Source: a virus | Lineage: Duplodnaviria > Caudoviricetes | DNA: 64,000 nucleotides | Direction: 5' to 3' (one strand) | IMG/VR virus record: IMGVR_UViG_3300034420_000109 | Span: 23,977 to 87,976 of that record | Shown: positions 1 to 64,000 of the stretch, piece by piece | How the letters are laid out: each line of letters opens with the position of its first letter | Numbering within the stretch: position 1 is the first letter of the stretch | Position numbers and translations under genes: made by a program | Notes under the pieces: generated by a model | Told to the model about the DNA's origin: nothing | What the model saw: only the letters and a program-made list of their open reading frames with translations | The model's database searches: none

Positions 1-633
1 GTTGGCGAACCAGGGGGCCAGGACGTCCCGCTCTTCTGGGAATTCAGACCACAGGGTCATGGCGAGGTTTGCGGAGAACCCGATAGCCTCCTCGGACTTG
101 GTGGAGGATACCTGCTTGCTGATCTCGCCCAGCACCCGCGCCGTGATGGGCGAGGCCTTGAACTGGACAGACAGCGACGGTAGGCCGTGGGCATCGCGCG
201 GGAAGGCACCACGAATGGCGACCTTCTTTCCCTGGAAGAGGGGGGCCGGAGCACCCTGGGCCAGCAGCTGGAGGGCATCGATGGCCCAGGTCTTCATGTA
301 GGGGAAATGGGCCTCCCACGAGGAGGACAGGTCCACCGCCACCTCGGGGCCCTTCACCCAACCCGCAGCCACCCTGGCGAACCAGGACACCACCGCGGGC
401 CCGGCAATCAGCTTCATGGCCGAGGAGGATGCGTTCACCCCCATGGGCACGGTCACGGGCGCAGCCGTGGGGTCAGTGACGGTGGCGACCGAGGCAGACC
501 CGACCATGGCCCGGATTTCAAGGATGGCGTCTGCAGCGTCCGCCGATCCGGGCACCACCCAGGCGATGAACTGCGCCACCCCGGGGAAGCCCGCGGGGCG
601 CACGGCGTAGCTATTCCAGACGGGGGCGGCCAT
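1..633 (-). CDS. Partial CDS running off the left edge; probable tail terminator/tail completion protein
   Basis: Not in the ORF track because it has no stop in the window. Manual translation from ATG 633 gives 211 open codons (MAAPVWNSYAVRP...KVAIRGAFPRDAHGLPSLSVQF...LTLWSEFPEERDVL-like C-terminal part). An in-frame ATG at 660 is an alternative start. Function inferred from position and pattern. Confidence 0.55.
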   Translation of the reverse strand, partial: MAAPVWNSYAVRPAGFPGVAQFIAWVVPGSADAADAILEIRAMVGSASVATVTDPTAAPVTVPMGVNASSSAMKLIAGPAVVSWFARVAAGWVKGPEVAVDLSSSWEAHFPYMKTWAIDALQLLAQGAPAPLFQGKKVAIRGAFPRDAHGLPSLSVQFKASPITARVLGEISKQVSSTKSEEAIGFSANLAMTLWSEFPEERDVLAPWFAN

Positions 634-747
634 GCACGAAGAATACCGATGGGCCCACATGGGGGGCTCAAGTATCTTGTGAGGCGCCGCGATGCGAAAC
701 AGACAAAAGACCAACGGGCGCAAGGGCTCGAATGTCAGAATGGGGAC

Positions 748-1470
748 ATGGCGCGCATCGACGATCTGACCTCCCGGATGATCGGGACCATGCCCCTCCC
801 GGCTCCGGAGAGTGGGCCCCGGTTCTCCCGGGCCAGGTTGTGGGCGAAGGCTGTGGCCGACAACGAGACTCAGACCGCTGCCGCAATCGAGCAGATGAAG
901 CTGCCTGCCACGCTGGAGCGGGTGGACGCGAACCCCACCGTCTGGACCGAGGAAAGCAGCGCAGGGTGGCGATTCCTTTCCGCGGACGCGATCCCGGGCG
1001 CATCCGACGTCTTCCTGAACCTGTGGGGCAGGGCGCTGCAGGTCCCGCGCTACAACAGCGAGACGGACCAGCCATACGCCCGCAGGATCGTGGACGAGGT
1101 GATCAGCCCCAGCACCACAAACATGGGAATGGGGGCCCTGATCGACCGGCTGCTCGGGATGACGGGAACGCGCGTCATCGAGGGGGAGGGGTTCTTCAGC
1201 ACCATCCGCCTGAACGACGGGCACCGCCTGAATGCCGGGAAGAGGCTGATGGGGTTCGGAGCCTTCGGGGCCGAGAGCCTCTGGAACACCTTCATCGTGG
1301 TCCTTCCATCCCCCCTTGTGAACCTATCTATAGAAAAAGATTTGATCGCGTTAATTGACCGAAGGCGAGGGGCGGGGAATCGTCTTTTAGCCATCGTGTG
1401 GAATCAATCACTAGCCCCAACAATGCATTACGTCCAACTAGGATATGTCCAATCTGGATATGTCCAATAG
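748..1470 (+). CDS. Baseplate wedge protein (P2 gpI/Mu gp48-like)
   Basis: MARIDDLTSRMIG...; WGRALQVPRYNSETDQPYARRI and RLNDGHRLNAG patterns; lies directly upstream of the tailspike. The 187-747 extension in the ORF track is the antisense of the 1-633 gene. Confidence 0.55.
   Translation: MARIDDLTSRMIGTMPLPAPESGPRFSRARLWAKAVADNETQTAAAIEQMKLPATLERVDANPTVWTEESSAGWRFLSADAIPGASDVFLNLWGRALQVPRYNSETDQPYARRIVDEVISPSTTNMGMGALIDRLLGMTGTRVIEGEGFFSTIRLNDGHRLNAGKRLMGFGAFGAESLWNTFIVVLPSPLVNLSIEKDLIALIDRRRGAGNRLLAIVWNQSLAPTMHYVQLGYVQSGYVQ
1429..1467 (+). repeat. Short tandem repeat encoding YVQLG-YVQSG-YVQ at the wedge C-terminus
   Basis: tacgtccaacta ggatatgtccaatct ggatatgtccaa, a 15-nt period. Confidence 0.85.
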
Positions 1471-1478
1471 GAGCCAAA

Positions 1479-3893
1479 ATGGATCCATTCAACCCCACAC
1501 TCCGTGCTAATTTGACGACCGACTTAACCCCCAGTCAGGTGGATAAGAACTTCATTGATGCCGCTGAAGCAATCAACGCAAGTGCGCGCGCATGGGGATG
1601 GAGCCATGCCACCACCATCGGATTGGCGTTCGGCTACTACGGCGGCCCAGCGTTCAATGGCACCACATGGACTTCGATCGGCGATGGTGCAGTTACCCTG
1701 GTTCCTTCTCAGGCCAACTATATCGAGCGGAACGCTTCCGGAGTAGTAACCAGCAATGCCGTAGGTTGGACGGCAGGAAGCACCCCAATGGCGATGGTTG
1801 TCACGGGCACTTCATCCATCACCTCGGTTCAAGATTTCAGGTCCGGATTTGGGCCTGCCGACCTCGCCTCCACCGATACCGGCAAAGGCGCTGCGCTTAT
1901 CGGGGCCAAGCCCGATCTGACCGGGGCGGTGGCCAGAACACAGGCGTCTAAGAACGCTGACTTTGTTAGCGTCAAGGACTTCGGGGCCGTTGGCGATGGG
2001 ACCACTGACGATACAGCCGCGATCCAGGCGGCGGCTTCCGCCTGCGCCGTGGATAAGAAGGTGTTAGTTTTCCCTGGGACAGATGGCGGCTACAAAATCA
2101 CAGATACGGTGACATTCCCGGTTGGCTGCGGGGTGGACATGGGATCAGCGTTCATCACCTACACAGGGCCTAAGGACCGCCCCGCCGTGATATTGGGGAG
2201 TTACAATACTCTCAATGTTCAGCCTGTATACCGGAACATTGATGTCCAGGCAACCTTGGCAGCGGATTCTTGGACGGACGCTAATTACGTCGGCGTGAGG
2301 GCCATCAATTTCTACCGCCCCGAGATGGTCGGCATCAAGCGGGTGTCAGGCTTCTGCGCTGGATGGGAGTGCTACTCCGACACCTACGGCTACTCATATG
2401 CCAGTCACAGCATCGGTGAGTTGCTGAACAATAAATACTGCATGGTTTTGCGAACCGTAGGGCCTGAATTGGGCGGGAACTTCATCAACGAAAACAACTT
2501 CTTTGGCGGCAGATACGGGACCGATACTTCTGCAAATGCGATGGGGGACGCTTATGGCGTTCTGATTACATGGGATAAAGTCGCCGCCGCTGCTGTCCCA
2601 TCTGCGTCTGCTGGATCTTCCTACCGCGCCCACAACTCCAACAAGTGGTGGGGTCCGTGCTTTGAACTGAACAACCCATCTACCTATGTCCGTGTCCCGT
2701 TTTACTTTGACGGTGCCGGTAAGCAGAACCAAGTCTTGGCGGCTCGGCATGAGACTGGGCGCGGCCCCTTCGCCATCATTGACGGTGGGACAGAGGTTTT
2801 GACCTTCGGTGGGACGGAAACATTTAAGCCTACGCAAAATAAGTTTGAGTGTCTTTGGGCTGGGTCTGGCTCTGGCGCTGAAATCCAAGGTATTGAGGAG
2901 TTGAACGCTGCTGCGAACAACTATTATTCTTCATACACCACGACGCAGCGGTTCCCTATGGACTTCAACTCGGGGAACCTTGTTGATAAAGTGAAGGCTT
3001 ACAACTCGACACTTGCATACGCTACGGGGGATGTTTGCTTCTTCGGAGCTACCCTTGGATTACCGTCTAGGGTTCAGGCGCAAAGCACAGCCAAGACTCT
3101 GAAGAATGAACTTTACTTGGTGGCCGGGTGCGCCATTGGCTCCATCATCGACACTCGGTATGTAAAGAAGTGGTCGGCATTCGTTAACGCAAGAGCCGGT
3201 TTTGCAGGAAGAGTCTACATCAAATGTTTTGACGCTGACGGGGCGGTTCTCAGTGGGACTACGCCCATGTATGTCCAGAACGGGGACACCTCGCTCATCA
3301 CCTCCGCGAGCTACGCCAACTCCTATGGAACCGGCTCGGACAATGTGGGTAACCCTATCAGCCTGACTTTCCATGAAAGCGTTAAATCGGCTCAGATCAT
3401 GTTTACTGGAGGGACCAATCCGCTTTACATCAAGAGCTTCACGCTCAGGGCCTGGATCGAACCGCAGTTGGCTTACGGCTCTCCTGCTGTAGCCACGACC
3501 TCATGGTCTGCTCCGTCTGTATCGGGAGGGCCAGGTCTTTCGTCAGGGCCTATCGCACCGGCAATCCCATCAACAGCGGGGGTCCACGGGGTCTATTCCC
3601 GTGGGGAGGTCACATACCACGCTACCGCCGCAGTTGCGTCTCCCATTGGCTGGCAGGTTACCTCTGTAACGCCCTCATTCCTTGGGGCTGCATGGGCAGC
3701 ATCAACAGCCTATTCAATTGTTGGTGAGGTCGTGGTGAATGGTGTGAATGCCTACGCTCTCAAAACAGCGGGGACTTCGGCTGGTGCAACTGGCCCAACT
3801 ACGACTACTGGCGCTGACGAGATCGATGGAACCTGCGTGTGGAATTATGTCGGCAAAAAGGCCGTGTTTGGGACTCTTCCGAATCTGGCCTAG
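1479..3893 (+). CDS. Tailspike/tail fibre with probable beta-helix depolymerase domain
   Basis: VSVKDFGAVGDGTTDDTAAIQAA (pectate-lyase-3-type N-terminal motif); long N/G/Y/T-rich body; C-terminal WAASTAYSIVGEVVVNG...Y carbohydrate-binding-like motif; RBS ggag before ATG 1479. Confidence 0.8.
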   Translation: MDPFNPTLRANLTTDLTPSQVDKNFIDAAEAINASARAWGWSHATTIGLAFGYYGGPAFNGTTWTSIGDGAVTLVPSQANYIERNASGVVTSNAVGWTAGSTPMAMVVTGTSSITSVQDFRSGFGPADLASTDTGKGAALIGAKPDLTGAVARTQASKNADFVSVKDFGAVGDGTTDDTAAIQAAASACAVDKKVLVFPGTDGGYKITDTVTFPVGCGVDMGSAFITYTGPKDRPAVILGSYNTLNVQPVYRNIDVQATLAADSWTDANYVGVRAINFYRPEMVGIKRVSGFCAGWECYSDTYGYSYASHSIGELLNNKYCMVLRTVGPELGGNFINENNFFGGRYGTDTSANAMGDAYGVLITWDKVAAAAVPSASAGSSYRAHNSNKWWGPCFELNNPSTYVRVPFYFDGAGKQNQVLAARHETGRGPFAIIDGGTEVLTFGGTETFKPTQNKFECLWAGSGSGAEIQGIEELNAAANNYYSSYTTTQRFPMDFNSGNLVDKVKAYNSTLAYATGDVCFFGATLGLPSRVQAQSTAKTLKNELYLVAGCAIGSIIDTRYVKKWSAFVNARAGFAGRVYIKCFDADGAVLSGTTPMYVQNGDTSLITSASYANSYGTGSDNVGNPISLTFHESVKSAQIMFTGGTNPLYIKSFTLRAWIEPQLAYGSPAVATTSWSAPSVSGGPGLSSGPIAPAIPSTAGVHGVYSRGEVTYHATAAVASPIGWQVTSVTPSFLGAAWAASTAYSIVGEVVVNGVNAYALKTAGTSAGATGPTTTTGADEIDGTCVWNYVGKKAVFGTLPNLA

Positions 3894-3913
3894 CCCATCA
3901 CCCCCAATGACCT

Positions 3914-3946
3914 GTTCAGCCTCGGATAGCTCGGGGCTGAACTTCC
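3914..3946 (+). terminator. Hairpin after the tailspike, probable terminator
   Basis: GTTCAGCCTCGG-ATAGC-TCGGGGCTGAAC gives a 12-bp stem with two G.U pairs; the U-tail is weak. Confidence 0.5.
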
Positions 3947-4161
3947 AAGGAGAAAGGTTATCAACCCCACTCCTCCCCCAGCAACGCCTCGCAAACCGCA
4001 ACATTCGTGCGATGCGCCTCCGTGGAACAATCCGACCGATTTCCGGCCACTCCATAAAAACCGGGCGCAACGGTCAATACTTACGAGCAACGAAAAGCAA
4101 TAGAATGCGGACCCGGATCAATCCAGACAGAACGAAGCCCCATGAAAGTAGGGGACTTGTT

Positions 4162-4231
4162 TGGTGGTCCCGGAGCGACTCGAACGCCCGACCCTAAGAT
4201 TCGTAGTCTTTCGTTCTCTGCCTCTGTGACC
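4162..4231 (-). pseudogene. tRNA-Arg(ACG) 3' fragment, attP-core-like
   Basis: Minus strand reads AAGA-CTACGAA-TCTT anticodon arm, GGGCG-TTCGAGT-CGCTC T-arm and CGGGACC-A-CCA. No D-arm, and the 5' acceptor strand pairs only 5 of 7. Confidence 0.75.
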
Positions 4232-4331
4232 TTGGTGCTGGACAGACCTGTCATCCTCCAATGAGGACACCCCTGGGCGAACTGGTTCATTCAAACAAAG
4301 GGATGTGACAGCATAAACACGGAGATCACCC

Positions 4332-6491
4332 ATGACCCAGATCCTCGCCCCGCTCTTTGGTGAATACAGCACCGACCAGGCCATCGCGCGCGGATCCGCA
4401 CACCGCAGCGGCGTGATCGCCAAACCCAGCCTGGTTTCCAGTAGCACCGGGAGCGGGGCGCTGAAGACGTGGACCCTGGCCCTGGGCGCCAATGCTGCGC
4501 TCGGGTTCTGGGCCTGGAAGACGCCGTGGTCGAAGACCACCGGGGCATCGGTGGTCATCGAGGACGCCGACGTGCCGGTCATCACGGCCCAGCTGGAGCC
4601 CGCCGCGGGACTTTCCAGACACATCCTGGTCGTGGGCCGGTGGAAGTGGATCGCGGGGCCGGTAGGAGGAGACGGCCAGCCCCTGGGGACCCTCACCGAC
4701 AACATGAAAGCGGCATACGAGATCATCCACGGAGCCGACGCGGCAACGCCAGTGGACCCGTCGGTGCCAGCCCTCGATGCCGCCGGGCGGCCCCCCGTGG
4801 TGCTGGCCCGCATCGTGTTCCCCCAGGGCGGAACCCCCACCCTGGAGTTCCTGACGGACACGATGCTCGACCTCGTGGAGCTTGCGAACAAGCTGGATGG
4901 GATGCACCGCCGGACGGGGGATGAGATCCACACCGGGAAATTCAAAGTGACCGAGGCCCCGGTGGACGACCAGGACGTCGTGCGGAAGATGGACCAGATC
5001 GAGGGCAGCGTGAAGCCGTATGCCAGCGCCGTCTTCTTCGGGGTGATCGTCCCGGACGCATGGGGCACCCCGATTTCAACCCTCACCATCAACCCGGCGA
5101 ACCGCTACATGGCGAGCGGGTCTGACGTTTCCTACGAGACGGACAACCAACGGGTGAAGCTGAACACCGCCGGATACTACATGGTGACCGGCCAAACCTA
5201 CAGCCAGCGGAACACCGATCAGCACGACCTCTACATGGAGATCTGGCGCCGCCCCGCGGGCACCGCAGGGGCCAGCGACGTGAAGATCCACGACAGCGGG
5301 ATGAGCAACAACAACGGGGGCATCGACAGCCCCTTGATCCAGATGGTGAGCGCGAACGCCGGGGACTGGATCTATTTCAAGGGGGTCGGGAAGCGCAGCT
5401 ACTCGGCGGAGATCGTGGTGGCCTTCATGGGGATCCAGCAGGCCACCGCCCCCATGGCCGTCACCACCCAGGACTGGTCCGGGATGGAGGCCAACGGGCA
5501 GGTCTATCCCAAGATCGTCACCCTGCAGAACACCGCGCAGAACAACACGGGAGCGGTGGCCTGGAGCATCACCGGAGGCACGGCCGCGGGATTCACCACC
5601 ATCAACGGCACCGGGCTCATGACGATCAGCTTCCCCGCCGTGGGGACCTATACCCTCAGTGTTCACGCGGTGGACGCGCAGGGCGTCGTGGCCACCAAAA
5701 CGGTGAACCTCACCCTCGCCGCCTACGCCGTGATCCCCCTTGTTATCAACACCGGGAACCTCTCCTACGTCGCGGACTCATACCCCTACGGAGTGGACGC
5801 GATCCTATCCAGCACGGGCGGCCAGGCCCCGATCACCTTCAGCGTCGTCGCGGGAGCCTTCACCACCCTCCCAGACGCGGCCGTGGTCGGTGGACACCTG
5901 ACGGGGCTCGGCGCCAACGGAACCTGGCTGGTGCGCCTGCAGGCCGTGGACAGCGCGGCGAGCCCGCAGACGGTGACCAAGGACATCACGGTCACCATCA
6001 CCGACTACGTGGACCCGGGGCCCGGAGGAGGGTGCTTCGAGGAATCCGAGACCTTCGTCCTTATGGGCGACAGCACCGGCAAGCTGCTGCGAGACGTGAT
6101 GCCCGCGGAGATCGTGAAGGCCATCCGTCTCGAGGGGCACCATCGGGGCATGCGCCAGCTGCGGGACGCGGTGGTCACCGACAAGACCCGAGTCCAGGCC
6201 GGGCCCGATGACCCGAAGGCTGTGGTGGTGGAAGGGATCAAATGCACCCCCGGGCACCCGTGGGCGGTCCCCAGGGACTTCAAGCGGGCCGAGTTCCTGA
6301 CCCCTGGCGTCCAGGTCATGAAGGCGGGGGACGACGGCAACGTGCAGGAACACGCGCTCGCCTCGGTGGTCACCGGGAAGAGGCCGGTCCAGGTCAAGGG
6401 GACCATCGGCACCGAGGCGGGAACCTACCTTGTCGGGAAGACGGCGAACGGCCCGTGGTTCCTCGTTCACAACATCAAGATGCTCTATTAG
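4332..6491 (+). CDS. Tail fibre/tail protein with C1q-like segment, two Ig-like domains and a C-terminal Hint domain
   Basis: VKLNTAGYYMVTGQ (C1q-like); two Ig-like repeats ending VHAVDAQG / LQAVDSAA; GGG|CF start, TPGH and VHN Hint motifs. Confidence 0.7.
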   Translation: MTQILAPLFGEYSTDQAIARGSAHRSGVIAKPSLVSSSTGSGALKTWTLALGANAALGFWAWKTPWSKTTGASVVIEDADVPVITAQLEPAAGLSRHILVVGRWKWIAGPVGGDGQPLGTLTDNMKAAYEIIHGADAATPVDPSVPALDAAGRPPVVLARIVFPQGGTPTLEFLTDTMLDLVELANKLDGMHRRTGDEIHTGKFKVTEAPVDDQDVVRKMDQIEGSVKPYASAVFFGVIVPDAWGTPISTLTINPANRYMASGSDVSYETDNQRVKLNTAGYYMVTGQTYSQRNTDQHDLYMEIWRRPAGTAGASDVKIHDSGMSNNNGGIDSPLIQMVSANAGDWIYFKGVGKRSYSAEIVVAFMGIQQATAPMAVTTQDWSGMEANGQVYPKIVTLQNTAQNNTGAVAWSITGGTAAGFTTINGTGLMTISFPAVGTYTLSVHAVDAQGVVATKTVNLTLAAYAVIPLVINTGNLSYVADSYPYGVDAILSSTGGQAPITFSVVAGAFTTLPDAAVVGGHLTGLGANGTWLVRLQAVDSAASPQTVTKDITVTITDYVDPGPGGGCFEESETFVLMGDSTGKLLRDVMPAEIVKAIRLEGHHRGMRQLRDAVVTDKTRVQAGPDDPKAVVVEGIKCTPGHPWAVPRDFKRAEFLTPGVQVMKAGDDGNVQEHALASVVTGKRPVQVKGTIGTEAGTYLVGKTANGPWFLVHNIKMLY

Positions 6492-7315
6492 CCTAGACCC
6501 GACAGCCGCATGAGGTCATCCAGAAGGGCGCTCGAAAGGGCGTCCTTCCCGTCTCGGTAGGCTTCCTCGGCCGCGGTCTTGGCCGGGAAGAGGCCGGGGC
6601 GCGCGGGGATGATCCAGCCGGAGGACTTCTCGGACATCACCCGGAACGTGACATATGACGAGTGGCCCTTTTCTCCGAATTTATACATGCCTTCAAATCG
6701 GTTTTGTTCCTTATACGACAGGCCGAGGGATGAGAGGGCCTTTCCCGTCAGGCTGCCGCCCCAGTTATAGACGTTCCGCTGCACCTTGTGGCCGGTCCCG
6801 GAGACCTCCTCGCGGGTGCCGACGATGGACGACCGCTTCAGCTTCTGGGCAGCGCGCCAGACGGTCTCGGGCATGGGGCGCATGCCGACCGAGTCCTGCT
6901 GGGTGCCGTGGCGGAAGGGGATGATCAGGTAGAGGCTGCCGTCCTTCGCGCGCCGGGCCTTCGGGGCCGTGGGCAGGATCTTCTTCATGTCCCGCTCCTG
7001 GGTGCCCTTTTCGATGGCCTCGGCATACTCGGCGTCGTTCTCGAGGCGGAAGTCGAGGTAGCCGGGCTCGGCCAGGGTGGCGCGGCGCGCCAGGTTCCCA
7101 GAAGGGCGCTGGACCGAGGCGCCGTTGGGGAGCGGGATCCCCTTCAGGTAGCCCTGGTAGAGCATGAGGGAGTGCTGGGCCACCACGGCCGCCGTTTCAG
7201 CGTAGGAGGTGAAGACGTCCATGTGCCCGGCGTGGATGATCGCCTGGAAGGCCTCGGTCCACTCGCCGAGCACGCTCCAGTTCACCTCGAGGCCATCACC
7301 AAGGCGGCCCATCAC
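6488..7315 (-). CDS. Neck/tail-completion protein (HK97 gp10-like)
   Basis: LENDAEYAEAIEKG, YLIIPFRHGT and YVTFRVMSEKSSGWIIPARPG patterns; located in the structural cluster. Confidence 0.55.
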   Translation of the reverse strand: MMGRLGDGLEVNWSVLGEWTEAFQAIIHAGHMDVFTSYAETAAVVAQHSLMLYQGYLKGIPLPNGASVQRPSGNLARRATLAEPGYLDFRLENDAEYAEAIEKGTQERDMKKILPTAPKARRAKDGSLYLIIPFRHGTQQDSVGMRPMPETVWRAAQKLKRSSIVGTREEVSGTGHKVQRNVYNWGGSLTGKALSSLGLSYKEQNRFEGMYKFGEKGHSSYVTFRVMSEKSSGWIIPARPGLFPAKTAAEEAYRDGKDALSSALLDDLMRLSGLG

Positions 7316-8046
7316 GCACCCTGGGGGCCCTTGAGGGTCGCGGGGGACAGGCAGGAATCAGCCACGGGGTCCGAGGGCAGCCCGACCGGCGCCCCGGTGG
7401 TTCCACCGCCGCCGGTTACGCCGGAATGGGTGTGGGTCTTCGCCCAAGTCACGAAGGACGCGACGAAATCGAAGAGGCCCTCCATGGAGAACCGCTTCGT
7501 CCCGTCCTGGATGGTGAGCGAGGCGAAGCCGTGGAGCACCCCGTTTCCATCCGCGTCCACCTTCACCTCGGCCCCGGAGGGGTGGGAGATGGTGAGGACG
7601 GGGACCACTCCATCACGGGCCGGAGGCTGGGAGGTCGCCTGCAGGGCCGGGAGGGCATCGCCATCGCGCGAGACGGTGAACCGGAGCCCGGAGGGGTGGG
7701 AGAGTTCCGTGTCGCCGTTCTCGCGCACCTGCAGGACCACGCCGGACTGGTGTTTCCAGAAGGCGAGCCCAGGGGTGGGGTCGGCCTGGTTTTTGTCGAG
7801 GAAGGGGAGGGAACCGAGCCACACCAGGTAGCCGCCCTCGAGTTCCCCTACGACCCCAAGCTCGTCCACCTCGGGGAGCCAGGATGCAGCCCCGCCCGTC
7901 GAGGACATGCGAGGGGTCAGGACGCGCGCGAAGTCATACTGGGCGAACCCCGAGGGGGCAAGATCCTTGAATCGGACACGCACCCCGGGAACAGCAGGCA
8001 TGACCTCGGTGACCACGGCGGCGTAGATCATCCCAGATACCCCCAC
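7312..8046 (-). CDS. Baseplate central spike (gpV/gp5-like)
   Basis: N-terminal OB-fold-like VRVRF...WLPEVDELGVVG, beta-repeat middle and a C-terminal HTH (His-x-His) metal apex motif in KTHTHSG. Confidence 0.8.
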   Translation of the reverse strand: MGVSGMIYAAVVTEVMPAVPGVRVRFKDLAPSGFAQYDFARVLTPRMSSTGGAASWLPEVDELGVVGELEGGYLVWLGSLPFLDKNQADPTPGLAFWKHQSGVVLQVRENGDTELSHPSGLRFTVSRDGDALPALQATSQPPARDGVVPVLTISHPSGAEVKVDADGNGVLHGFASLTIQDGTKRFSMEGLFDFVASFVTWAKTHTHSGVTGGGGTTGAPVGLPSDPVADSCLSPATLKGPQGA

Positions 8047-10199
8047 ATGGCCTGCCCCTTCTTGATTCCGTCCGGGCTCCAGTATCTCGCATAGTCAGGG
8101 AAGGCTTCACCGGCCGCGGGCCACTGCCACCCCAGCGAGGCGCCAAGGGTGCGCGCCGGGCCAGCGCCGAAGCGGTAGGCGCGCGCGACCCAGGAGTAGT
8201 AGGACTGGCCGTTCGAAGGGAACCCGCCGGGCATGTCTTCGATAAGCGCCTGGCACCGCTTCAGGAACGCGGCCGTGGCGTGGATGTTCTTCACCACATC
8301 GGCGCGATCCGCCAGGGTGAAGGGCGATCCGTCGGGGTTGGTGTAGCCGATGGAGACCAGGTCGGCGTGGGCCACGGAGGTGATCTGGCCCATGCCCTTC
8401 TTCGTGGCCACCGCGACCTCGGCCGGGGTGTTCCCCCAGAATCGACCAAAGCCGGTCTCGTTCTGGAGAATGTGGGCAACGAACCAGGGCGGGACGCTCT
8501 GCCGCGCCGCCGCGGCCTTGATGGCGTAGTAGACCTTTGAGTCCAAGGCCTGTGGGACGGCGGCGGCGACCGCGGGGGGCTTGTAGACCCCATCCACCGC
8601 AGGCATAGGGCCAGGCTCGGCGACACCCTTCCCGGCGTATCGCTTGAGGGTCAGGTCGGGCAGCAGCGCGCGCACCGCATCGGGATAACCGGCCGCGTCC
8701 GTCCCGCGGAGAGAGCGGACCACTGTCGCCCCCATGGACATCGAGATCCCGTCCCCGGCAGCGCGCAGGGTGAAGTCGGTGGACACCACGTAGCCGGTGA
8801 CGATGGAGGCCGAGTCGGACCCAAGGGAGTGGTCCTCGAGAACCTCGCCAGGACGGACGGGCAGGAAGGGGGCATCGAGGGAGCGGCTCCGCAGCAGGGA
8901 CAGGGGGGCCTCCTGGCCAGCGAAGTGCAACAGGTGGTCCTTGGCGAACCCGAGGTAGTCCTGGATGGGGGCCCCGGGTGCGATGGGGGCCAGCTTGGAG
9001 ACCACCGCCGTCGAGGAGTAGCCGTAGCGGTTGATAAGTTCATTCGAGGAGGCCCAACCCCAGAACAGCTTGGAGAAGAAAGCCTCCTTCGAGTGGTCGC
9101 CGAGCCCCAGGCCCGCCCAGTGGAATGCATTGGGGTGGCTCTCGCCAGAGAGAACGTCGTCCACACCCATGACATTCGAGAGATGGGTGCCGCCAACCTT
9201 CACCACCCGCAGGGCCTTCCAGTAGGTGTCCCACTTCGGATCCACCCCGGGGAAGGGGCGCGGCCGGTGGACCAGGGCCGGACGCAGCGGGCCGGGCTTT
9301 CCGCCAGTGGACGATTCCTCGGTCACCTGCTCCCGGTAGCCGATGAAAAACTCATGCAGCACGGGCTCCGAGACGGCCTGGGCCACCTGCCAGAACGAGG
9401 CGCCGGACTGCCCCTGGATGAGATTCCACGGAAGGGGATAGGCCACGTCGGGCCAGGACGACCACTCGCTGCCCTCGGGGAAGGAGATGTAGTCCAGCAC
9501 CGAGAGGCCTTCATCGTGGGCCGTGTCGCCTACCTTCAGGCCCATGGCCGACCGGATGGCGGACTCGATGAACGCCCGGATGATCAATTCCGGGGCCTTG
9601 GCGCTCTCCCCGATGGCTTCCATGAGGGTCTTCCCCTCGGCGCCCTGCAGAATGTCCGAGGCGGGGTGAATGAACCCCTGCCAGTTGAAGACCGCGCCCC
9701 CCAGGATGGCCTCGACCCCCGAGGACGACAGCTGAAGTTCTGCAGACCACCCTGAGCCAGCGCGCCTGGATCCGCGCACCGAACGCACCACACCGTCGAA
9801 GAGGAGCCAGTCGGGATAGCCCGCCACCGTGACGGAGAGGCGCAGCCGGTCCATGGGGCGAACGAGGGGGGCGAGGTAGCACACGAGGCCCGTGAGGGGG
9901 AAGCGGGTGGTGCAGGTCTGGCCCTGCAGCGAGTCGGAGGCCTGCGCGGAGATGAGAGAAGCGGCGCCCTCAAGCACCTGTCGTTTGCCGTCCACGATGC
10001 GCGTGAGGGTCGCGGAACTGGACTCACCGGGGGCGAGAGCCAGCCCAGCCGAGTAGCGATACCAGCGGTCCTTATCCAGCGCCGAACCCGGGACGATGGA
10101 GGCCGAGAGTTCGACCTTGATGAAAGGGCGCAGCACGGAAACAGCGGCCGAGACTTCGGCTGCCTCGCGCGCGAACTGGGGATCAACCCCGAGGGTCAT
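8028..10199 (-). CDS. Baseplate hub with C-terminal lytic transglycosylase (SLT)
   Basis: Start placed at MTLGVDP (10199). C-terminus has HILQNETGFG...KGMGQIT...NIHATAAFL...RAYRFG, matching SLT motifs I-III. Confidence 0.75.
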   Translation of the reverse strand: MTLGVDPQFAREAAEVSAAVSVLRPFIKVELSASIVPGSALDKDRWYRYSAGLALAPGESSSATLTRIVDGKRQVLEGAASLISAQASDSLQGQTCTTRFPLTGLVCYLAPLVRPMDRLRLSVTVAGYPDWLLFDGVVRSVRGSRRAGSGWSAELQLSSSGVEAILGGAVFNWQGFIHPASDILQGAEGKTLMEAIGESAKAPELIIRAFIESAIRSAMGLKVGDTAHDEGLSVLDYISFPEGSEWSSWPDVAYPLPWNLIQGQSGASFWQVAQAVSEPVLHEFFIGYREQVTEESSTGGKPGPLRPALVHRPRPFPGVDPKWDTYWKALRVVKVGGTHLSNVMGVDDVLSGESHPNAFHWAGLGLGDHSKEAFFSKLFWGWASSNELINRYGYSSTAVVSKLAPIAPGAPIQDYLGFAKDHLLHFAGQEAPLSLLRSRSLDAPFLPVRPGEVLEDHSLGSDSASIVTGYVVSTDFTLRAAGDGISMSMGATVVRSLRGTDAAGYPDAVRALLPDLTLKRYAGKGVAEPGPMPAVDGVYKPPAVAAAVPQALDSKVYYAIKAAAARQSVPPWFVAHILQNETGFGRFWGNTPAEVAVATKKGMGQITSVAHADLVSIGYTNPDGSPFTLADRADVVKNIHATAAFLKRCQALIEDMPGGFPSNGQSYYSWVARAYRFGAGPARTLGASLGWQWPAAGEAFPDYARYWSPDGIKKGQAMWGYLG

Positions 10200-10206
10200 G
10201 GGGGAG

Positions 10207-11448
10207 TTAGGCAAGGCGCCACTCCGGATAGGAAACAGGAGCGCCAGAGGGGCCCAGTCCACTGCCGGAGAAGAGGACGCCGCGCGCGCCCACGCTGTCG
10301 GGAGTGGCCGGGTCGTAGAAGGTGATGTCCGAGGCCATGATCGGGGCATCGTAGGCGGGCGCGGTGCCTCCGGTTTTCCAGAAGACCAGGTCCACCTCGG
10401 AGATATCCGAGTCGGCCAGGGACAGGAAGGTCACCAGACCCTGATACGAGGCCTTCTCGCCGACCCGCAGGCGGTCGAAGTAGAGCCCGGCCGCCGTGGA
10501 CAGGGCCGCCTGAATCTCGGTCCAGCGGGAGGCACCACCGGGGCGCAGCGAGACGCTGGCGCGGACGCAGACCTGCGCGCGGGGGACCTTCTTCACCTCC
10601 ACCTTGGTCCCGGCGCCCTTGAAGCCGGGGATGGGGAGCCCGGTGCCATCGACGTAGCCCTCCACGAGCTTTGTGACCTCGGAGGCCACACCGGGGTCCA
10701 GGGCCACCGAGTCGGTGCCGTCATCCACGAACAGCCACACCAGGCCCGAGAAGGGCACCCCGGCGGGGCGGGGATCCAGCATGAAGGGCTCCACCGTCCG
10801 CGCGTCCCGGACCTGGGGGGAGGCGGACAGGGCGGCGAACTCCAGGGCCTCCTTCGTGCCCCGGACCAGGGTGCGGAGGAAAGCCGCGAAGCGGACGGCC
10901 CGGGCGTCGGCGGTCTCGGTATCCGCCCCGCCCACGGTGCGGGCCGGGTTGGTGCAGGTGTCCACCCCGGCGATGGGGGCCACCAGGCGGGTGATGGAGT
11001 CCTGCGCCACGTTCCCGACCACACCGGCCGTGGTGCAGCGGATCGGAATGGCCGCAGAGGCAAGCTGCCCCGCGGGGATGACACCAGCGGCCGTGGTCTC
11101 GAAGACCAGGCCGGAGGGCCCAAGCAGCTGCGCGCCGATGGGGATATTCAGGTCGGCCACGGGCGCCACGAAGGCGCCGAAGGCGACACCCCCGATGGCC
11201 CGCTGGGGAGGGAGGAACCCGAACCCGAAGGCCTGGAAGCAGGACTCGGAGATCGCCACCACAACCTCACGCGCAAACCGCTGGTCGGACTCCTCGAGGA
11301 GCAGGGCAATGGACTCGACGTGGGCGCGGTCAATGGCCCCGACGTTGAGGTCCGTGGGGAGCAGCCCTGCGGATACATCGGGGTCCGAAGCCGCGAAGGC
11401 CAGAAGGGCACTCGAAATGGCCTGCTGCGAGCGGGGCGTGAACGACAC
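10207..11448 (-). CDS. Baseplate J-like wedge protein
   Basis: IPIRCTTAGVVGNVAQDSIT...TCTNPARTVGGADTETADARAVRF...RGTKEALEFAAL is the baseplate J pattern. Confidence 0.9.
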   Translation of the reverse strand: MSFTPRSQQAISSALLAFAASDPDVSAGLLPTDLNVGAIDRAHVESIALLLEESDQRFAREVVVAISESCFQAFGFGFLPPQRAIGGVAFGAFVAPVADLNIPIGAQLLGPSGLVFETTAAGVIPAGQLASAAIPIRCTTAGVVGNVAQDSITRLVAPIAGVDTCTNPARTVGGADTETADARAVRFAAFLRTLVRGTKEALEFAALSASPQVRDARTVEPFMLDPRPAGVPFSGLVWLFVDDGTDSVALDPGVASEVTKLVEGYVDGTGLPIPGFKGAGTKVEVKKVPRAQVCVRASVSLRPGGASRWTEIQAALSTAAGLYFDRLRVGEKASYQGLVTFLSLADSDISEVDLVFWKTGGTAPAYDAPIMASDITFYDPATPDSVGARGVLFSGSGLGPSGAPVSYPEWRLA

Positions 11449-11463
11449 GGAACACCTCCAGGA

Positions 11464-13005
11464 TCAGGATACCGAGCCCGAGAGGGTCACGGTCCCAAGC
11501 GGGGTGACCACCTCGGCGGAGACTTCGACCGCGTTCCCCACGAAAGAGGCCACAGGGTTGTTCACGCCGAGGACCCGGGGGTCCGCCTGCAGGGAATCCA
11601 CGACGTCTGCCCGGGCGGCCATCACCAGGGCCACATCCGAGGCCGACCCGATCATCGCCTTCAGCCCGGAGCCGTAGCTGGGGTGCCAAGGAATCCGCCC
11701 ACGAGGGGTGAGTAGGCGGCGCAGCAGGGCCGCGACCATGTTCTCGGTCCCACCCTGCAGGTCCCCCGCGTGGGCGGGAAGGTCCGGGGTGTCCGTTCCG
11801 ATTGGGTCGTCCGCAACCCCGATGACCCCAGGAGAGGCCGGGAGGGGCAGCTTGAGGGTGGCAGTGGCGCCGAGGACACGAAGGCCCGCGTAGGCCCCGC
11901 CAGGGGCCCCGCCGGGCCCGGAAAAGTCCACATAGGGGAAGTCCAGCTGGTTCACGGTGACCAGTTCGACCCAGCGCGCGGCATCGCCCAGCACACGAGA
12001 GGCGATGGCCTGGAGGGAATCACCGGGGGACAGCGCGACGAAGACGGGGCGGTTCAGCGACGTGGTGCGCCGGGCCGTCAGGGTGGACTGGACCGCGCCG
12101 GAGCGCCGGAACTGTTCGGCCGCCATGCGCGCATCGCCGAGGAACTGCCGGACCTCGTAGATGGTGCCGCGGATTGCGTTCTTGGCGTCATCCTGGAAGT
12201 CAGCCACGGAGAGCGCCTGGAGGATGCCGGAGCAAAGCTGGGCGGACCCGCGCACCAGGTCGGTCACCTGGTAGACCGCATCCCGTGAACCGGCCGTGAA
12301 GTCTTTGATCCGCCCGCGGACCAGGGCCAGCTTGGACCGCAGGTCCCGGACGTCCTGGAGCACCGAAAGAGCCCCCATCCACCCCTGAGTGGCGCTGCCC
12401 AAGAGGGAGTCGAGGGCGTCGGCCTTCTTCACCAGCGCATCCGGGTCCACCAGGGCCGCCGGATCGGGAGAGGGCTCGATCCGGAAGGGGGCGAGCATGG
12501 TCAGCGTGACCGCCCAGTCCCAGGCGTGGGGGCGGGAGACGGAGCGGGTATCGGTAGGGAAGGACTCGGGCCACACCAGGTAGGCCTCGTCCTGGGGGTT
12601 CGACCACCCGCCGCCAACCATGCGCCAGACCATCCGGAGCCCCTGGCGCCCGGTGCGGCCCCGCTCGTCGTTGGCGGTCACGAAGGCCGAGAAGAACTCG
12701 ATCAGCCGGTCCCGCGCCTGCTTGCCGAGAGAGGGCGTCTGGGCGTCCACAAAGGGGCCCACACCATGGGTGCCCTGGATGGTGATGCGCCCCAACCCCT
12801 CGCCGCCGGTCACGATGGAGATCCCGCGCCCAAGATCCTTCAGGACCTCGGCCCGGATGTTCCGCTGGATCTGCAGCGCCTGGGGGGCCATGCGGAGCGT
12901 TACCGCGGGATGGACGCCCGCGAACTCCATCTGGGAGGGCTGCGCGCCGAACTCGTCCAGTGCCGTGAGGAGATACCAGGACTGGACGCCGAGTTCATCA
13001 GTCAT
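11464..13005 (-). CDS. Fused tube-initiator-like / LysM / gpW-gp25 baseplate protein
   Basis: Central SPGDSLQAIASRVLGDAARWVELVTVNQL (LysM, gpX-like); C-terminal LLRRLLTPRGRIPWHPSYGSGL...SLQADPRV (GPW_gp25); the N-terminal assignment is weaker. Confidence 0.7.
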   Translation of the reverse strand: MTDELGVQSWYLLTALDEFGAQPSQMEFAGVHPAVTLRMAPQALQIQRNIRAEVLKDLGRGISIVTGGEGLGRITIQGTHGVGPFVDAQTPSLGKQARDRLIEFFSAFVTANDERGRTGRQGLRMVWRMVGGGWSNPQDEAYLVWPESFPTDTRSVSRPHAWDWAVTLTMLAPFRIEPSPDPAALVDPDALVKKADALDSLLGSATQGWMGALSVLQDVRDLRSKLALVRGRIKDFTAGSRDAVYQVTDLVRGSAQLCSGILQALSVADFQDDAKNAIRGTIYEVRQFLGDARMAAEQFRRSGAVQSTLTARRTTSLNRPVFVALSPGDSLQAIASRVLGDAARWVELVTVNQLDFPYVDFSGPGGAPGGAYAGLRVLGATATLKLPLPASPGVIGVADDPIGTDTPDLPAHAGDLQGGTENMVAALLRRLLTPRGRIPWHPSYGSGLKAMIGSASDVALVMAARADVVDSLQADPRVLGVNNPVASFVGNAVEVSAEVVTPLGTVTLSGSVS

Positions 13006-13014
13006 GGCACACCC

Positions 13015-13824
13015 CTACAGGATCGAAATGGCGGACGTTCCCTCCCAGGCATCGAGCACCTGGGTCTGGATCTCGTCGGCCTCTTTCGACAGCCGCTCTT
13101 CCAGATCCTTGAAGACGTAGCCGGAGGCGCGCGAGATTGAAAGGCCATCCGCAGACTTACTGGTGACCTGCGTCGGATTGATCCTCTGCGCCAAGGCGGG
13201 GAGGGTGATGACGGCCGCGCGCAGGGCCACCAGGCGGCGGATCTGGGGATACAGCCTCCAGTCATCCTCGGTCATCCCGGCGCGGTAGTTGAAGATCACG
13301 CCGTCGGGGATTCGCTGGCGCATCCAGTTAAAAAGGCCAAAGGGGAGGTTCGGCATCACCAGGGACGCCCCCCCGAAGTTTGGCATCAGGGTAAGCGTCC
13401 CGAAGTAGGGGTCGATCCTGAACCACTCCGGGTGCAGGTCCACACCAGGAGCCGGGGCGCCGGGGAGACGGAGGGTCCCGCCCTTCAGTTCCAGCAGGGG
13501 GCGAATCCGAACACGGAACTCCAGGAAGCCCGAGCTTGGAGAAAGGGACGGCCAGAGGTAGGGCCCCTCGATCTCAACAGCCTCTGTGGCCGGGGGGCCG
13601 ACGGTGGCCGGTGTGCCTGCCGGACGCGGACCCGCTCCGTCCCAACCCGTGAACTCGGTCGGGGCGAAGCGGGTTGAAAGCCGCTGCTGAACGGCCGCCG
13701 AAGCCTCCTCGACAAACGCCGCAAGAGAGGTGTCGTCGATCACCGCCGCATACCGCGCCCCCGCCCCAATGAGGGGCGCGAGCACAGTGGAGCGGACATA
13801 GGCGCCATCGACCTGCAGCGACAT
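13015..13824 (-). CDS. Head-tail adaptor/neck protein
   Basis: Second gene after the major capsid gene; TSKSADGLSIS motif typical of SPO1-like neck proteins. Confidence 0.6.
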   Translation of the reverse strand: MSLQVDGAYVRSTVLAPLIGAGARYAAVIDDTSLAAFVEEASAAVQQRLSTRFAPTEFTGWDGAGPRPAGTPATVGPPATEAVEIEGPYLWPSLSPSSGFLEFRVRIRPLLELKGGTLRLPGAPAPGVDLHPEWFRIDPYFGTLTLMPNFGGASLVMPNLPFGLFNWMRQRIPDGVIFNYRAGMTEDDWRLYPQIRRLVALRAAVITLPALAQRINPTQVTSKSADGLSISRASGYVFKDLEERLSKEADEIQTQVLDAWEGTSAISIL

Positions 13825-13836
13825 GCGGTCCTCCTA

Positions 13837-14430
13837 CTAGACCTCGGGGGTGGGAGGGGGGAACCGGACGGCGATCTCGGCCTTCACCGCATCCAGCATC
13901 TCCAGCATCTTCGAGTCGTCGGGGTTCATTTCCAGCCCGAAGGTGGACTTTGCCAGGGCGGCAATTTCCGACTTCGAGCGGAGAACGGCGAAGGGGGCGA
14001 AGGCGGAGGCGCGCGCATCTTCGATGGAGGGACCGCTGGCGCCGGGAGCATCCGCGGGCACCACGGGCGAGACCGGGGAGGTCGCAGGCACGACGGGCTC
14101 CAGGGCGCCGGAAGCGATGGCGGATCGCTGCAGGGCAGCGGCGGCCTCGGCATCCGCGGTCGGCACGGCACCAGGAATGGGGGCCACCGGGACGACGGGG
14201 GCGACGGGGGAATCCACCGGGGGCGGCGGGATTTCCAGCGAGGCGTCCTCGAGGAAGAAGGGGGAGCCCTCCACACCGAGCAGGAACTTGTGGAAGTCCT
14301 TCTCGGCGACATCGGCGCCCCACAGGGTGTCGGGCCCGGGGAACTCACCCTCGGCCGCGAGGCAATCGAAGGTGTAGCCGTGGATCGTCGGGGGGGAGTA
14401 GGGCTTTCCTTTGTGCAGGACCAGAGCCAT
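13837..14430 (-). CDS. Hypothetical virion-associated protein with Pro/Ala linker and small C-terminal helical domain
   Basis: Strong RBS (ggagg); position after the capsid gene; C-terminal SKSEIAALAKSTFGLEM resembles HeH/Rho-N. Confidence 0.5.
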   Translation of the reverse strand: MALVLHKGKPYSPPTIHGYTFDCLAAEGEFPGPDTLWGADVAEKDFHKFLLGVEGSPFFLEDASLEIPPPPVDSPVAPVVPVAPIPGAVPTADAEAAAALQRSAIASGALEPVVPATSPVSPVVPADAPGASGPSIEDARASAFAPFAVLRSKSEIAALAKSTFGLEMNPDDSKMLEMLDAVKAEIAVRFPPPTPEV

Positions 14431-14530
14431 AAGGCCTCCTCAGAAGTCCCCTTTATCCTACACGCCCCAAACGAAGAAGGCACCCCGAAGGGGCTTCCAT
14501 CTTCAAGGGAGGGGAGGCATCGTGGGTGGC

Positions 14531-15193
14531 ATGGAATCCCCCACTGAATGGATCCCCCTAGCCAAGACGCCCCGGAACGGCGGAATCTACCAAATCCACT
14601 GCATCCCCACCGGAGAAAGCTATGTGGGGATGACAACCGGAAGCCTTCAGCGGCGCCTCCACTTCCAGCACCGGGCCGATCTTCGGAAGGGGCGCCACTT
14701 CAACCGGCGACTTCAGGAGGCATGGAATAAATACGGAGAACCCGCATTCGCCAGCGGGATCCTGGAAGACATGCCTGGAACCACAGCCGCCAAGATCGCC
14801 GAGCGTGAGCGGCACTGGATTGCGCGCCTCGGGACATTTATGGCCGGATTTAACCAATCAGAGGGTGGAGAAGCCCCCGCCCTTGGATATCGGTTCACGC
14901 CAGAGCAGCGAGAGAAGATGAGCCGGTCCCACAAGGGGAAAACACGAACCTTCACGGAGGAGCACAAGGCCAACATCCAGAAAGCGCGCGCGGGGAAGAA
15001 GTTGAGTCCAGAACATCGCGCCAAGATCGCGGAGGCCGGGAAAGGGCGCACCGCGACGGAAGAGACGAGGGGACGCCTGCGAGTAGCGCAAAAGGCGAGG
15101 CCACCAAGAAAACCACTCACAATGGAACACAGGGCCAAAATTAGCGCGGCCATGACCGGCAAAAAGAAAGGGCCCCGAAGGGCCCAATCTTGA
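14531..15193 (+). mobile_element. Free-standing GIY-YIG homing endonuclease with NUMOD3 repeats
   Basis: GGIYQIHCIPTGESYVGMT...R...H; FNQSEGG; repeated TEEHKANI / SPEHRAKI / TMEHRAKI NUMOD3 units; antisense to and directly after the major capsid gene. Confidence 0.9.
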
Positions 15194-15205
15194 GACCAAG
15201 CCGAA

Positions 15206-16699
15206 TCACAGCTTGGTGAACGGCAACCACGTTGCTCCGGTCGGAATGATGTTCTTCACCACCCCGTGGTGCTTGGGGAGGGCGACCCGGAGGGCGCCGA
15301 CCAAGAACGCGCCCCACTTGTAGCTGAGATCATTCAGCGCGAAGGGGATCTTGGTCATGGGGAGCATCTGGACCCAGCGGAGGCTGGCGGGCTCGGGGGT
15401 GAGCAGCACCGTGTAGCTGGCGCCGGGCAGGACCGTGTTCAGGTCGGTCCAGGTGGTGGTGGCACCGGCCTTGAGGACCGTGGCCACGAGCCGGTAGTCC
15501 GAGGGGTCGGTGGAGCCAGCCTGGCGGCTGCGGTAGATCTTGTAGTGGGTTTCCTTGTTCGTCGCGGAGGCGCTGATCACCACGTCGAAGCTGCGGCCCG
15601 CGACCATGGTGGCGGGGGCGGAGATGGCGAGCAGGGAGACCTCGCCGGGGGTGCAGGCTTCCACGGCGTAAGTGTAGTTCCCGGCCACGGCCCACTTGTA
15701 GGTCCCGGTGGCCTTGTCCAGCCACTTCGAGCCCGCGGTGGCGCCGACAGAGACGGTGGCGGTGACGCCAGCCGGGGCCGCGGCGGTGCAGAGGGCGGCG
15801 CTCGAGGCCGAGACCGGCTTCTTGGTCTCGTTCAGGAAGGCGCTGGGGTCGAAGTCGATGGTGCCGTCGGCCGCAGCCACGCTGGAGTAGCGCATGCCAC
15901 GGGTCAGGACGCCGACCTGGGTGGAGGGCACGCCGCTGTCGAGGTTCACGCGGTAGCCGCTCTCGAGGTAGGAATCGAGGTCGGCCTTCACGAGACCCGA
16001 CATGAAGGACAGGGACGGCTTGCCCCAGTTCCCCTCGTCCGTGATCTTGTTCGCCAGCAGGCTGAGGGGGCCGTGGCTGGCGAGGGGCTCGCCGTTCAGG
16101 TCCACCACGTTCTGCGGGGCGTTCGCGGTCACGGCGGCGATGATGCCGGTCGTGGCGTAGGGGTTCTTGGTCTTGTCGCCGAGGAAGAGGTCCGTCTCCA
16201 GGGAGTAGAGGATCTCGAGGGCGGCGTTGACGTCTTCCTCGTCGATGGCGCTGAAGTCCACGATGCCCTGCTTGTTCTGCAAGGTGGCCTGGATGCTGGT
16301 GATGATGGAGGCCGAACGCCGGGAGAAGTAGGTCCCGAGTTCGGTGATGAGGCGGGTGTAGTCACCCTGCCGCTCCACCTGGCCGGAGCCCAGTTCGTTC
16401 GCGTTGGCGGAACCGGCGAAGGCGCCGATGCCCGTCTTCACGACGGCCTGGTCCAGCACAGACCAGGACTCGCGGCGGTTCGGCAGGATGCGCTTGAAGA
16501 ACTTGAAGTGCTCCTGCTTCACGGTCGCGGAGGCCAGGACGGGGTCCATGTTCTCCACGCGGAAGGAACCACCCGCGGTGAGGGCCGAGAGGTCGGTCCC
16601 CTGCCCCATGGTCTGGAGGGCCTTGGTGATTTCGGCCAGCGCCGGAGAGGCCCCGGAATCACCCAGGGCGGAGAGGATGTCGAGGGGGCCAGTGTTCAT
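15206..16699 (-). CDS. Major capsid protein (SPO1/A511/K-like)
   Basis: 497 aa; GSFRVENMDPVL, ETDLFLGD and C-terminal GALRVALPKHHGVVKNI follow the Herelleviridae capsid pattern; preceded by scaffold and protease. Confidence 0.85.
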   Translation of the reverse strand: MNTGPLDILSALGDSGASPALAEITKALQTMGQGTDLSALTAGGSFRVENMDPVLASATVKQEHFKFFKRILPNRRESWSVLDQAVVKTGIGAFAGSANANELGSGQVERQGDYTRLITELGTYFSRRSASIITSIQATLQNKQGIVDFSAIDEEDVNAALEILYSLETDLFLGDKTKNPYATTGIIAAVTANAPQNVVDLNGEPLASHGPLSLLANKITDEGNWGKPSLSFMSGLVKADLDSYLESGYRVNLDSGVPSTQVGVLTRGMRYSSVAAADGTIDFDPSAFLNETKKPVSASSAALCTAAAPAGVTATVSVGATAGSKWLDKATGTYKWAVAGNYTYAVEACTPGEVSLLAISAPATMVAGRSFDVVISASATNKETHYKIYRSRQAGSTDPSDYRLVATVLKAGATTTWTDLNTVLPGASYTVLLTPEPASLRWVQMLPMTKIPFALNDLSYKWGAFLVGALRVALPKHHGVVKNIIPTGATWLPFTKL

Positions 16700-16762
16700 G
16701 GCGCTTTCTCCTCATGTGCCCGGCGAAGCCGGGACGGGGGTTGGAAGGGGGGCGGGATTGCC

Positions 16763-17644
16763 CTAGAGGTTGACGGGGATGCCGTAGTTGATGGCGCGGT
16801 TGGCGCTGGCGATCTGGGTGGGCGAGTGCTTCCCCTCCAGGGCCATCTTGAAGAGGTCGTTGCTCGTGACCTTGGGTGCGCCGCCGCCATCGGACAGGGC
16901 CTTGGAGACATCCACCTGGGCCTTGGAGGGCATGGCGGGGGCGGTCTTGATGATCCCCGCCAGCTGCGCGGCCGTGGCTTCGGCCGTGGCCTTGGCGGCG
17001 TCGGCGGCCTCCAGGGACTTGCCGATCTCGGTGCTCAGGGCGACGGTCTTCTTGGACATTTCAGCCAAGAATCCGGCGATGGCGTCCAGGACCTTGTTCT
17101 GGTTCTCCTGGCCTTCCACGATACGCTTAAGGAGTTCGACACCATGCCCAACAGGCATAAGGCTTTCGGTGGGATCTCCTTCTGTTCCACTGAAACCTTC
17201 TGACTTGCAGCAGCAGGGAGTTTTCCCGCATTTATGGCAACAGGATAGAGCCTTGGCAATTTCTTCGGCGGGGATCTTGTGGTGCTGGGCCAGGAAGGTA
17301 ATGGAGGCCAGGATTTCAGCCTTGGTGACCTCGCCCTCGTCCTCCTCGTCGTCAGAGCCAGGGCCAGGGCCGCCGGATTCGTCGTCGCCTGAACCGCCAG
17401 CGCCTCCTTCCTGGCCTTCGCCGCCCGGGGCACCACCCTCACCGCCAGCCTGGGCCGCGGCGGCCTGACCAGCCTGCGATTCACTGCGCGCCGCTTCAAG
17501 CTGCTCGTCAGTGGGGGCGCCACCCTCGGCGCGGGGGTCCTTGCCCTGGATGGCGTCGGGGTCTTCCGCGCCAGGCTGGGCCTTGGCGACGGTGCCACCG
17601 AGAAGAAGGGTCTGGGCGAACTCGAGGATGGAGAGGGCGGACAT
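16763..17644 (-). CDS. Capsid scaffolding protein
   Basis: Lies between protease and capsid genes; acidic G/E low-complexity region, coiled-coil segment and several xxK-A/S sites. Confidence 0.7.
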   Translation of the reverse strand: MSALSILEFAQTLLLGGTVAKAQPGAEDPDAIQGKDPRAEGGAPTDEQLEAARSESQAGQAAAAQAGGEGGAPGGEGQEGGAGGSGDDESGGPGPGSDDEEDEGEVTKAEILASITFLAQHHKIPAEEIAKALSCCHKCGKTPCCCKSEGFSGTEGDPTESLMPVGHGVELLKRIVEGQENQNKVLDAIAGFLAEMSKKTVALSTEIGKSLEAADAAKATAEATAAQLAGIIKTAPAMPSKAQVDVSKALSDGGGAPKVTSNDLFKMALEGKHSPTQIASANRAINYGIPVNL

Positions 17645-17653
17645 GGGTGCCTC

Positions 17654-18664
17654 CTACCGGGTGGAAGCCGCAGGATCTGCGGGGTTGGGGTCGAGAGCGA
17701 ACTGCTTACCCGATCCGAGGAGGGCCAGGAGGTAGGCCATGCCCTCGGCGGGGGTGATTCCAGCGTTAACCACGCGGGCCAGCCACTCGGTCATCGAGAA
17801 GGGGGGGCGGGCGTCGAGGATGGCCTGCTTGATGAGTTCCGCCTTGTCTTCAGTCAGGCGAAGACCGGCGGGGATCGAGCCGCCGTCGGCCTGGGGCACC
17901 ATGATCCCAGCAGCGCGCAGGGCGGAGTCGGCATCGGCCGGAGCCGGGGCGCCCTTGAAGGAAGAGAGCAGGTTCAGCGCCACGGAGAGGTCGGTGCCGG
18001 GGCGCATGGCCTTGGCGAAAACCTCAAGGGGAACGGTCGAGACCTGCTGAACGCCAGTGTTGACCGGATTCCTGGAGAAGCCGATGGAGTGCCAGCGTAG
18101 CTTCTTGATGGTGCGGGACCCGTCGGCGCCGTCCTCCCGGCCGCCGGGTAGCAGGGACCCAGCAACCGATGGATACCAAATCGCGGGGGGGCGGACCTGC
18201 AGGGTGTCCCAAAACCAATTGGCGGCGCGCGCGAATTGATTGCCAGGATCGGAGGACTTGAAGATGGCGGCCTTGACCCAGACGCGGGGAATGTCGCCAG
18301 CCTTCCGGGTGATCCGGACATCAAGGGGGCGACCGATTTCACGGGCGTAGGGATTCGAGGGATCCAGCCGGGTCTCGCGGATCATCTGCCAGACGGTGGC
18401 GTGGTCCAGATCGATGCGGCCGTATTTGAGGAAGTAGTCCTTGGAGGTCTCCAGGGCTTCCGCCAGGATCCGCTCGTTCTGCACATCGCGGGCCTCGTTG
18501 GAGGCCTCCATGTAGAGGACGCGCTCGCCACCCTCGATGGCAGGGGTGGCCTTGCAGAACTGGGTGCCGCAGTCGAGGGAGAGGATCGGCGCTTCAGTGG
18601 AGCCCGCGGCCAACCCCACACTCGTGAGGATAGCGGCTGCGTTTTTGAGAACCCCGGTGTCCAT
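17654..18664 (-). CDS. Prohead protease
   Basis: EASNEARDVQNERI...YFLKYGRIDLDH...SVAG...WHSIGFSRNPVN fits SPO1-like prohead proteases; start placed at MDTGVLK (18664). Confidence 0.8.
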   Translation of the reverse strand: MDTGVLKNAAAILTSVGLAAGSTEAPILSLDCGTQFCKATPAIEGGERVLYMEASNEARDVQNERILAEALETSKDYFLKYGRIDLDHATVWQMIRETRLDPSNPYAREIGRPLDVRITRKAGDIPRVWVKAAIFKSSDPGNQFARAANWFWDTLQVRPPAIWYPSVAGSLLPGGREDGADGSRTIKKLRWHSIGFSRNPVNTGVQQVSTVPLEVFAKAMRPGTDLSVALNLLSSFKGAPAPADADSALRAAGIMVPQADGGSIPAGLRLTEDKAELIKQAILDARPPFSMTEWLARVVNAGITPAEGMAYLLALLGSGKQFALDPNPADPAASTR

Positions 18665-18784
18665 GCGACGAAGTATGCCACCCGGGAATTGGCCGATTTC
18701 CAATTGTTGCGGGACCCGCCTTTACTCCAGATTGCACCGCCAAGGGCCGCGGCATGAGAAAATCCGGCATCCCGGGAGGACGCC

Positions 18785-21658
18785 ATGCCCATGCTCCACG
18801 ACGGAATTGATGACTCTGAATCCATCGGCAAGGCTGACGTGGGCCCCCAGGAAGACGAGAACCGAGCGATCCGAGCGAGCATGAAGACCCCCCAGGCACA
18901 CGGCCGCCACGAGTTCCGCGCGGCGAAGTGGACGGCCGGGAACGGACACCCACGGTGCCTGGTGTGCGGGGATGAGGAACCGCAGGGCGGCATGTGCGCC
19001 GGGCTCCACGGCGCCGTCCCCACGAACGGGGACAGCATGGCTCAGGTTGCGAAGGGCGAGCCGTCGGAGGCGCAGCGGCGCGCCGGGAACTACCCCAAGA
19101 CGCACTGGCAGATGCACGGGATGCGGATCGCCATCGAGAACCTCGCCGGGACCACGCGGAGCGGCGTGGACCACAAGGGCGAGCCGTGGTCGGTGGTCAT
19201 GCCCTACCACTACGGATACATCAAGGGCACCGAGGGGGCGGACGGGGACCACCTCGACGTGGCCATCGGGCCGCTCATGGGCCAGGGCACCGAGGCCCAC
19301 ATCATCAACCAGCGCGGGCCGGACGGGGAGTTCGACGAACACAAGGTGTTCATTGGCTACCCCAGCCGTCAGGCAGCCATCAACGCGTTCAGGGAGGGGC
19401 GGAGTGACGACCCTGACGAGGTTATGGGGGCCGTGATCACCGTTCCCATTGACGAGCTGAAGCGGTGGGTTGACGAAGGATGCCTCCAGGAAGAAGCGGT
19501 GCTGAAGGCGGAGACCACGCACGTAAAGGCGCACTACCGGATCCAGAACGGCCGCGTGGTCTACATCCCGAACTACGACCGGGAGGTCCATGGTGACCAC
19601 CCCGAGGCCACCCTTCACCAGCGGACGGTGCTGGGGACGAACACGGCCGGGATCCCGTTCATCCGGGCCACCGATGCCGCGGACAGGGAGAAGGTCCTGG
19701 AGGCGGCCCGGTCCCTTGGGGTGCATCCGGAGACCCAGCGGCCCAGCGGAGCGAATCACCACGGGCGCCAGAATTCCTACCCGACCATGTTCTTTGCCAC
19801 CTACGAGCAGGCCCAGCAGGTCATGGATGCGGTGCGCGCGCGGCACGGAGACGTGGCGCATCCGCACACCACGAGCGCAGCCCCAACCCGGGGGCGCGGT
19901 GGACTGCAGGCGGCGCTGGCGGCCCACAACCAACGGCGAGACGCAACGCGAGCCGCCGTGGTCATCACCTCCGTCCAGGCGGCAGCCCACGAGGAATCAC
20001 CCGATGCGGTGCTGGCGAGTGCCATGGAACGAACTGGCGCCGACGCGGTGCGACGTCGGTTCTTTGGGACGGCCCCGGCGGGAGTCCTCGACCGAAGGGT
20101 CTACCTGGAGAACACCACCCCAGGCCACAACAAGCTCTACGTGATCGACCTCCGACAGGTAGGGGAGGGCCAGTGGGTGGTGAACGCGGGAAACGGGCGA
20201 ATTGACGGCCGGAGCATGACCGTCCGGACGAAGACCGACCGGCCCATGTCCCAGGCCGCAGCCAATGCCCTGGTGAGTCAGATCAAGGCGGAGAAGATGG
20301 GTGGCGGATACGTCTCCGTCGAAGACAGCGCCAGCCCCAGCCGCCGATACAGGTTCACCATGATGGACAATTTCAGCCACCCGATGGTGAACAGCACCAC
20401 TCCCCTCGCAGGGGAGGCGCACCGGGGCCCGGGCGTCTCGGTTCAGACCCCCGCGCGGCCTGCTGCTACACCTGCACCGACCCCAACCAGGGCCCCCACG
20501 CCAGCTGCACCGGCCGCTCCTGCTACACCAGCACCAGCGCGCGCGGCCGGGAGCACGGCGGCCCAATACAGCGCCCTCCGAGAAGCCGCATGGAACGCCG
20601 GGAACGTTGCCCGAAACACGACCGCGGACAACACCCCCGCATCATTCACGGCATCCATGGCCGCCCACCGGGCCCACCTTGCCGCAGAGCAAGTGGCGCG
20701 CGCGCTCGGGATCCCGGAGGCGAGTGACCGTGGCGCCGTGTGGCACAGCAACCGGGCGCAGCACTGGCTCCAGCACGCGAAGCAGCAATGGACCGGGGCC
20801 GTAACCCCAGCCCTTGCCCGCAGCGGGACCAATTCTGCCGTCGCCAATGGGTATGGGTTCGCGGACGCGGTGCGGGCCCTCGAGGGGAGTCAGAACATCC
20901 TGGCCCAGCGCCCCCCGGGGGCAGCCCTTCCGAGCGGAGTCACGGAGGCGAGCTACACCAGCGCGGTGGCCAACCACGACGCCAACCTCAAGTCCCTCCG
21001 AATCGGGCACGAAATTGAACAAGAGATCCGGCCAGGGACCACGCCAGGGGCCCAGGCTGCCGGTGTCACCAGCACGATCATGGACCGGATCACCCGGGGG
21101 ACCATCCCCCACGAGCATGCTGCCCCGGCCACCCGGATCGTCGAATCCATGCAGAATCTCCTCAACGCGGCGAACGCGGCCCGGAACATGGCTGAAGACC
21201 CCGCGGCCGAGCCGGACACGCTGAAGGTGGTCGCTCGCACGGTGGCTGCGATGCACACGGCTGCAACCACGGCGATGACGGCCGCGCCGGAGGCCATTCT
21301 GTGGCGGAATGCCCCGAAACGAGTGGTTGAAGACCTGGCGAAGTTCGGGGAGAAGGCGAAGCGGGAGGCAGACCGCCGGGCAGCCATGCCCCGGAAGTCG
21401 GATCCGCGCTACGCCACCGGGCACGAGCAGCACATGGAGCGCGCGGCCCAGGCGCACTCGGAGGCCGTCGGAACCAACGTGCAGCGGCCGAAGCTGATCC
21501 GAGCCATCGACGCCCACAAGCAGGCGGCCGTCTCGGTCTACCACGCGGCCCTGGCGGCCCCGAAGGGATCCCGAGAGAGGACGCACCTGATGCAGAAGGC
21601 CCAAGAGCACGCCCAGCACGCCCGGGACTTCGTGGGCAAGCTGAATGCGCGGAGGTAG
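18785..21658 (+). CDS. Polyvalent protein 1: Cys knuckle, inorganic-pyrophosphatase-like domain, GANHHGRQ domain, WGR domain and helical C-terminus
   Basis: AGNYPK...IAIEN...HYGYIKGTEGADGDHLDV...FDEHKV (PPase-like); YLENTTPGHNKLYVI...GRIDG...KMGGGY (WGR-like); RBS ggagg. Confidence 0.75.
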   Translation: MPMLHDGIDDSESIGKADVGPQEDENRAIRASMKTPQAHGRHEFRAAKWTAGNGHPRCLVCGDEEPQGGMCAGLHGAVPTNGDSMAQVAKGEPSEAQRRAGNYPKTHWQMHGMRIAIENLAGTTRSGVDHKGEPWSVVMPYHYGYIKGTEGADGDHLDVAIGPLMGQGTEAHIINQRGPDGEFDEHKVFIGYPSRQAAINAFREGRSDDPDEVMGAVITVPIDELKRWVDEGCLQEEAVLKAETTHVKAHYRIQNGRVVYIPNYDREVHGDHPEATLHQRTVLGTNTAGIPFIRATDAADREKVLEAARSLGVHPETQRPSGANHHGRQNSYPTMFFATYEQAQQVMDAVRARHGDVAHPHTTSAAPTRGRGGLQAALAAHNQRRDATRAAVVITSVQAAAHEESPDAVLASAMERTGADAVRRRFFGTAPAGVLDRRVYLENTTPGHNKLYVIDLRQVGEGQWVVNAGNGRIDGRSMTVRTKTDRPMSQAAANALVSQIKAEKMGGGYVSVEDSASPSRRYRFTMMDNFSHPMVNSTTPLAGEAHRGPGVSVQTPARPAATPAPTPTRAPTPAAPAAPATPAPARAAGSTAAQYSALREAAWNAGNVARNTTADNTPASFTASMAAHRAHLAAEQVARALGIPEASDRGAVWHSNRAQHWLQHAKQQWTGAVTPALARSGTNSAVANGYGFADAVRALEGSQNILAQRPPGAALPSGVTEASYTSAVANHDANLKSLRIGHEIEQEIRPGTTPGAQAAGVTSTIMDRITRGTIPHEHAAPATRIVESMQNLLNAANAARNMAEDPAAEPDTLKVVARTVAAMHTAATTAMTAAPEAILWRNAPKRVVEDLAKFGEKAKREADRRAAMPRKSDPRYATGHEQHMERAAQAHSEAVGTNVQRPKLIRAIDAHKQAAVSVYHAALAAPKGSRERTHLMQKAQEHAQHARDFVGKLNARR

Positions 21659-21661
21659 GCC

Positions 21662-23080
21662 ATGGCAGCCGTCGCCGAAAGGCCCGCCACCCATCAAGAG
21701 AAGCGGCACGTAACCGGGCACTACCGGACCCTGCACACGGGGAAGGTGGTCTACGTCCACGATTTCAGCGCCAGCCACGCCATCGCCAGCCACAGCCGGA
21801 GCGCACACCTGCACGAGCGGTCGGTGCTGCTGCAGAACAGGAACTCGATCCGCGTCTCGAACGCGGCGGACCTCCGCGCCATGCAGACGGCCGCGCAGCG
21901 GGAGGGGGTGGAGTTCACCCGCCGCCGGGCAGGGGCGAACCACCACGGGCGCCAGGGGGCATACGACCACCTCGACTTCCAGACCCCCGAGGCGGCCAGC
22001 AGGGTGATGGAGCACGCGCGCCTGGCGTTCGAGGGCCACAACGCCCCCATCGAGGGCCAGGGACCTGCCCAGGAGCCACGCGAACCCCGCGCGCGCGCCG
22101 TCCGACCCCCCGTCCACCCCCAGGCCGACCTTGGGCCCCAGGAGGGGGCAGACAACGGCCCGGACACGGACCCGGCACCTGCGCCTGCAGCCGCCCGCCC
22201 CGCCGCGACCGAGGAGCCCGTGGACGTGGACTCCCAGTTCGCCCGAATCTTTGGTGAGCGCATCGAGACCCCTGCCCCGGACGCGGAAGAGATCGGAGAG
22301 GCCTTCGAGGCCATCTTTGGGAAGCTGCCCAGCATTGAGCCACAGGTCCACGTCGTGAGCGCAGCGGACGCGGGAAGGGTCAGCCAGGCCGGGGGCTTCA
22401 CCGAGGTGACGTTTGACTCGTCGGCGATTCAGATCTGGAACGCCCACATCAAGGTGGATCCAGCAATCCACCTGGTGGAGATCTACAAACACTTCGGGCC
22501 CGGCGGGAGCATGCGAGTTAGCGGCGACGGCGGCAGCGGACTGACCATCACCTACAACAACAGGACCCGCGCCGGGAACTGTGAGATTACCCGGCACTAC
22601 AGCGGCCTCGGAGGCCCCAACTCTGCCGTAAGCCACTCCTATTTCCAGGTGCCATCTGGCAATCAGGGGGAGAACCAGGGCAAAAAGCTGTTTGCAGCGT
22701 CCATGGACTTCTACGAGAAAATCGGCATCAAGAAGATCACCGTCCACGCCAATATCGACATCGGATCCTATGCGTGGGCACGTTACCGATTCGTCCCGAA
22801 CGACGCCCGGCACTTCGGCGTGATTAAAACAGCGGTCGGCAGGTTCAGGCTGGCCCAGACGTGGCTGCGCGACTTCCCTGAATTCAAGCGGGCCATCGAG
22901 GGGGCCGACCCCAAGGGCGCGTGGGTGATCGCGGACCACATCTCGGACCAGATCCGAGCGGGCAAAATGACGAGAGAAGAGAACCCGATGAAGAACCTCC
23001 ACTGGTATGGGCACATCGACATGACGAATGCAGCCCACGTTCGGAAGGTGCGAGAATACGTGGGCAGGGGGGCGGCATGA
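21662..23080 (+). CDS. Polyvalent protein 2 with C-terminal GNAT-fold acetyltransferase domain
   Basis: HSYFQVPSGNQGENQGKKLF...FYEKIGIKKITVHANIDIGSYAWARYRF fits the GNAT motif A/B pattern of phage polyvalent proteins. Confidence 0.65.
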   Translation: MAAVAERPATHQEKRHVTGHYRTLHTGKVVYVHDFSASHAIASHSRSAHLHERSVLLQNRNSIRVSNAADLRAMQTAAQREGVEFTRRRAGANHHGRQGAYDHLDFQTPEAASRVMEHARLAFEGHNAPIEGQGPAQEPREPRARAVRPPVHPQADLGPQEGADNGPDTDPAPAPAAARPAATEEPVDVDSQFARIFGERIETPAPDAEEIGEAFEAIFGKLPSIEPQVHVVSAADAGRVSQAGGFTEVTFDSSAIQIWNAHIKVDPAIHLVEIYKHFGPGGSMRVSGDGGSGLTITYNNRTRAGNCEITRHYSGLGGPNSAVSHSYFQVPSGNQGENQGKKLFAASMDFYEKIGIKKITVHANIDIGSYAWARYRFVPNDARHFGVIKTAVGRFRLAQTWLRDFPEFKRAIEGADPKGAWVIADHISDQIRAGKMTREENPMKNLHWYGHIDMTNAAHVRKVREYVGRGAA

Positions 23081-23271
23081 CCCAGGAGAAGGGCACCGAA
23101 GGGTTCTACCTCGACGAAGAGGGACAGCCGCAGGACCGCGACCTCCACGGGGACTGCCAGCCGGAGAACATGGCCGGGTTCAACCGCGAAATGTGGATCT
23201 GGGGCCTCGAGGCGGGATACGAGCCCGAAGGCTTGACCCGTCTCTACGGCCCCAGGCCCGAAGGCGTCTAG
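23077..23271 (+). CDS. Small acidic protein (64 aa) translationally coupled to the GNAT gene; candidate immunity protein
   Basis: ATGA overlap at 23077-23080; MTQEKGTEGFYLDEEGQPQDRD... is D/E-rich. Confidence 0.6.
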   Translation: MTQEKGTEGFYLDEEGQPQDRDLHGDCQPENMAGFNREMWIWGLEAGYEPEGLTRLYGPRPEGV

Positions 23272-23273
23272 GC

Positions 23274-24320
23274 TTAATCCTCGAGGCGCTGGCCCCAGAG
23301 GCCCCGGCGTTCCACCTGCTGGCGCCGGGGCCTCTTGTTCTTCCGCGTCACCTCGGGCCACGCCTCCTCGCTCCCCCACCGGCTCTGGTTGGGCCGGGAG
23401 AGTTCACGGACGACCATCTCCTCGGGGATCGGCAGGCCGTAGACGCGGCAGGCCTCCCGGAAGGTGTTCAGGTGGAGGGCCAGCACGGGGTCGATGCCGG
23501 TGGAGCCGCCCCGATGGTAGCCGCCCGCCAGGTTCCAGGCCACGGGCAGGGCGAAGTCCTTGCACAACTCGAAGACCATCCGGTCCCGGGCCCGCATTTC
23601 CTCGGTGCTGATGTAGCCACCCAGGGGGTCGCACTCGTGGGGATCGGCGCCAGCCTGGTAGAGCACCACGTCGGGGTGGAAGTCGGCGATTTCCACCAGG
23701 AACTCCCGGACCTTGTCGATGTAGCCGCCGTGCCGCGCCCCGGTCTTTCCGACGGTGCGGTGGAGGATCTGCCCGCCGGGGACCTGAAAGCCACCCTTGG
23801 ACGAGACGGAAGAAGACACATGCCGGAGGATCTCGTCGGTGCCGTCGCCATAGTGGGCATCGCAGTCCAGGATCGCCACCCGGCGGGCCTTCCCCTGGGC
23901 CAGCAGCGCGAGGGCGGTGATGGCGAGGCCATTCAGGGTGCAGAACCCAGAGGCCCGGCTCCAGCCCGCGTGGTGGAACCCGGAGGAGAGGGACACGGCG
24001 GGCATGGTCGGGGTGGCGGCCAGGGCGGCCGAGAGCATGGAGCCGGAGGTGTAGGGGAGCGACCGGGCGACCCGGAGGTCGGCGTTTCCGAAGCCGTTCT
24101 GGGCCTGGCCGGACAGGATCCTCTCTACCCAATGGGCATCGTGGGCCCGGGTGAGTTCGGCGAAGAGGAGGGGGCGGGGGCCCACCACCCGAACCGGGAA
24201 GCGGCGCGCGACCAGGGCCTCGGCGACGATGGCGGGCTTCCCGGCGGACGGGGAGAAGTGGGTCATCCCGGGAACGGCCTGCTTGGGGGAGTAGAAGACG
24301 GGGATCAAGGGGGTGGACAT
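23274..24320 (-). CDS. Zn-dependent histone-deacetylase-family (AcuC/HDAC-like) amidohydrolase
   Basis: SGFHHA, SGFC, LDCDAHYGDG, YQAGADPHECDPLGG and LAGGY keep all catalytic and metal-binding residues. Confidence 0.95.
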   Translation of the reverse strand: MSTPLIPVFYSPKQAVPGMTHFSPSAGKPAIVAEALVARRFPVRVVGPRPLLFAELTRAHDAHWVERILSGQAQNGFGNADLRVARSLPYTSGSMLSAALAATPTMPAVSLSSGFHHAGWSRASGFCTLNGLAITALALLAQGKARRVAILDCDAHYGDGTDEILRHVSSSVSSKGGFQVPGGQILHRTVGKTGARHGGYIDKVREFLVEIADFHPDVVLYQAGADPHECDPLGGYISTEEMRARDRMVFELCKDFALPVAWNLAGGYHRGGSTGIDPVLALHLNTFREACRVYGLPIPEEMVVRELSRPNQSRWGSEEAWPEVTRKNKRPRRQQVERRGLWGQRLED

Positions 24321-24341
24321 TGGGGCTCCTTTGCATTACCC

Positions 24342-24390
24342 ATTATGAGCAAGGCTCACCATTTGTCAAGTCGAAGTGATAAAAATCACT
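24342..24390 (-). promoter_or_regulatory. Sigma70-type promoter of the HDAC gene with an upstream palindromic operator
   Basis: TTGACA (24369-24364) N16 CATAAT (24347-24342); perfect palindrome AGTGAT-AAAA-ATCACT at 24375-24390. Confidence 0.75.
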
Positions 24391-24454
24391 GGACAGGGAA
24401 CACGAGCCCCACCTGGTCAAGTCTGCAAAAATGAGAAGCATCCTGGAGGCGGAG

Positions 24455-27154
24455 ATGAACCACTTGAACGCTATCTTCAGCACGGCCCAGCGGCTCCAGG
24501 CGAGCCGATCCTTCCTCCGGGACCTCCGGGGCCTGGACAAGACGGCCGAGGGCGCCGAGTTCGCCAAGGCCATCGGGGAGGCCGCCGCCCTGGGGGCGAC
24601 CCCCGAGGACGTGGTGGAGCAGGTGGTCAAGGCCATGGCCGGGAACGAGGGGCTGGCGCTGGAGATCCTGATGGCGGTCCAGGAGATCGCCAAGGCCCAC
24701 GTCGAGCACCATACCCGCACCCTGGCCAACGGGAAGACGGTGGACGTGAAGGCTTACGAGACGGCCCGGACGGGCGCGATGAAGCAGACCACCATGGCCC
24801 ACGGGGCCACCTTCCACGCTATGCGGACGAAGACCCCCGAGGCCCATGAGAACGCCGCGGCAGCCCACGAGGCCGCCGCGAAGCAGCACGAGGACGCGCA
24901 CGGGGTCCACCCCATGGACGTGCCGGAGGTCGGGAAGGAACACGCGAACCTGAAGGCCCAGCACCAGATGAGCGCGGATTACCACCGCCAGGAGGCCGCG
25001 ACCATGCGCCACGGGCATGGATACGAGGTCCAGGCCAACCGGGCCGTCACCGCGTCCCAGGGGACCAAGGCGGCCATCACCACCCACCAGAGCCAGATGG
25101 CCCACCAGAAGGCGGCCGAGGAGCACAAGAAGGCCCACGAGTTCGACCCGGGCAAGGGGCACGACCAGCAGGCGGCCATGCATACGGCCCACGCCCAGGC
25201 GGCCCAGGCGGTCAACCAGTCCATGAACTCCCCCCACCAGGGATCCGACGTGAAGGGCGCGGCCGACGCCAGTCTCAAGGCCTTCCGGGCCACGACGTAT
25301 GCCCACGAGGGGAAGGGCCTGACGAGGGATGCCCACGCGGCAGCCGCCAAGGCCCACGAGGAGGCCATCAACCAGCACATGGGGATCCACGGGGCCAAGG
25401 AGAGCGACGAAGACGGCCACCACGGTCAGATCGCCAAGACCCACATGGCCCTCCACGCCTACCACTCCGCCAAGGCCCAGGCAAAGACCCCGGAGGAGGT
25501 CGCCAAGGCCCAGGTCGAGGGATACACCCGGGTGCAGGACGGCAAGGTCATCCATGTGGGAGCCTACGACAGCAAGCGACAGGCGGCCTTCGAGGCGAGC
25601 CGGGTGGCCCACGAGGCGAGCCTCACCGCCAAGTCGAAGACGGCCCACACCGCAGCTGCAGCCCTTCACGGGAAGGCTATCGCCGCCCACCGGGAGGCCT
25701 GGAATGTGACCAACCACGAGGGCCGCCGGTCCATGCACGATGCGAACATGGCCGAGCACGGGGACATGATCAGCGGGCACCGGGCCATGGCCACTGCCGG
25801 TGGCGGGTTCGAGGATCACCCGTTCCGGGCCCGGGCGGCCAGCAACCTCGCCCCCGACGTGGAAAGCGTCAAGCCGGGGGAGGAAGACGAGGCTGCGGCG
25901 GCCCATGATCGTGCCGGAAGCGCCCATGTCACGGCGATGGACGCAGCCGGGGCCAACCGATCCCACCACAGCAGTCAGGCTGATCAGCATGCCCAGGACG
26001 CGAGGAAGATCCGTGAGCGGAAGGATGCTCCGAACGATGAAGACGCAGAAGCGCACGAGGAACTCGCCACGTCAGGGGGGATCGACCTATCCAAACTCGT
26101 CCCCGGCCACAACACGGAGACGACGAGAAAATCACTCGATAGGCTTGTGAAGTTCGGCATGGCAAAGAAGGATGGCACCAGATACACGGCCACCCCAGAA
26201 GGAGAGATTGGAAAAGCCGAGGGTCCCATGACCACCCTTGGCGGCGGGACCGACCTCGCCACGAAGAGCGGCGGCGCCGCGCTGGCGGTCGAGGGCCGCC
26301 CCGGTAAGGAAGGCCGGAAGAAGCAGGACGGCATGGATTACTGCGATGCCTGCGACACCGCCTACCCGGAGGGCACCAAGCATGAGTGCCCCGGGACGGT
26401 CGCCAAGGCCCATGTCGAATCCCACACCCGGGTCGTCGGCGGGAAGACGGTGCAGGTCCAGAGCTACGACACCCACCACGCCGCAGCGATGAAGGCTTCA
26501 TTTGCCGCACAGAGCACCACCGCCCAGGCCCAGAATCCTGAGCACCACACCCATGCCGCCGCCAGCCACATGAAGGCCGCTGAGGGGCACCGCGAGGCGG
26601 CGAAATACGCCCCGGAGGACTGGCAGAAGAAGGGCCACGAGGACAACGCGAAGCTGCACGAGCACTACGCCCAAGCCCACCACGCCAAGGCGAAGGCTGC
26701 CGACCAGCGCGCGGATACCGGTGTGGACACCCCCCAGCACACCCCCCAGGACCTCAAGGAACTGGAGAACCACCACGACTATGCCGGGTTCGGATACCTC
26801 GGCCACGAACACCGAACCGACGAGACGGACAAGCACCTCACTGATGCAGCGAACAAGGCGGGGATCTCCAAGCACGAACTCGCCGCCCATGCCCTCAGCA
26901 AGTCCGGCCGCCACATGATGGACGACCACACGAACCTCGGGGAGAAGGCCAGCGAGGACGAGAAGGTCGCCCACTTCCAGAGGCACCTGACGAGCCCGAA
27001 GACCGCGAAGGAACACGGGATCAAGGAATACGCCAAGGACCTCGAGGAACGCGCCCCGGCGAAGCCTGCTGCTGGTGCGACGGAGCCGGTCACAGTCAAG
27101 CCCGCCACCCCAGAAAAGGGATATCGGATCCCACCGAAGCCGACCACCAAGTAG
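24455..27154 (+). CDS. Polyvalent protein 3: His/Ala-rich helical repeats, three beta-hairpin tags, a wHTH and a Cys knuckle
   Basis: Repeated HxxAAxxH units; three [IV]AKA-[HQ]VE-x-[HY]TR...G-K-x-[VI] motifs; RBS ggaggcggag before ATG 24455. Confidence 0.7.
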   Translation: MNHLNAIFSTAQRLQASRSFLRDLRGLDKTAEGAEFAKAIGEAAALGATPEDVVEQVVKAMAGNEGLALEILMAVQEIAKAHVEHHTRTLANGKTVDVKAYETARTGAMKQTTMAHGATFHAMRTKTPEAHENAAAAHEAAAKQHEDAHGVHPMDVPEVGKEHANLKAQHQMSADYHRQEAATMRHGHGYEVQANRAVTASQGTKAAITTHQSQMAHQKAAEEHKKAHEFDPGKGHDQQAAMHTAHAQAAQAVNQSMNSPHQGSDVKGAADASLKAFRATTYAHEGKGLTRDAHAAAAKAHEEAINQHMGIHGAKESDEDGHHGQIAKTHMALHAYHSAKAQAKTPEEVAKAQVEGYTRVQDGKVIHVGAYDSKRQAAFEASRVAHEASLTAKSKTAHTAAAALHGKAIAAHREAWNVTNHEGRRSMHDANMAEHGDMISGHRAMATAGGGFEDHPFRARAASNLAPDVESVKPGEEDEAAAAHDRAGSAHVTAMDAAGANRSHHSSQADQHAQDARKIRERKDAPNDEDAEAHEELATSGGIDLSKLVPGHNTETTRKSLDRLVKFGMAKKDGTRYTATPEGEIGKAEGPMTTLGGGTDLATKSGGAALAVEGRPGKEGRKKQDGMDYCDACDTAYPEGTKHECPGTVAKAHVESHTRVVGGKTVQVQSYDTHHAAAMKASFAAQSTTAQAQNPEHHTHAAASHMKAAEGHREAAKYAPEDWQKKGHEDNAKLHEHYAQAHHAKAKAADQRADTGVDTPQHTPQDLKELENHHDYAGFGYLGHEHRTDETDKHLTDAANKAGISKHELAAHALSKSGRHMMDDHTNLGEKASEDEKVAHFQRHLTSPKTAKEHGIKEYAKDLEERAPAKPAAGATEPVTVKPATPEKGYRIPPKPTTK

Positions 27155-27176
27155 GTCGCATCCGGGACGAATTCAT

Positions 27177-27203
27177 AGGGGCCCTTCGGGGCCCCTTCCC
27201 TTG
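27177..27203 (+). terminator. cUUCGg tetraloop hairpin, probable terminator
   Basis: AGGGGCCC-TTCG-GGGCCCCT, a perfect 8-bp stem followed by TCCCTTGT. Confidence 0.65.
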
Positions 27204-27288
27204 TGGGACAATGAGCCGCAGAATTGAGAAGGCCCGGGGCGTTGGAGCGCCACCGGGCCAGCATCACAACCCCTTCCAGGAGGATTCG

Positions 27289-27837
27289 ATGCAAGCAGAG
27301 AATACCACCCCAGCAGGAAACCGATATTGGCGCCGAGAGGGCGGGAAGATCGAGATGGAATTAACCCAGGGGAAAACATGCATCCTGGACGAAAGCGACC
27401 TGGGGAAGATTTGTTACCTGAAGTGGAGAGCATCTAAAAATCACGAGCGATTCTACGCGAAGACACATGCATACGGCCGAGATAGGAAGCGTCGTGAATT
27501 GGGCATGCACACGCTTTTACTTGGTAATCCATGGCCAGGGAAGGGAGCCCATGTCGATCACCACGATGGGAACACCCTCAACAATTGCCGATCAAACTTA
27601 AGGGCAACCGGTGCCGCCGGGAATGCTGCAAACAAGAAAAGGCCATCGAGCAATACGACCGGGTTTAAAGGTGTTTCGGTGAACCCAAAATGCACCATCC
27701 GGCCATTCCGTGCATTGGTTCAAAAGGGAGGGAAGAAGGTCTATTCCGCACAATTCGCAACAGCGGAAGAGGCGGCGGAGGCCTACGACAGAGAATCGAG
27801 GGTCCATTTTGGGGAATTTGCACGACCCAACAAGTAG
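27289..27837 (+). mobile_element. HNH_3-AP2 homing endonuclease
   Basis: HVDHHDGNTLNNCRSNLRAT followed by NTTGFKGVS...FRALVQ...FATAEEAAEAYD (AP2); visibly lower GC. Confidence 0.9.
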
Positions 27838-27870
27838 ACCAATGGGCCGCATGAGACAATCCCAACGGAG

Positions 27871-30800
27871 ATGTTCATAATGAGCGACTGGCAAGGCATC
27901 CCGATTGAAATCACGCGCAACCCGGGCGAATTCAAACTCGGGAAGGCTCCTACAGGGATCGGGTGGATGAGCCGGATGCGAGCATCCCAAGGCATCATCA
28001 AGGGTCTTGACGGCAATGGATTGTTCCCGACCAAGGCATGGATCGGTAAAAACAAGGAGTCAAAAACCGTCTTCGTCGTCCACCAGAGCCACGAAGACGG
28101 GGCGCACGATGAAAACAAACTCGTGCTCGGGTTCGATGACCCGGTGACGGCGGCAGACACCATCATGGCGCATTACCCGAAAGGGAAGCACCCCATCGAT
28201 TCAATTCATCAAATTCCCGAGGGTGGGCTTGATGACTGGATCGCCGGGAACGAAGCCTGGGCCGCCACAGCCCATGATCATCATGGGCGCCCCCACGAGC
28301 ATGGCAAAACGGTAGTGCTTTTCAATGGAGAGCGTCTCCCGGCGGAGCCCGCCGACCTGGATCTACCAGAGGAAGTGGCGAAGGCGCACGAGCCCCAACA
28401 GCCTGGGGATCGATGGGTGACCATGCATCCCAACGGGCCCGGGACGAAGGGGAGCCCCGTCCTTCTCCGGCCCGTGGCGGGACATCCCGGGCTGCACCGC
28501 GTGGTGGGAGGAGCCGGGGGGAAACTGAACTTTCTCCGGGTGAATCTCACCAAGAGCCCGGACCAATACAAGCAGGAGTCCCTCGAGCGCCGGAAACAGA
28601 CCCAGGCCGAAGAGAAGGCCAAGCTGGCGGCCATGAGCCCGGAGCAGCTGGAGGCCCACCAGCAGAAAGAGGCCCAGCTGAAGGAACACCGGAAGCGCGC
28701 CGAACAGGAGTTCATCAAGAAAGTCCTCGGGGATGACAGTCAGGAGGGAGAGGCCCCGGACCTCTTCTCGAACACCCCCGATGCCGATCCCAAGGCGGCG
28801 CGGGCCTACCACCGGGAGAGGTTGAAGCAGGCGCTCGCCGCATGCAAAGAGGCCGAGCGAAAGATCACCCTCGACGCCGAGACGCGGGTCGCGGCCGGGC
28901 TCGCCGAGGTGGGCGGGAGTGCCACCCCAGGCCTCGCCATCAACGCCATCCTGACCACCAAGGAAAACCGAGGGCCGGGATACGACCGGGCCATCGCCGA
29001 GCGCGCCGTGGCGAACGGCCTGACGGCGGAGAAGCTGACGGCCGCCAGCGCCGCCTGGCGGGAGGCCCAAGGCCTGGCGCCCAAGGCGGACCCCACCCAG
29101 CCCGGGGCCCCGCGGGATGAGGCGTCCGCGGCGGCGGCCGTCGAGATGCACACCGCGACGAAGGAACTCCGGGCCCGCCAGGCAGAGGCCACCGCCAAGG
29201 CCGTCGAGGAGGCCCTGTCGGACCACAAGAACCTGGGGGCGCTCCTGAGAGCCCGTCAGGAACTCCGGGGCGCCTACGAGGAGGCCACGGCCGCGCGCAC
29301 CGGCCGGGTCTTCGAACAGGGGTTCCTGTCCACCACCAGCGAACCCACGCCAGAGGACAAAGAGCGCCTCGTGGCCGACCTTTCAGAGCAGCTGCTGCGC
29401 GCCCATGTCCAGACCTTCCTGGATGAGGTCGAGACCAACCACCCGGACAACGAGGGGATCAACGGAGCCTGGGACCCGAGGGAAGAGGAGGGCATGGCCG
29501 CGTCTCGTGGCGGGGCCGCGTGGACCGCCCTGCACGAGGCCGGGCTGGCCATCTTCGGCGCCGGGCTCCTCGACCGAGACACCGTCGAGACCCTCGGGCC
29601 CGAGGCCGCTGCCCAGGTCCTGGCCAGGGGCATCCGGTCCCGGTTCAGCCCGGAGGACCAGAAAGAGATCCTGACGGCCCTGGAGAACCATCACGTCCAG
29701 GAGCAGCAGGTGGAACTCCCCCAGGCCACCCAGGAGGCCCAGCGCCTCCGGGCGGAGGCCCAGACGATGAAGGACCAGCTGCTCACCACCCCCAAGGACT
29801 TCGCGGCGGCGGCGGAGATGCACCGGACCCGTATCGAGGCGCTGAAGCAGGCCCGGACCACCCTGGGGGCGGCCTTGGGCCGGTTCGAGGCGCGCGCGGC
29901 CCTGGTCGCGGCTCTGCAGAGCACCCCGGCGAAGGACCTGCAGGTGCCCATGGGCCGGACCACGCCGGAGCGGGCCATGCAAGCGGCGGCGGCCATGGGC
30001 CTGCAGCCGGACGGATACACCCTGGACCACAAGGGCGGGGAGGCGGTGCTGACGATCCCGGAGGCCAGTCAAGACAAGCTCCTGAAGCCGGTGGACCACG
30101 CCGCGGTGGCCGAGCGGGAACTGGCCATGAGCATCAAGCGGGGCGACATGGACGAGGCAGGCTACCTGCCCCCGGGGTTCGCCAGCCGCACTGCGAGCCG
30201 CTACGACAACCCACTCATGGAGCCCAAGGTCTTCCAGCGCCGGGTGGAACTCCCCGAGGGGGCGGACCACGAGCACCTCGAGCCCGCGCTGGCGCGCTAC
30301 ATCGGGCAGCGGTGGGCGGACGGCCACCGGGCGACGGACATCAACGCGGACATCCGTGGCGCCTCCATCCGAGACGAGATCCCGGCCCACCTGCACGGGG
30401 CCCTGGACAAGATCGTGGACAAGCTGGTGCCCACGCACGAACTGGTGCGGGACGACAGCGGGGAGCCCGTCGCGGAGATGCACAACGGGCAGATTCTCCG
30501 GGACACCGCCGGTGGCGTGGTCTACAAGACGAAGATGCGGGAGCCCAAGCAGATCGCGGCCGACGTGGAGGCCATGGGCCGGAGGTTCCTGGACGCATCT
30601 GGGGACGCGGAGACCCTGGAGGGGCAGGGGGTCGATTCGGACCACCCAGACTTCAGGGAGGCGATTCATCGCACCCTGGCCGAAGACCCCCGCCTGCAGG
30701 CCGCGCACGCCCCCATCGGGGAACTCACCGCCATCCAGCGGCAGAGCATCCGGGACTGGTTCTACCGGGAGCACCACGGGAAGAAGGGGGCCGAACTGGC

Positions 30801-33066
30801 GGACGCCCTCCAGGCCCTGGGCCCCGAACCCCCGAAGTTCGATGAGACCACCGGGGGCATGAGCCTATTTGACGACCTGGGCCCCATGGAGAGCCAGGCC
30901 TGGAACGACTGGCAGGAGAAGCACAAGGCCATCATCGAGAAGCACGGGGACACCCCGGGCACGAGCCCGTGGGCCACCTACATCCAGGCCATGGGGGGGC
31001 TGAAGCAGGCCACGGAGGCCATCCAGGGCGAGATGCAGAGCAAGCTCGCCGAGGGGTTCCATGGCCACTACGGCCGCCTGACCGGCAAGGTGCTCCAGCT
31101 GGGGACCGGGGACATCGCGCACTTCAGCAGCCACCTCAAGGCGACGTCAGGGGCCGAGAAGGCGGCCGAGCTTGAGGCCATCCGTCGGTCAAAGCAGGCG
31201 CAGATGCAGCGCGGCGGGGCCGGACGGTTCCGAAGCGTGAACGTCAGGGAGCGCATGGAACAGGCCGGGGAGGCTGGGCTGTTCGGACAGGGCGGGGCCC
31301 TGTTCGGATCCGAAGAACTCTCCGGCGCTGCGCCAGCGGAGGAGACCCCGAAGTGGGAGAAGCCGGAGCCAGCACCTGGTGAGCGCCTGCGCCTGGGTGG
31401 GCGGATCGAGGCGCAGATCGCCGCAGCCATGCCCCACGCGTCGGCGCCGTTCCAGAGCCGGACCCTCAAGCCGGTCAAGGTCGCCGAAGGGATGAGCATG
31501 GATGGCCGGTTCGCCCCCCAGCAGCGGGGCGTCAAGGCCTTCAACCACCTGCGGCGCATGGGACTGTTCTACGGCGCCGGGAGCGGGAAGACGGCCGTCC
31601 TGATGGGCAGCGCGTCGAGCCTCGTCCACAGCGGCAAGGGCAAGAAGATCCTGATGGCTGTTCCCAGCATCGTCCAAGAGCAATTCGCAGGGGAGGCCGC
31701 CAATTTCCTGGACCCCACCACCGGGATCCGCCTCCACGCCGTGCCCGGAGAGTCCTTCGAGCAGCGCCTGCAGGCTTACCGGGATCCCGAGCGCCACGCC
31801 GTCGTCATGACCCACGCGGCCGTGCGCGACGACTCGGTGAAGCTGCTCGCCAGCCACCGTGGGATCAGCGAAGACGCCGCGGCAGAGTGGGCCATGAAGG
31901 CCAGCGCCGAGGACCTGAAGACCAACCTGCGTGAAGCATTCGCCAAAGAGGGGGCCAACTTCGACGCCCTGATGGTGGACGAAGGCCACGATGCCCTGAA
32001 CCGCAAGGGGAAGCCGGACAGCCTCCTCGCCAAGATCATCGACGCCCACGGCCACAACGCCAGCCACTACATCGGCGCCACCGGCAGCCCGGTGAAGAAC
32101 GACCCCAGCGAGGCACACGACTGGCTGCACAAGATCGACCCCGTGCGCTACCCCCGCGAGGGCCGAGACGAATTCCTGCGCCGCTACGGAACCGACAGCG
32201 CGGTCAGCCGCCGGGCACTCAAGGCCGAGCTTTCCCGCTACTTCTTCGCAGAGCGGGTGGGCAGCGGCGTGACGGCCCACCACAACGACGAGACGATCCA
32301 GCTGACGGCCGAACAGCATGCGGACGTGGAGCGCATCGAGCGCGCCGCGGGCAAGCTGCGGCTGGGGGAGGACCCCGTGAGGTGGGCCAAGGAACTGGCC
32401 CCCCGCTCCTTCATCGGGAAGCCGGAGGAGGAGCACGCGGCCATCGCCGAGGGGGTAAAGAAGGCCGTCGGGACCTTCCGGGAGGCCGCCATGGACCGGG
32501 CCATCAACATCGGCGGCGGGAAAATGCACGCCGCGGTGAAGAAGGCCCGGGAGGCCGTGGCCGAGGGCAGGCCCATGATCATCTTCGCCCACCGGCTAGA
32601 GGCCGTGGAAGCGCTCCACAAGGCCATGGAGGAGGCTGGCTTGCGGGTCGCCAGCATCACCGGCAAGGACTCCTCGAAGGACAAGCCGGGCAAGCTGGCC
32701 GCATTCCAGGGCGCACCTGGCCGCCAGGCCACCGCCGACGTCCTGATCGCATCCGACGCCGCTGCCACCGGGGCGAACCTCCAGCGCGCCAAGGAACTGA
32801 TCCACTTCGACCAGCCGATGACCTACAAGACCCACGAGCAGCGCACCGCCCGCATGGACCGCCTGGGCCAGACGGAGGACGTGAACGTGACGAACCTGCT
32901 GGCGGACCACGCCTACGACCGAACCGCCCGGGAGCGGGTGAAGCGGAAGCAGACCCTGGCGGACATCTACCAATCGAAAGAAGGCTACCTGGACGACAGC
33001 GGCATCGCGCACACTCTGCGCGCGCTGCGGGCCCGGGCCGCCCAGACCAAAGAGGAGGCTGCGTGA
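27871..33066 (+). CDS. Large polyvalent protein (1731 aa): degenerate PPase-like N-terminus and C-terminal SF2/SNF2-like helicase (DarB-like)
   Basis: YGAGSGKT (Walker A), MVDEGH (motif II), GATGSP (III), MIIF (IV), SDAAATGANLQ (V), EQRTARMDRLGQ (VI). Confidence 0.85.
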   Translation: MFIMSDWQGIPIEITRNPGEFKLGKAPTGIGWMSRMRASQGIIKGLDGNGLFPTKAWIGKNKESKTVFVVHQSHEDGAHDENKLVLGFDDPVTAADTIMAHYPKGKHPIDSIHQIPEGGLDDWIAGNEAWAATAHDHHGRPHEHGKTVVLFNGERLPAEPADLDLPEEVAKAHEPQQPGDRWVTMHPNGPGTKGSPVLLRPVAGHPGLHRVVGGAGGKLNFLRVNLTKSPDQYKQESLERRKQTQAEEKAKLAAMSPEQLEAHQQKEAQLKEHRKRAEQEFIKKVLGDDSQEGEAPDLFSNTPDADPKAARAYHRERLKQALAACKEAERKITLDAETRVAAGLAEVGGSATPGLAINAILTTKENRGPGYDRAIAERAVANGLTAEKLTAASAAWREAQGLAPKADPTQPGAPRDEASAAAAVEMHTATKELRARQAEATAKAVEEALSDHKNLGALLRARQELRGAYEEATAARTGRVFEQGFLSTTSEPTPEDKERLVADLSEQLLRAHVQTFLDEVETNHPDNEGINGAWDPREEEGMAASRGGAAWTALHEAGLAIFGAGLLDRDTVETLGPEAAAQVLARGIRSRFSPEDQKEILTALENHHVQEQQVELPQATQEAQRLRAEAQTMKDQLLTTPKDFAAAAEMHRTRIEALKQARTTLGAALGRFEARAALVAALQSTPAKDLQVPMGRTTPERAMQAAAAMGLQPDGYTLDHKGGEAVLTIPEASQDKLLKPVDHAAVAERELAMSIKRGDMDEAGYLPPGFASRTASRYDNPLMEPKVFQRRVELPEGADHEHLEPALARYIGQRWADGHRATDINADIRGASIRDEIPAHLHGALDKIVDKLVPTHELVRDDSGEPVAEMHNGQILRDTAGGVVYKTKMREPKQIAADVEAMGRRFLDASGDAETLEGQGVDSDHPDFREAIHRTLAEDPRLQAAHAPIGELTAIQRQSIRDWFYREHHGKKGAELADALQALGPEPPKFDETTGGMSLFDDLGPMESQAWNDWQEKHKAIIEKHGDTPGTSPWATYIQAMGGLKQATEAIQGEMQSKLAEGFHGHYGRLTGKVLQLGTGDIAHFSSHLKATSGAEKAAELEAIRRSKQAQMQRGGAGRFRSVNVRERMEQAGEAGLFGQGGALFGSEELSGAAPAEETPKWEKPEPAPGERLRLGGRIEAQIAAAMPHASAPFQSRTLKPVKVAEGMSMDGRFAPQQRGVKAFNHLRRMGLFYGAGSGKTAVLMGSASSLVHSGKGKKILMAVPSIVQEQFAGEAANFLDPTTGIRLHAVPGESFEQRLQAYRDPERHAVVMTHAAVRDDSVKLLASHRGISEDAAAEWAMKASAEDLKTNLREAFAKEGANFDALMVDEGHDALNRKGKPDSLLAKIIDAHGHNASHYIGATGSPVKNDPSEAHDWLHKIDPVRYPREGRDEFLRRYGTDSAVSRRALKAELSRYFFAERVGSGVTAHHNDETIQLTAEQHADVERIERAAGKLRLGEDPVRWAKELAPRSFIGKPEEEHAAIAEGVKKAVGTFREAAMDRAINIGGGKMHAAVKKAREAVAEGRPMIIFAHRLEAVEALHKAMEEAGLRVASITGKDSSKDKPGKLAAFQGAPGRQATADVLIASDAAATGANLQRAKELIHFDQPMTYKTHEQRTARMDRLGQTEDVNVTNLLADHAYDRTARERVKRKQTLADIYQSKEGYLDDSGIAHTLRALRARAAQTKEEAA

Positions 33067-33224
33067 GCCAGTGCCAGCACCACCCCGAAGAGACCGACGT
33101 CCGCCGCGGAAGCTACTCCTGCCCCGAGTGCGGGTGGATGGTGATGGCCGGGTGCCATCACCCCACCGTTGACGAGTTCGCCCCGGTGGACACCATGACC
33201 TTCGACCAAGCGAGGCTCCAATGA
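33063..33224 (+). CDS. Small Zn-finger-like protein
   Basis: GTGA overlap with the helicase stop; CQHH...CPECG...CHH. Confidence 0.45.
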   Translation: MSQCQHHPEETDVRRGSYSCPECGWMVMAGCHHPTVDEFAPVDTMTFDQARLQ

Positions 33225-33499
33225 CCAGCCAGACCGATCCCAGGGAAAACCTCGCGCACGCGCTGGCAGAGACGCACCTGGAGGTCCAGGCGGCGGAGCA
33301 CGACTACCGGCGCCACCTGCAGGACGGCAGCCAGCACATGGAAAGCCGCTACCCAGCAGCGAAGCTGGAGCAGCGGCCGGACGATCTGGATCACTGGGCG
33401 TGGCACCGAGAGGCGATGGCGCAGGCGGTGGAGCGGGGTGGGATCGCGCCCGTCCCCGAGATTCCGTTCATCCCCGTCGTTCATCCTCCGGAACGGTGA
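33221..33499 (+). CDS. Hypothetical protein
   Basis: ATGA-coupled ORF of 92 aa. Confidence 0.45.
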   Translation: MTSQTDPRENLAHALAETHLEVQAAEHDYRRHLQDGSQHMESRYPAAKLEQRPDDLDHWAWHREAMAQAVERGGIAPVPEIPFIPVVHPPER

Positions 33500-33983
33500 A
33501 GGTCACCGCATATTCAGAGGCCATGTGCGCCTCCACCTGCAGCACGTAGAGACGCATCCCCCTGTCGGTCAGGTGGGTGGTTGACCCGTGCAGCCGCCGC
33601 TGGCCATTGAACGGGTCGAAGTCCCACTTGTGATAGCCGTCGAGCACGAGAGAGGGGTCAAAGTCGGGCAGATTCTCGTCGGGCAGGAAAAGCTCCTTCA
33701 GGTGCTCGTGCCAGACCGCGGCGGGATAGGTCGGGCCGTTCGGGTGAGGGAAATGAGCCTGCCGCTCGATGTCGCGCAGGGTGCCCGCCCACATCGCCTG
33801 GTTGAGCCGGTCCTGGCGCTTCTTGACCTGCTCGCGCATGAGGACCTCGACGGGGTTCTCATCGTCGAAGGGGAGCTTGGCCAGCAGGGTGTGCAGAAAT
33901 TCGAGGTTCTCGGGGCCGCGCAGGAAAACGGATCGATCCTTAATCCTCTCGCGCCGGGGCGGACGGGGCGGGGTTGTGACCAT
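33468..33983 (-). CDS. NinB/Orf-like recombination mediator
   Basis: KKRQDRLNQAMWAGTLRDI...WHEHLKELFL...STTHLTDRGMRLYVLQVEA; RBS ggagg before ATG 33983. Confidence 0.75.
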   Translation of the reverse strand: MVTTPPRPPRRERIKDRSVFLRGPENLEFLHTLLAKLPFDDENPVEVLMREQVKKRQDRLNQAMWAGTLRDIERQAHFPHPNGPTYPAAVWHEHLKELFLPDENLPDFDPSLVLDGYHKWDFDPFNGQRRLHGSTTHLTDRGMRLYVLQVEAHMASEYAVTFTVPEDERRG

Positions 33984-34057
33984 GGGGACCTCCAGGGATA
34001 CGCAGAGCAAGGGCCCCCGGGAGGGGGCCCACTTGCATCCGCTAGGCGGTTGGGGTT

Positions 34058-34134
34058 TGGTGGCGGGGGCTCGATTTGAACGAGCGACCTCTGGCGTATG
34101 AAACCAGCGTTCTACCGGGCTGAACTACCCCGCG
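34058..34134 (-). tRNA. tRNA-Met (CAT), 77 nt with encoded CCA
   Basis: CGCGGGG/CCCCGCC acceptor, GTTC/GAAC D-stem, CTGGT-TTCATAC-GCCAG anticodon arm, GCTCG-TTCAAAT-CGAGC T-arm, ACCA. Confidence 0.95.
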
Positions 34135-34455
34135 CCGAGCGTCCAGGTTAGCGGCGGTGCGCCCCGGCCGCAACCAAAGGTAGGCACCAATTCGCTCCAC
34201 GGCGCCAGAAGCCTTCAGTTCCTCCAGCGCCGCGGTCAGGGCCACCGGGGGGCGCCAGGAAGAGGGCATGGCGGCGCAACCGGCGTGCGGCTGGTGCTTG
34301 GCCCCCCGGAAGACACAGAAGGGCGTGTGCCCGGATCCATCGGGCCCAAGCCGGGCCAGGATGGCGCCCTTTGCTTCGGCCACAGAACAGGATGAAAAAT
34401 CGAAAACAGGAAGCGGAACCGCTGTAGGCATGTAGACCTTTCGGAACTTTCTGGG

Positions 34456-34854
34456 TCAAACGTCCCAGGGGGAGATGGAGGGCCAGATCGACGGGAAGTC
34501 AACCTCGAGGGCGGGGAGGGAGGACCAATCCTCGTCGGGGTTCCGGCGCGCGGTGACGGCCCGGTCCCACCCGCCAGGCTCGGAGGGCACGAAGAACCAC
34601 CCGGACGCCGTGGACACGAGAAGCGCAGCCGGGGACGAGGGATGGGAGTAGGCCCGCAGGTTGATCCGGTGGAGCCGGGCGAATGCGCGCGCCGCGGCGG
34701 CGTGTTTGCCCTTCAAGGCGCGCTGGCCCGTGTAGACCCACCGGAGCCCACGCGCGGTGATGCCGAGCGCGTGGGCCAGGTGGGAGACGCCACGAGCGGC
34801 CTCGATCATGTCCGGCCAGAGCCCAAGGGCGAGGGGAGGACGGCCGCGATTCAT
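34456..34854 (-). CDS. Cro/XRE-like HTH protein
   Basis: GVSHLAHALGITARGLRWVYTG helix-turn-helix. Confidence 0.55.
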   Translation of the reverse strand: MNRGRPPLALGLWPDMIEAARGVSHLAHALGITARGLRWVYTGQRALKGKHAAAARAFARLHRINLRAYSHPSSPAALLVSTASGWFFVPSEPGGWDRAVTARRNPDEDWSSLPALEVDFPSIWPSISPWDV

Positions 34855-35717
34855 GAACCCTCCAGGACGGGGCGCTCGAGCAGGTGGATGAGGTTCTCGG
34901 CGTTACGGTGGACGTTCCGAGCAGAGGACAGGCAGGATTCGAGGAGCGCTCGATGGGCGGCCGTGTCCTTGTTCCACCCGGCCCGCAGGGCACCCTCCAG
35001 GCGCTCAAGATTTCGGGACTCCCAGTTCGAGAGCCCGGTGACTTTCTGGATGACCTTCACGAAGGCCTCGAGGTCGGTAGAGGCATCTGAGGCGCGCGCG
35101 GCCCGGCGTTCGGCCTCTTCGGTGCGGCCCTGGGCCCGGGCGGTCTCCAGTTCCTTTGTGAACATTTTCCGGGCCTCGCCGATCAGCTGATTGGGCGTGA
35201 CCTCAAGCCCGGCGAACTTGAAGAGTTCCGGCGTGACGTCCACCACAATCGGCCGCCGGGCCCGCTCGTTCCAGCGGGTGTCGAGGAGCCGCTTCATCAG
35301 CACGTAGAGGAGCCAGTTCGGCGCCGGAGCGTTCCGGTGGCGGGCCTCCTTCTTCCGAATGAGCCCGGCCGAGGTCAGCTGCAGCCAGCCCCAGCCGTCG
35401 GGGAGTTCATCCGGTCGGAAGATCCCAGAAGGGGCGACGAAGTAGCAGGCCGAGCAGGCCTCCTCCATAGGGCCACGCTTGTCGGGGTCCGCCACTTCCT
35501 GGAGGAAGTCGGCCCGGGAGACCTTCACCTCGAACCCCAGGGGACCACGGGTGCCACCACCCCACATCCGGAGGGCCATGAAGTCAGCCCTCCGGTCGGA
35601 GTTCCTGGGCCCGGACTGGCCGATCAGTGGCTCGTGGACGCAGAACCACTCGGGCGGCAGATACCGACGGTAGAGATGGGCCACGGCGAGCCCGGCGGTG
35701 ACCTTCTCTGGGTTCAT
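34851..35717 (-). CDS. MmcB-like PD-(D/E)XK nuclease
   Basis: RRADFMAL...GFEVKVSRADFLQE...CYFVAP...ELPDGWGWL. Confidence 0.75.
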   Translation of the reverse strand: MNPEKVTAGLAVAHLYRRYLPPEWFCVHEPLIGQSGPRNSDRRADFMALRMWGGGTRGPLGFEVKVSRADFLQEVADPDKRGPMEEACSACYFVAPSGIFRPDELPDGWGWLQLTSAGLIRKKEARHRNAPAPNWLLYVLMKRLLDTRWNERARRPIVVDVTPELFKFAGLEVTPNQLIGEARKMFTKELETARAQGRTEEAERRAARASDASTDLEAFVKVIQKVTGLSNWESRNLERLEGALRAGWNKDTAAHRALLESCLSSARNVHRNAENLIHLLERPVLEGS

Positions 35718-36481
35718 TCGGCGGGGGCTTCTTCGATGGCGGCCGGATCGGTGGCGGCCGGGAGAGAGGGCAGGTGGCTGATGTGGTCCGGGTCGATGTT
35801 GGGGTCCACCTCGCGCAGCAGGCCCGTGAGGACCTTTGCTGCCTGGGCTTCAGGCTCCCGCATCGTTTCCGGGCGCTCCATCTTTTCGCCCATCACGCTC
35901 CGCCAGTCGATGGCGACGAACAGCCGGGCCATGACGGCGCCCAGGGAGTCGAGGGGGATGCGGTAGCCCCGCTGGTAGAACTTGAGGATCCGGAGCATGG
36001 AACCGCCCGCCTCCTCCTCGCGCACGGGGGCGAGATAGACCAGCCGCTTCGCGGCCAGATCGGGATAGAAGTCGTCGTGGACCATCGAGCACCACCCGCC
36101 GGAGGGCCCCCCCTTGGGATCCCACCAGAATGCCGCGCAGGCAATCGAGAAGTCGAAGGACAGCAGGGCGTCGGTGGGGTTCGAGAAGGTCCAGCGGGTG
36201 ATGAACTGGGCCGGGACCGGCCGCAGCTTCACCGTCAGGGCGTTCTCGGTCGTGTGGACCTTGACCCCGCCGCTGGCATTCGCCAGCTGCAGAGCGCAGG
36301 CCCCGCCCGCATCCTTCGAGGGGCACATGATGTCGATGTCCGAGACCTTCTCCCCGGCCACGCAGGCCCGGATGTAGCCGCCAGCGACCATGAGATCGGG
36401 GCGGGCCTTGAGGAGGTCGCGCACCGGGGCTGGAAGGCGGCGGACGCACTGGAGGAGGTCGTGGTGGGAGAGTTCACGCAT
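35714..36481 (-). CDS. Class II nucleotidyltransferase head domain (CCA-adding/poly(A) polymerase-like)
   Basis: VAGGYIRACVAGEKVSDIDIM (GG...DxD) and LLSFDFSI; the 255 aa protein lacks a body/tail region. Confidence 0.75.
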   Translation of the reverse strand: MRELSHHDLLQCVRRLPAPVRDLLKARPDLMVAGGYIRACVAGEKVSDIDIMCPSKDAGGACALQLANASGGVKVHTTENALTVKLRPVPAQFITRWTFSNPTDALLSFDFSIACAAFWWDPKGGPSGGWCSMVHDDFYPDLAAKRLVYLAPVREEEAGGSMLRILKFYQRGYRIPLDSLGAVMARLFVAIDWRSVMGEKMERPETMREPEAQAAKVLTGLLREVDPNIDPDHISHLPSLPAATDPAAIEEAPAE

Positions 36482-36573
36482 GGGCTTTCCTTTGCAGGGG
36501 GTGAAATAAGGGAGAGGCTTATTTTAGTCGGCCTCGGGATTGATTGGACGGATAATACGTTGACGGAGGAAAA

Positions 36574-37212
36574 ATGGGGTCTGCGATTGGAGTGGCGAAG
36601 GTCACGGCAGCGAGGCTTGGAATCAGCCTGGAGGATTACCAGGGGCGTCTCGTGGCGGGCGAGAAGTGGTGCATGCGGTGCGACAGATGGCGGCCACTGG
36701 GAGACTTCGGAGCCGATAGAAGCCGGGGCGACGGGAGAGCGTCAACATGCCACGAGTGCCGAAGGGTGAAGGTGAGGAAGACCACCAAGGGACGAGTCTC
36801 GACCTTCAAGGGCCACAAGCACACCCCGGAGGCCATTGAAGCCATGAGGCAGGCGAGGCTGGGTAAGCCGGGGCCCAAGAAGGGCATTCAGCGGACGGAA
36901 GAGGTCCGACAGAAGATCAGTCGCACCCTTCGAGAGGGCGGCAACGCCGTCACGGGAGAGCAGCATCACGCCTTCAAGGACGGGAAGCTGGCGGAGCGGC
37001 GTGGGATTCGATTCACGGCCGAATACAAGCGATGGCGATACGACGTGTTTACCCGCGATGGGTTCAAATGCCAGCACTGCGGGGACTCGAGGGGAAGGAA
37101 CCTGCAAGCGCACCACATCAAGCCGTTCGCGGACTTCCCAGACCTTCGCTTTGAGACCACCAACGGGCTCACGCTCTGCCGAAAGTGCCACAAAGCCGAA
37201 CACCAGAAGTAG
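36574..37212 (+). mobile_element. HNH homing endonuclease with Zn-ribbon and NUMOD3-like N-terminus
   Basis: CMRC...CHEC; KHTPEAIEAM; CQHCG...AHHIKPFADFPDLRFETTNGLTLCRKCH; antisense to its neighbours. Confidence 0.9.
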
Positions 37213-37245
37213 GTGGGTCCAGGCGATGCCGGAGTTTTCAGCCAT
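37213..37245 (-). pseudogene. 11-codon 5' remnant of a probable DUF5131 (phage Gp37/Gp68) gene
   Basis: The ATG overlaps the upstream gene's stop region and encodes MAENSGIAWTH, ending exactly at the HNH stop codon. Family call is from memory of the MAENSxIxWT N-terminus. Confidence 0.55.
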
Positions 37246-37804
37246 TGGAGGGATCCTCAAGAGTGCCCAGATCGGGAAGGATGGGAGGGATGCCGTCCGG
37301 GAAGGCCTCGCGGGCCAGGGCCTGGACCCCAGCCACGGAGAGCACCTCCCGGCCGTTGACGTTGTAGGACTGGGGCAGGCTCACGGGCTGCACCTTGAGG
37401 GAAGCGCCCAGGTGCTCCAATTCCTGACCCGCAGCCAGCGCCTCGGAAGCCTCCCAGTCGGGCAGCTTGTCGGAGAGCACGAAGCTGGAAACCATGCACT
37501 CGGGCTTGGAGCACCGCCAGAGACGGCCGTTCTGCGACATGGGCCACGAGGGACGGCAGCACACCGGACAGAGCGGGCCGTTCGGTTCGTCCAGCACGGC
37601 CGGGCCAGAGTTCACCGCCGCGTCCCGGTGGCGCTTGAAGACGGCCAGGGCCTCACCGTAGGCCGCCAGCAGTGCCCGGTGGTCCTGCGCATACGACGAA
37701 TCCTGGTGCTGCAGGAGAGACAGGCTGTGCCGGACCCGCCCAACGGCGCGCTCGAGGTCGCGGATCCGCTCGTTCAGAGAGGGGAGGAAGAGAGGGCCGG
37801 TCAT
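37238..37804 (-). CDS. Hypothetical protein with Zn-ribbon
   Basis: CPVCC...WRCSKPEC; coupled into the operon. Confidence 0.55.
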   Translation of the reverse strand: MTGPLFLPSLNERIRDLERAVGRVRHSLSLLQHQDSSYAQDHRALLAAYGEALAVFKRHRDAAVNSGPAVLDEPNGPLCPVCCRPSWPMSQNGRLWRCSKPECMVSSFVLSDKLPDWEASEALAAGQELEHLGASLKVQPVSLPQSYNVNGREVLSVAGVQALAREAFPDGIPPILPDLGTLEDPSNG

Positions 37805-38016
37805 GGCAGTTCCTCGACGGTGACCCGGTAGCGGCGGCCGACAGTGGGAATGAAAGCCGGGACACCGGGAGGGTTGCGGAACCCCTTCTGGGGGAGTTCG
37901 ACCGAGAAGCTGATGTCGTCGGTCCAGACCGAGACGATGCCCTTCAGACCGGCCGGAGCCTTGGCCTCAGCCTCGAAAGAGAAGGGGGGGCGACAGGGGG
38001 GAGGCTTGCGGGCCAT
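37801..38016 (-). CDS. Hypothetical protein
   Basis: TGATG-type coupling at 38016; MARKPPP... Confidence 0.45.
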   Translation of the reverse strand: MARKPPPCRPPFSFEAEAKAPAGLKGIVSVWTDDISFSVELPQKGFRNPPGVPAFIPTVGRRYRVTVEELP

Positions 38017-38435
38017 CAGACCTCCCGTGCCAACTCGGCGTCCACGGCCGCCAGGGTGGCCGCGAATCGCTGAACGACGGCATCCCGAACCGCCAAGAGG
38101 GCGTGCTTCCGGGAGTAGTAGAAGACGCCGGGACCCTGAACCCAACAGGTGGCGCGCAGCCCCGTCGAATCGACGGACGTCGCGTGAGACGAGCACCCGC
38201 GCCGGAGCCCGGGGCCGACACAGGCGTGGACAGAACCACCGCAAGGCCCCCCGATGAGGGTCAAGACGTGGTAGGGGTTCGCCCACCAGATCCCGCCGTG
38301 AACCGTGCTCCCACCGGCATTGTCCAAGGGGACCTGCGGGGGGACATGGAGGGTGAGGTCACGCAGAGCGGTCGCCTGGGCCAGCCGGGCCCGGAGATCC
38401 GCAACATCGGCAAGTTCCTTCTTCGACATGGCCAT
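38016..38435 (-). CDS. Hypothetical protein
   Basis: RBS aaggagg before ATG 38435; MAMSKKELADV... Confidence 0.55.
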   Translation of the reverse strand: MAMSKKELADVADLRARLAQATALRDLTLHVPPQVPLDNAGGSTVHGGIWWANPYHVLTLIGGPCGGSVHACVGPGLRRGCSSHATSVDSTGLRATCWVQGPGVFYYSRKHALLAVRDAVVQRFAATLAAVDAELAREV

Positions 38436-38457
38436 AAGGGCCTCCTTTGCAGGGGTG

Positions 38458-38486
38458 AATTTAGGAACATTTTCGACCCCGTGCAA
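38458..38486 (-). promoter_or_regulatory. Sigma70-type promoter for the leftward early operon
   Basis: TTGCAC-N17-TAAATT with an A-rich tract upstream. Confidence 0.5.
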
Positions 38487-38676
38487 GTTCTTTCTTTTTG
38501 AGGGGGAGCGCGAGGGAGGGAATCGGATTAAACTGTGGGCCCCGACAAACCCAGGAGTAGCGCGATGATTCGAGCGTTTCAGGCACCAGGCGACACCAGG
38601 TGGCACAAGAAAGGGGCGGGCGAGGGGTTGAAAAAAGATCGAAACCGGCGAAGCTGATCCCTGCAAAGGAGGGACC

Positions 38677-40386
38677 GTGGACCGCACCCAAGCGATCCGC
38701 GCAATCAGGGACGCCGCCGATCTGCCAGCACTGTGCCAGGAGACGATCAAGCTCCGGAAACAAGGCACGGGATGGATGGGTGGCCCCTGCCCCGCACACG
38801 GCGGGGGATCGCGGACACCATGCATCTCAGTCCAACCCGACAAGGGGACGTGGCACTGCTTCAGCTGCGGGGAGGGCGGGGATGCCTTCGACTGGCTCTC
38901 GACGGTCCACGGGATGGACTTCGAGACGGCCCTGGAGGAGATGAGCCGCCGGACGGGAATCGATCTACCCCCCCGAGAGCAGCGCCAGCAGGCCCCGGGG
39001 GAAGAACGCGCCGTCCAAGCCCTCCAGGCAGCCCAGGACTTCTACGAGGCCAGCCTGCACGAGAACTACGAGGCACGGGCCTACCTCGAGGAGCGCGGGA
39101 TCACCTTCGCGGTCGCCCAGGAGGAGGGGATCGGATACGCCCCGGCCGGGTGGGACCCCACCATCCAGCACCTGCAGGGCGTCGGGTTCCGGCCGGACCT
39201 GCTCGAGGCGGCCGGGCTCGCATCCAGGAGCCAGCGGGGGACCATGATCGACTTCCTGCGCGACCGGATCACGGTGCCTATCCGGGACACCCGCGGCCGG
39301 GTGATCGCCTTCGGGGGCCGGGTGATGCCAGGCGCCCCGCCGGATGCGCCCAAATACATGAACACAAAGGAAACCCCGCTCTTTCGGAAGTCCGACGTGG
39401 TGTTCCACCTGCACCGGGCGAAGGGCTTCCTGCGGGCCAGCGGGGCGGTTCTGGTGGAAGGCTACTTTGACGCGATCAGCCTATGCGCCCACGGGGTCCA
39501 GGAGGCGGTTGCCCCCCTGGGGACCGCGCTCACGGAGGGCCACCTGCAGGCGCTGAGGCGGTGGACGAACCGGCTGACGCTCATCATGGACGGGGACGAC
39601 GCGGGCCAGCTGGCGACCCACAAGGCGCTGAAGCTGGCCCTTCCCGCGGGGTTCGAGGTTCGGATCCTCACGCTTCCCATGGAGCACGACCCTGACACCT
39701 GGGCGCGAGAGATGGGGACCCGGACGAAGACGGCCATCACGGCGGCGCCGGACTGGGCCACCTTCGCCCTGGACCGGGCCAAGGCAGGGAAGGACCTGCG
39801 CCGAATGGAGGACCGGCTGGCCGCAGCCCACGAGGTCGCGGAATGGATCTCATACCTTCCTGGGCCCAGACGCGAAGAGGTGGCGATGGCGGCAGCGATG
39901 GACCTCAAGGTGCCACCGCAAAGCCTGAAGCCAGCCGAGGCCACGAAGGGGGAACAGAGGGCGCCCAAGGCCCCAACGCGGCCCGTAACCCAACCGGACG
40001 ACGCGGTGGGCGCGATGATCGCCATGGCGGCCAAGAAGGGCCCCTACCTGGACTGGATCCACAACATCCCGGAGGGGTGGTGGACCTGGAGAGAGGGGGC
40101 AGGGGTGCTGGAAACCATCCTGGACATGGGGGGCGAGACCGAGGGGATGGATAAGGTGGCCCAGGCCATCGTCCGCGGGGCATGCGCGAAAGAGCAGGCC
40201 ACCGGGCAGGTGGACCCCAAGCGGCTGCAGGTCCGACTCGAGCGGGAATTCATCCAGAGGGAAACCGCGATGCTGATCCAGCAGCTGGCAAAATCGGCAG
40301 GAGACCAGGGGCAGATCGCGGCATACCAGCAGAACCTTGTAGAACTCCGCGCGCGCATGGCGCGCATCACCAGGGGGGGGCGATGA
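38677..40386 (+). CDS. dnaG: DnaG-type DNA primase
   Basis: CHC2 Zn finger CPAH...HCFSC; RITVPI...IAFGGR; KYMNTKETPLF; TOPRIM VEGYFD and MDGDDAG. Confidence 0.95.
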   Translation: MDRTQAIRAIRDAADLPALCQETIKLRKQGTGWMGGPCPAHGGGSRTPCISVQPDKGTWHCFSCGEGGDAFDWLSTVHGMDFETALEEMSRRTGIDLPPREQRQQAPGEERAVQALQAAQDFYEASLHENYEARAYLEERGITFAVAQEEGIGYAPAGWDPTIQHLQGVGFRPDLLEAAGLASRSQRGTMIDFLRDRITVPIRDTRGRVIAFGGRVMPGAPPDAPKYMNTKETPLFRKSDVVFHLHRAKGFLRASGAVLVEGYFDAISLCAHGVQEAVAPLGTALTEGHLQALRRWTNRLTLIMDGDDAGQLATHKALKLALPAGFEVRILTLPMEHDPDTWAREMGTRTKTAITAAPDWATFALDRAKAGKDLRRMEDRLAAAHEVAEWISYLPGPRREEVAMAAAMDLKVPPQSLKPAEATKGEQRAPKAPTRPVTQPDDAVGAMIAMAAKKGPYLDWIHNIPEGWWTWREGAGVLETILDMGGETEGMDKVAQAIVRGACAKEQATGQVDPKRLQVRLEREFIQRETAMLIQQLAKSAGDQGQIAAYQQNLVELRARMARITRGGR

Positions 40387-40727
40387 GCCACCTGACCAAG
40401 TTCCAGAAGAACGTCCTCGACGCCGTCTACGCCATCTGCGCGGAGACCGGCCGGGCCGCCACCATCAAAGAGGTGGCCATCCACCTGAACCTCGGCATCA
40501 CCACGGTCTGGAAGCACACCGAGGCGCTGAGGGCCCAGGGCCTGCTGCTGAGGGGGAGGGGCCTGCAGCCCGGGAACGGGCGCTACGGGGAGGGGTGGAA
40601 GAAGGGCGTGGCCTACGCCGCCAGCGAGGCCGAGCGCGTCCTGGTGGAGAACCACGCGGAGCCGCAGCTGGTGAAGGCGGTCCATGAGGCCATGGTGGAC
40701 GCGCAGAGCGCCGGGGGTGGGGAATGA
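40383..40727 (+). CDS. LexA-like winged-HTH DNA-binding protein without a peptidase domain
   Basis: MSHLTKFQKNVLDAV...AATIKEVAIHLNLGITTVWKHTEALRAQGLL. Confidence 0.7.
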   Translation: MSHLTKFQKNVLDAVYAICAETGRAATIKEVAIHLNLGITTVWKHTEALRAQGLLLRGRGLQPGNGRYGEGWKKGVAYAASEAERVLVENHAEPQLVKAVHEAMVDAQSAGGGE

Positions 40728-41587
40728 GGGCCGGGCCAGCGCTTAGGGTTGGGGACCGCGTGACCTTCGTGAACGACCAGGGGTGCGAGTTTCCCGGGAA
40801 GACCCTCACCGAGATCCGCCGCGAGCAGGACAACGGCGGCCGGGACTATTTCTATAGCCCCAGCAGCAGCCCGTGGTTCGGGGCGCGCCGAGACCAGCTG
40901 CGGCTAGAGTCCGAACACGTTCCGGGAGCCGGAACCATCACCCCAGGAACGGCGCGGCCCCGCGCCTCCTGTCCAAGAGCCGGAGGCTCCGATGACCGTC
41001 TATCACACCCCGAAAAACGAGCCATGCGACCTCTGCCCCTCCCCAGCAACCATCCAGAGCGAGGACATGGACGGAAGCATCGCTTCGACCCTCTGCGCCG
41101 CCTGTTACCGCAAGGTCAACCGCCGCGAACCTCCCACCCCATTCCGCGCATAGCGCACCTGTCCACTGGAGGACGCATGGGAACCCAAGCCAAAGCACCC
41201 ATCGGGAGCCGCTGGAAGGATGCCCAAGGGCGAATCTGGAAGGTCATCGAGCGCAAGCCCTTCGGGGTGATCGACCTCAAGCGCGAGGACCGCGCCATCT
41301 TCTGCGACACCCGCCTGTCCGACCTTTTGAAAACCCACACCCCAGCCGAGTGAGGCTGTCCATCCTCGGAGGCTTCCTTGAGGCACCATGAAACCCTGCG
41401 CCGGATCGCCCGCGAACAGCGCAACCGAGCCGATCTGCTGGAGCAATCCCTCCGGGAGTGCGTCCTTGAGCTTCGCCACACGAACCAGCAGCTACTCCAT
41501 GAAGGCTACAACGAGGGCATGACCGTGACCAACGCCCTCGCCAAAGCCGACGCCATCCTCAATCCGTGAGCATCGAGGAGCCCGCCG

Positions 41588-41971
41588 ATGCACTGCCCAG
41601 CCTGCAACTCCCAGCGCCCCGGCACCACCTGCTGGAAGTGCGGGACCGCCACCGTCGAGCCGTGCGATGGATGGGAATACCCGGACCTCCCGCCGGTTGA
41701 CCGCATCCGCGCGCTTGCTCGAGAGGTCGGATACGCCATCGGCGAACACGGGTCGAAAGAGCGCGACCTGGACATCATCGCCGCACCGTGGACGGAGAAC
41801 GCCGTCGGGAACCACGACCTGATCCTCCACATCGCCGAAGGCCTGGGGGCCAAGGTGGTGGGCCTCGAGAGGAAGCCGCTCGGGCGCTACGCCGCCACCC
41901 TCCAGATGGACGGGTGGTGGAAGCCTATCGATATTTCCGTCGCGCCCCGCGTGACCCAGGAGCCACGGTGA
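41588..41971 (+). CDS. Hypothetical protein with N-terminal Zn-ribbon
   Basis: CPAC...CWKC; RBS gaggag. Confidence 0.55.
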   Translation: MHCPACNSQRPGTTCWKCGTATVEPCDGWEYPDLPPVDRIRALAREVGYAIGEHGSKERDLDIIAAPWTENAVGNHDLILHIAEGLGAKVVGLERKPLGRYAATLQMDGWWKPIDISVAPRVTQEPR

Positions 41972-42723
41972 AGCAGACCCCTCTCACCCGCAAGGCGGGC
42001 CTCGGCCGGAAGACGGAACTGAAGGCTCACGCATTCAAGGAACGGCGGCCGTCGAAGAAGTCCCGCCAGGATGGCGTCCGGCCGCGGGCCAAGAAGCTGG
42101 CGCGCCCCAAGCGGTCCTACACCCGAGTGCGCCAGATTCCCACCACCCCGGCCGAGGCCATCCACAAGAACCGCGTGGTGCGACTGGGGTGCTGGTGCTG
42201 CAGGAAAGAAGGCGTGGCCCAGGTCGGCCCAACCAAGCTGCACCACATCCGGGCAGGCTACGGGGGCAGCCAGCGCGCGTCGAACTGGGAGGTCATTCCC
42301 CTGTGCGAGGGACACCACCAGGGCATGCTGGCCCCGGTGGACCCGCTGAAGCTGGCGTTCCACAAGGCCCCGCGGACCTGGCAGGCCCGCTACGGGACAG
42401 AGGTGGAGATCCTCGAGGCCACCTGGGCGGCCATGGGGCTCGATATCGAGGACCTGCCCCAGCGGCGGCGCGAGAGCGGATACGCCGAAAAGAACGCACT
42501 GCCCCCCTGGTGGGACGCATGGAAGCGGAACCAGGAACACCCCCACATCCCCGAGGCCGCAAAGCGCGTCCTCATCGACCCCATTGGAGCTACCGTGAAC
42601 GGTTTCGTCGGCCCCTTCCTTGTCGGATTCGCCACCTGTGGCGGCCTCTTGCTGATCCTCGGCCTGGGGGTCTGGATCGGCATCCAGGTCGCCACGAAGA
42701 AGAAGGGCACCCCCCAAGGTTGA
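41968..42723 (+). CDS. Ref/DUF968-like HNH nuclease with C-terminal hydrophobic segment
   Basis: GCWCC...KLHHIRAGYGGSQRASNWEVIPLCEGHH; GTG start coupled at 41968. Confidence 0.65.
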   Translation: MKQTPLTRKAGLGRKTELKAHAFKERRPSKKSRQDGVRPRAKKLARPKRSYTRVRQIPTTPAEAIHKNRVVRLGCWCCRKEGVAQVGPTKLHHIRAGYGGSQRASNWEVIPLCEGHHQGMLAPVDPLKLAFHKAPRTWQARYGTEVEILEATWAAMGLDIEDLPQRRRESGYAEKNALPPWWDAWKRNQEHPHIPEAAKRVLIDPIGATVNGFVGPFLVGFATCGGLLLILGLGVWIGIQVATKKKGTPQG

Positions 42724-42750
42724 CCGTTTCGGGCAATCACCCATAATGGG
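42720..42750 (+). promoter_or_regulatory. Promoter TTGACC-N16-CATAAT-GGG
   Basis: 42720-42725 and 42742-42747; same layout as the HDAC promoter. Confidence 0.65.
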
Positions 42751-42788
42751 CACCACGGGCAACCCGCCCAATCGCAAAGGAGCCGCCT

Positions 42789-43346
42789 ATGAGCGACACC
42801 CCCATCCCTCCCGTCCCTGACAGCCAGGGGGAGGAGCCCCAGAACATCACGCCGTTCCCGGCCGCAGCGGACCTCGGGCCCGAGCACGACGCCCCGCCCA
42901 CCCAGGAGGTCAAGCCGACCGAGACCGTCACCCTGGACGACCGCATCCTCCGCCTCGGCGACAGCGGCCGGGCGCTTTACGACCTTATCGATGGCGTCCT
43001 GCAGAGCCTCGAGTCGATTCCCGCTCCGGCCCCCGTCCTCGCCGCCAGCTTCGGAGCGGTGTTCCAGGCAGAGGGCGGGTCCTTCGGATGCGTGGCCTCG
43101 GAGTTCGGCAACGACATCATCCTCAAGGGCCTCAGCGGGACCATGACCGAGCAGCGAGCCTTGAGCAATCAGCGCAGGGACCGCGCGCGCTCCATGCCGA
43201 ACCTCGCGGAGATGCTCGGGGCCCTCCGCGCCCAGGGGCTCAAGGGGCCCGTCGAGTTCACCACCGGGGGAACCTGCGGGGACCCCGCGTGCCCCGACTG
43301 CAGCGCCGCCGCCAGCGGGCCCGCCACGCCCCTACCGGGGGAGTGA
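42789..43346 (+). CDS. Hypothetical protein
   Basis: RBS aaggag; C-terminal CGDPACPDC. Confidence 0.6.
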   Translation: MSDTPIPPVPDSQGEEPQNITPFPAAADLGPEHDAPPTQEVKPTETVTLDDRILRLGDSGRALYDLIDGVLQSLESIPAPAPVLAASFGAVFQAEGGSFGCVASEFGNDIILKGLSGTMTEQRALSNQRRDRARSMPNLAEMLGALRAQGLKGPVEFTTGGTCGDPACPDCSAAASGPATPLPGE

Positions 43347-43402
43347 CCACGACGCCGCACCAGGGGAGGGACCAACCCTCCCCTGGCTCTCTGGAGCCGC
43401 TC

Positions 43403-43624
43403 ATGAAGAAAAATACCCCCACCGCCATCGACGAACTGGCATCCCGCGCCGGGAGCGTGACCGAACTCCGCAGGATCATGGGGGACGTGCCATGGTCCAC
43501 CATTGGCCGGTGGAACAAGGCGTTGCGGGAAGGTCGGCCCATTCCCAGGTCCGCCAAGTTCGCCATTCAGGCAGCGGAAGACGCCATCGCCAAGAAGGAG
43601 AAGGAAAACCATGCTCACCCCTGA
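43403..43624 (+). CDS. Cro-like HTH protein
   Basis: AGSVTELRRIMGDVPWSTIGRW. Confidence 0.55.
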   Translation: MKKNTPTAIDELASRAGSVTELRRIMGDVPWSTIGRWNKALREGRPIPRSAKFAIQAAEDAIAKKEKENHAHP

Positions 43625-44021
43625 GACCCAGCAGCAGATCCGGGATGCGGTGGACCACATCGCCCAGATCGCCGTGCGCGACCCGAAGACGGACCTCAAC
43701 CCGGCCAGGATCACCGAACTGGTAGACCAGATGGACGACGAGGCGCTCCAGGCCTTCGCGCTGGCCATCTTCGCCATGCACATGAGCACCAGCGCCGCCT
43801 TCCAGCGCACCGTCTACCGGGACATCCCGAACCCCCTGGACATGGCCGCCTGCGGCCTCGCCACCAGCTGCCTCGCGGAAGTCCTCAGCATCCTCGCCCT
43901 CCACCGCCCGGCCCTGTTCGACCGGGAATCCGCCGCGCGCCGGGCCAGCTTTGTCATCGGGGAGGCCCGCAGGATCAGCCTCACCACGGCCGCCGGGCAA
44001 ATCATCCTGCCGGGAGAATGA
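43611..44021 (+). CDS. Hypothetical protein
   Basis: RBS aagga; helical protein of 136 aa. Confidence 0.55.
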   Translation: MLTPETQQQIRDAVDHIAQIAVRDPKTDLNPARITELVDQMDDEALQAFALAIFAMHMSTSAAFQRTVYRDIPNPLDMAACGLATSCLAEVLSILALHRPALFDRESAARRASFVIGEARRISLTTAAGQIILPGE

Positions 44022-44024
44022 ACC

Positions 44025-44255
44025 ATGGACCCCATGGAAGAGAAGCGACGGAACGCGCTGCGCCGGAAGGTTGCGGACACCCTCCACGCACTGGCGCGGA
44101 AGATCGAGAACGGGGATATCGAGGTCGAGAGCATCAACAAAGACCAGGACCTTCAGCCCGATCCACTCAATCACCCGCACGCGCCGGTTGAACACATCCC
44201 CACGGGCAGGGAGATTCTGACCATTCACTACTTCGTGAAGCCGAGGCGCAAGTGA
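44025..44255 (+). CDS. Hypothetical protein
   Basis: In operon, same codon style as neighbours. Confidence 0.45.
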   Translation: MDPMEEKRRNALRRKVADTLHALARKIENGDIEVESINKDQDLQPDPLNHPHAPVEHIPTGREILTIHYFVKPRRK

Positions 44256-44656
44256 TCCAGCCCCGCGACCGCTACCCCAAGATGAAGCCCCGCAAGAAGC
44301 TGACGCCCCGTCAACGCAAGGCCATGGCCGCCGCCTTCGTGGACAAGGTGATGGCCGAAATTCAGGCACCCAAGACCCCCCAGCAGGAGCGGCCGTGAGC
44401 CAGCAGCGAGCACTCGATTCCATCCTCGAAGACATCAGCGCCATGCCCGAGGGCGGAGCGATGACCTACGCCGCGGCGCTCTTCGAGAAGGCCTTTGCTG
44501 TCCAGCCGACGGCGGATAGCGCCAGCCAGGGATTCACCAGTCCGACCATCCTGGCCGAGACCGGGTTCAGGATGCAGTTCCCCCAGTGGACCTGCAGCAA
44601 GAACCGTCACAACGGCCTCACCACCTACACCATCACCAAACCGCGAGGGAACCCCT

Positions 44657-45466
44657 ATGCTGCCCAGCACGGAAACCATTGACCAGGCGCTCTCCGACCT
44701 GAAGCCGCTCCCGCCCCACACCTGCCCGGACGTGGATCGGATGCTGAAGCACCTCCAGGGCGAGGAGACGGACGCGGATCGCGCCGCGGCCAAGACGGAG
44801 GACCCCGACGCCTGCTCGGCGCTCGAGAACGCCTCCGCGGCCATCAACGACGCCGCCCGGGCCCTGGACAACGAGAGGGACATCGCCGCCGCCCTGCGGG
44901 AAGGGTCCGACAGCCGGGAGAGCATCGCCAAGCTGGCGATCCAGGGGTGTGCCGACCGCGACGAGAGGATCCAGAACCTCGAGGCGGAGGCCGGAGAACT
45001 CGAAGGCCTCATCGACCTGCAGCGGAACCAGCTGGGCACGAGCCAGCGCGTCATCAACCACCTGGGGGCCCAGATCAAGGCCGCATGGTGGACGAAGATG
45101 GCGAACACCACGAAGCGCCTTTGGTGGCAGGCCCGGGCCCGCGGCATGAAGAAGCGGATCCGCCGGATGGAGTGCGCCATCCACGTTCTGCAGGACAGGA
45201 ACCTGGACCTCTACAACGCGCTGCTGCTGGCCGACGGCCTGCTTTTCGAGCAGGAGTGGGAGACCGGGCCGTTCGGAGAGCGGTGGTGCCCCAGCTGCCA
45301 CGTCACCGATGGCGGCCGGATGATCGGCGCTCCCCCGAGGCATGAGAACGGGTGCCGGGTCGGAAGGGCCTGCGAGGTCGTCCGGCTGGCCCTTCGCGGC
45401 GAGGCCCGCCACCACGGTCAGGACCCCAAGCATGTCGGGGGCGAACGCCGGGAATTTCAACTCTAG
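44657..45466 (+). CDS. Hypothetical coiled-coil protein with C-terminal Zn motif
   Basis: HTCPDVD near the N-terminus; WCPSCH...HENGC at the C-terminus. Confidence 0.55.
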   Translation: MLPSTETIDQALSDLKPLPPHTCPDVDRMLKHLQGEETDADRAAAKTEDPDACSALENASAAINDAARALDNERDIAAALREGSDSRESIAKLAIQGCADRDERIQNLEAEAGELEGLIDLQRNQLGTSQRVINHLGAQIKAAWWTKMANTTKRLWWQARARGMKKRIRRMECAIHVLQDRNLDLYNALLLADGLLFEQEWETGPFGERWCPSCHVTDGGRMIGAPPRHENGCRVGRACEVVRLALRGEARHHGQDPKHVGGERREFQL

Positions 45467-45523
45467 ACCTTGTGGCGTATGACGGGGAGCCACACCCGGC
45501 GCAGAATAGAGCAGGAGGTCACC

Positions 45524-45931
45524 ATGGGCTCCAGCATCACCGACCAGCCGCTCGAGACTGACGCCAGCACCCTCCTGGCCGCCCTGCTTGCTCACCCCAG
45601 CTTCATCCTTGCCCTCCGGGAGCGCCGGAGGCAGGTCGAGGAGCTGGGGTTCTCGGCCACATTCGACGCCACCAGGCAGGACCGGATGCAGCTTTCGAGG
45701 GGGGCCGCGTGCTTCTTGAAGCAGGCGATCCTCCTCAACACCCAAGGGGCCGGGGCGGCGCCAGGGCGGCCCTTCACGGAATGGCCCTGGGCCCCGGAGA
45801 CCTGGAACCCACCGCACACGGCCGAGGGCGCCCTGGTCAAGGCCATGGCCCTTCTTTCCGCGGAGCTTGACCGGATCCGCCTGGGAAAGAGCCACGAGGA
45901 CGCGGCTTCGAGGGTTGACCTTCGGCTCTGA
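45524..45931 (+). CDS. Hypothetical protein of a common phage family (WPW motif)
   Basis: ERRRQVEELGFSATFD...LSRGAACF...WPWAPETWNP...LVKAMALL.AELDR. Confidence 0.6.
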   Translation: MGSSITDQPLETDASTLLAALLAHPSFILALRERRRQVEELGFSATFDATRQDRMQLSRGAACFLKQAILLNTQGAGAAPGRPFTEWPWAPETWNPPHTAEGALVKAMALLSAELDRIRLGKSHEDAASRVDLRL

Positions 45932-45944
45932 TTGCCCATTATGG
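45915..45944 (+). promoter_or_regulatory. Promoter TTGACC-N16-CATTAT-GG
   Basis: 45915-45920 and 45937-45942; third copy of the same layout. Confidence 0.6.
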
Positions 45945-45991
45945 AAGTTCACCGCCCCGCCGGGGCACCACCCGCACAGGAGATAGCCACC

Positions 45992-47413
45992 ATGACACCC
46001 ACCCCTGCACCGCTGCGCGTTGTCGGCCTTCAGGTCGAGAATTTCAAGCGCATCCAGGCCATCCAGATCATCCCCAAGGGGGACCTGGTTCAGATCACCG
46101 GGCGGAACGCCCAGGGCAAGACCAGCGCCATCGACGCCCTCTGGGTGACCCTCGGCGGGGGCAAGCTGATCCCCGGCAAGCCGATCCGCGAGGGCTCGAA
46201 GGAGTGCCGGATCCGCGTGGCCCTCGGGAACACCGAGGCCGAGATCATCGCCACCCGGACCTTCAAGACCAAGGGCACCGAGACGGTGTCCGAACTCACG
46301 CTCGAGAGCGCCGAGGGCGCCCGGTTCAAGGGGCCCCAGGGCATGCTCGACGCGATGATGGGATCCATCACCTTCGACCCCCTCGCCTTCACCCGCATGG
46401 ACAAGCGGCGGCAGGCGGAGGAACTCCGGGCCATCGCCAAGATCGAGGTGGACCTGGACCGGCTGGACGGCCTGAACCTCCGGGACTTCGAGACCCGGGC
46501 CAACCTGAACAAGCAGGCGGCCCAGGCGCGCGCGGCCGGAGAGGCCATCCCCATGCAGACCCCACCCGCCCCGGTGGACCTCAGCACCCTCCTGGCGCGC
46601 ATGGAGGGCATCACCGCCCAGACCGTGGCCCGGGGGAACGCCGAGCGGGAGCAGGACAAGCGCCGCCGCCAGCTGGACGACCAGAGCATCCGGTGGAGTG
46701 ACCTCGGGGATGCCATCGCCCAGAAAGAGCGGGAACTCGATGCCATGCGCCAGGAGCGCGCGGCCGTGAAGGCCTGGGTGGACCAGGAGGCGGTGGCCAT
46801 CATGCAGATGGAGCCCCTGCCCGAGGTCGAGGACGCCACGGCCCTGCGGGAGCAGATCGCCAGGGCCCAGGAGCAGAACCGCCAGGCGGACCTCATCGCC
46901 CAGCAGCAGGCCAAGCGCGACGAGCACCTGGACCGCGCGCGGGAACTCGAGGGCGAAGCCGCCGGGCTGACCGAGGCCATGGAGGCCCGGAAGAAGGTGA
47001 AGGCCGAGGCCATCGCTGCCGCGGAGATGCCGGTCCCTGGCCTGGGCCTGCAGGACGGCGTGGTCACCTACAACGGGATCCCCTTCGATCAGGCCTCCGG
47101 CGCCGAGCAGCTGAAGGTGAGCACGGCCATCGCCATGGCGGCCAACCCGCGGATCCGGGTGATCCGCATCGCGGACGGCAGCCTCCTGGACGACGATAGC
47201 CTCGCCATGCTGGCGGAGATGGCCCACGAGAAGGATTACCAGATCTGGATCGAGATGGTGGACAGCACCGGCAAGGTGGGCGTCCACATCGAGGACGGGA
47301 TGGTGAAGATGGACAACCAGCCGAACACGGAGCCCACCGCCACCAAGGCCGAGACCCAGGGCCTGGACTTCGGGGGTGAGTCCGCGGCCGGTGCCGAAGC
47401 CGGTGTGGACTGA
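45992..47413 (+). CDS. SMC/Rad50/RecN-like ABC ATPase
   Basis: VENFKRI...TGRNAQGKTS (Walker A), long coiled coil, ASGAEQ signature, IRIADGSLLD. Confidence 0.85.
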   Translation: MTPTPAPLRVVGLQVENFKRIQAIQIIPKGDLVQITGRNAQGKTSAIDALWVTLGGGKLIPGKPIREGSKECRIRVALGNTEAEIIATRTFKTKGTETVSELTLESAEGARFKGPQGMLDAMMGSITFDPLAFTRMDKRRQAEELRAIAKIEVDLDRLDGLNLRDFETRANLNKQAAQARAAGEAIPMQTPPAPVDLSTLLARMEGITAQTVARGNAEREQDKRRRQLDDQSIRWSDLGDAIAQKERELDAMRQERAAVKAWVDQEAVAIMQMEPLPEVEDATALREQIARAQEQNRQADLIAQQQAKRDEHLDRARELEGEAAGLTEAMEARKKVKAEAIAAAEMPVPGLGLQDGVVTYNGIPFDQASGAEQLKVSTAIAMAANPRIRVIRIADGSLLDDDSLAMLAEMAHEKDYQIWIEMVDSTGKVGVHIEDGMVKMDNQPNTEPTATKAETQGLDFGGESAAGAEAGVD

Positions 47414-47646
47414 ACCATGCAGGTGCGTAAACCAACCACGCGCCTGACGGACATCGGGAGGCTGGACGCCACGCTCCGCCTCCCGACCGCCGGGCGGATT
47501 CAGAAGGGGATGAAGACCACCTGCGCGCGCTGCGGGAAGGCCATCACCGACCCCACCTTCATCGCCGGTTTCAAGGCCGGGCACCACAACCTGATGCTGC
47601 ACGAGGCATGCATGCCCGCCGATGAACCCCAGCCTCCGGAGTGGCC

Positions 47647-48006
47647 ATGAGCCTGAACACCCTGAACGAACTTCAGAATCAAGCGACGGCCCTGCGCCGG
47701 ACCAGCGAGAAGCTCGAGGGATACGCCAAGGTCGTGGCCAAGAAGCGAGACTGGGCCATCCACAACTCGAGGCCGCTCCACGACGTCTTCCAGGTCAAGA
47801 CCAGCGGGGACGACTGGAACTACCACCGGCCCCAGACCGAGGCCATCGAGACCGAGTTCCAGAAGGCCATCGCGCCCTTCGAGGACCACATCCTGGCGAT
47901 CATGGAAATCAACTTCCGCACCGAGGCCAAGAAGGCCATGATGCGAGCAGAGGCCATCGAAGCCCGCATCGCCGCCTCCATCACCCTTCCCGAGCCGCTG
48001 CCATGA
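47647..48006 (+). CDS. Hypothetical coiled-coil protein
   Basis: ATGA-coupled in operon. Confidence 0.5.
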   Translation: MSLNTLNELQNQATALRRTSEKLEGYAKVVAKKRDWAIHNSRPLHDVFQVKTSGDDWNYHRPQTEAIETEFQKAIAPFEDHILAIMEINFRTEAKKAMMRAEAIEARIAASITLPEPLP

Positions 48007-48319
48007 GTCACGCCGACGAATTCCCCGAGCACAGCCGCACCAGCTGCAGCGACCAGGATCCATGCAACGCGGACCCCCAAGGCCACGGGTGCTGGCGGTG
48101 CAACGCGCTCCTCTTCGACCGGCACGACAAGCTGCTCGCGGACGCGGTGGCGCACCTGGAGCGGGCGGAGAAGTGGAAGGCCATCGCCATCAACCTGCAC
48201 GATCACCGCGATTTCGTCCGCAACCTGGATCGAGCCGGGCTCGAGGAGGCCATCCGGGCCACCGAGCGGTTCAGCCCACGCCTCGCCGCCCTCTACACGG
48301 CCATGCTTCAGGAGCACCC

Positions 48320-48706
48320 ATGACCACGAAAGAGAGCGCCGAACGCACCCTCGACCTCCTCCGCACCATCCTCACCTACTACAGCGGCCCGAACGGTCGG
48401 CAGGTGGGGCACACCAGCGCGGTCCTGAACGGGGCCCGGAATTCCAGGGACAGCGTGGTCATCGTCCACAACGACCGGATGGCGAACGTCATCCACAAGC
48501 TGACGGAGGGCAAGACCCGGTGCATCCGCCTCCTCGAGTTCGAGGAAGGGATCAAGGGGCACACGGCGCCAGTCCTCTGGGACAACGCGGCCCTCTTCGT
48601 CCTTTTCGAGCGGTGCGCCCACATCATCGGCGACCTGCTAGAAGAGGCGGCCGAGCCCAAGGTCGGCATCATCCACGATGCAGCGCACAGGAAGGAAGGC
48701 GAGTGA
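48320..48706 (+). CDS. Hypothetical protein
   Basis: RBS ggag; RQVGHTSAVLNGA P-loop-like segment. Confidence 0.5.
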   Translation: MTTKESAERTLDLLRTILTYYSGPNGRQVGHTSAVLNGARNSRDSVVIVHNDRMANVIHKLTEGKTRCIRLLEFEEGIKGHTAPVLWDNAALFVLFERCAHIIGDLLEEAAEPKVGIIHDAAHRKEGE

Positions 48707-48769
48707 TGGCCGAGACCACACTGATTGCTTTCATCACAAGTGACGAGCATAGTGTGGTCGGAGGCATCG

Positions 48770-49258
48770 ATGACCAATCGAAGAAAGATGTCCTGGGCAG
48801 AGAAGGGGCCATGCAAACCAAAGCCGTGTCGAGTTTGTGGAGAGACCTTCACGCCACAGAGCGGAGGCAACTTCTACTGCGGCATGGAATGCAGGTTGAA
48901 GGCCCAAAGGGAAAGCCACCGTCTAGCCGTCGCCGAACAACGAAGAACCAAGAAGGACCACTACAGAAAGACCAAGGCCGAATGGGATCTCCTGCAATAC
49001 AGCATCACCCCAGAGGAATACAAACGGATGCTCGACAAACAGAATGGCCTTTGTGCCATCTGCGGAAGCGAGGGGAAGGGTGGCCGGGGGATAACCAGGA
49101 AGCTCGTCGTTGATCACTGCCATGAGACCGGCACGATTCGTGGGCTCCTATGCGCCAATTGCAACACCGGCATCGGCCTCTTGAAAGAGAACAAATCCAC
49201 CCTGGCGGCAGCCATTCATTACATCGAGGAGAGCAAGAATGGACCACGATCCAATTAA
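48770..49258 (+). mobile_element. Recombination-endonuclease-VII-family HNH endonuclease
   Basis: YSITPEEYKRMLDKQNGLCAIC...LVVDHCHETGTIRGLLCANCNTGIG; visibly lower GC; RBS ggagg. Confidence 0.9.
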
Positions 49259-50060
49259 CCACCCCGAGCATTACTGCCACAGCGACAAGATGGAGTGCAT
49301 CGACGCCATCGCGGCGGCCCTGGGGCCCGAAGGGTTCCAGGCCTACTGCCGGGGCACGATCATCAAATACAGCTGGCGGATCGAGCACAAGGGCGCGGGG
49401 AGCCAGGACCTCGGGAAGATCGGATGGTATGCCGACAAGGCCATCGCGGCGCGGAAGACCTTCACTCCGCCGCCCAAGGGGATCCAGGTCGAGATGGGGC
49501 CCTACGAAGTGGCGATGTTTGCCATGGGCAGCCTCCAGGCCCTCGAGCGCATGGTCACGGTCGAAGGGAAGCCCCTCACGAACGGAGGGCAGGCGAAGAT
49601 CCTGCAGGCCTTCGCGGTGGCCCAGCGCCTCGTCCACAACCCCAAGGTCATGGCGCCGCTGCCGGTGATGCCTCCGGGGAACCGGACGAGCCTGGAACCT
49701 CCCCTCTGGGGGATGACGGGCACGGAATTCGAGGAGGTCATGACGGGCATCGAAGCCCTGCGCCGGGCAGCCAAGATCGGCGACGACGTGACGCGGGCCG
49801 GGGTTCTCTTTCAGGCGGTCAGCCTCCTGGGCCTGCGGGCCATGGGGGACGCACTCACCAGGAGCGGGTTCGTCAAGCCGCCAGCGGCCACGGAGGAGCC
49901 CATCCACCGGAGCCTCGTGAACGTCGCCCACGAAGTGAGCCGGATCGCCCACGACACCAAGGGGCAGGCCTTCGAGGCGGACAGCACCGAGGGCCTCGCC
50001 ATTCACAGCCTTTACCAGAACGCGGCCGTGCTGGCCGAGCAGGTGCGCCCATGCCGGTGA
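49239..50060 (+). CDS. DUF3310 (T7 gp1.7/SaV-like) domain fused to an unknown C-terminal region
   Basis: DPINHPEHY...ECIDAI...GTIIKYSWR...KG..QDLGKIGWY. Confidence 0.75.
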   Translation: MDHDPINHPEHYCHSDKMECIDAIAAALGPEGFQAYCRGTIIKYSWRIEHKGAGSQDLGKIGWYADKAIAARKTFTPPPKGIQVEMGPYEVAMFAMGSLQALERMVTVEGKPLTNGGQAKILQAFAVAQRLVHNPKVMAPLPVMPPGNRTSLEPPLWGMTGTEFEEVMTGIEALRRAAKIGDDVTRAGVLFQAVSLLGLRAMGDALTRSGFVKPPAATEEPIHRSLVNVAHEVSRIAHDTKGQAFEADSTEGLAIHSLYQNAAVLAEQVRPCR

Positions 50061-50299
50061 TCCGCCCCAACGCCGTCGCCATGAAAGCAGACGAGAAGCG
50101 CGACCGCATCCTCAGCTGCCTGCGAGAGACCCGGTGCCCGATGACGGCCCTCCAGATCCGGGAGCGCCTGATCGACACCCAACACGCCAACATCACCGAG
50201 AAGGAGGTCGAGCGCCAGCTGCGGATCCTCCACACGGCCGGGAAGGTGGATCACCCCACCCCGGACAACACGGTCCAGTTCCGGGCGGTGGGACGATGA
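50051..50299 (+). CDS. Small winged-HTH protein
   Basis: RDRILSCLRE...MTALQIRERL...VERQLRILHTAGKV. Confidence 0.55.
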   Translation: MPVIRPNAVAMKADEKRDRILSCLRETRCPMTALQIRERLIDTQHANITEKEVERQLRILHTAGKVDHPTPDNTVQFRAVGR

Positions 50300-50504
50300 G
50301 CCGGGCCGGGCAAGGCCTCCTCCTGGTCGGCGCCCTGCTGGCCTCCCTTCCCCCGCTTCCAGAAGGGTGCCCCATCCTCGAGGCGCTTCCTCCAGAGCCG
50401 CCGAAGTTGCCCCAGGAGCCCGAGGAAGGGGCCCAGGTGCCGCGCAACCGCCACCAGCGCAGGAAGGCAGCGGCCAGAGCGCGTCGGGCCAACAGGGGGC
50501 TGCG

Positions 50505-50978
50505 ATGAGCCGGGACTACTACCTCGGGTGCGCCGAATGCCGCCGCAGGGTCCCGCTGGGGCATTGGGGATCGTTCACGCCTCGGTTGGGGATCGGGATG
50601 TATGCCGCCGCCAGGGTCCTGGCCTTCATCACCGACCACCAGGGGTGCGAGGGCGGGGTGGTGGCCGCTGACGACAGCCAGGACTGGAAGCACGAGGACC
50701 CATCGAAGTGGCCGGAGGACCACGGAGAGCCCACGGTGCGCGCGGCCAGGGAGGCCCTCAACCGGCCCGCCACGCCACCGCCCAGCCTTGAGGAACGCGT
50801 CCAGGCCATGGGCCTGCCTGTCCCAACCAGAGGGGAGAAGGTGGCCATCTTCGCGGAGACAAGGAAGGCCCAGGCCGACGCTTACCGGGTGACAGAAGGG
50901 TTCGAACGCACCGCGGACTTGCTCGAACCCCTCCGGGACCCCACCCTCGAACCACTGCAGCGCCCCCAGGAGCCCTGA
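50505..50978 (+). CDS. Hypothetical protein with Zn motif
   Basis: YLGCAEC...FITDHQGC. Confidence 0.5.
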   Translation: MSRDYYLGCAECRRRVPLGHWGSFTPRLGIGMYAAARVLAFITDHQGCEGGVVAADDSQDWKHEDPSKWPEDHGEPTVRAAREALNRPATPPPSLEERVQAMGLPVPTRGEKVAIFAETRKAQADAYRVTEGFERTADLLEPLRDPTLEPLQRPQEP

Positions 50979-51282
50979 TGGACCCCGAGCGGGACAAGCG
51001 CCTCCTCCTGGCCTTCATGGCGAACCCCAACCCACCACCCAAGGAACCAACGATGACCCAGGCCCGAGCCATCCCCATGCACCCCGACCTTCCGCACCTG
51101 ACCCACCTCGGCTACTTCCTGATCGCAGGAGGCCAGCCGCGCGGCCGGACGGTTCTGGTCCAGCAGCCGAAGCCGTCACCGACGGTGGAGAACGCCGCGG
51201 CGGTCATCCAGGCCATCATCGACGGCCGCAAGCAGAAGGCCATGGCTGCGAACGCATAGCCAGCGCACAGCGAACGCAGGGG

Positions 51283-51308
51283 AGCGGGCCGCGCGCCCGC
51301 TTTTCTGT
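51283..51308 (+). terminator. Rho-independent terminator ending the plus-strand early operon
   Basis: AGCGGGC-CGCGC-GCCCGCT followed by TTTCTGT. Confidence 0.75.
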
Positions 51309-51341
51309 ATCGCAACCCGGCGGGACATGTAACCATTCCCC

Positions 51342-51656
51342 ATGGACGCGCTGCGGAACGTCACCGGCCTGGAGGGCCCCGAAGCCTACGCCACCACGGC
51401 GGCCATGGCCCTCGAGCACCTGGGGAACCTCTTCGCCTTCCTGGACACGCGCCTGGGCGAACTGGCGATCTTCGACCCCGAGGCCAGGGTGCAGGAGGCC
51501 ACCGTCCGGGAGGCCATCAGGGTGGGGGCGCTCGTCTGCCAGATGATGGCGACCGAGGGCCCCAAGCACGGCGCAGACCCCGCGGAGATGCGGGAGATTT
51601 GGGACGCCCTGGTGACCGAGGCGGTGCTGCGGTCCAGCCGGAAGGGCGAAGGCTAG
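51342..51656 (+). CDS. Hypothetical protein
   Basis: 104 aa helical ORF; its stop overlaps the MuF stop (CTAG). Confidence 0.55.
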   Translation: MDALRNVTGLEGPEAYATTAAMALEHLGNLFAFLDTRLGELAIFDPEARVQEATVREAIRVGALVCQMMATEGPKHGADPAEMREIWDALVTEAVLRSSRKGEG

Positions 51657-52780
51657 ACCCCGGCGAGGGCGGCCTGGAACTTCGCGGCGCGGATCGCTGC
51701 CAGCTGCTCGGCGGCGCGCTTGGCGGCGGAGGAGACCAGCGCCCGACGCATGGTCCAGACGCAGGCGCAGTTCGGGTGGGCGGGCAGGCAGGGCCACCAC
51801 ATCTCGTCCGGCCCCCGGCGGGAGCCATCCCGGCGCGTGGGGTGAGCAGAGCGGCCGACGTTGTGCTTCCCGGGCCAGACCATCGTGCGGCCGTCCAGCA
51901 CCGGGGCATCCGCGGGGACGACCTTCAGCACCGTGCCGTTGTGCCCGCGGCAGAAGGGACAGGCTTTGGGCCCGGCCACCCAGACCGCCTCCCACTGGCC
52001 ACCGCTGTCGAGGGCTGCCTGCAGCTGCCCCGAAGAGACGGCCATGCCGGTCTCGGTGATGGCGATCCGACGCCAGTCCCGGTTCAGGTTCCCCAGGCGC
52101 TCCAGCAGCACCCGGGAGAGTTCGTGGTGGTTCCCGCCGCCCATCTGCGATTCCACCAGGGCCTCGAGGATGGAGGAGCGGGCCGAGGTGGTCATCCGGG
52201 TCACAAACTGGGCACCGCGGACCTGGGCCCACTCGACCTGCTTCTGCTGGGCCGGGGGGAGGACGTGGAAGAGGCGATCCCAGGCGCCGGGGGTGGTGAC
52301 GGCATGCACCCGCTGGCCGATCTGGTCCAGCAGGGAGGAGCGGAGAGCCCACATGGCGGCCTGGGACTGGGCAGTCTGGGCCGGGAGGAGGGTGCGGGTG
52401 AACCCATCCACCAGGGTTTCCCAGGTGGCCAGGCGCTCAGCCGCGGGGGCCGGTGACTGGAACAGGGCCATGACCTCACCCCAGCCAGGCGGGCGGGGAG
52501 CGTCGGCCTTGGTGACGAAGGGGGAGGGCTTCTCGACCCCGAGCACGGCGCCGAGCATGTCCCGCAGGAACCGATGCCCCAGCCCGAACAGCTGGTCCTC
52601 AATCCAGGCCTGGTTGGGATCCGGGTGCTTGCCCCACAGGGACCGCTCGACCTCGATATCCCCGGCCGTGGGGGGGCGCCTGATGATCCGCATCGGGCGC
52701 TCTGCCTTCAGAACGACCTCGCCCGCCGGTTCAGCACGGCGGGCGGTGGCGCGGAGGATTCGGGGATCGGGGGTGGTCAT
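51653..52780 (-). CDS. Head morphogenesis protein (MuF/SPP1 gp7-like)
   Basis: RDWRRIAITETG; ACPFC; PAHPNCACVW. Confidence 0.85.
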   Translation of the reverse strand: MTTPDPRILRATARRAEPAGEVVLKAERPMRIIRRPPTAGDIEVERSLWGKHPDPNQAWIEDQLFGLGHRFLRDMLGAVLGVEKPSPFVTKADAPRPPGWGEVMALFQSPAPAAERLATWETLVDGFTRTLLPAQTAQSQAAMWALRSSLLDQIGQRVHAVTTPGAWDRLFHVLPPAQQKQVEWAQVRGAQFVTRMTTSARSSILEALVESQMGGGNHHELSRVLLERLGNLNRDWRRIAITETGMAVSSGQLQAALDSGGQWEAVWVAGPKACPFCRGHNGTVLKVVPADAPVLDGRTMVWPGKHNVGRSAHPTRRDGSRRGPDEMWWPCLPAHPNCACVWTMRRALVSSAAKRAAEQLAAIRAAKFQAALAGV

Positions 52781-53142
52781 ACGGACTCGAAGACGCCGGA
52801 GGTCAGGAACCCGTGCCACCGGCAGGGCGTGACTGTCGCCAGGGAGGGACGGAGGGTGGGGGCCTCCAGGTTCCCGTCCCAGGCCCAGCAGGGGCCCAGG
52901 GAGGGATCGGGCGGGGGATCAGAGGGCCCCTGGATCTTGACGTTGTGGACCACCATGCAGCCGCACGGGCAAGCGAAGGTGAACCGGCGCTCACCGAAGG
53001 CGAACTCCCCGACAGCGAAGGCGCCGCGGGGAGTCCAGGGATCCAGCAGCACGAGGGCACGGTCACCGCCAGGGAGTTCCCGCACCTTGCCGGGAAGGGC
53101 ATCCCGGCGCACGGCGTGGACCTTCGGCGGGCCGGGCATCAC
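52777..53142 (-). CDS. DUF6527-like small Cys/His protein
   Basis: FACPCGC...WAWDGNLEAPTLRPSL...CRWHGFLTSG; coupled to both neighbours. Confidence 0.55.
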   Translation of the reverse strand: MMPGPPKVHAVRRDALPGKVRELPGGDRALVLLDPWTPRGAFAVGEFAFGERRFTFACPCGCMVVHNVKIQGPSDPPPDPSLGPCWAWDGNLEAPTLRPSLATVTPCRWHGFLTSGVFESV

Positions 53143-55061
53143 TCGCCCTCCTCGTCAGCCCCCGCCCCGGCACCGACCCCGGCGCGGGCCCTCGCTGCGT
53201 CCAGGGTTTCATAGGGCTTCTCGGAGCCGGTCAGTTCCTGCAGCCGCTTAGAGACGTCCGCGCCGACGGCGCCGCCAGGGCCCCCAGCTTCGCCACCAGC
53301 ACCCGCCTCGTCCTCCATGCCACCATCCCCGGCGGGGACGGAGAGCACGGCCTGGAAGAGGGCGCCGAGGGCCGGGTTGAGCGGGGACTCTTCGAGGATG
53401 GGGGAGGGATAGGCGTTGAACCCGCCCCACAGCTTCCGGCCCTCACCCAGCGTGGCCACCTGGCCGATGCGCGTGAACTCGGCCTGCTGCATCGAGGCGT
53501 CCGCGGGCAGATCACCGAACCAGCCCAGCGGGTGGGCGGGCATGTCGAACAGGGCCCGGACCTCGTTGATGGTCATGTGGCGCAGCTTTTCCTGCCACCG
53601 CTCCTGGGAGTTCTGGACGTCCAGGCCGGTGAACTCGAGGCGCAGCCGGTCGGAGAACCGGGACACGATTTCATCGGTCATGAAGGAGGCGACGTCCTTC
53701 AGCAGCGGGTGGAGGCCCTTGTCCTTCGCCGCCGCCAGCTTTTCCGCCGTGTCGTCGCCCGAGAGCGAGGATTTGTCGGAGGTGAAGCCCTCGAAGCCGA
53801 CCTCCTCGGGGGACACGCCGAAGATGGCGCCCATGACGGTCATGTTCAGGGTGATCCATTTCGAGAAGGCCATCTCGTCGAAGGGCTGGCCGGTGTTCAG
53901 ATACTGCACGCCGCCCTGCTGGCCGCGAGAGAAGAGGACCGGGACACCGAACTGGTTCTGCACGCCGCGGACCTTGGCGGCCCATGCGGACTTGAAGGCC
54001 TCCTGGGTGCGGACGTCATAGTTCCCGTAGGCCATGAGGATGCCGCGGGGGACGGCGTTTTCATTCAGGCCCTGCTTGGTGAAGGTCACGGCCTGGATGA
54101 TGTTGTTGAGGGTGTCCAGGGACTGCTCGAATTCGGAGTAGCCATAGCCGTTCTCGTCGGCCCAGGTGGAGGCGTTGCGGACGAAGATCGCAAGTTCATC
54201 GAAGCCGAACGGGATCTCCGCGCGGCCGTTCAGGATCTGGAAGGCGTAGACCGGGCGGCCGTCGTTCAGCTTCTCGTTGTAGTCGGGTGAGGCCAGGGCG
54301 AAGGTGTCGGAGGGGCGGACGAACCAGGAGTCGAGGCCACGGGAGACGCCGTGCAGCCCGACCAATTCCACAGCCGCGTTGTCCAGCACCAGGCCGTCGT
54401 CCACCAGGAACCGCAGGAACTGGGTCATGCCCTGGCGCTTCAGTTCCCGGCGCTTGGAGGCACCGAACTCCCTGCCGCCACATTCGATGACCCGCGTGAG
54501 CCAGCGGATCTCGTCCTTCAGCCCTTCGCCCAGGGATGCCTCCTCTTCGTGCATCGAGAGGCGCCAGCCGATATCGTCGATGGAGCGGGAGGGGCGGGAG
54601 AAGCGATCCACCTGGCGCTTGCGGGTCCGGATGATGGCCTGGGCGACCTCGAGGCGACGAGAGAAGGCCCGGAGGATTGGCAGCTGCACCCCGCGCTTCG
54701 GAAGCCACTTGAAGTAGCCGCGGCCCCAGTCTGAGCCCCAGGAGGTGGTCTGCGCCTTGCCCTCGCGCGACACGAGGTTGTCCTGGCCGTTCACCAGGCG
54801 AATCGCCTTCGCAACCCCGGCCTCCGCGTGGCGCTCCGACCGCTGCAGGTCGGCGAACTGGGTCATCAACTCCATCATGGAGGGGGAGACGCCAGCCCCG
54901 GCGTTGGCCCCATAGATCCGCATGAGGCGAGTGTTCGCATCCTCCACCTCGTCGATGGGGGCGCGCGGATCGTAGGCGGTCGCGGCCTCCGGGCCCAGGT
55001 GCTCGAAGCCGGACTTGGTGGGGAAGAATTCAGCCCGGCCGCCGTTCGTGGGGTCCTGCAT
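53139..55061 (-). CDS. Portal protein (SPO1-like)
   Basis: GYGYSEFEQSL...FTKQG...PRGIL; DEMAFSKWI...IFGVSPEEVGF; KDKGLHPLL...TINEVR; RBS ggagg before ATG 55061. Confidence 0.9.
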   Translation of the reverse strand: MQDPTNGGRAEFFPTKSGFEHLGPEAATAYDPRAPIDEVEDANTRLMRIYGANAGAGVSPSMMELMTQFADLQRSERHAEAGVAKAIRLVNGQDNLVSREGKAQTTSWGSDWGRGYFKWLPKRGVQLPILRAFSRRLEVAQAIIRTRKRQVDRFSRPSRSIDDIGWRLSMHEEEASLGEGLKDEIRWLTRVIECGGREFGASKRRELKRQGMTQFLRFLVDDGLVLDNAAVELVGLHGVSRGLDSWFVRPSDTFALASPDYNEKLNDGRPVYAFQILNGRAEIPFGFDELAIFVRNASTWADENGYGYSEFEQSLDTLNNIIQAVTFTKQGLNENAVPRGILMAYGNYDVRTQEAFKSAWAAKVRGVQNQFGVPVLFSRGQQGGVQYLNTGQPFDEMAFSKWITLNMTVMGAIFGVSPEEVGFEGFTSDKSSLSGDDTAEKLAAAKDKGLHPLLKDVASFMTDEIVSRFSDRLRLEFTGLDVQNSQERWQEKLRHMTINEVRALFDMPAHPLGWFGDLPADASMQQAEFTRIGQVATLGEGRKLWGGFNAYPSPILEESPLNPALGALFQAVLSVPAGDGGMEDEAGAGGEAGGPGGAVGADVSKRLQELTGSEKPYETLDAARARAGVGAGAGADEEGE

Positions 55062-55062
55062 T

Positions 55063-57144
55063 TCAACCTCCGAGGAAGACCCGACGGGGGGCCACGTCGT
55101 CATTGTAGCCGCCATCCCGGGGCTCCCAGGGAGGACCGCAGCTGGGATCGGTGTCCTTGATGGCCCAAGACTGCAGCCCGCAGATCAGCTGCCCGTTTCG
55201 GTCCTGCCGGTGCAGGCAGTTCCCGCAGCGGGGGACGAGAGATTCAGACCCGCGCGCCTCGGCCCGCATGTCCGCGATCATGGACAGGGCGGGGTGGAGA
55301 ACCGCAGGTGGGGCCTCGCCGGGATCCAGGCGGTGGACGATCTCGGCAGGCTGGCCGAGGGCGAAGCCAGGAGGGGGCGCAGGCGGGGCAGGAGCGGGGG
55401 GCTGCTTACCCAGTGGCAGGTTTGCATCGTCGGCGCCGCGCAGCACCCCAGAGCCGCCCCAGGCCTTCGCTCCGATGGTGCAGATATAGACTCCAATGGC
55501 CTTCTCCATGATCCGGTCGTCGTGCCGGAGGGGCATGGCCTCGGCCTTCCCGGTGGGGGAGTAGACGAAGACCATGGCCTCGCGCCACAGGCCCGGGTCC
55601 GGGCACGGAAGAGCGTCCCGCTTGATGACTTCCTTTAGGGCGTCCACCACCAGCGGCCGGGTGGTGATGTTCATCGGAAACCCGAGCTTCAAGAAGGACT
55701 GGCCCTGGGAGTCGTATTCCAGGTGCCGGTAGAGGTTCGGATACTGGGCTTCCTCGAGGGCATAGAGCACGACGTGACCGTGGTTGTTCCGCTCCACGAC
55801 GATCAGGGCGTCGTTGAACTCGTGGCCCAGGGCCGCGATCCGCCGGGCGAACTCGGGCGGATCCAGGCGGCCGTGGATGGCCGCCACGGTTCGGAGGGTG
55901 GCGGCGTCCTGGATGGAGAAGGAGGAGTAGTCCGTGCCCCCGATTTCCGCAGCGGCATCACCCTCGCCCTTGTCGATGCCCTCGGCGGGATCCGCGGACC
56001 CGACGTAGAGCGCGCCGGGTTCGGGGCGGGCCCAGATGGTGGTGAATTCGTCCCTCTTTTCCACAGGCACGGCGGCCTTGGCAAGGTCCCAGTTCCGGGC
56101 CACGGTGACGAGGTGGAAGACCGGGCGCCCGGAGGACAGGAACGCGTCCAGGATGGTGGCCGGATACTCCTGCCGGAAGGAATCGACGGAGCCGGTCATT
56201 TCCATGATCTTCGCCCGGCGCCAGGCCAGGGCTTCGAGGGTGACCCCGCGCTCGAGAACCAGTTCCCGCTCGTCCTTTTCCAGCGTGACCTCGAGGACCC
56301 GGCGCTCGTCCGGGGTCAGGGGGTTCGCATATTCCGGGTGCGCGAACCAGGGATAGAACACCAGGCGGTAGGAGCCGGAGCCACCCAGGGCCGCGTCCAC
56401 CATGTCCTTGTAGTGGTTGAACCCGTTCGCCGTCGATTCGAGCAGGATGTTCCCCGAAGCGGGCACGGCCTGGAAGACGCCACGGACAAGCTCGAGCCAA
56501 TTGGTGTAGAACGCGGCCTCGGAGCAGTGCAGGTTGTGGACCGTGATGCCGCGGAGGTCGAAGCCCGCGGCCGTGTGGACCATGAAGGAGGACGGGGGCC
56601 GGTTGATCGGGTCCACGTTCCCGTCGGCGTCCAGGAACTCCAGTTCGAGGTGGAGGGCGGAGGCCCGGCGGAGGCGGACGAACCGACGCATCTCCGCGGG
56701 CAGGCCCTCGTAGAAGGCCCGGTAGATTTCGAGCACCTTCTGGGAGACCTTGTCCAGGTGGGTGAGGACCAAGCAGTTCCGGCCCGGGTTGAACAGGCCA
56801 TCGCAGAAGAAGAGGGCGGCCAGGAACGTGGTGAAGCCCAGCTGCCTGGGCTTGAGGATCAGATCCCGGATGCCCCGGAACACGTCCACCCCTGGCTGCA
56901 GGCGGTGGCGCAGGCGCAGGCCCGCCAGGTAGTCCATCTGGATCGGGTTGAAGGCGAAGGGGGCCAGACCACCCTCGGTTTCCTTCGGCCGGATCCAGAG
57001 GCTCGAGGCGGCGAAGTAGTCCACCTTGGACCCCAGCACCCGGGCACGCTCGGAAGGGTCAGCGGGAAGGGTTTCGAGCTTCGCGTTGGCCGTCAGCTTC
57101 AGGCGGCGGACGACGGGTGAATCGTGGGGCCCGATGTCGATCAC
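55063..57144 (-). CDS. terL: Terminase large subunit with C-terminal extension
   Basis: ILKPRQLGFTT (Walker A), NLHCSEAAF (Walker B), LESTANG, SADPAEG, IVVERNNHG, HDDRIM. Confidence 0.95.
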   Translation of the reverse strand: MIDIGPHDSPVVRRLKLTANAKLETLPADPSERARVLGSKVDYFAASSLWIRPKETEGGLAPFAFNPIQMDYLAGLRLRHRLQPGVDVFRGIRDLILKPRQLGFTTFLAALFFCDGLFNPGRNCLVLTHLDKVSQKVLEIYRAFYEGLPAEMRRFVRLRRASALHLELEFLDADGNVDPINRPPSSFMVHTAAGFDLRGITVHNLHCSEAAFYTNWLELVRGVFQAVPASGNILLESTANGFNHYKDMVDAALGGSGSYRLVFYPWFAHPEYANPLTPDERRVLEVTLEKDERELVLERGVTLEALAWRRAKIMEMTGSVDSFRQEYPATILDAFLSSGRPVFHLVTVARNWDLAKAAVPVEKRDEFTTIWARPEPGALYVGSADPAEGIDKGEGDAAAEIGGTDYSSFSIQDAATLRTVAAIHGRLDPPEFARRIAALGHEFNDALIVVERNNHGHVVLYALEEAQYPNLYRHLEYDSQGQSFLKLGFPMNITTRPLVVDALKEVIKRDALPCPDPGLWREAMVFVYSPTGKAEAMPLRHDDRIMEKAIGVYICTIGAKAWGGSGVLRGADDANLPLGKQPPAPAPPAPPPGFALGQPAEIVHRLDPGEAPPAVLHPALSMIADMRAEARGSESLVPRCGNCLHRQDRNGQLICGLQSWAIKDTDPSCGPPWEPRDGGYNDDVAPRRVFLGG

Positions 57145-57147
57145 CGG

Positions 57148-57543
57148 CTACCGCCCCGGAACCTGGGCGCCGCGGTTCCAGGGGCCCCGCCAGGAGTCGA
57201 TGGCCTCCAGGAGCGCGGGCACGCAGCCGTCGAAGCGCAGGGCGCGGTCGTCGATGTAGAGTTCCGCGGGCAGCTTCTCGGAGGAGATTTCCATCCCCAG
57301 GGGGAAGCCGTGCTCCACCAGCCAGGCCTCCATGGCGGCATGACCGACCGGATACCGGGCCCTGGAGGAGCACACCGACAAGGTCCAGCCAAGGGCGGCC
57401 AGCCGGTGCAGGGCGGCGGCCATGCCGGGCACGGGCGGATCAGCGATGACCTCCGGGCCCTGCCAGCCCGAGGTGTAGGAGTGCAGCACCCCGTCAAAGT
57501 CGAACGAGAGGCGCTTCTGGGAGTAGGAGGACTGGCCGGTCAC
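57148..57543 (-). CDS. HAD-superfamily phosphatase/nucleotidase
   Basis: SFDFDGVLH (DxD) and YIDDRA. Confidence 0.75.
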   Translation of the reverse strand: MTGQSSYSQKRLSFDFDGVLHSYTSGWQGPEVIADPPVPGMAAALHRLAALGWTLSVCSSRARYPVGHAAMEAWLVEHGFPLGMEISSEKLPAELYIDDRALRFDGCVPALLEAIDSWRGPWNRGAQVPGR

Positions 57544-57546
57544 GGG

Positions 57547-58272
57547 TCACCTCGAGGCAAGAGCCGGGGGGAGGGGGGAGGGGGCGTCGTAGGGATCGGC
57601 CGCGGGCGCGGCGAACTGCCTGGCCCCCACCAGGGTCGCCCAGAGGTTCCCGGCTGGAGCCCCGCCAACGGGGGCCGGGCCCTCGGGAGCGGCATTGTTC
57701 ACCTGGACAATGAGCCCGACACGAGCGGCGGCCTCCGGGGAGGGAACACCCACCGCATCCCGGGCGATGGCGAGCCCGGCCTTTGTCGCAGCAGCGGCCT
57801 GGAGGGTGGTGCTGGGGCTGGGGCGACCATTGAGCATCCCGGTCGCCTCTTCCACGATCCGGGCACCATTCTGGAAGGACCTCATGCGAACAACCGCAAG
57901 AACACCAGACATTTGCCGATTAAGATCTGTCGTCCGTTCCGAATTCCAGATATCCCGAGCCACCTGCTGCTGGGCCACCCAGCCGTCCTGCCCAGAGCGT
58001 TCGCGGACGGTCACCGGATCGCATCCAAACTTGGTGGAAACGTCGGCCAGTGTGGGCCATTTCGCTGACCCGCCATCACTCGATACTGTCGGCGTCATGT
58101 AGGCCGCCTTCATTTCCTCCCAGGGCAGGCTTGCCCGAGGAGAACGAGGATGGGGAGGCGGAGGAGGAGCACCACCAACCCCCAGCTTGGCAAGCTGTGC
58201 CGGGGTCGCCGTAGGGGTTTTTTTCCGGGTTGAAACAACCGGAGGGACGGGGGTGGGATGGGTTTCAGGCAT
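57547..58272 (-). CDS. Terminase small subunit-like HTH protein
   Basis: WEEMKAAYM...TLADVSTKFGCDPVTVRERSGQDGWV; upstream of terL. Confidence 0.65.
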   Translation of the reverse strand: MPETHPTPVPPVVSTRKKTPTATPAQLAKLGVGGAPPPPPHPRSPRASLPWEEMKAAYMTPTVSSDGGSAKWPTLADVSTKFGCDPVTVRERSGQDGWVAQQQVARDIWNSERTTDLNRQMSGVLAVVRMRSFQNGARIVEEATGMLNGRPSPSTTLQAAAATKAGLAIARDAVGVPSPEAAARVGLIVQVNNAAPEGPAPVGGAPAGNLWATLVGARQFAAPAADPYDAPSPLPPALASR

Positions 58273-58338
58273 GGGTTAACCCAGGAAGGGGTTGCCAATC
58301 AGGGGCGACACTACAGATGATGGCAGCAGGGAGCCTGA

Positions 58339-58914
58339 ATGCCTGCAATCTTGGGACAGCCCGTGATGGCGAGACGACGCCGGGTGGTGATCGAATGCCG
58401 CCAATGCGGGACCAAGGTCGAGCGCAGGGTGTGTGAGGCAGACCGCCCGTTCTGCAGCAAGACATGCTTTCATGCCCACAAACGAGCCCAGATGAAGTGC
58501 AAGGGATGTGGGGCGGCCTTCGCTCGGCCAAGGTCCATCGGCGGGGAGTTCTGCAGCCGGGAGTGCGCCTTTGGGTGGCGCCGAGGGGAGAACCACGCGG
58601 GGTGGAAGGGGGGCGTGGCCCAGACGAACGAGAGGGCCCGCAACAGCGGACGCCTCCAAGCATGGAAGCGAGCCGTCAAGGCGCGAGACGGGCACCGATG
58701 CCGCGAGTGCGAGGGCAAGAACCGCCTTCACGCACACCACATCAAGCCGTGGGCGGAGTTCCCGGACCTTCGGTTCGACCTGGAGAACGGAAAGACGTTG
58801 TGCGAGAAGTGCCATAGCAAGGTCCACGGGCGATGGGTGGGGAAGGGTGTCAGGCCGGAGGAGGGATACGAACAGCCGTCTGGCCCGTCGCCTCTTCCCA
58901 CCTTTGGACAATGA
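58339..58914 (+). mobile_element. HNH homing endonuclease with tandem treble-clef Zn fingers
   Basis: CRQC...FCSKTC and CKGC...FCSREC; AHHIKPWAEFPDLRFDLENGKTLCEKCH; antisense to neighbours. Confidence 0.9.
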
Positions 58915-60193
58915 CATCGCAAAAACGGGGATCAATTTCTAGGGTGAGGCAAGACCGGCCGAGAATCTCGCAGGTCATGAGGGTGGAGCCGGAGCCGCCG
59001 AAGGGGTCCAGCACGAGGAACCCGGGCTTGGAGGAGTTCAGCAGGGGGCGGTGCAGGAGTTCGACAGGCTTCTGGGTGGGGTGGACATAGCCGGTTTCCC
59101 GGGCCACGGACCAGACGGTGGTCTGGGAGCGGTCGCCCTCCCACCAGGGGGAGTTCCCAGCCTTGAAGGCGTAGTAGGCGGACTCGTGGGCCGGGCAGTA
59201 GACCAGGGGGACCTCGCCCTCGCGCGCGGCCTGCAGGATGGGCTCGTGCTTCCATTTGTATTGAGCGAAGCCGAAGGATGCGGCGTTCTTGACCCAGATG
59301 ATCTGGGCCCGGACCTCGAGCCCGGAGCGGTTCAGAGCGGTCTCGAAGGCGATGTGGAACCGGGAAGGGTAGAAGACGTAGAAGGCGGCGCGCTTCTCCG
59401 TGTGGATGGAGACCTGGCGGAAGACGGCATCCAGGAAGGCCTGGAAGGCCTCGTCGGACATGGCGTCGTTCTTGATGGAGGCGGTGCCGTCGGCCTTGAG
59501 CCCAGCGGCCGAGGATTCATAGGCGACGTTGTAGGGGGGGTCGGTGACGACCAGGGCGGCCCGGCGGCCGTCCATGAGGCGGTTCCAGTCGTCCGGATCC
59601 GTCGAGTCACCGCAGAGCAGCCGGTGGGACCCAAGGATGATGAGTTCCCCGCGGACGGTGCGGGCGACGGCCGGGAGGGGCGGGGCAGCCTCGGGGTCCA
59701 CGCCGGGCTTGATGGTGGTCTTGGGCCCCCCGAGAAGGGCGTCGAGGGCACCCGGTGCGAAGCCGGTGGCCTCGAGGTTCCAGCCGGAGGTGTCGAGTTC
59801 GACCATCACGCTCTGCAGCACAGGCAGGTCCCAGGAGGACAGGTCCGTGAGCCGGTTGTCCGCGACGGCATAGGAGGCGGCCTGCTGGTCCGAGAGCCTG
59901 GCCCAGACGACAGGGACCTCGGGGTCCGTGCCCGGGGGGGCCAGGGAGAGCAGGGCGAGGCGGGTGCCATGGCCCGCCACGATCCGGCCGGAGCCCTCCT
60001 GCAGCATGATGGGCCGGATGTAGCCGTGGGCCCGGATGGACTCAGCCAGCAGCCGGACCTGCTCGGAGTCGTGGGCCCGGGGGTTCTGGTCCCAGGGCAC
60101 GAGTTCAGAGAGGCGGAGCTTCCCGGGGTGGGCCCGGCCCAGGAGCGCCTCGAGTTCGGGGGAGGTGAGGGGGGAGGGCTGGGGGGGGATCAC
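58850..60193 (-). CDS. ParB-N-fused N4/N6 DNA methyltransferase
   Basis: NPRAHD...IVAGHGTR (ParB-like); LCGDS, VTDPPYNV, HPTQKPV, VLDPFGGSGST. Confidence 0.95.
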   Translation of the reverse strand: MIPPQPSPLTSPELEALLGRAHPGKLRLSELVPWDQNPRAHDSEQVRLLAESIRAHGYIRPIMLQEGSGRIVAGHGTRLALLSLAPPGTDPEVPVVWARLSDQQAASYAVADNRLTDLSSWDLPVLQSVMVELDTSGWNLEATGFAPGALDALLGGPKTTIKPGVDPEAAPPLPAVARTVRGELIILGSHRLLCGDSTDPDDWNRLMDGRRAALVVTDPPYNVAYESSAAGLKADGTASIKNDAMSDEAFQAFLDAVFRQVSIHTEKRAAFYVFYPSRFHIAFETALNRSGLEVRAQIIWVKNAASFGFAQYKWKHEPILQAAREGEVPLVYCPAHESAYYAFKAGNSPWWEGDRSQTTVWSVARETGYVHPTQKPVELLHRPLLNSSKPGFLVLDPFGGSGSTLMTCEILGRSCLTLEIDPRFCDVIVQRWEEATGQTAVRIPPPA

Positions 60194-60735
60194 GGGATCT
60201 CCTCGATCACAACGTCGCCGTGGGCCAGGATGCCGAGGGGGTGGTTCAGCACAACCACGAAGGCGTCCGGGTCCAGGGGTTCACCGTTCTGCAGAAGGCG
60301 GTAGCGCGCGGGGCCAGCCTCCAGGATCGAGTCGAGTTCCCCGCGGGTGGGCGGGTTCCCCCCCAAGAGGATGCGGCCCGGGAGGCGGACGAAGGCGAGA
60401 TCCTGGCGCCAGAGCTTCCTGCAGGCGATCCAGGCCAGGGCGGCGGCGTAGGTCAGGCGGCCCGCGACGGTGATGGGCTGAAGCTCGGGCGGGACGTTCC
60501 GCAGGGCATAGCCGAAGACGTGGGGGGTGGCATTGAGGCAGAGCCGGAAGCGCCGGAGGCGGGCCGGAGCCCAGGAGCCGAGGCGTCCGGCCCGGGCGGC
60601 CTGGACGGGCGAGAGCCTCCCCGCCAGCGCGTCAGCCAGGCGCTGGTCCGCCGAGGAGCGCCTGGTGGGGCGGAAGACCGGCGCGGTCTCGCGCTCCCGG
60701 GCCCCGAAAGGGGTGCTCTCAATGAGAACGGACAT
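60190..60735 (-). CDS. Hypothetical protein
   Basis: RBS ggag; coupled to the methyltransferase. Confidence 0.5.
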   Translation of the reverse strand: MSVLIESTPFGARERETAPVFRPTRRSSADQRLADALAGRLSPVQAARAGRLGSWAPARLRRFRLCLNATPHVFGYALRNVPPELQPITVAGRLTYAAALAWIACRKLWRQDLAFVRLPGRILLGGNPPTRGELDSILEAGPARYRLLQNGEPLDPDAFVVVLNHPLGILAHGDVVIEEIP

Positions 60736-60743
60736 GGGTGCTC

Positions 60744-61049
60744 CTAGAAAAGACGGGGCTCGGGTGGAGCCGAGGGAGGGGCAGGCTTCGCCGCTTTGGG
60801 GGCTGGGTGGGGCGCGGGGGCCCCGAGTGGGGTGGCACGAGCCTGGGCGGGAGCCGGGGGCTTGTCGAGCGCCGTGGCGAGCGCCAGGGTTCCCATGTCC
60901 ACCCAGGGGAGGGCGTAGCCCTCGAGCCGGGCCAGCCAGCCGCAGGGGACACCCTGGTAGGGCCGAACCTCCTGCACCTTGAACCGGCGGCCAGGGGTGA
61001 AGGACACCGAGACCCAGGTGCCCGTCGGGAAGGGGGGTTCAGAGGACAC
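60744..61049 (-). CDS. Hypothetical protein
   Basis: SH3/KOW-like N-terminus and Pro-rich tail. Confidence 0.45.
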   Translation of the reverse strand: MSSEPPFPTGTWVSVSFTPGRRFKVQEVRPYQGVPCGWLARLEGYALPWVDMGTLALATALDKPPAPAQARATPLGAPAPHPAPKAAKPAPPSAPPEPRLF

Positions 61050-61431
61050 GGATCACCCGGCGGCGGCGGTTCGAGGTTGGGGCGGCGTAGGCCCGGAGGC
61101 GGAAGGTGGCATAGGCCATGGGGACCAGGCCCGCGGCCTCGGCCTGGGCGGTGTAGGCGGAGTAGAGGTCGGCCAGCTTCGCCTGGGAGAGCCTTCCGGG
61201 CTCGTCCTCGTCGCCGGGCGGCGCGCCCATGATGAGCCGGTCGGCGATCTGCCAGTTCAAGAGCCGGTCGTGGTGGACCTTGAGGGAGACGAGGTCCAGG
61301 CGGAGGGATCCGGTCTCGCCCATCTGAGCGATCAGGCACCGGGAGAGGTCCAGGGTGGTGATGTCCTGGCCCCCGGCCGATTTCACAGCCTCTTGGATCC
61401 GGCGCAGGGTGACGACGGGAGAACCGGACAT
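61039..61431 (-). CDS. Hypothetical protein
   Basis: Start placed at MSGSPVV (RBS ggagg). Confidence 0.5.
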   Translation of the reverse strand: MSGSPVVTLRRIQEAVKSAGGQDITTLDLSRCLIAQMGETGSLRLDLVSLKVHHDRLLNWQIADRLIMGAPPGDEDEPGRLSQAKLADLYSAYTAQAEAAGLVPMAYATFRLRAYAAPTSNRRRRVIRVL

Positions 61432-61544
61432 GGGCCCACCTCCACCGCCAGAGTATCGGGACGGGGAGGGTCCGGCAACAGGGGGCCACGCAGAGAAAGC
61501 ACGGGCCCCGCGTGGGGGCCCGAACCGAGAGCGGGGTGGGGGAG

Positions 61545-62021
61545 TTAAAAGGGAACAGGCAGGAAGTCGCAGAGCAGGGGCCCGCGGCAATTCGGACAGG
61601 GCAGGTCCAGGCGGGCCACCAGGTGCTCGGCATGGGTGTGGGTCTCCGGGCACCCATCCATAGGGCAGAGCCAGCTGACTGGAACCTGGGGGCCGTCGGG
61701 ATCCCGAAGCACAGGGGAGGGATCTGGGCCAGAGACGTGCCCAAGGGAGGCGGAGAGCGCGGCGTAGCGGTTCACCTTCTCCACCTTGGCGGCCACCTTG
61801 TCCGGATCGGCGAGGAACCCCAGGGCGGCCTCATCGTTCAGCATCGCCACGATCCCGAGGAGGTCGTTCAGTTCGCCGTGGATCCGATCCCGAACGGTGA
61901 GGGGCGCCACCTTCTCCCAGACGTCGTCCAGGCCGAACTGGGCGGCCTTGAGGGCGATCTGGGAGACCTCGGCGGCCTCTTCGGCGAGCTTCAACAACAG
62001 CAGCTGGGGGCGGGTCATCAT
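61545..62021 (-). CDS. MazG-like nucleotide pyrophosphohydrolase domain with C-terminal Zn motif
   Basis: LAEEAAEV...GELNDL; CPMDGC...CPNC. Confidence 0.65.
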   Translation of the reverse strand: MMTRPQLLLLKLAEEAAEVSQIALKAAQFGLDDVWEKVAPLTVRDRIHGELNDLLGIVAMLNDEAALGFLADPDKVAAKVEKVNRYAALSASLGHVSGPDPSPVLRDPDGPQVPVSWLCPMDGCPETHTHAEHLVARLDLPCPNCRGPLLCDFLPVPF

Positions 62022-62448
62022 GGGGGGGCTCCAGGGTTAAGAGAGGGCTTCGTCGAGCCCGCAGGTGCAGAGCATGCCAGTGGCGGCCGGGCAGCCGGGG
62101 GAGTGGGTGATCCACTTCGAGAGTTCCGCCTGGCGGCGCAGGGCGCCATGGCCGAGAAGGGCCGCGACAACAGCCAGCTGCTCACCCTGAGACGAGGCCG
62201 AGACAAAGCGGCGGACGACCCCAAGCGGATCTAGAAAAAGCTGCCCATCCCGAACCTGCATGGGGAGATCCAGGGAAAAGGGGACGTCCGGGGCCCGGGG
62301 CTCCGGATTCTCGGGCGGGTAGACCCGCTCGGCCGCGATCCGGAAGAGGCTCCCATTCCCCATGGATGAGGCCACGGAGGAGGGCCTGGGTGGAAAGGTC
62401 GCCGAGGTTGGGGCGTGGAAGATGGCCCCCAGGAGCAGGGCCATGTCG

Positions 62449-63054
62449 TCATCGTGCAGGTGAAGGCGGTCCATCGGGGTCCTCGGGAGAAGGGAGGGGA
62501 AGGAACCGGCCATGGAGCGCGGCGTCGTAAGTCCGGCGGAAGTGATCCGAATCCGGCAGTTCATCGGCAACCAAGGTCGTGCAATCACGGAGAGAGCGGA
62601 GGGGGGCGCGATTGATTTTCCAGGGCGTGGCATTGAAGGCGCTCGGCATTTGCATCCCGTCGTGCAGGACTTCGTAGATCAAGGGGTTGTTGTGACATTC
62701 GGCGTGAAGAACCATGAGGTTCGAGGGCGCCGAGGTCCCGCCCTTCGCCACGGGGATGATGTGGTGGGCATGCCACGCGCCAACGATCTTCTTGTGGCAC
62801 CACTGGCACTTCCCTTTTTCCTCGAGGAACCGAGCCTCTTTGGTTTCCCGAGAGAAGGCAGCCGCCTCCTTCTTCGTGGAATGCTTCACCTTTTTAGGAG
62901 TGGGCGCGATCAACACGACCTCGACGGGCTCTGGCTCGGGGTGCCCATAGATTCGATTGAGAGCAGCATCCGTGCGGGGATTCCGGGGCATCGCGGCCAC
63001 AGCGTCAATTCCACCAAGATCCCCGTCCCACCGACCAAAAGCGCCCATCTTCAA
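62449..63054 (-). CDS. HNH endonuclease
   Basis: KCQWCH...AHHIIPVAKGGTSAPSNLMVLHAECHN. Confidence 0.85.
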   Translation of the reverse strand: MKMGAFGRWDGDLGGIDAVAAMPRNPRTDAALNRIYGHPEPEPVEVVLIAPTPKKVKHSTKKEAAAFSRETKEARFLEEKGKCQWCHKKIVGAWHAHHIIPVAKGGTSAPSNLMVLHAECHNNPLIYEVLHDGMQMPSAFNATPWKINRAPLRSLRDCTTLVADELPDSDHFRRTYDAALHGRFLPLPSPEDPDGPPSPAR

Positions 63055-63437
63055 CCCCCAGAAGGATGCTCGATGTTAGCGGAGAAGCGAGCGATAAGAG
63101 TATTGGAATCTGAAACATCGCACGGGAGTTGAGCCAGCACATCAAGGCCGATGGCGGCCACCTTCATCTGGTGGGCGTGGGTGGGCCAGGGCCCGTAGAC
63201 CCGCTCCCATTGGGCGAGGTCGGGCGGGGCGTCCAGCACATCGAAGGACCGAACCCGGGTGAGGGCCCGGGAGTCACGGCCGTAACCGGCGGAGATCACC
63301 ACGAGGCGGCCGACAGGGTAGTGCTTCGCCACGAAGCGGCCACCGTGGATGCGGAACTCGACGTCCTTGGTTCCCAGCATGAAGCGGTTGAAGGCCCAGG
63401 CGTCCATGGGGATAAAGCCGAGAGGGGGGGGCTTCAT
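63051..63437 (-). CDS. ASCH/PUA-like domain protein
   Basis: FNRFMLGTKDVEFR...GRLVVISAGYG. Confidence 0.6.
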   Translation of the reverse strand: MKPPPLGFIPMDAWAFNRFMLGTKDVEFRIHGGRFVAKHYPVGRLVVISAGYGRDSRALTRVRSFDVLDAPPDLAQWERVYGPWPTHAHQMKVAAIGLDVLAQLPCDVSDSNTLIARFSANIEHPSGG

Positions 63438-63644
63438 CGGTGCCCCCCGAACCGGACCCGGTCCACCATCTGGCGAAGGGAGGGGGCGCCCACCTGCAGG
63501 GAGCAGGCGAGGTCCACAGAGCCCAGTTCCCGGAGGGAGCCATCCGGCAACTCCCCGCAGACCAGAACCCGCAGGCCCGTCTCGGACAGCTGCAGATCCG
63601 TCCCATGGGCTTCGGCCCGCAGGGCAGCGGCAAGGCGCGCGCGG

Positions 63645-63839
63645 TCAGCCTTCATGGGAATATTGGTTGTGCAGCCCACACTGCTCGGAGCAGAAGTCGG
63701 GGGTCATTTCGCAGACCTTCGCCTTGCCCGTGCGCGGATCGCGGTCGCGGTAGAAGATTTTCCGAGGCACGGGCGTCACGATGGGGCCGCCGCACTGGGG
63801 GCACTTCGGGACAGGAGGGGGAGCGGGCAGGTCGGGCAT
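63645..63839 (-). CDS. Small C4 Zn-finger protein (YacG-like pattern)
   Basis: CPQCG...DFCSEQC; RBS aaggag. Confidence 0.5.
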   Translation of the reverse strand: MPDLPAPPPVPKCPQCGGPIVTPVPRKIFYRDRDPRTGKAKVCEMTPDFCSEQCGLHNQYSHEG

Positions 63840-64000
63840 GGGTTCTCCTTTGCGGAAGAGAGGGGACGGGGGAGGGGCCGGGCCTTCGTCGGCCACGAGG
63901 ATGGGGATCAGCACGGGATCGCCCACGATCTCCATCATGTGATACCGACGGCCGCTCATGATTTCAGGGCTCCCAGCTGGTAGAGGAGGAGGACGGCGCC

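What the first reader, a model, noticed from the sequence alone, without database searches (positions are those of the whole stretch)
15206..33066. Candidate protease-segmented, virion-loaded effector polyproteins: [VI]-x-K|A sites at module boundaries
Seen: the capsid protein has EITK|AL at residues 26/27. The same pattern occurs in scaffold (TVAKA, EVTKA, EIAKA, DVSKA), protease (FCKA, FAKA), portal (GVAKA) and MuF (VLKA, VTKA). It recurs at module edges in the polyvalent proteins: IGKA, VAKG and VLKA in 18785; FAKA, VVKA, IAKA, VAKA x2 and IGKA in 24455; VAKA in 27871. Established (from memory): the A511 capsid protein loses 23 residues after a Lys, and T4-type proteases process internal head proteins. 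Inference: the prohead protease cuts these large proteins inside the head into separate effectors for ejection. Some modules have visibly different GC, suggesting cassette-like exchange. Caveat: KA is common in Ala-rich proteins, so the support is the placement at domain boundaries.
Basis: partly seen in the sequence, partly recalled or inferred. Interest (0 to 1): 0.85.

Follow-up and report, generated by a model that had tools for sequence, protein, structure and literature searches.

The report
Capsid-protease cut sites in phage polyproteins
An 88-kb phage carries the cut-site motif of its own capsid-maturation protease at the module borders of three giant anti-defence-type proteins, which suggests they are loaded into the head and cut into pieces there, a variation on known phage biology that has not yet been tested at the bench.

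Summary
Every [VI]-x-K-A instance listed is present. The motif is 4-5 times over-represented in the scaffold plus the large proteins (14 seen, 3.0 expected, P<3e-4). It is at chance level in the other 77 proteins (7 seen, 8.3 expected).

The capsid site E-I-T-K26|A27 has an invariant Lys in 26 homologues. It aligns with V-V-K24|S25 of Staphylococcus phage 812, whose deposited capsid chain (PDB 9row) starts at residue 25.

Gene 17654-18703 models as the T4 gp21/herpesvirus assemblin fold (Z 10.8). Conserved F-x-K|A sites flank its catalytic domain.

In the large proteins the sites fall after the InPase domains, in low-confidence linkers of the AlphaFold model, and 5-9 residues before a repeated beta-hairpin module. 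In relatives that hairpin opens stand-alone genes.

The strongest evidence is covariation between lineages. Two distant relatives use Arg at P5 in capsid, scaffold and protease sites, and also in their large-protein sites. The window's lineage uses Glu/Asp at P4 in all of these.

Head packaging, actual cleavage and ejection remain inferred. I class this as a new variant of a known kind: T4, phiKZ and SPN3US internal-protein processing combined with Iyer-type polyvalent proteins.

The parts
15206..16699 (-). Major capsid protein (497 aa). Predicted maturation cut at K26|A27 (motif ITKA at 16619-16630).
   Evidence: phrog_752 E 3.5e-50. K26 is invariant and I24/A27 are at least 90% conserved in 26 homologues. 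It aligns with VVK24|S25 of phage 812, whose PDB chain 9row starts at residue 25.
16763..17644 (-). Scaffolding protein (293 aa) with four sites: 17579-17590, 17318-17329, 17249-17260, 16898-16909.
   Evidence: It lies between the protease and MCP genes. It has 4 sites against 0.26 expected (P 3e-4). Scaffolds of six relatives have 21 against 1.15. Herelleviridae scaffolds carry 3-11 phi-x-K-S.
17654..18703 (-). Prohead serine protease (349 aa). The catalytic domain, about aa 52-228, is flanked by FCK51|A52 (18548-18559) and FAK231|A232 (18008-18019).
   Evidence: Weak phrog_1028 hit. 43% identity to the PHB04 gene in the same position. The AF2 model's best match is T4 gp21 (5jbl_A): Z 10.8, 135 residues, rmsd 3.3; next is VZV protease at Z 7.0. 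H101, S206 and F229-A-K-A232 are invariant in 8 sequences.
18785..21658 (+). PV1 (957 aa). Order of parts: leader, IGK16|A (18824-18835), VAK90|G (19046-19057), InPase aa 95-229, VLK241|A (19499-19510), beta-hairpin (19520-19600), a domain shared with g21662, a WGR-like region, a helical C-terminus.
   Evidence: PF18823 InPase E 2.7e-40. The sites on both sides of InPase are conserved in orthologues. In relative L003 the InPase part is a separate 274-aa gene that ends 15 residues after the equivalent site.
21662..23080 (+). g21662 (472 aa). It begins directly with the hairpin module (21701-21775) and has no [VI]xKA.
   Evidence: Its natural N-terminus aligns with the predicted new N-terminus of PV1 after K241|A242.
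24431..27154 (+). PV2 (907 aa). A helical leader (aa 1-94) carries FAKA, VVKA and IAKA (24560-24571, 24623-24634, 24686-24697). Three units follow, each hairpin plus helical domain, opened by sites at 24686-24697, 25499-25510 and 26399-26410. An extra site sits at 26207-26218.
   Evidence: 5 [VI]xKA against 0.8 expected (P 0.002). The sites keep their positions in 20 homologues. In the AF2 model sites 357, 593 and 657 lie in stretches with pLDDT below 50, between domains with pLDDT above 90.
27211..27837 (+). HNH homing endonuclease, low GC (0.54). It lies between PV2 and PV3.
   Evidence: PF13392 and phrog_99. GC.
27871..33066 (+). PV3 (1731 aa). Order of parts: InPase aa 6-124, VAK171|A172 (28375-28386), a long middle region, and an SF2 helicase at aa 1135-1700 (DarB-like by PHROG name).
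   Evidence: PF18823 E 1.3e-20, Helicase_C, phrog_62 E 5e-67. The GC break falls at the site. The sites at 1529 and 1556 lie inside the helicase domain and score low on the scaffold-trained matrix.
51653..52918 (-). MuF-like minor head protein. Sites VLKA (52703-52714) and VTKA (52505-52516) precede the MuF domain.
   Evidence: PF04233 E 3.7e-5, below the curated cut-off, and head-morphogenesis PHROGs. Both sites are conserved in homologues down to about 50% identity.
53139..55184 (-). Portal protein, with site VAK126|A (54804-54815) in its N-terminal region.
   Evidence: phrog_2662 and phrog_12. K126 is invariant in homologues down to 26% identity.

Best explanation
The window is part of an 88-kb, 67% GC myovirus-type phage genome. 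Its head module (protease, scaffold, capsid) is related to those of Bordetella phage PHB04 and, more distantly, the SPO1/Twort-like Herelleviridae.

Its prohead protease has the T4 gp21/assemblin fold, with a conserved His101 and Ser206. It most likely cuts after Lys in the context (E)-[V/I/F]-x-K|[A/S].

Predicted cuts in the usual head substrates:
- a 26-residue propeptide off the capsid protein;
- four cuts in the scaffold;
- a cut at each end of the protease's own catalytic domain;
- N-terminal trimming of the portal and MuF proteins.

The same motif has been selected at module borders of the polyvalent-type proteins PV1, PV2 and PV3, which are encoded divergently from the protease gene. 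The most likely mechanism is that these proteins are co-assembled into the prohead and cut there.

Predicted products:
- PV1: an InPase module of about 150 aa and a fragment of about 716 aa.
- PV2: a leader, three hairpin-led helical units and a short Cys-rich piece.
- PV3: an InPase module and a 1560-aa helicase protein.

The products would then be ejected with the DNA, as in T4, phiKZ and P1.

Shown here: the motif, its enrichment, its conservation, its placement, its covariation between lineages, and the protease fold.
Inferred: the scissile bond, packaging, cleavage of the PV proteins, ejection, and any anti-defence role.
For: 1. MCP site. K26 is invariant in 26 homologues. It is homologous to V-V-K24|S25 of phage 812, and PDB chain 9row covers residues 25-463 of that protein. 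SP-10 (annotated as a capsid precursor) and SPO1-like MCPs have L-N-K|A-L-E-A-G at the same place.

2. Enrichment. Scaffolds are 18-fold enriched, PV proteins 4-fold, and tail proteins about 1.6-fold (9 seen, 5.7 expected).

3. Protease. The fold match to T4 gp21 has Z 10.8. Invariant F-A-K-A follows the catalytic domain, and conserved phi-x-K-A precedes it.

4. Placement in the PV proteins. Sites lie after InPase in PV1 and PV3, in low-pLDDT linkers of PV2, at a gene end in L003, and at the position matching the start of g21662. Stand-alone hairpin-led genes in L004 and L009 have 10-14-residue leaders that end in phi-x-K|A.

5. Covariation between lineages. In L009 and L004, P5 is Arg in 12 of 13 canonical sites and 9 of 19 PV sites, but in 0 of 9 tail sites. 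In the window's lineage, P5 is Arg in 0 of 58 PV sites, while P4 is Glu/Asp in 25 of 58 PV sites, 20 of 47 canonical sites and 0 of 16 tail sites. Fisher P is 6e-7. The hairpin itself does not change between lineages, so the upstream residues track the protease and not the module.

6. A matrix trained only on scaffold and MCP sites scores PV sites above the sites of other proteins (P 0.005; P 0.015 without the hairpin-linked sites).

7. Context from papers. InPase is reported as a phage-only domain of polyvalent proteins and predicted to be packaged in virions (PMC5512222). P1 DarB is head-packaged through an N-terminal signal, and its ORF number (10) directly precedes those of the portal (11) and prohead protease (12) (PMC9024508). 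PHB04 has giant methylase and helicase genes directly upstream of its head genes.
Against: - There are no virion proteomics for this phage or its close relatives.
- The PV genes are on the opposite strand from the head genes. A gene with a sigma-70-like promoter sits among them, and their timing of expression is unknown.
- None of the PV proteins is fused to MuF or portal domains.
- About half of the PV sites sit at a fixed spacing before the hairpin, so some of their conservation may belong to that module.
- Counts from homologous proteins are not independent events.
- The motif alone is not sufficient. A conserved VLKA inside the capsid fold (aa 408) and two VKKA inside the helicase are probably not cut.
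- PV1 IGK16|A and the MuF and portal sites score low on the scaffold-trained matrix.
- The protease model has low confidence (mean pLDDT 53.5), and no Pfam peptidase family matches it.
Confidence: 0.62

Rival explanations
1. The motif in the large proteins is a structural part of the repeated module (the cap K-A-H-V-x-x-H-x-R of the beta-hairpin and helical linkers). It was inherited by duplication. The proteins are ordinary cytoplasmic early or middle proteins that never meet the prohead protease.
For: In the window, 4 of the 10 PV [VI]xKA sites lie 5-9 residues before a hairpin, at fixed spacing. Without them the window alone has 6 sites against 2.8 expected, which is not significant. The PV genes are not co-oriented with the head genes, and an HDAC gene with a sigma-70-like promoter is embedded among them.
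Against: Sites not linked to a hairpin keep their positions in 20 homologues (PV2 aa 44 and 65; aa 593 where that segment is present) and flank InPase in the PV1 orthologues. The residues upstream of an unchanged hairpin switch from Glu at P4 to Arg at P5 exactly in the lineages whose capsid, scaffold and protease sites make the same switch. A matrix trained on scaffold and MCP sites still separates non-hairpin PV sites from sites in other proteins (P 0.015).
Confidence: 0.13
2. The proteins are head-packaged, but the motif works mainly as a docking or targeting signal, binding the protease or the scaffold core. Only N-terminal leaders are removed, as in T4, SPN3US and P1. Internal sites stay uncut, so the proteins are delivered essentially whole.
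For: In the characterised systems the prohead protease removes N-terminal propeptides and does not split proteins into modules (PMC10052503). P1 DarB is listed in the virion proteome at its full predicted mass, 251 kDa (PMC9024508). The PV2 leader (aa 1-94) concentrates three conserved sites. Sites 65 and 86 lie in predicted helices.
Against: The internal sites at 357, 593 and 657 of PV2, at 241 of PV1 and at 171 of PV3 lie in exposed linkers of low confidence and are as well conserved as the leader sites. In relatives these internal borders coincide with gene borders.
Confidence: 0.2
3. Chance or composition: K-A is common in Ala-rich, Lys-containing proteins.
For: PV2 is 19% Ala and 7.7% Lys.
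Against: Whole-protein and 30-residue block shuffles that keep composition give 3.0 expected against 14 seen. The other 77 proteins are at expectation.
Confidence: 0.02

Closest known systems
T4 internal proteins and Alt, processed by gp21; phiKZ, 201phi2-1 and SPN3US ejection proteins, processed by gp175/gp245
   Same: A prohead protease of the assemblin fold cuts the capsid protein, the scaffold or core, itself, the portal and packaged internal proteins at one short consensus. Short N-terminal leaders that end in the motif act as targeting peptides. The products are ejected into the host (PMC10052503, PMC9026906).
   Different: Those enzymes cut after Glu (L/I-x-E or A-x-E); here the cut is inferred after Lys. 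All substrate cleavages reported for SPN3US remove N-terminal propeptides; only the protease itself loses a C-terminal one. Here the sites are internal, at borders between modules of multi-domain proteins.
Polyvalent proteins of phages and conjugative elements (Iyer et al. 2017, PMC5512222)
   Same: Large multi-domain proteins with InPase, SF2 helicase and LPD-type domains, encoded beside virion genes and predicted to be delivered with the DNA. Modules are shuffled between relatives.
   Different: That paper proposes self-processing by a zincin-like metallopeptidase domain within the protein. No such domain was found here. The capsid protease motif takes that role instead.
Herelleviridae head maturation (phage 812/K, A511/LP-125, SPO1, SP-10)
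   Same: A homologous capsid protein with the cut site at the same aligned position (phi-x-K|S/A, residues 24-27). The gene order protease, scaffold, capsid is the same. Scaffolds are rich in the same motif, with acidic P4/P5 residues.
   Different: P1' is mostly Ser there and Ala here. I did not examine whether Herelleviridae have motif-bearing polyproteins next to their head genes.
P1 Dar system (DarB 250 kDa, DarA, DdrB)
   Same: A giant helicase-containing anti-restriction protein packaged in the head through an N-terminal signal. Its ORF number directly precedes those of the portal and prohead protease (PMC9024508).
   Different: No processing of DarB is reported there; the virion table lists it at its full predicted mass. 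No methyltransferase domain was found in PV3. P1 MCP is cut after Glu120.

Membership tests
Assemblin-fold prohead serine protease (T4 gp21 / HK97 gp4 Peptidase_U35-S78 / herpesvirus protease) | The characteristic fold of the catalytic domain | tested here: met
   VIA-align against 48,161 chains. The top hit is 5jbl_A (T4 gp21): Z 10.8, rmsd 3.3, 135 of 165 residues. VZV protease follows at Z 7.0 and HCMV protease at Z 5.1. The model has low confidence (mean pLDDT 53.5; core about 65-80).
Assemblin-fold prohead serine protease (T4 gp21 / HK97 gp4 Peptidase_U35-S78 / herpesvirus protease) | Conserved catalytic His and Ser | tested here: inconclusive
   H101 (in D-L-D-H) and S206 (in W-H-S-I-G) are invariant in 8 sequences. 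H101 aligns with the His of the N-x-D-H stretch of the SP-10 procapsid protease. I did not superpose them on known catalytic residues.
Assemblin-fold prohead serine protease (T4 gp21 / HK97 gp4 Peptidase_U35-S78 / herpesvirus protease) | Match to a curated sequence family model | tested here: not met
   No Pfam hit even at E 10. Only phrog_1028, E 2.8e-7, over residues 58-103. Membership therefore rests on fold, synteny and 43% identity to the PHB04 gene in the same position.
Assemblin-fold prohead serine protease (T4 gp21 / HK97 gp4 Peptidase_U35-S78 / herpesvirus protease) | Gene lies directly upstream of the scaffold and major capsid genes | tested here: met
   The order 17654-18703, 16763-17644, 15206-16699 on the minus strand is kept in 7 relatives, PHB04 and Herelleviridae.
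Polyvalent proteins (Iyer et al. 2017) | Several conflict-type domains in one large polypeptide of a phage or plasmid | tested here: met
   PV1: InPase plus further modules. PV3: InPase plus SF2 helicase. Relative L009 has LPD1 in an 1845-aa protein. PV2 has no recognised domain.
Polyvalent proteins (Iyer et al. 2017) | An MPTase or other peptidase domain within the protein for self-processing (frequent, not obligatory) | tested here: not met
   No peptidase family hit in PV1, PV2, PV3 or g21662.
Polyvalent proteins (Iyer et al. 2017) | Packaged in the virion and delivered with the DNA | not testable with these tools
   Only indirect evidence: the protease motif, the position beside head genes, and the InPase literature (PMC5512222).
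Prohead-protease-processed internal head (ejection) proteins | They carry the same cleavage consensus as the phage's own capsid and scaffold proteins | tested here: met
   Enrichment, the matrix test and covariation of P4/P5 between lineages.
Prohead-protease-processed internal head (ejection) proteins | Presence in mature heads as cleaved products | not testable with these tools
   No proteomic data exist for this uncultured phage.
P1 DarB-like antirestriction protein | Methyltransferase plus helicase domains | tested here: not met
   PV3 has only helicase domains (DEAD, ResIII, Helicase_C; phrog_62). No methyltransferase was found. The DarB-like PHROG hit (phrog_10089) was to the InPase region of PV1.

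The most novel reading that the evidence does not exclude
A tailed dsDNA phage uses its capsid-maturation protease as a polyprotein-processing enzyme, as RNA viruses do. Several cargo modules are strung into a few giant genes and separated by the protease's own motif. Each cut exposes a conserved N-terminal beta-hairpin tag (A-H-V-x-x-H-x-R-x3-4-G-K-x-V-x-V-x-x-Y-D), which serves packaging, retention on the DNA, or ejection. Relatives could then swap, fuse or split cargo modules at the cut sites without losing delivery.
Probability: 0.35. Interest if true: 0.8.

Novelty: new variant of a known kind. Interest (0 to 1): 0.66.

Why it matters
If correct, this links two literatures that have been separate: proteolytic head maturation and polyvalent anti-defence proteins.

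It explains how polyvalent proteins without a peptidase domain of their own could be resolved into working units.

It gives a sequence rule for predicting which phage proteins are head cargo and where they are cut. The rule is to derive the motif from the phage's own capsid protein and scaffold, then scan the rest of the proteome.

It also points to a portable design for loading foreign proteins into capsids: a leader or hairpin plus a site.

The lineage covariation test used here can be applied to any phage clade using sequence data alone.

Tried and rejected
- Megablast of 15-35 kb against 50,697 phage records found no match, so no close cultured relative is available.
- Felix O1 was considered as a relative because of its genome size. 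Its capsid protein is unrelated and is reported as unprocessed (PMC3185647), so I dropped it.
- The A511 papers (Loessner and Scherer 1995; Klumpp 2008) are not held. The 'loses 23 residues' statement could not be checked directly. LP-125 and PDB 9row were used instead.
- Pfam (to E 10) and the PDB sequence search gave nothing for the protease.
- Foldseek of the PV2 model against the PDB gave only generic helical repeats, none with E below 0.001.
- Pfam on the longer PV2 homologues found only DUF6900.
- I tried to infer expression timing. Only the HDAC gene has a sigma-70-like promoter. An 8-mer search of upstream regions found GCAAAGGA before six genes, which overlaps a ribosome-binding-site-like AAGGAG, and a GCGGGACC element. 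Neither classifies the PV genes as early or late.
- The whole contigs of relatives L002, L003 and L010 were not held. MuF and portal conservation was therefore checked with protein searches instead.
- A profile search with the 25-residue hairpin alone was not run, because its expected bit score cannot reach significance against 1.8 billion proteins.

Full report
**What the window is.** It is the last 64 kb of a single 87,976-bp contig with about 67% GC.

Gene calling by third-position GC and family scans give this layout:
- Minus-strand baseplate genes at 6.5-13 kb.
- Capsid protein (MCP) at 15206-16699, scaffold at 16763-17644 and protease at 17654-18703, all on the minus strand.
- A divergent plus-strand block:
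  - PV1 (18785-21658; InPase at aa 95-229).
  - g21662 (21662-23080).
  - A 64-aa ORF.
  - PV2 (24431-27154).
  - An HNH endonuclease (27211-27837).
  - PV3 (27871-33066; InPase at aa 6-124 and an SF2 helicase at aa 1135-1700).
- Inside that block, on the minus strand, a histone-deacetylase-family gene (23274-24320; PF00850, E 1e-32). The overlapping plus-strand ORF 23028-24434 is spurious.
- MuF, portal and large terminase lie 35 kb away (51653-57147, minus strand).

**Relatives.** The MCP is about 30% identical to those of Bordetella phage PHB04 and several 90-kb Pseudomonas, Aeromonas and enterobacterial phages. It is 21-25% identical to SPO1-like Herelleviridae. No phage record matches at the DNA level.

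- The genome has 26 [VI]xKA. Nineteen of them lie in MCP, scaffold, PV1-3, MuF and portal, which together make up 24% of the residues.
- In shuffles that keep each protein's composition, scaffold plus the four PV-block proteins (MCP excluded, because it defined the motif) hold 14 sites against 3.0 expected. No shuffle of 3000 reached that number. Shuffling within 30-residue blocks gives the same result.
- The remaining 77 proteins hold 7 against 8.3.
- In six relatives fetched around MCP homologues of 39-78% identity, with the same synteny, the ratios of seen to expected are: scaffold 21/1.15, PV-side proteins 39/9.8, MCP 11/1.8, tail and baseplate 9/5.7, protease 1/0.9.

**Is it a protease cleavage motif?**
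- In 26 MCP homologues K26 is invariant, and I24 and A27 are at least 90% conserved.
- The segment E-I-T-K|A-L-...-G-G-x-F-R-V-E aligns without ambiguity with L-N-K|A-L-E-A-G-...-G-G-A-F-R-V-E of SP-10 (annotated as a capsid precursor) and SPO1-like phages. It also aligns with D-V-V-K24|S25-F-Q-T-G-Y-G of Staphylococcus phage 812 and A-L-K24|S25-F-T-T-G-Y-G of the A511-like phage LP-125.
- PDB entries 9row, 9rox and 9roz hold a 439-residue capsid chain that equals residues 25-463 of the phage 812 protein. The sequence deposited for the capsid therefore starts just after that Lys.
- Herelleviridae scaffolds carry 3-11 copies of phi-x-K-S, often with acidic P4/P5 residues. PHB04 has E-L-Q-K|A-L-Q in its MCP and three L-x-K-S in its scaffold.
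- LP-125's protease is annotated as Peptidase_U35.

**The window's protease.**
- It has no Pfam hit.
- It is 43% identical to the PHB04 gene in the same position.
- It shows local similarity to the SP-10 procapsid protease around A-S-x-E-x-x-D-x-Q-x-E...D-H.
- Its AlphaFold model (mean pLDDT 53.5, core about 65-80) finds T4 gp21 as its best structural match (Z 10.8, 135 aligned residues), well above all unrelated rows. Herpesvirus proteases come next.
- H101, S206 and the tetrapeptide F229-A-K-A232 directly after the catalytic domain are invariant in eight sequences. A phi-x-K-A at 49-52 directly before the domain is conserved as far as PHB04. This fits self-trimming at both ends.
- MuF (two sites) and portal (K126 invariant down to 26% identity) also keep their sites.

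**Are the PV sites at module borders?**
- PV1: V-A-K90|G and V-L-K241|A bracket the Pfam InPase domain (aa 95-229). Both are conserved in orthologues.
- In relative L003 the InPase part is a separate 274-aa gene that ends 15 residues after the equivalent site.
- g21662 and its orthologues start where the PV1 fragment would start after cleavage.
- PV3: V-A-K171|A follows InPase. It coincides with a jump in GC3 from 0.68 to 0.86 and above. The low-GC block also includes the adjacent HNH gene.
- PV2: the AlphaFold model built on 20 homologues (pLDDT 72) shows a helical leader (aa 1-94), then three units of beta-hairpin plus helical domain.
  - Sites 357, 593 and 657 lie in stretches with pLDDT below 50, between domains with pLDDT above 90.
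  - Sites 65 and 86 lie in the leader helices.
- The PV2 sites keep their positions in 20 homologues that otherwise differ in length (528-1582 aa) and average only 22% column identity. These homologues hold 83 sites against 17 expected.
- A 25-residue hairpin module (A-H-V-x-x-H-x-R-x3-4-G-K-x-V-x-V-x-x-Y-D) follows many sites at a fixed spacing.
- In relatives L004 and L009 the same module opens stand-alone genes, after a 10-14-residue leader that ends in phi-x-K|A. This is the arrangement of a T4-type targeting leader.

**Do the PV sites answer to the same protease as the capsid and scaffold?** This is the key inference. It is supported by covariation.

| Lineage | Subsite | Capsid/scaffold/protease sites | PV sites | Tail sites |
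|---|---|---|---|---|
| L009 and L004 (distant) | Arg at P5 | 12 of 13 | 9 of 19 | 0 of 9 |
| Window and four closer relatives | Arg at P5 | 4 of 47 | 0 of 58 | 2 of 16 |
| Window and four closer relatives | Glu/Asp at P4 | 20 of 47 | 25 of 58 | 0 of 16 |

- Fisher's exact test for PV sites, distant against near lineages, gives P = 6e-7.
- The hairpin downstream does not change between lineages. The upstream residues therefore follow the lineage's protease substrates, not the module.
- A matrix trained only on scaffold and MCP sites ranks PV sites above sites in other proteins (P 0.005; P 0.015 without hairpin-linked sites). It assigns low scores to the two VKKA inside the PV3 helicase.

**What remains inferred.**
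- Nothing here shows that PV1-3 are in virions, are cut, or are ejected.
- The PV block is on the opposite strand from the head genes.
- The one strong sigma-70-like promoter in 15-34.5 kb drives the embedded HDAC gene, not PV1.
- I found no promoter motif that dates the PV genes.

Supporting context from other work:
- InPase is described as a phage-only domain of polyvalent proteins, predicted to be virion-packaged and sometimes fused to portal (PMC5512222). The PHROG families that matched it here include ones named 'minor head protein' and 'virion structural protein'.
- P1's 250-kDa DarB is head-packaged through an N-terminal signal. Its ORF number (10) directly precedes those of the portal (11) and prohead protease (12) (PMC9024508).
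- A 2811-aa polyvalent protein was detected in phi24B virions (bioRxiv 10.64898/2026.04.10.717836).
- PHB04 places giant methylase and helicase genes directly upstream of its head genes, in the same orientation.

**Comparison with what is known.**
- Processing of internal and ejection proteins by the prohead protease at one consensus is established for T4, phiKZ and SPN3US. In SPN3US the reported substrate cuts remove N-terminal propeptides and follow Glu (PMC10052503).
- Polyvalent proteins are established as a class. Their proposed processing is by their own metallopeptidase domain (PMC5512222). None was found here.
- What would be new here:
  - The capsid protease motif at internal borders of polyvalent proteins.
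  - The hairpin that would become the new N-terminus.
  - Evidence that subsite preferences co-evolve across all substrates.
- My full-text searches found no paper describing this, but they do not cover subscription journals.

**Verdict.** This is a new variant of a known kind. Other first-stage notes on this genome flagged the same motif and the hairpin independently. I tested both here.

Noticed in passing
window 23274-24320 (-), with 21662-23271 (+): A histone-deacetylase-family gene (PF00850, E 1e-32) sits on the opposite strand inside the PV block. It has the only strong sigma-70-like promoter in 15-34.5 kb (TTGACA-16-CATAAT, 24369..24342). The arrangement is conserved in relatives L008 and L010. 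The neighbouring g21662 ends in a GNAT-like stretch (N-Q-G-E-N-Q-G-K) and is followed by a 64-aa ORF (23077-23271).
   Followed up: partly
window 23028-24434 (+): This 468-aa ORF is an artefact of high GC. Its GC3 is 0.64, against 0.92 for the minus-strand frame it overlaps.
   Followed up: yes
window 27211-28383: The HNH homing endonuclease (GC 0.54) and the InPase module of PV3 (GC 0.57, GC3 0.68) form one low-GC block that ends at the predicted cut site K171|A172. This suggests replacement of a module by co-conversion with the homing endonuclease.
   Followed up: partly
window 19520-19600, 21701-21775, 24698-24775, 25511-25585, 26411-26485: Five copies of a beta-hairpin module of about 25 residues (H-V-x-x-H-x-R-x3-4-G-K-x-V-x-V-x-x-Y-D), with no Pfam family. 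Each opens a module, or a stand-alone gene in relatives. In the PV2 model it forms two short strands ahead of a helical domain.
   Followed up: partly
window 24695-27151 (PV2 aa 89-907): The helical domains carry His residues at 7-residue spacing that are invariant in 20 homologues (H225/H232, H309/H316, H338/H345, H706/H713, H743/H750). A short Cys-rich piece (C-D-A-C ... H-E-C, aa 638-653) lies between two sites. There is no PDB fold match, and the function is unknown.
   Followed up: no
window 18704-18784 and four other intergenic regions: The 8-mer GCGGGACC/GGTCCCGC recurs in five intergenic regions, including the 81-bp divergent spacer between the protease and PV1 genes. It may be a regulatory element.
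   Followed up: no
L005 (Bordetella phage PHB04, MF663786.1) 308-13907: A 2097-aa methylase gene and a 1518-aa helicase gene lie directly upstream of protease, scaffold and MCP, in the same orientation. The methylase starts with I-L-L-T-K|A at residues 5-9. The large proteins are not enriched in L-x-K-[AS] beyond a few copies.
   Followed up: partly
L009 2615-8152 and 1-2618: A relative with 47% MCP identity encodes an 1845-aa protein with an LPD1 domain and a further protein of more than 870 aa. Both start with a leader of about 12 residues that ends in R-x-I-Q-K|A, followed by the hairpin.
   Followed up: partly

Follow-up and report, generated by a model that had tools for sequence, protein, structure and literature searches.

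A putative GNAT effector, its small partner protein and a class-IV deacylase encoded together in a phage accessory region

Introduction

Among the effectors that phages inject to modify their hosts, those acting by ADP-ribosylation and phosphorylation have been well studied; acylation, to our knowledge, hardly has. GNAT enzymes with a small cognate protein occur as type II pairs such as TacT/TacA and AtaT/AtaR, in which the antitoxin gene lies upstream and encodes an RHH DNA-binding domain. The phage locus described here likewise joins a GNAT enzyme to a small protein, but the partner gene lies downstream, its product belongs to no Pfam family and the context is that of virion effectors. Because neither the gene order nor the type of partner fits, we rejected a type II toxin-antitoxin assignment with an upstream RHH/DUF1778 antitoxin.

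GNATs also occur in injected polyvalent proteins of phages and conjugative elements (Iyer et al. 2017, PMC5512222). There, as in the clade studied here, RimI-like GNATs are embedded in proteins that are, or here would be, codelivered with DNA, and they co-occur with InPase, MuF, ART, Zeta-toxin and SF2-helicase domains. That paper makes no mention of a deacetylase or HDAC, and the GNAT passages on which we draw describe no small partner module. The clade studied here is probably the first GNAT family of that account, the one neighbouring ART domains. Unlike the polyvalent GNATs described there, the domain in our window sits in a short, split-off protein of 472 aa, and its P-loop and YGF motif are altered. 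MuF polymorphic toxins (Jamet et al. 2017, PMC5576092) are similar in placing a variable C-terminal effector on a virion-associated carrier, with a small immunity ORF directly downstream of it, and no GNAT is named there among the MuF toxin domains. They differ in that our protein has no MuF domain by Pfam (PF04233), the MuF gene of this phage lying elsewhere (51653-52819), and in that the phage shows no temperate signs and the partner is sometimes fused in cis.

Three further systems are comparable in part. Rac of phiKMV-like phages is a GNAT used in host takeover, where it acetylates the alpha subunit of RNA polymerase (PMC7552054, as cited in PMC7824862). It is a small early protein outside any polyvalent or virion-effector context, with no known partner or deacylase. 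In Bacillus subtilis acuABC, AcuA (a GNAT) and AcuC (a Zn-dependent enzyme of the HDAC family) are encoded side by side and act on one substrate, acetyl-CoA synthetase (PMC2648355, PMC2446994, as cited in PMC11532494). Those enzymes serve cellular metabolism, AcuC falls outside class IV, and the small partner, virion context and convergent layout seen here are absent. The class-IV HDACs (HDAC11 clades A and B; PDB 9RJE, 9RJD; PMC13325672) and Vibrio cholerae HdaH (PMC11532494) share with our deacylase the catalytic core and motifs, including the HDAC11-like GFHH gatekeeper motif and the GGY catalytic tyrosine; ours is phage-encoded and mixes clade-A and clade-B signatures.

Results

Organisation of the locus

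The window is a 64,000-nt stretch of a metagenomic virus record, a complete phage genome of 87,976 bp with terminal repeats. Three of its genes lie together: a plus-strand gene for the 472-aa putative GNAT effector protein (21662-23080), a plus-strand gene for a 64-aa acidic partner protein (23077-23271) and, on the minus strand, a gene for a 348-aa Zn-dependent deacylase (PF00850; 23274-24320) of the predicted class IV (HDAC11-like), hereafter the HDAC. The ATG of the partner at 23077 overlaps the TGA of the GNAT gene at 23078-23080 (ATGA). The partner's TAG ends at 23271 and is followed by 'gc' and then by the reverse-strand TAA of the HDAC at 23274-23276, a 2-nt gap between convergent stops. 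GC content is 0.58-0.63 across about 22300-23050 versus about 0.68-0.72 in the flanks. An earlier note on this DNA had reported the three genes, the overlap, the gap and the GC dip, and the coordinates and GC profile confirm all four.

Baseplate and tail genes lie directly upstream. Next to the GNAT gene, on the same strand, a polyvalent protein of 957 aa is encoded (18785-21658) in which Pfam recognises an InPase domain (PF18823). On the other side of the locus the plus strand encodes a 907-aa protein that belongs to no known family, then an HNH endonuclease and a polyvalent protein of 1731 aa (24431-33066), the last DarB-like and combining InPase (PF18823) with an SF2 helicase (Helicase_C). 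Hallmark domains of polyvalent proteins (InPase, SF2 helicase, GNAT) here adjoin virion genes, in proteins that are split over several genes. The order GNAT-partner-HDAC is kept in all close relatives sequenced on both sides; neither the DNA of the locus nor the GNAT domain found a match in the INPHARED phage collection.

No tyrosine or serine recombinase (PF00589, PF00239) was found in the complete genome and it shows no sign of a temperate lifestyle; the phage is probably virulent. Since lysogens are not expected of a complete genome without an integrase or resolvase, the proposal that the locus protects lysogens is rejected.

A predicted, divergent GNAT domain

Residues 3-120 of the 472-aa protein form an N-terminal module in common with the neighbouring InPase protein (37% identity, E 1e-15, to residues 233-351 of the latter). 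There follow an acidic Pro/Ala-rich linker (about 130-235) and a conserved C-terminal region (186-472) that holds the divergent GNAT core at about 285-472. Sequence searches of Pfam, PHROGs, NCBIfam, PADLOC and the PDB did not recognise the protein directly, and the GNAT profile matched GNATs in the PDB only weakly (E 0.16). For an AF2 model of the domain (pLDDT 74.5), GNATs fill nearly all of the top 50 places among the VIA fold matches (Z 5-7.3), and TacT (7ak7) is among the fold matches at Z 4.8. For a family member, P0044, whose modelled GNAT part exceeds pLDDT 90, Foldseek returned GCN5, PCAF and RimI (probability 1.00, E 4e-4), and an Atlas structure search with the GNAT region returned GNAT clusters. 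Further, in P0009, P0012, P0014, P0019 and P0023 the window-domain profile matches (E 1e-17 to 1e-28) the very regions to which Pfam assigns Acetyltransf_1/7/10. Profile and predicted fold thus back the GNAT-like domain first noticed from the letters alone, and we regard it as real but divergent.

Motif A (22664-22684, plus strand), the pyrophosphate-binding loop of GNATs with the general form [QR]-x-x-G-x-[GA], lies in the predicted beta4-alpha3 loop and reads Q335-G-E-N-Q-G-K341. Across 139 domain instances the family consensus is the canonical Q-G-x-G-x-[GA]-K, and in the window clade the central Gly is replaced by N or D; QGENQG is non-canonical, as had been suspected. Two glycines found family-wide are changed in this clade: position 338 in the CoA loop is N or D instead of G, and G376 is R (YGF to YRF). 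At turns with a positive phi angle Gly is usually replaced by Asn or Asp, and QGENQG would be compatible with such a turn in the predicted CoA loop. The loss of both glycines and the lack of a direct Pfam match could instead mean that the clade's domain is catalytically dead and has a structural or binding role. We think this very improbable: the replacements at the CoA loop are the expected stand-ins, the family-invariant H325, Y351, N364, Y370 and W372 are all kept, as is D366, and 118 positions are invariant across six members at about 50% identity.

A predicted class-IV deacylase with its own promoter

The HDAC matches PF00850 at E 1e-32 (114 bits, cut-off 27.9), and its best PDB match is 9rje (E 5e-32). 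The catalytic residues H116/H117, D152, D154, H156, D226 and Y268 are present and invariant across five lineages, in keeping with the catalytically complete Zn deacetylase originally described. We assign it as a class-IV (HDAC11-like) Zn deacylase with a complete catalytic set; its gatekeeper residue is Phe (SSGFHH), and its C-terminal tail is basic. Clade signatures are mixed, in that the top-scoring structure, 9rje, is from clade A but the Phe gatekeeper is of the clade-B type; of the clade-A pair it keeps the Arg, not the Glu, in an alignment read by eye.

Upstream of the gene lies a sigma-70-type promoter (TTGACA-16 nt-CATAAT; 24342-24369, minus strand) that matches the consensus at 11 of 12 positions, where shuffled sequences are expected to give 0.5 such sites. 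The -35 and -10 elements and the Shine-Dalgarno sequence (AAGGAG in the window) are kept in five diverged relatives (L001, L003, L004, L010, L014), which upholds the separate promoter claimed for this gene. What the enzyme removes is a different matter. Class-IV HDACs characterised so far are long-chain fatty-acyl deacylases or are inactive on acyl-peptides (PMC13325672), and for that reason an acetyl-lysine eraser role for this enzyme is an assumption.

A small partner family of one GNAT clade

The GNAT clade, with 1872 representatives, forms the C-terminal ends of MuF, portal and polyvalent proteins and is fused to MuF, portal, InPase, ART and Zeta-toxin domains, in agreement with the virion-effector context proposed at the outset. 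In 73 of 81 ORFs the domain lies at the extreme C-terminus, and in 67 of 73 family loci a small ORF follows it directly. The clade is rare, present in only about 1e-4 of IMG/VR contigs; these matches were obtained with a family-wide alignment, and a scan of IMG/VR with an alignment of the window clade gave none.

The 64-aa partner has a net charge of -9, complementary to the +9 of the GNAT, a pI of 4.2 and a GC3 of 0.88, like that of the genome's real genes. Pfam, PHROGs, NCBIfam, PADLOC and the PDB, searched by sequence, gave no match to it, and Pfam assigned no family to the partner or to ten homologues of it. The partner belongs to a family of small modules with the motif F-Y-x-D-E-x-G-x-x-x-D-x-x-L-H. 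An HMM built solely from the window clade picked up homologues immediately behind the GNAT domain at 27 or more unrelated viral loci. A wider module HMM detects the family in 66 of 80 viral loci of this GNAT clade, immediately downstream of the GNAT, with 63 matches beginning within 400 nt of the GNAT domain end, mostly within 20 nt; it has no matches in HDAC-only loci. In one sub-lineage (L010/L013/L014) this position is taken by a small ORF without detectable homology to the module. We consider this sequence-defined partner family, absent from Pfam and PHROGs, to be our main new result, and the pairing of GNAT writer and partner to be solid.

The module is not confined to a separate gene. 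Natural fusions (P0044, L088 and P0034) join it in cis to the GNAT domain, in either order, and it opens Zeta-toxin proteins. In an integrative element of the Holophagaceae (L161), whose proteins were annotated from precomputed Pfam matches, a module fused to a non-GNAT domain of 235 aa is paired with an HDAC; that domain resembles neither the GNAT family (hhalign probability 0.15) nor PDB entries. Its place before as well as after GNAT domains, at the head of Zeta-toxin proteins and beside an HDAC in a GNAT-less element could make the module an effector-agnostic adaptor, a handle for a host target, the capsid or the HDAC that recruits whichever enzyme is attached, rather than a GNAT inhibitor. 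We judge this unlikely, as every strong module-HMM match adjoins the GNAT domain of this single clade, the Zeta-toxin fusions are themselves encoded directly downstream of a GNAT gene, and the element is the only non-GNAT context found.

The same observations bear on the scheme of the earlier note, in which an injected GNAT toxin is held by a small immunity protein and its mark erased by the HDAC, giving timed takeover and protection of lysogens from sibling phages. The acidic partner opposite a basic GNAT domain and the conserved HDAC promoter would suit such a scheme. It is nevertheless distinctly improbable in our estimate, considering the genome without integrase or resolvase and the module's cis fusions, in either order and to other domains (Zeta toxin, the unnamed 235-aa domain), which would be unusual for an effector-specific immunity protein. 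The coupled small gene is a conserved partner of the GNAT clade, and immunity is not the sole reading of it: the partner could be an inhibitor or a regulatory or targeting subunit.

A recurrent but not general link between GNAT and HDAC

The adjacency of GNAT and HDAC is conserved in the lineage of the window and recurs in two other phage lineages (L071 and L054/L056). On an HDAC tree from a quick IQ-TREE run, adjacency to polyvalent-type GNAT proteins arose at three places. The convergent spacing between GNAT/partner and HDAC is held to a gap of 0-3 nt or an overlap, and is maintained at 64% HDAC identity. Close relatives keep all three genes; a sister lineage (L008/L009) retains GNAT and partner but lacks the HDAC at the syntenic site.

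Elsewhere the HDAC occurs independently of the GNAT, an outcome that the first description had itself named as telling against its scheme. About 60 of 65 viral HDAC loci have no member of this GNAT clade within 8 kb, and only 3 of 25 HDAC-bearing viral records have one anywhere. Conversely, no HDAC was found in 80 GNAT-clade phage loci or in 20 other GNAT-bearing genomes. The usual neighbours of phage HDACs are genes for tail sheath, tail tube, DnaB and RNR. A candidate fusion came from the Atlas, where the GNAT region structurally matches a 628-aa PF00850 cluster (TM 0.67). A search for longer HDAC proteins gave no GNAT-HDAC fusion, PF00850 was present in none of 94 long GNAT-family proteins, the HDAC HMM matched none of the best 150 GNAT-family representatives, and long HDAC reading frames in bacterial loci contained PF00850 only.

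These figures suit an HDAC that is independent of the GNAT, an early auxiliary or host-takeover deacylase acting on host acyl-lysines, acetylpolyamines or another small molecule, and placed merely at the operon boundary of an accessory region. Its own promoter on the opposite strand fits this reading, as does its better conservation (64-86% identity, versus about 50-79% for the GNAT protein), and the closest relative of known structure is a clade-A enzyme, clade A being presumed to act on non-peptide substrates. Against it, GNAT adjacency arose at separate points of the HDAC tree despite the rarity of the GNAT clade, and the tight convergence persists as the HDAC diverges. We regard an independent deacylase as possible, if somewhat doubtful. 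The HDAC-GNAT link is recurrent but not general, and an eraser role for the HDAC is plausible but unproven.

Discussion

We propose that this is an accessory effector region in which a GNAT effector is encoded with a cognate partner and a deacylase that limits or reverses acylation, a reading to which, as a whole, we give a probability of roughly 45%. The 472-aa protein would be a polyvalent-type effector, in which a disordered linker separates the common N-terminal module from a C-terminal GNAT transferase that uses acyl-CoA. We infer that it travels in the virion, enters the host together with the DNA and then acylates a host target. The 64-aa acidic protein would be the cognate partner of the GNAT clade, probably forming a 1:1 complex with the basic GNAT domain. 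Such a partner could keep the GNAT silent in the producing cell or, alternatively, serve as its regulatory or targeting subunit.

The class-IV deacylase would be transcribed alone, presumably early, from its conserved promoter of host type. Its most likely role in this lineage is to limit or undo acylation by the GNAT, with which it may have a substrate in common, or else to remove a related host acyl mark. It is tempting to speculate further, on what we hold to be rather unlikely ground, that phages run an acylation switch: a virion-delivered GNAT would mark a host target as the DNA enters, the small family would gate more than 1800 GNAT effectors, and an early class-IV HDAC would erase the mark in some lineages. 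The module-HDAC pair in an integrative element of the probable host group would then perhaps be a counter-measure.

Beyond this locus, the finding points to a general rule, namely that a large clade of GNAT effectors is almost always accompanied by one small module that lies outside Pfam and PHROGs. The three-gene system is compact and directly testable, and knowing what the partner does would give a function to hundreds of phage genes. Should the GNAT mark prove to be reversed by the class-IV HDAC, the two would be the first phage writer-eraser pair found in the searchable literature. The mark would then also be a natural substrate for an HDAC11-like enzyme from a bacterium or phage, and few substrates have been established for that class.

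Gene arrangement and phage setting

The locus comprises a gene for a 472-aa GNAT protein (21662-23080, +), an ORF for a small acidic partner of 64 aa (23077-23271, +) and a gene for a 348-aa class-IV deacylase, HDAC (23274-24320, -). The arrangement proposed in the earlier note was borne out: the three genes lie where it placed them, the ATG of the 64-aa ORF overlaps the TGA of the 472-aa gene (ATGA), and two bases separate the TAG of the ORF from the reverse-strand TAA of the HDAC gene. The lower-GC stretch it described was also recovered, at 0.58-0.63 over the part of the 472-aa gene that encodes the C-terminal half, versus about 0.70 around it. The 64-aa ORF has a GC3 of 0.88, in line with genuine genes of the genome (68% GC), and its product has a net charge of -9 and a pI of 4.2.

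The window belongs to a complete virus record of 87,976 bp with direct terminal repeats, which codes for a portal, MuF, DnaG primase and a DNA methylase. Neither a tyrosine nor a serine recombinase was found in the complete record, and the phage is therefore probably virulent. Minus-strand baseplate and tail genes flank the locus on one side and a plus-strand run of polyvalent-type proteins on the other, consisting of a 957-aa protein with InPase, a 907-aa one that belongs to no known family, an HNH endonuclease and a 1731-aa protein combining InPase with an SF2 helicase (DarB-like). The HNH gene (PF13392, phrog_99; 27211-27837) is inserted amid the polyvalent-protein genes, and the same position is empty of HNH in the related loci L001 and L010.

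The GNAT protein

Direct family searches with the 472-aa protein gave no match. A profile built from its conserved C-terminal region (residues 186-472, alignment A2) matched 1872 representatives with an E cut-off of 0.001, and 600 when this was set at 1e-10, among them many proteins of 1400-6200 aa with the domain in up to six copies; in several proteins it falls on stretches that Pfam itself labels Acetyltransf_1, 7 or 10. Structure matches to an AF2 model of the window domain are almost all GNATs (Z 5-7.3), family member P0044, modelled with higher confidence, matches GCN5, PCAF and RimI with probability 1.00, and relatives are labelled GNAT by both JGI annotators and the Atlas.

Across 139 domain instances, motif A of the family is the canonical Q-G-x-G-x-[GA]-K, and H325, Y351, A363-N364, G368, Y370, W372, W448 and Y466 are near-invariant. 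The window clade retains all of these near-invariant residues and has two glycines replaced: G338 by N or D, hence the non-canonical QGENQG that the earlier note had rightly flagged, and G376 by R, so that YGF becomes YRF. Glycine in positive-phi turns is commonly replaced by Asn and Asp, and we therefore predict from the sequence that the window domain is probably active.

Fusion partners of the GNAT clade include MuF, two portal families, InPase, ADP-ribosyltransferase, Zeta toxin, NUDIX, Acb1-like 2H phosphoesterase and capsid-protease, and 73 of the 81 viral ORFs carry the domain at their very C-terminus. These fusions and this placement agree with the injected polyvalent-protein GNATs in the account by Iyer et al. 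(PMC5512222). P0008, P0009, P0010, P0011 and P0022 are giant polyvalent proteins with three to six tandem GNAT-clade domains per polypeptide, P0008 (2067 aa) combining MuF with up to six copies.

At the other end, the 472-aa protein (residues 3-120) has 37% identity (E 1e-15) with the 957-aa InPase protein (residues 233-351), and the two thus share one module of about 120 aa (21662-22021 and 19481-19837, respectively) with different payloads. Its features are a hairpin, H-Y-R-x-x-x-G-K-V-V-Y-V, and GANHHGRQ; the 907-aa protein also shows hairpins resembling these.

The small partner

An ORF of 64-75 aa overlapping the GNAT stop is kept in all close relatives. An HMM made from five window-clade sequences only picked up homologues immediately downstream of the GNAT domain in 27 or more unrelated IMG/VR loci (E below 0.01), with the conserved motif F-Y-x-D-E-x-G-x-x-x-D-A-x-L-H-x-x-I-L. 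This is the clean test, because a wider HMM, matching 66 of 80 GNAT-family loci, was partly trained on the loci counted; 63 of its matches start within 400 nt of the GNAT domain end, mostly within 20 nt, and it gave none over roughly 60 HDAC-only loci. The module has no family in Pfam or PHROGs.

Fused forms are found as well. The module is C-terminal to GNAT in P0044 and in a polypeptide that also holds a portal (L088:6045-8699), N-terminal to it in P0034, and follows GNAT copies within P0012, P0014, P0016 and P0057. Zeta-toxin (PF06414) kinase proteins whose genes lie directly downstream of GNAT genes also begin with the module (L120:6234-7361, L109:2722-3885). Together with the opposite charges of the basic GNAT core (pI 9.8) and the acidic partner, the association counts and fusions establish the two as a specific functional pair, and physical binding is likely. 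Conservation, fusion and charge favour none of three roles for the partner, as inhibitor, activator or targeting factor; since cis fusions occur in both orders and with other enzymes, an accessory subunit fits at least as well as classical immunity.

In a more distant sub-lineage (L010, L013, L014), the ORF at the partner position is without detectable homology to the module (L014:9092-9313 (-), L010:10988-11179, L013:1475-1675), and the GNAT has the canonical glycines (QGSG..., RYGF). The partner may thus have changed in step with the two glycines.

The deacylase

HDAC matches PF00850 (E about 1e-33), and its catalytic residues are all invariant across five lineages of 64-86% identity. Its best solved relative is chrHDAC11-1 (9rje, E 5e-32), of clade A of the class-IV HDAC11 enzymes; a weaker match (E 1e-13) is the clade-B enzyme liHDAC11 (9rjd/9gz5). 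The class-IV enzymes characterised to date either remove fatty acyl groups or, as in clade A, showed no activity on acyl-peptides (PMC13325672), and the phage enzyme has a Phe gatekeeper (SSGFHH) of clade-B type, so that calling it an acetyl-lysine eraser is an assumption. The basic C-terminal tail (entered as window 24201-24320, residues 296-348; RKNKRPRRQQVERR...) is poorly conserved, differs in length between relatives and is missing in L010.

The promoter ascribed to HDAC in the earlier note is indeed present, a sigma-70-type TTGACA, 16 nt, CATAAT with 11/12 matches, 22 nt upstream of the start codon and with an AAGGAG ribosome-binding site after it. Five relatives retain the -35, -10 and Shine-Dalgarno while the rest of the intergenic DNA has diverged. 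A terminator-like hairpin and T-run (24392-24413, -) lies just upstream of this promoter, within the spacer between the divergently oriented HDAC and 907-aa genes. The stops of the partner and HDAC genes are 2 nt apart in the window (23269-23276), and in relatives the genes overlap by 4 nt (L001:11586-11589, L004:3719-3722). No terminator-like site was found between them, so transcripts from each side should read antisense into the other gene.

Is the deacylase tied to the GNAT?

The earlier note had joined GNAT and HDAC as writer and eraser; the main rival is that HDAC acts independently. As a general rule the tie did not hold. In pattern-seeded scans of contigs that are often fragments, about 60 of 65 HDAC loci were without the GNAT clade within 8 kb, their neighbours being sheath, tube, DnaB or RNR genes, and only 3 of 25 HDAC-bearing records had the clade anywhere. 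Conversely, HDAC was found within 8 kb at none of 80 GNAT loci and anywhere in the genome in none of 20 GNAT-bearing phages (17 at least 90% complete). Two related fragments, L008 and L009, keep GNAT and partner, with different genes where HDAC would be expected, the absence covering that position only.

Other observations favour a tie. The convergent order is retained in every relative sequenced on both sides (L001-L006, L010-L012, L014), and the 65 IMG/VR HDAC loci include two further lineages with HDAC adjoining proteins that end in a GNAT-type domain. L071 (GC 0.50) has a protein of 880 aa that ends in a GNAT (E 6e-29), together with a weak module ORF, and HDAC lies 1.4 kb downstream; in L054/L056 (GC 0.53), just upstream of HDAC, are two large paralogues whose C-termini are weakly GNAT-like. 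GNAT-adjoining HDACs fall at three separate places on a quick HDAC tree, and the rarity of the GNAT clade (about 252 matches in 2.9 million contigs) also counts for the tie.

The nearest HDACs in cellular records are in Holophagaceae MAGs (59-64% identity), on an integrative element (L240:10001-11926; also L241, L242, L160 and L161) that also holds an integrase, Prim-Pol, DnaB, Bro/ANT, Mrr-type nuclease (Mrr_cat) and AbiEii. There, the gene for a 294-aa protein, made up of an unknown 235-aa domain that gives no GNAT signal and a window-type module (63% identity), converges on an HDAC gene (59% identical to the phage's in L240) with a 3-nt gap. This pairing of the module with an HDAC close to the phage's suggests that Holophagaceae are the host group and that the module-HDAC pair was exchanged between phage and element.

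GNAT and module thus occur without HDAC, as in L008/L009 and the GNAT-locus counts, and module and HDAC occur without GNAT in the element. HDAC is a separable accessory, repeatedly joined to GNAT-type effectors. An Atlas cluster of 628-aa bacterial proteins, all PF00850, gave a structural match to the GNAT region (TM 0.67 over 205 residues) and may be a candidate natural HDAC-GNAT fusion. No such fusion turned up among 94 long GNAT-family proteins searched for PF00850, among the top 150 GNAT-family representatives searched with an HDAC HMM, or in long HDAC reading frames of bacterial loci, where PF00850 was the sole domain.

A proposed model

The best account is one where the GNAT protein would be delivered as an acyl-transferase effector, under the control of its small partner, and, in the window lineage, would be coupled to an early-expressed deacylase that would limit or reverse the modification. 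The nearest precedents are MuF toxins followed by small ORFs (PMC5576092), polyvalent-protein GNATs (PMC5512222) and the cellular AcuA/AcuC writer-eraser pair (PMC2648355). A literature search of incomplete coverage gave no paper on a phage GNAT-HDAC module, in keeping with the earlier note, and none describing the partner module. The small partner is the main new result of our analysis, and it is well supported that, with the GNAT, it forms a widespread cassette of virion-associated effectors.
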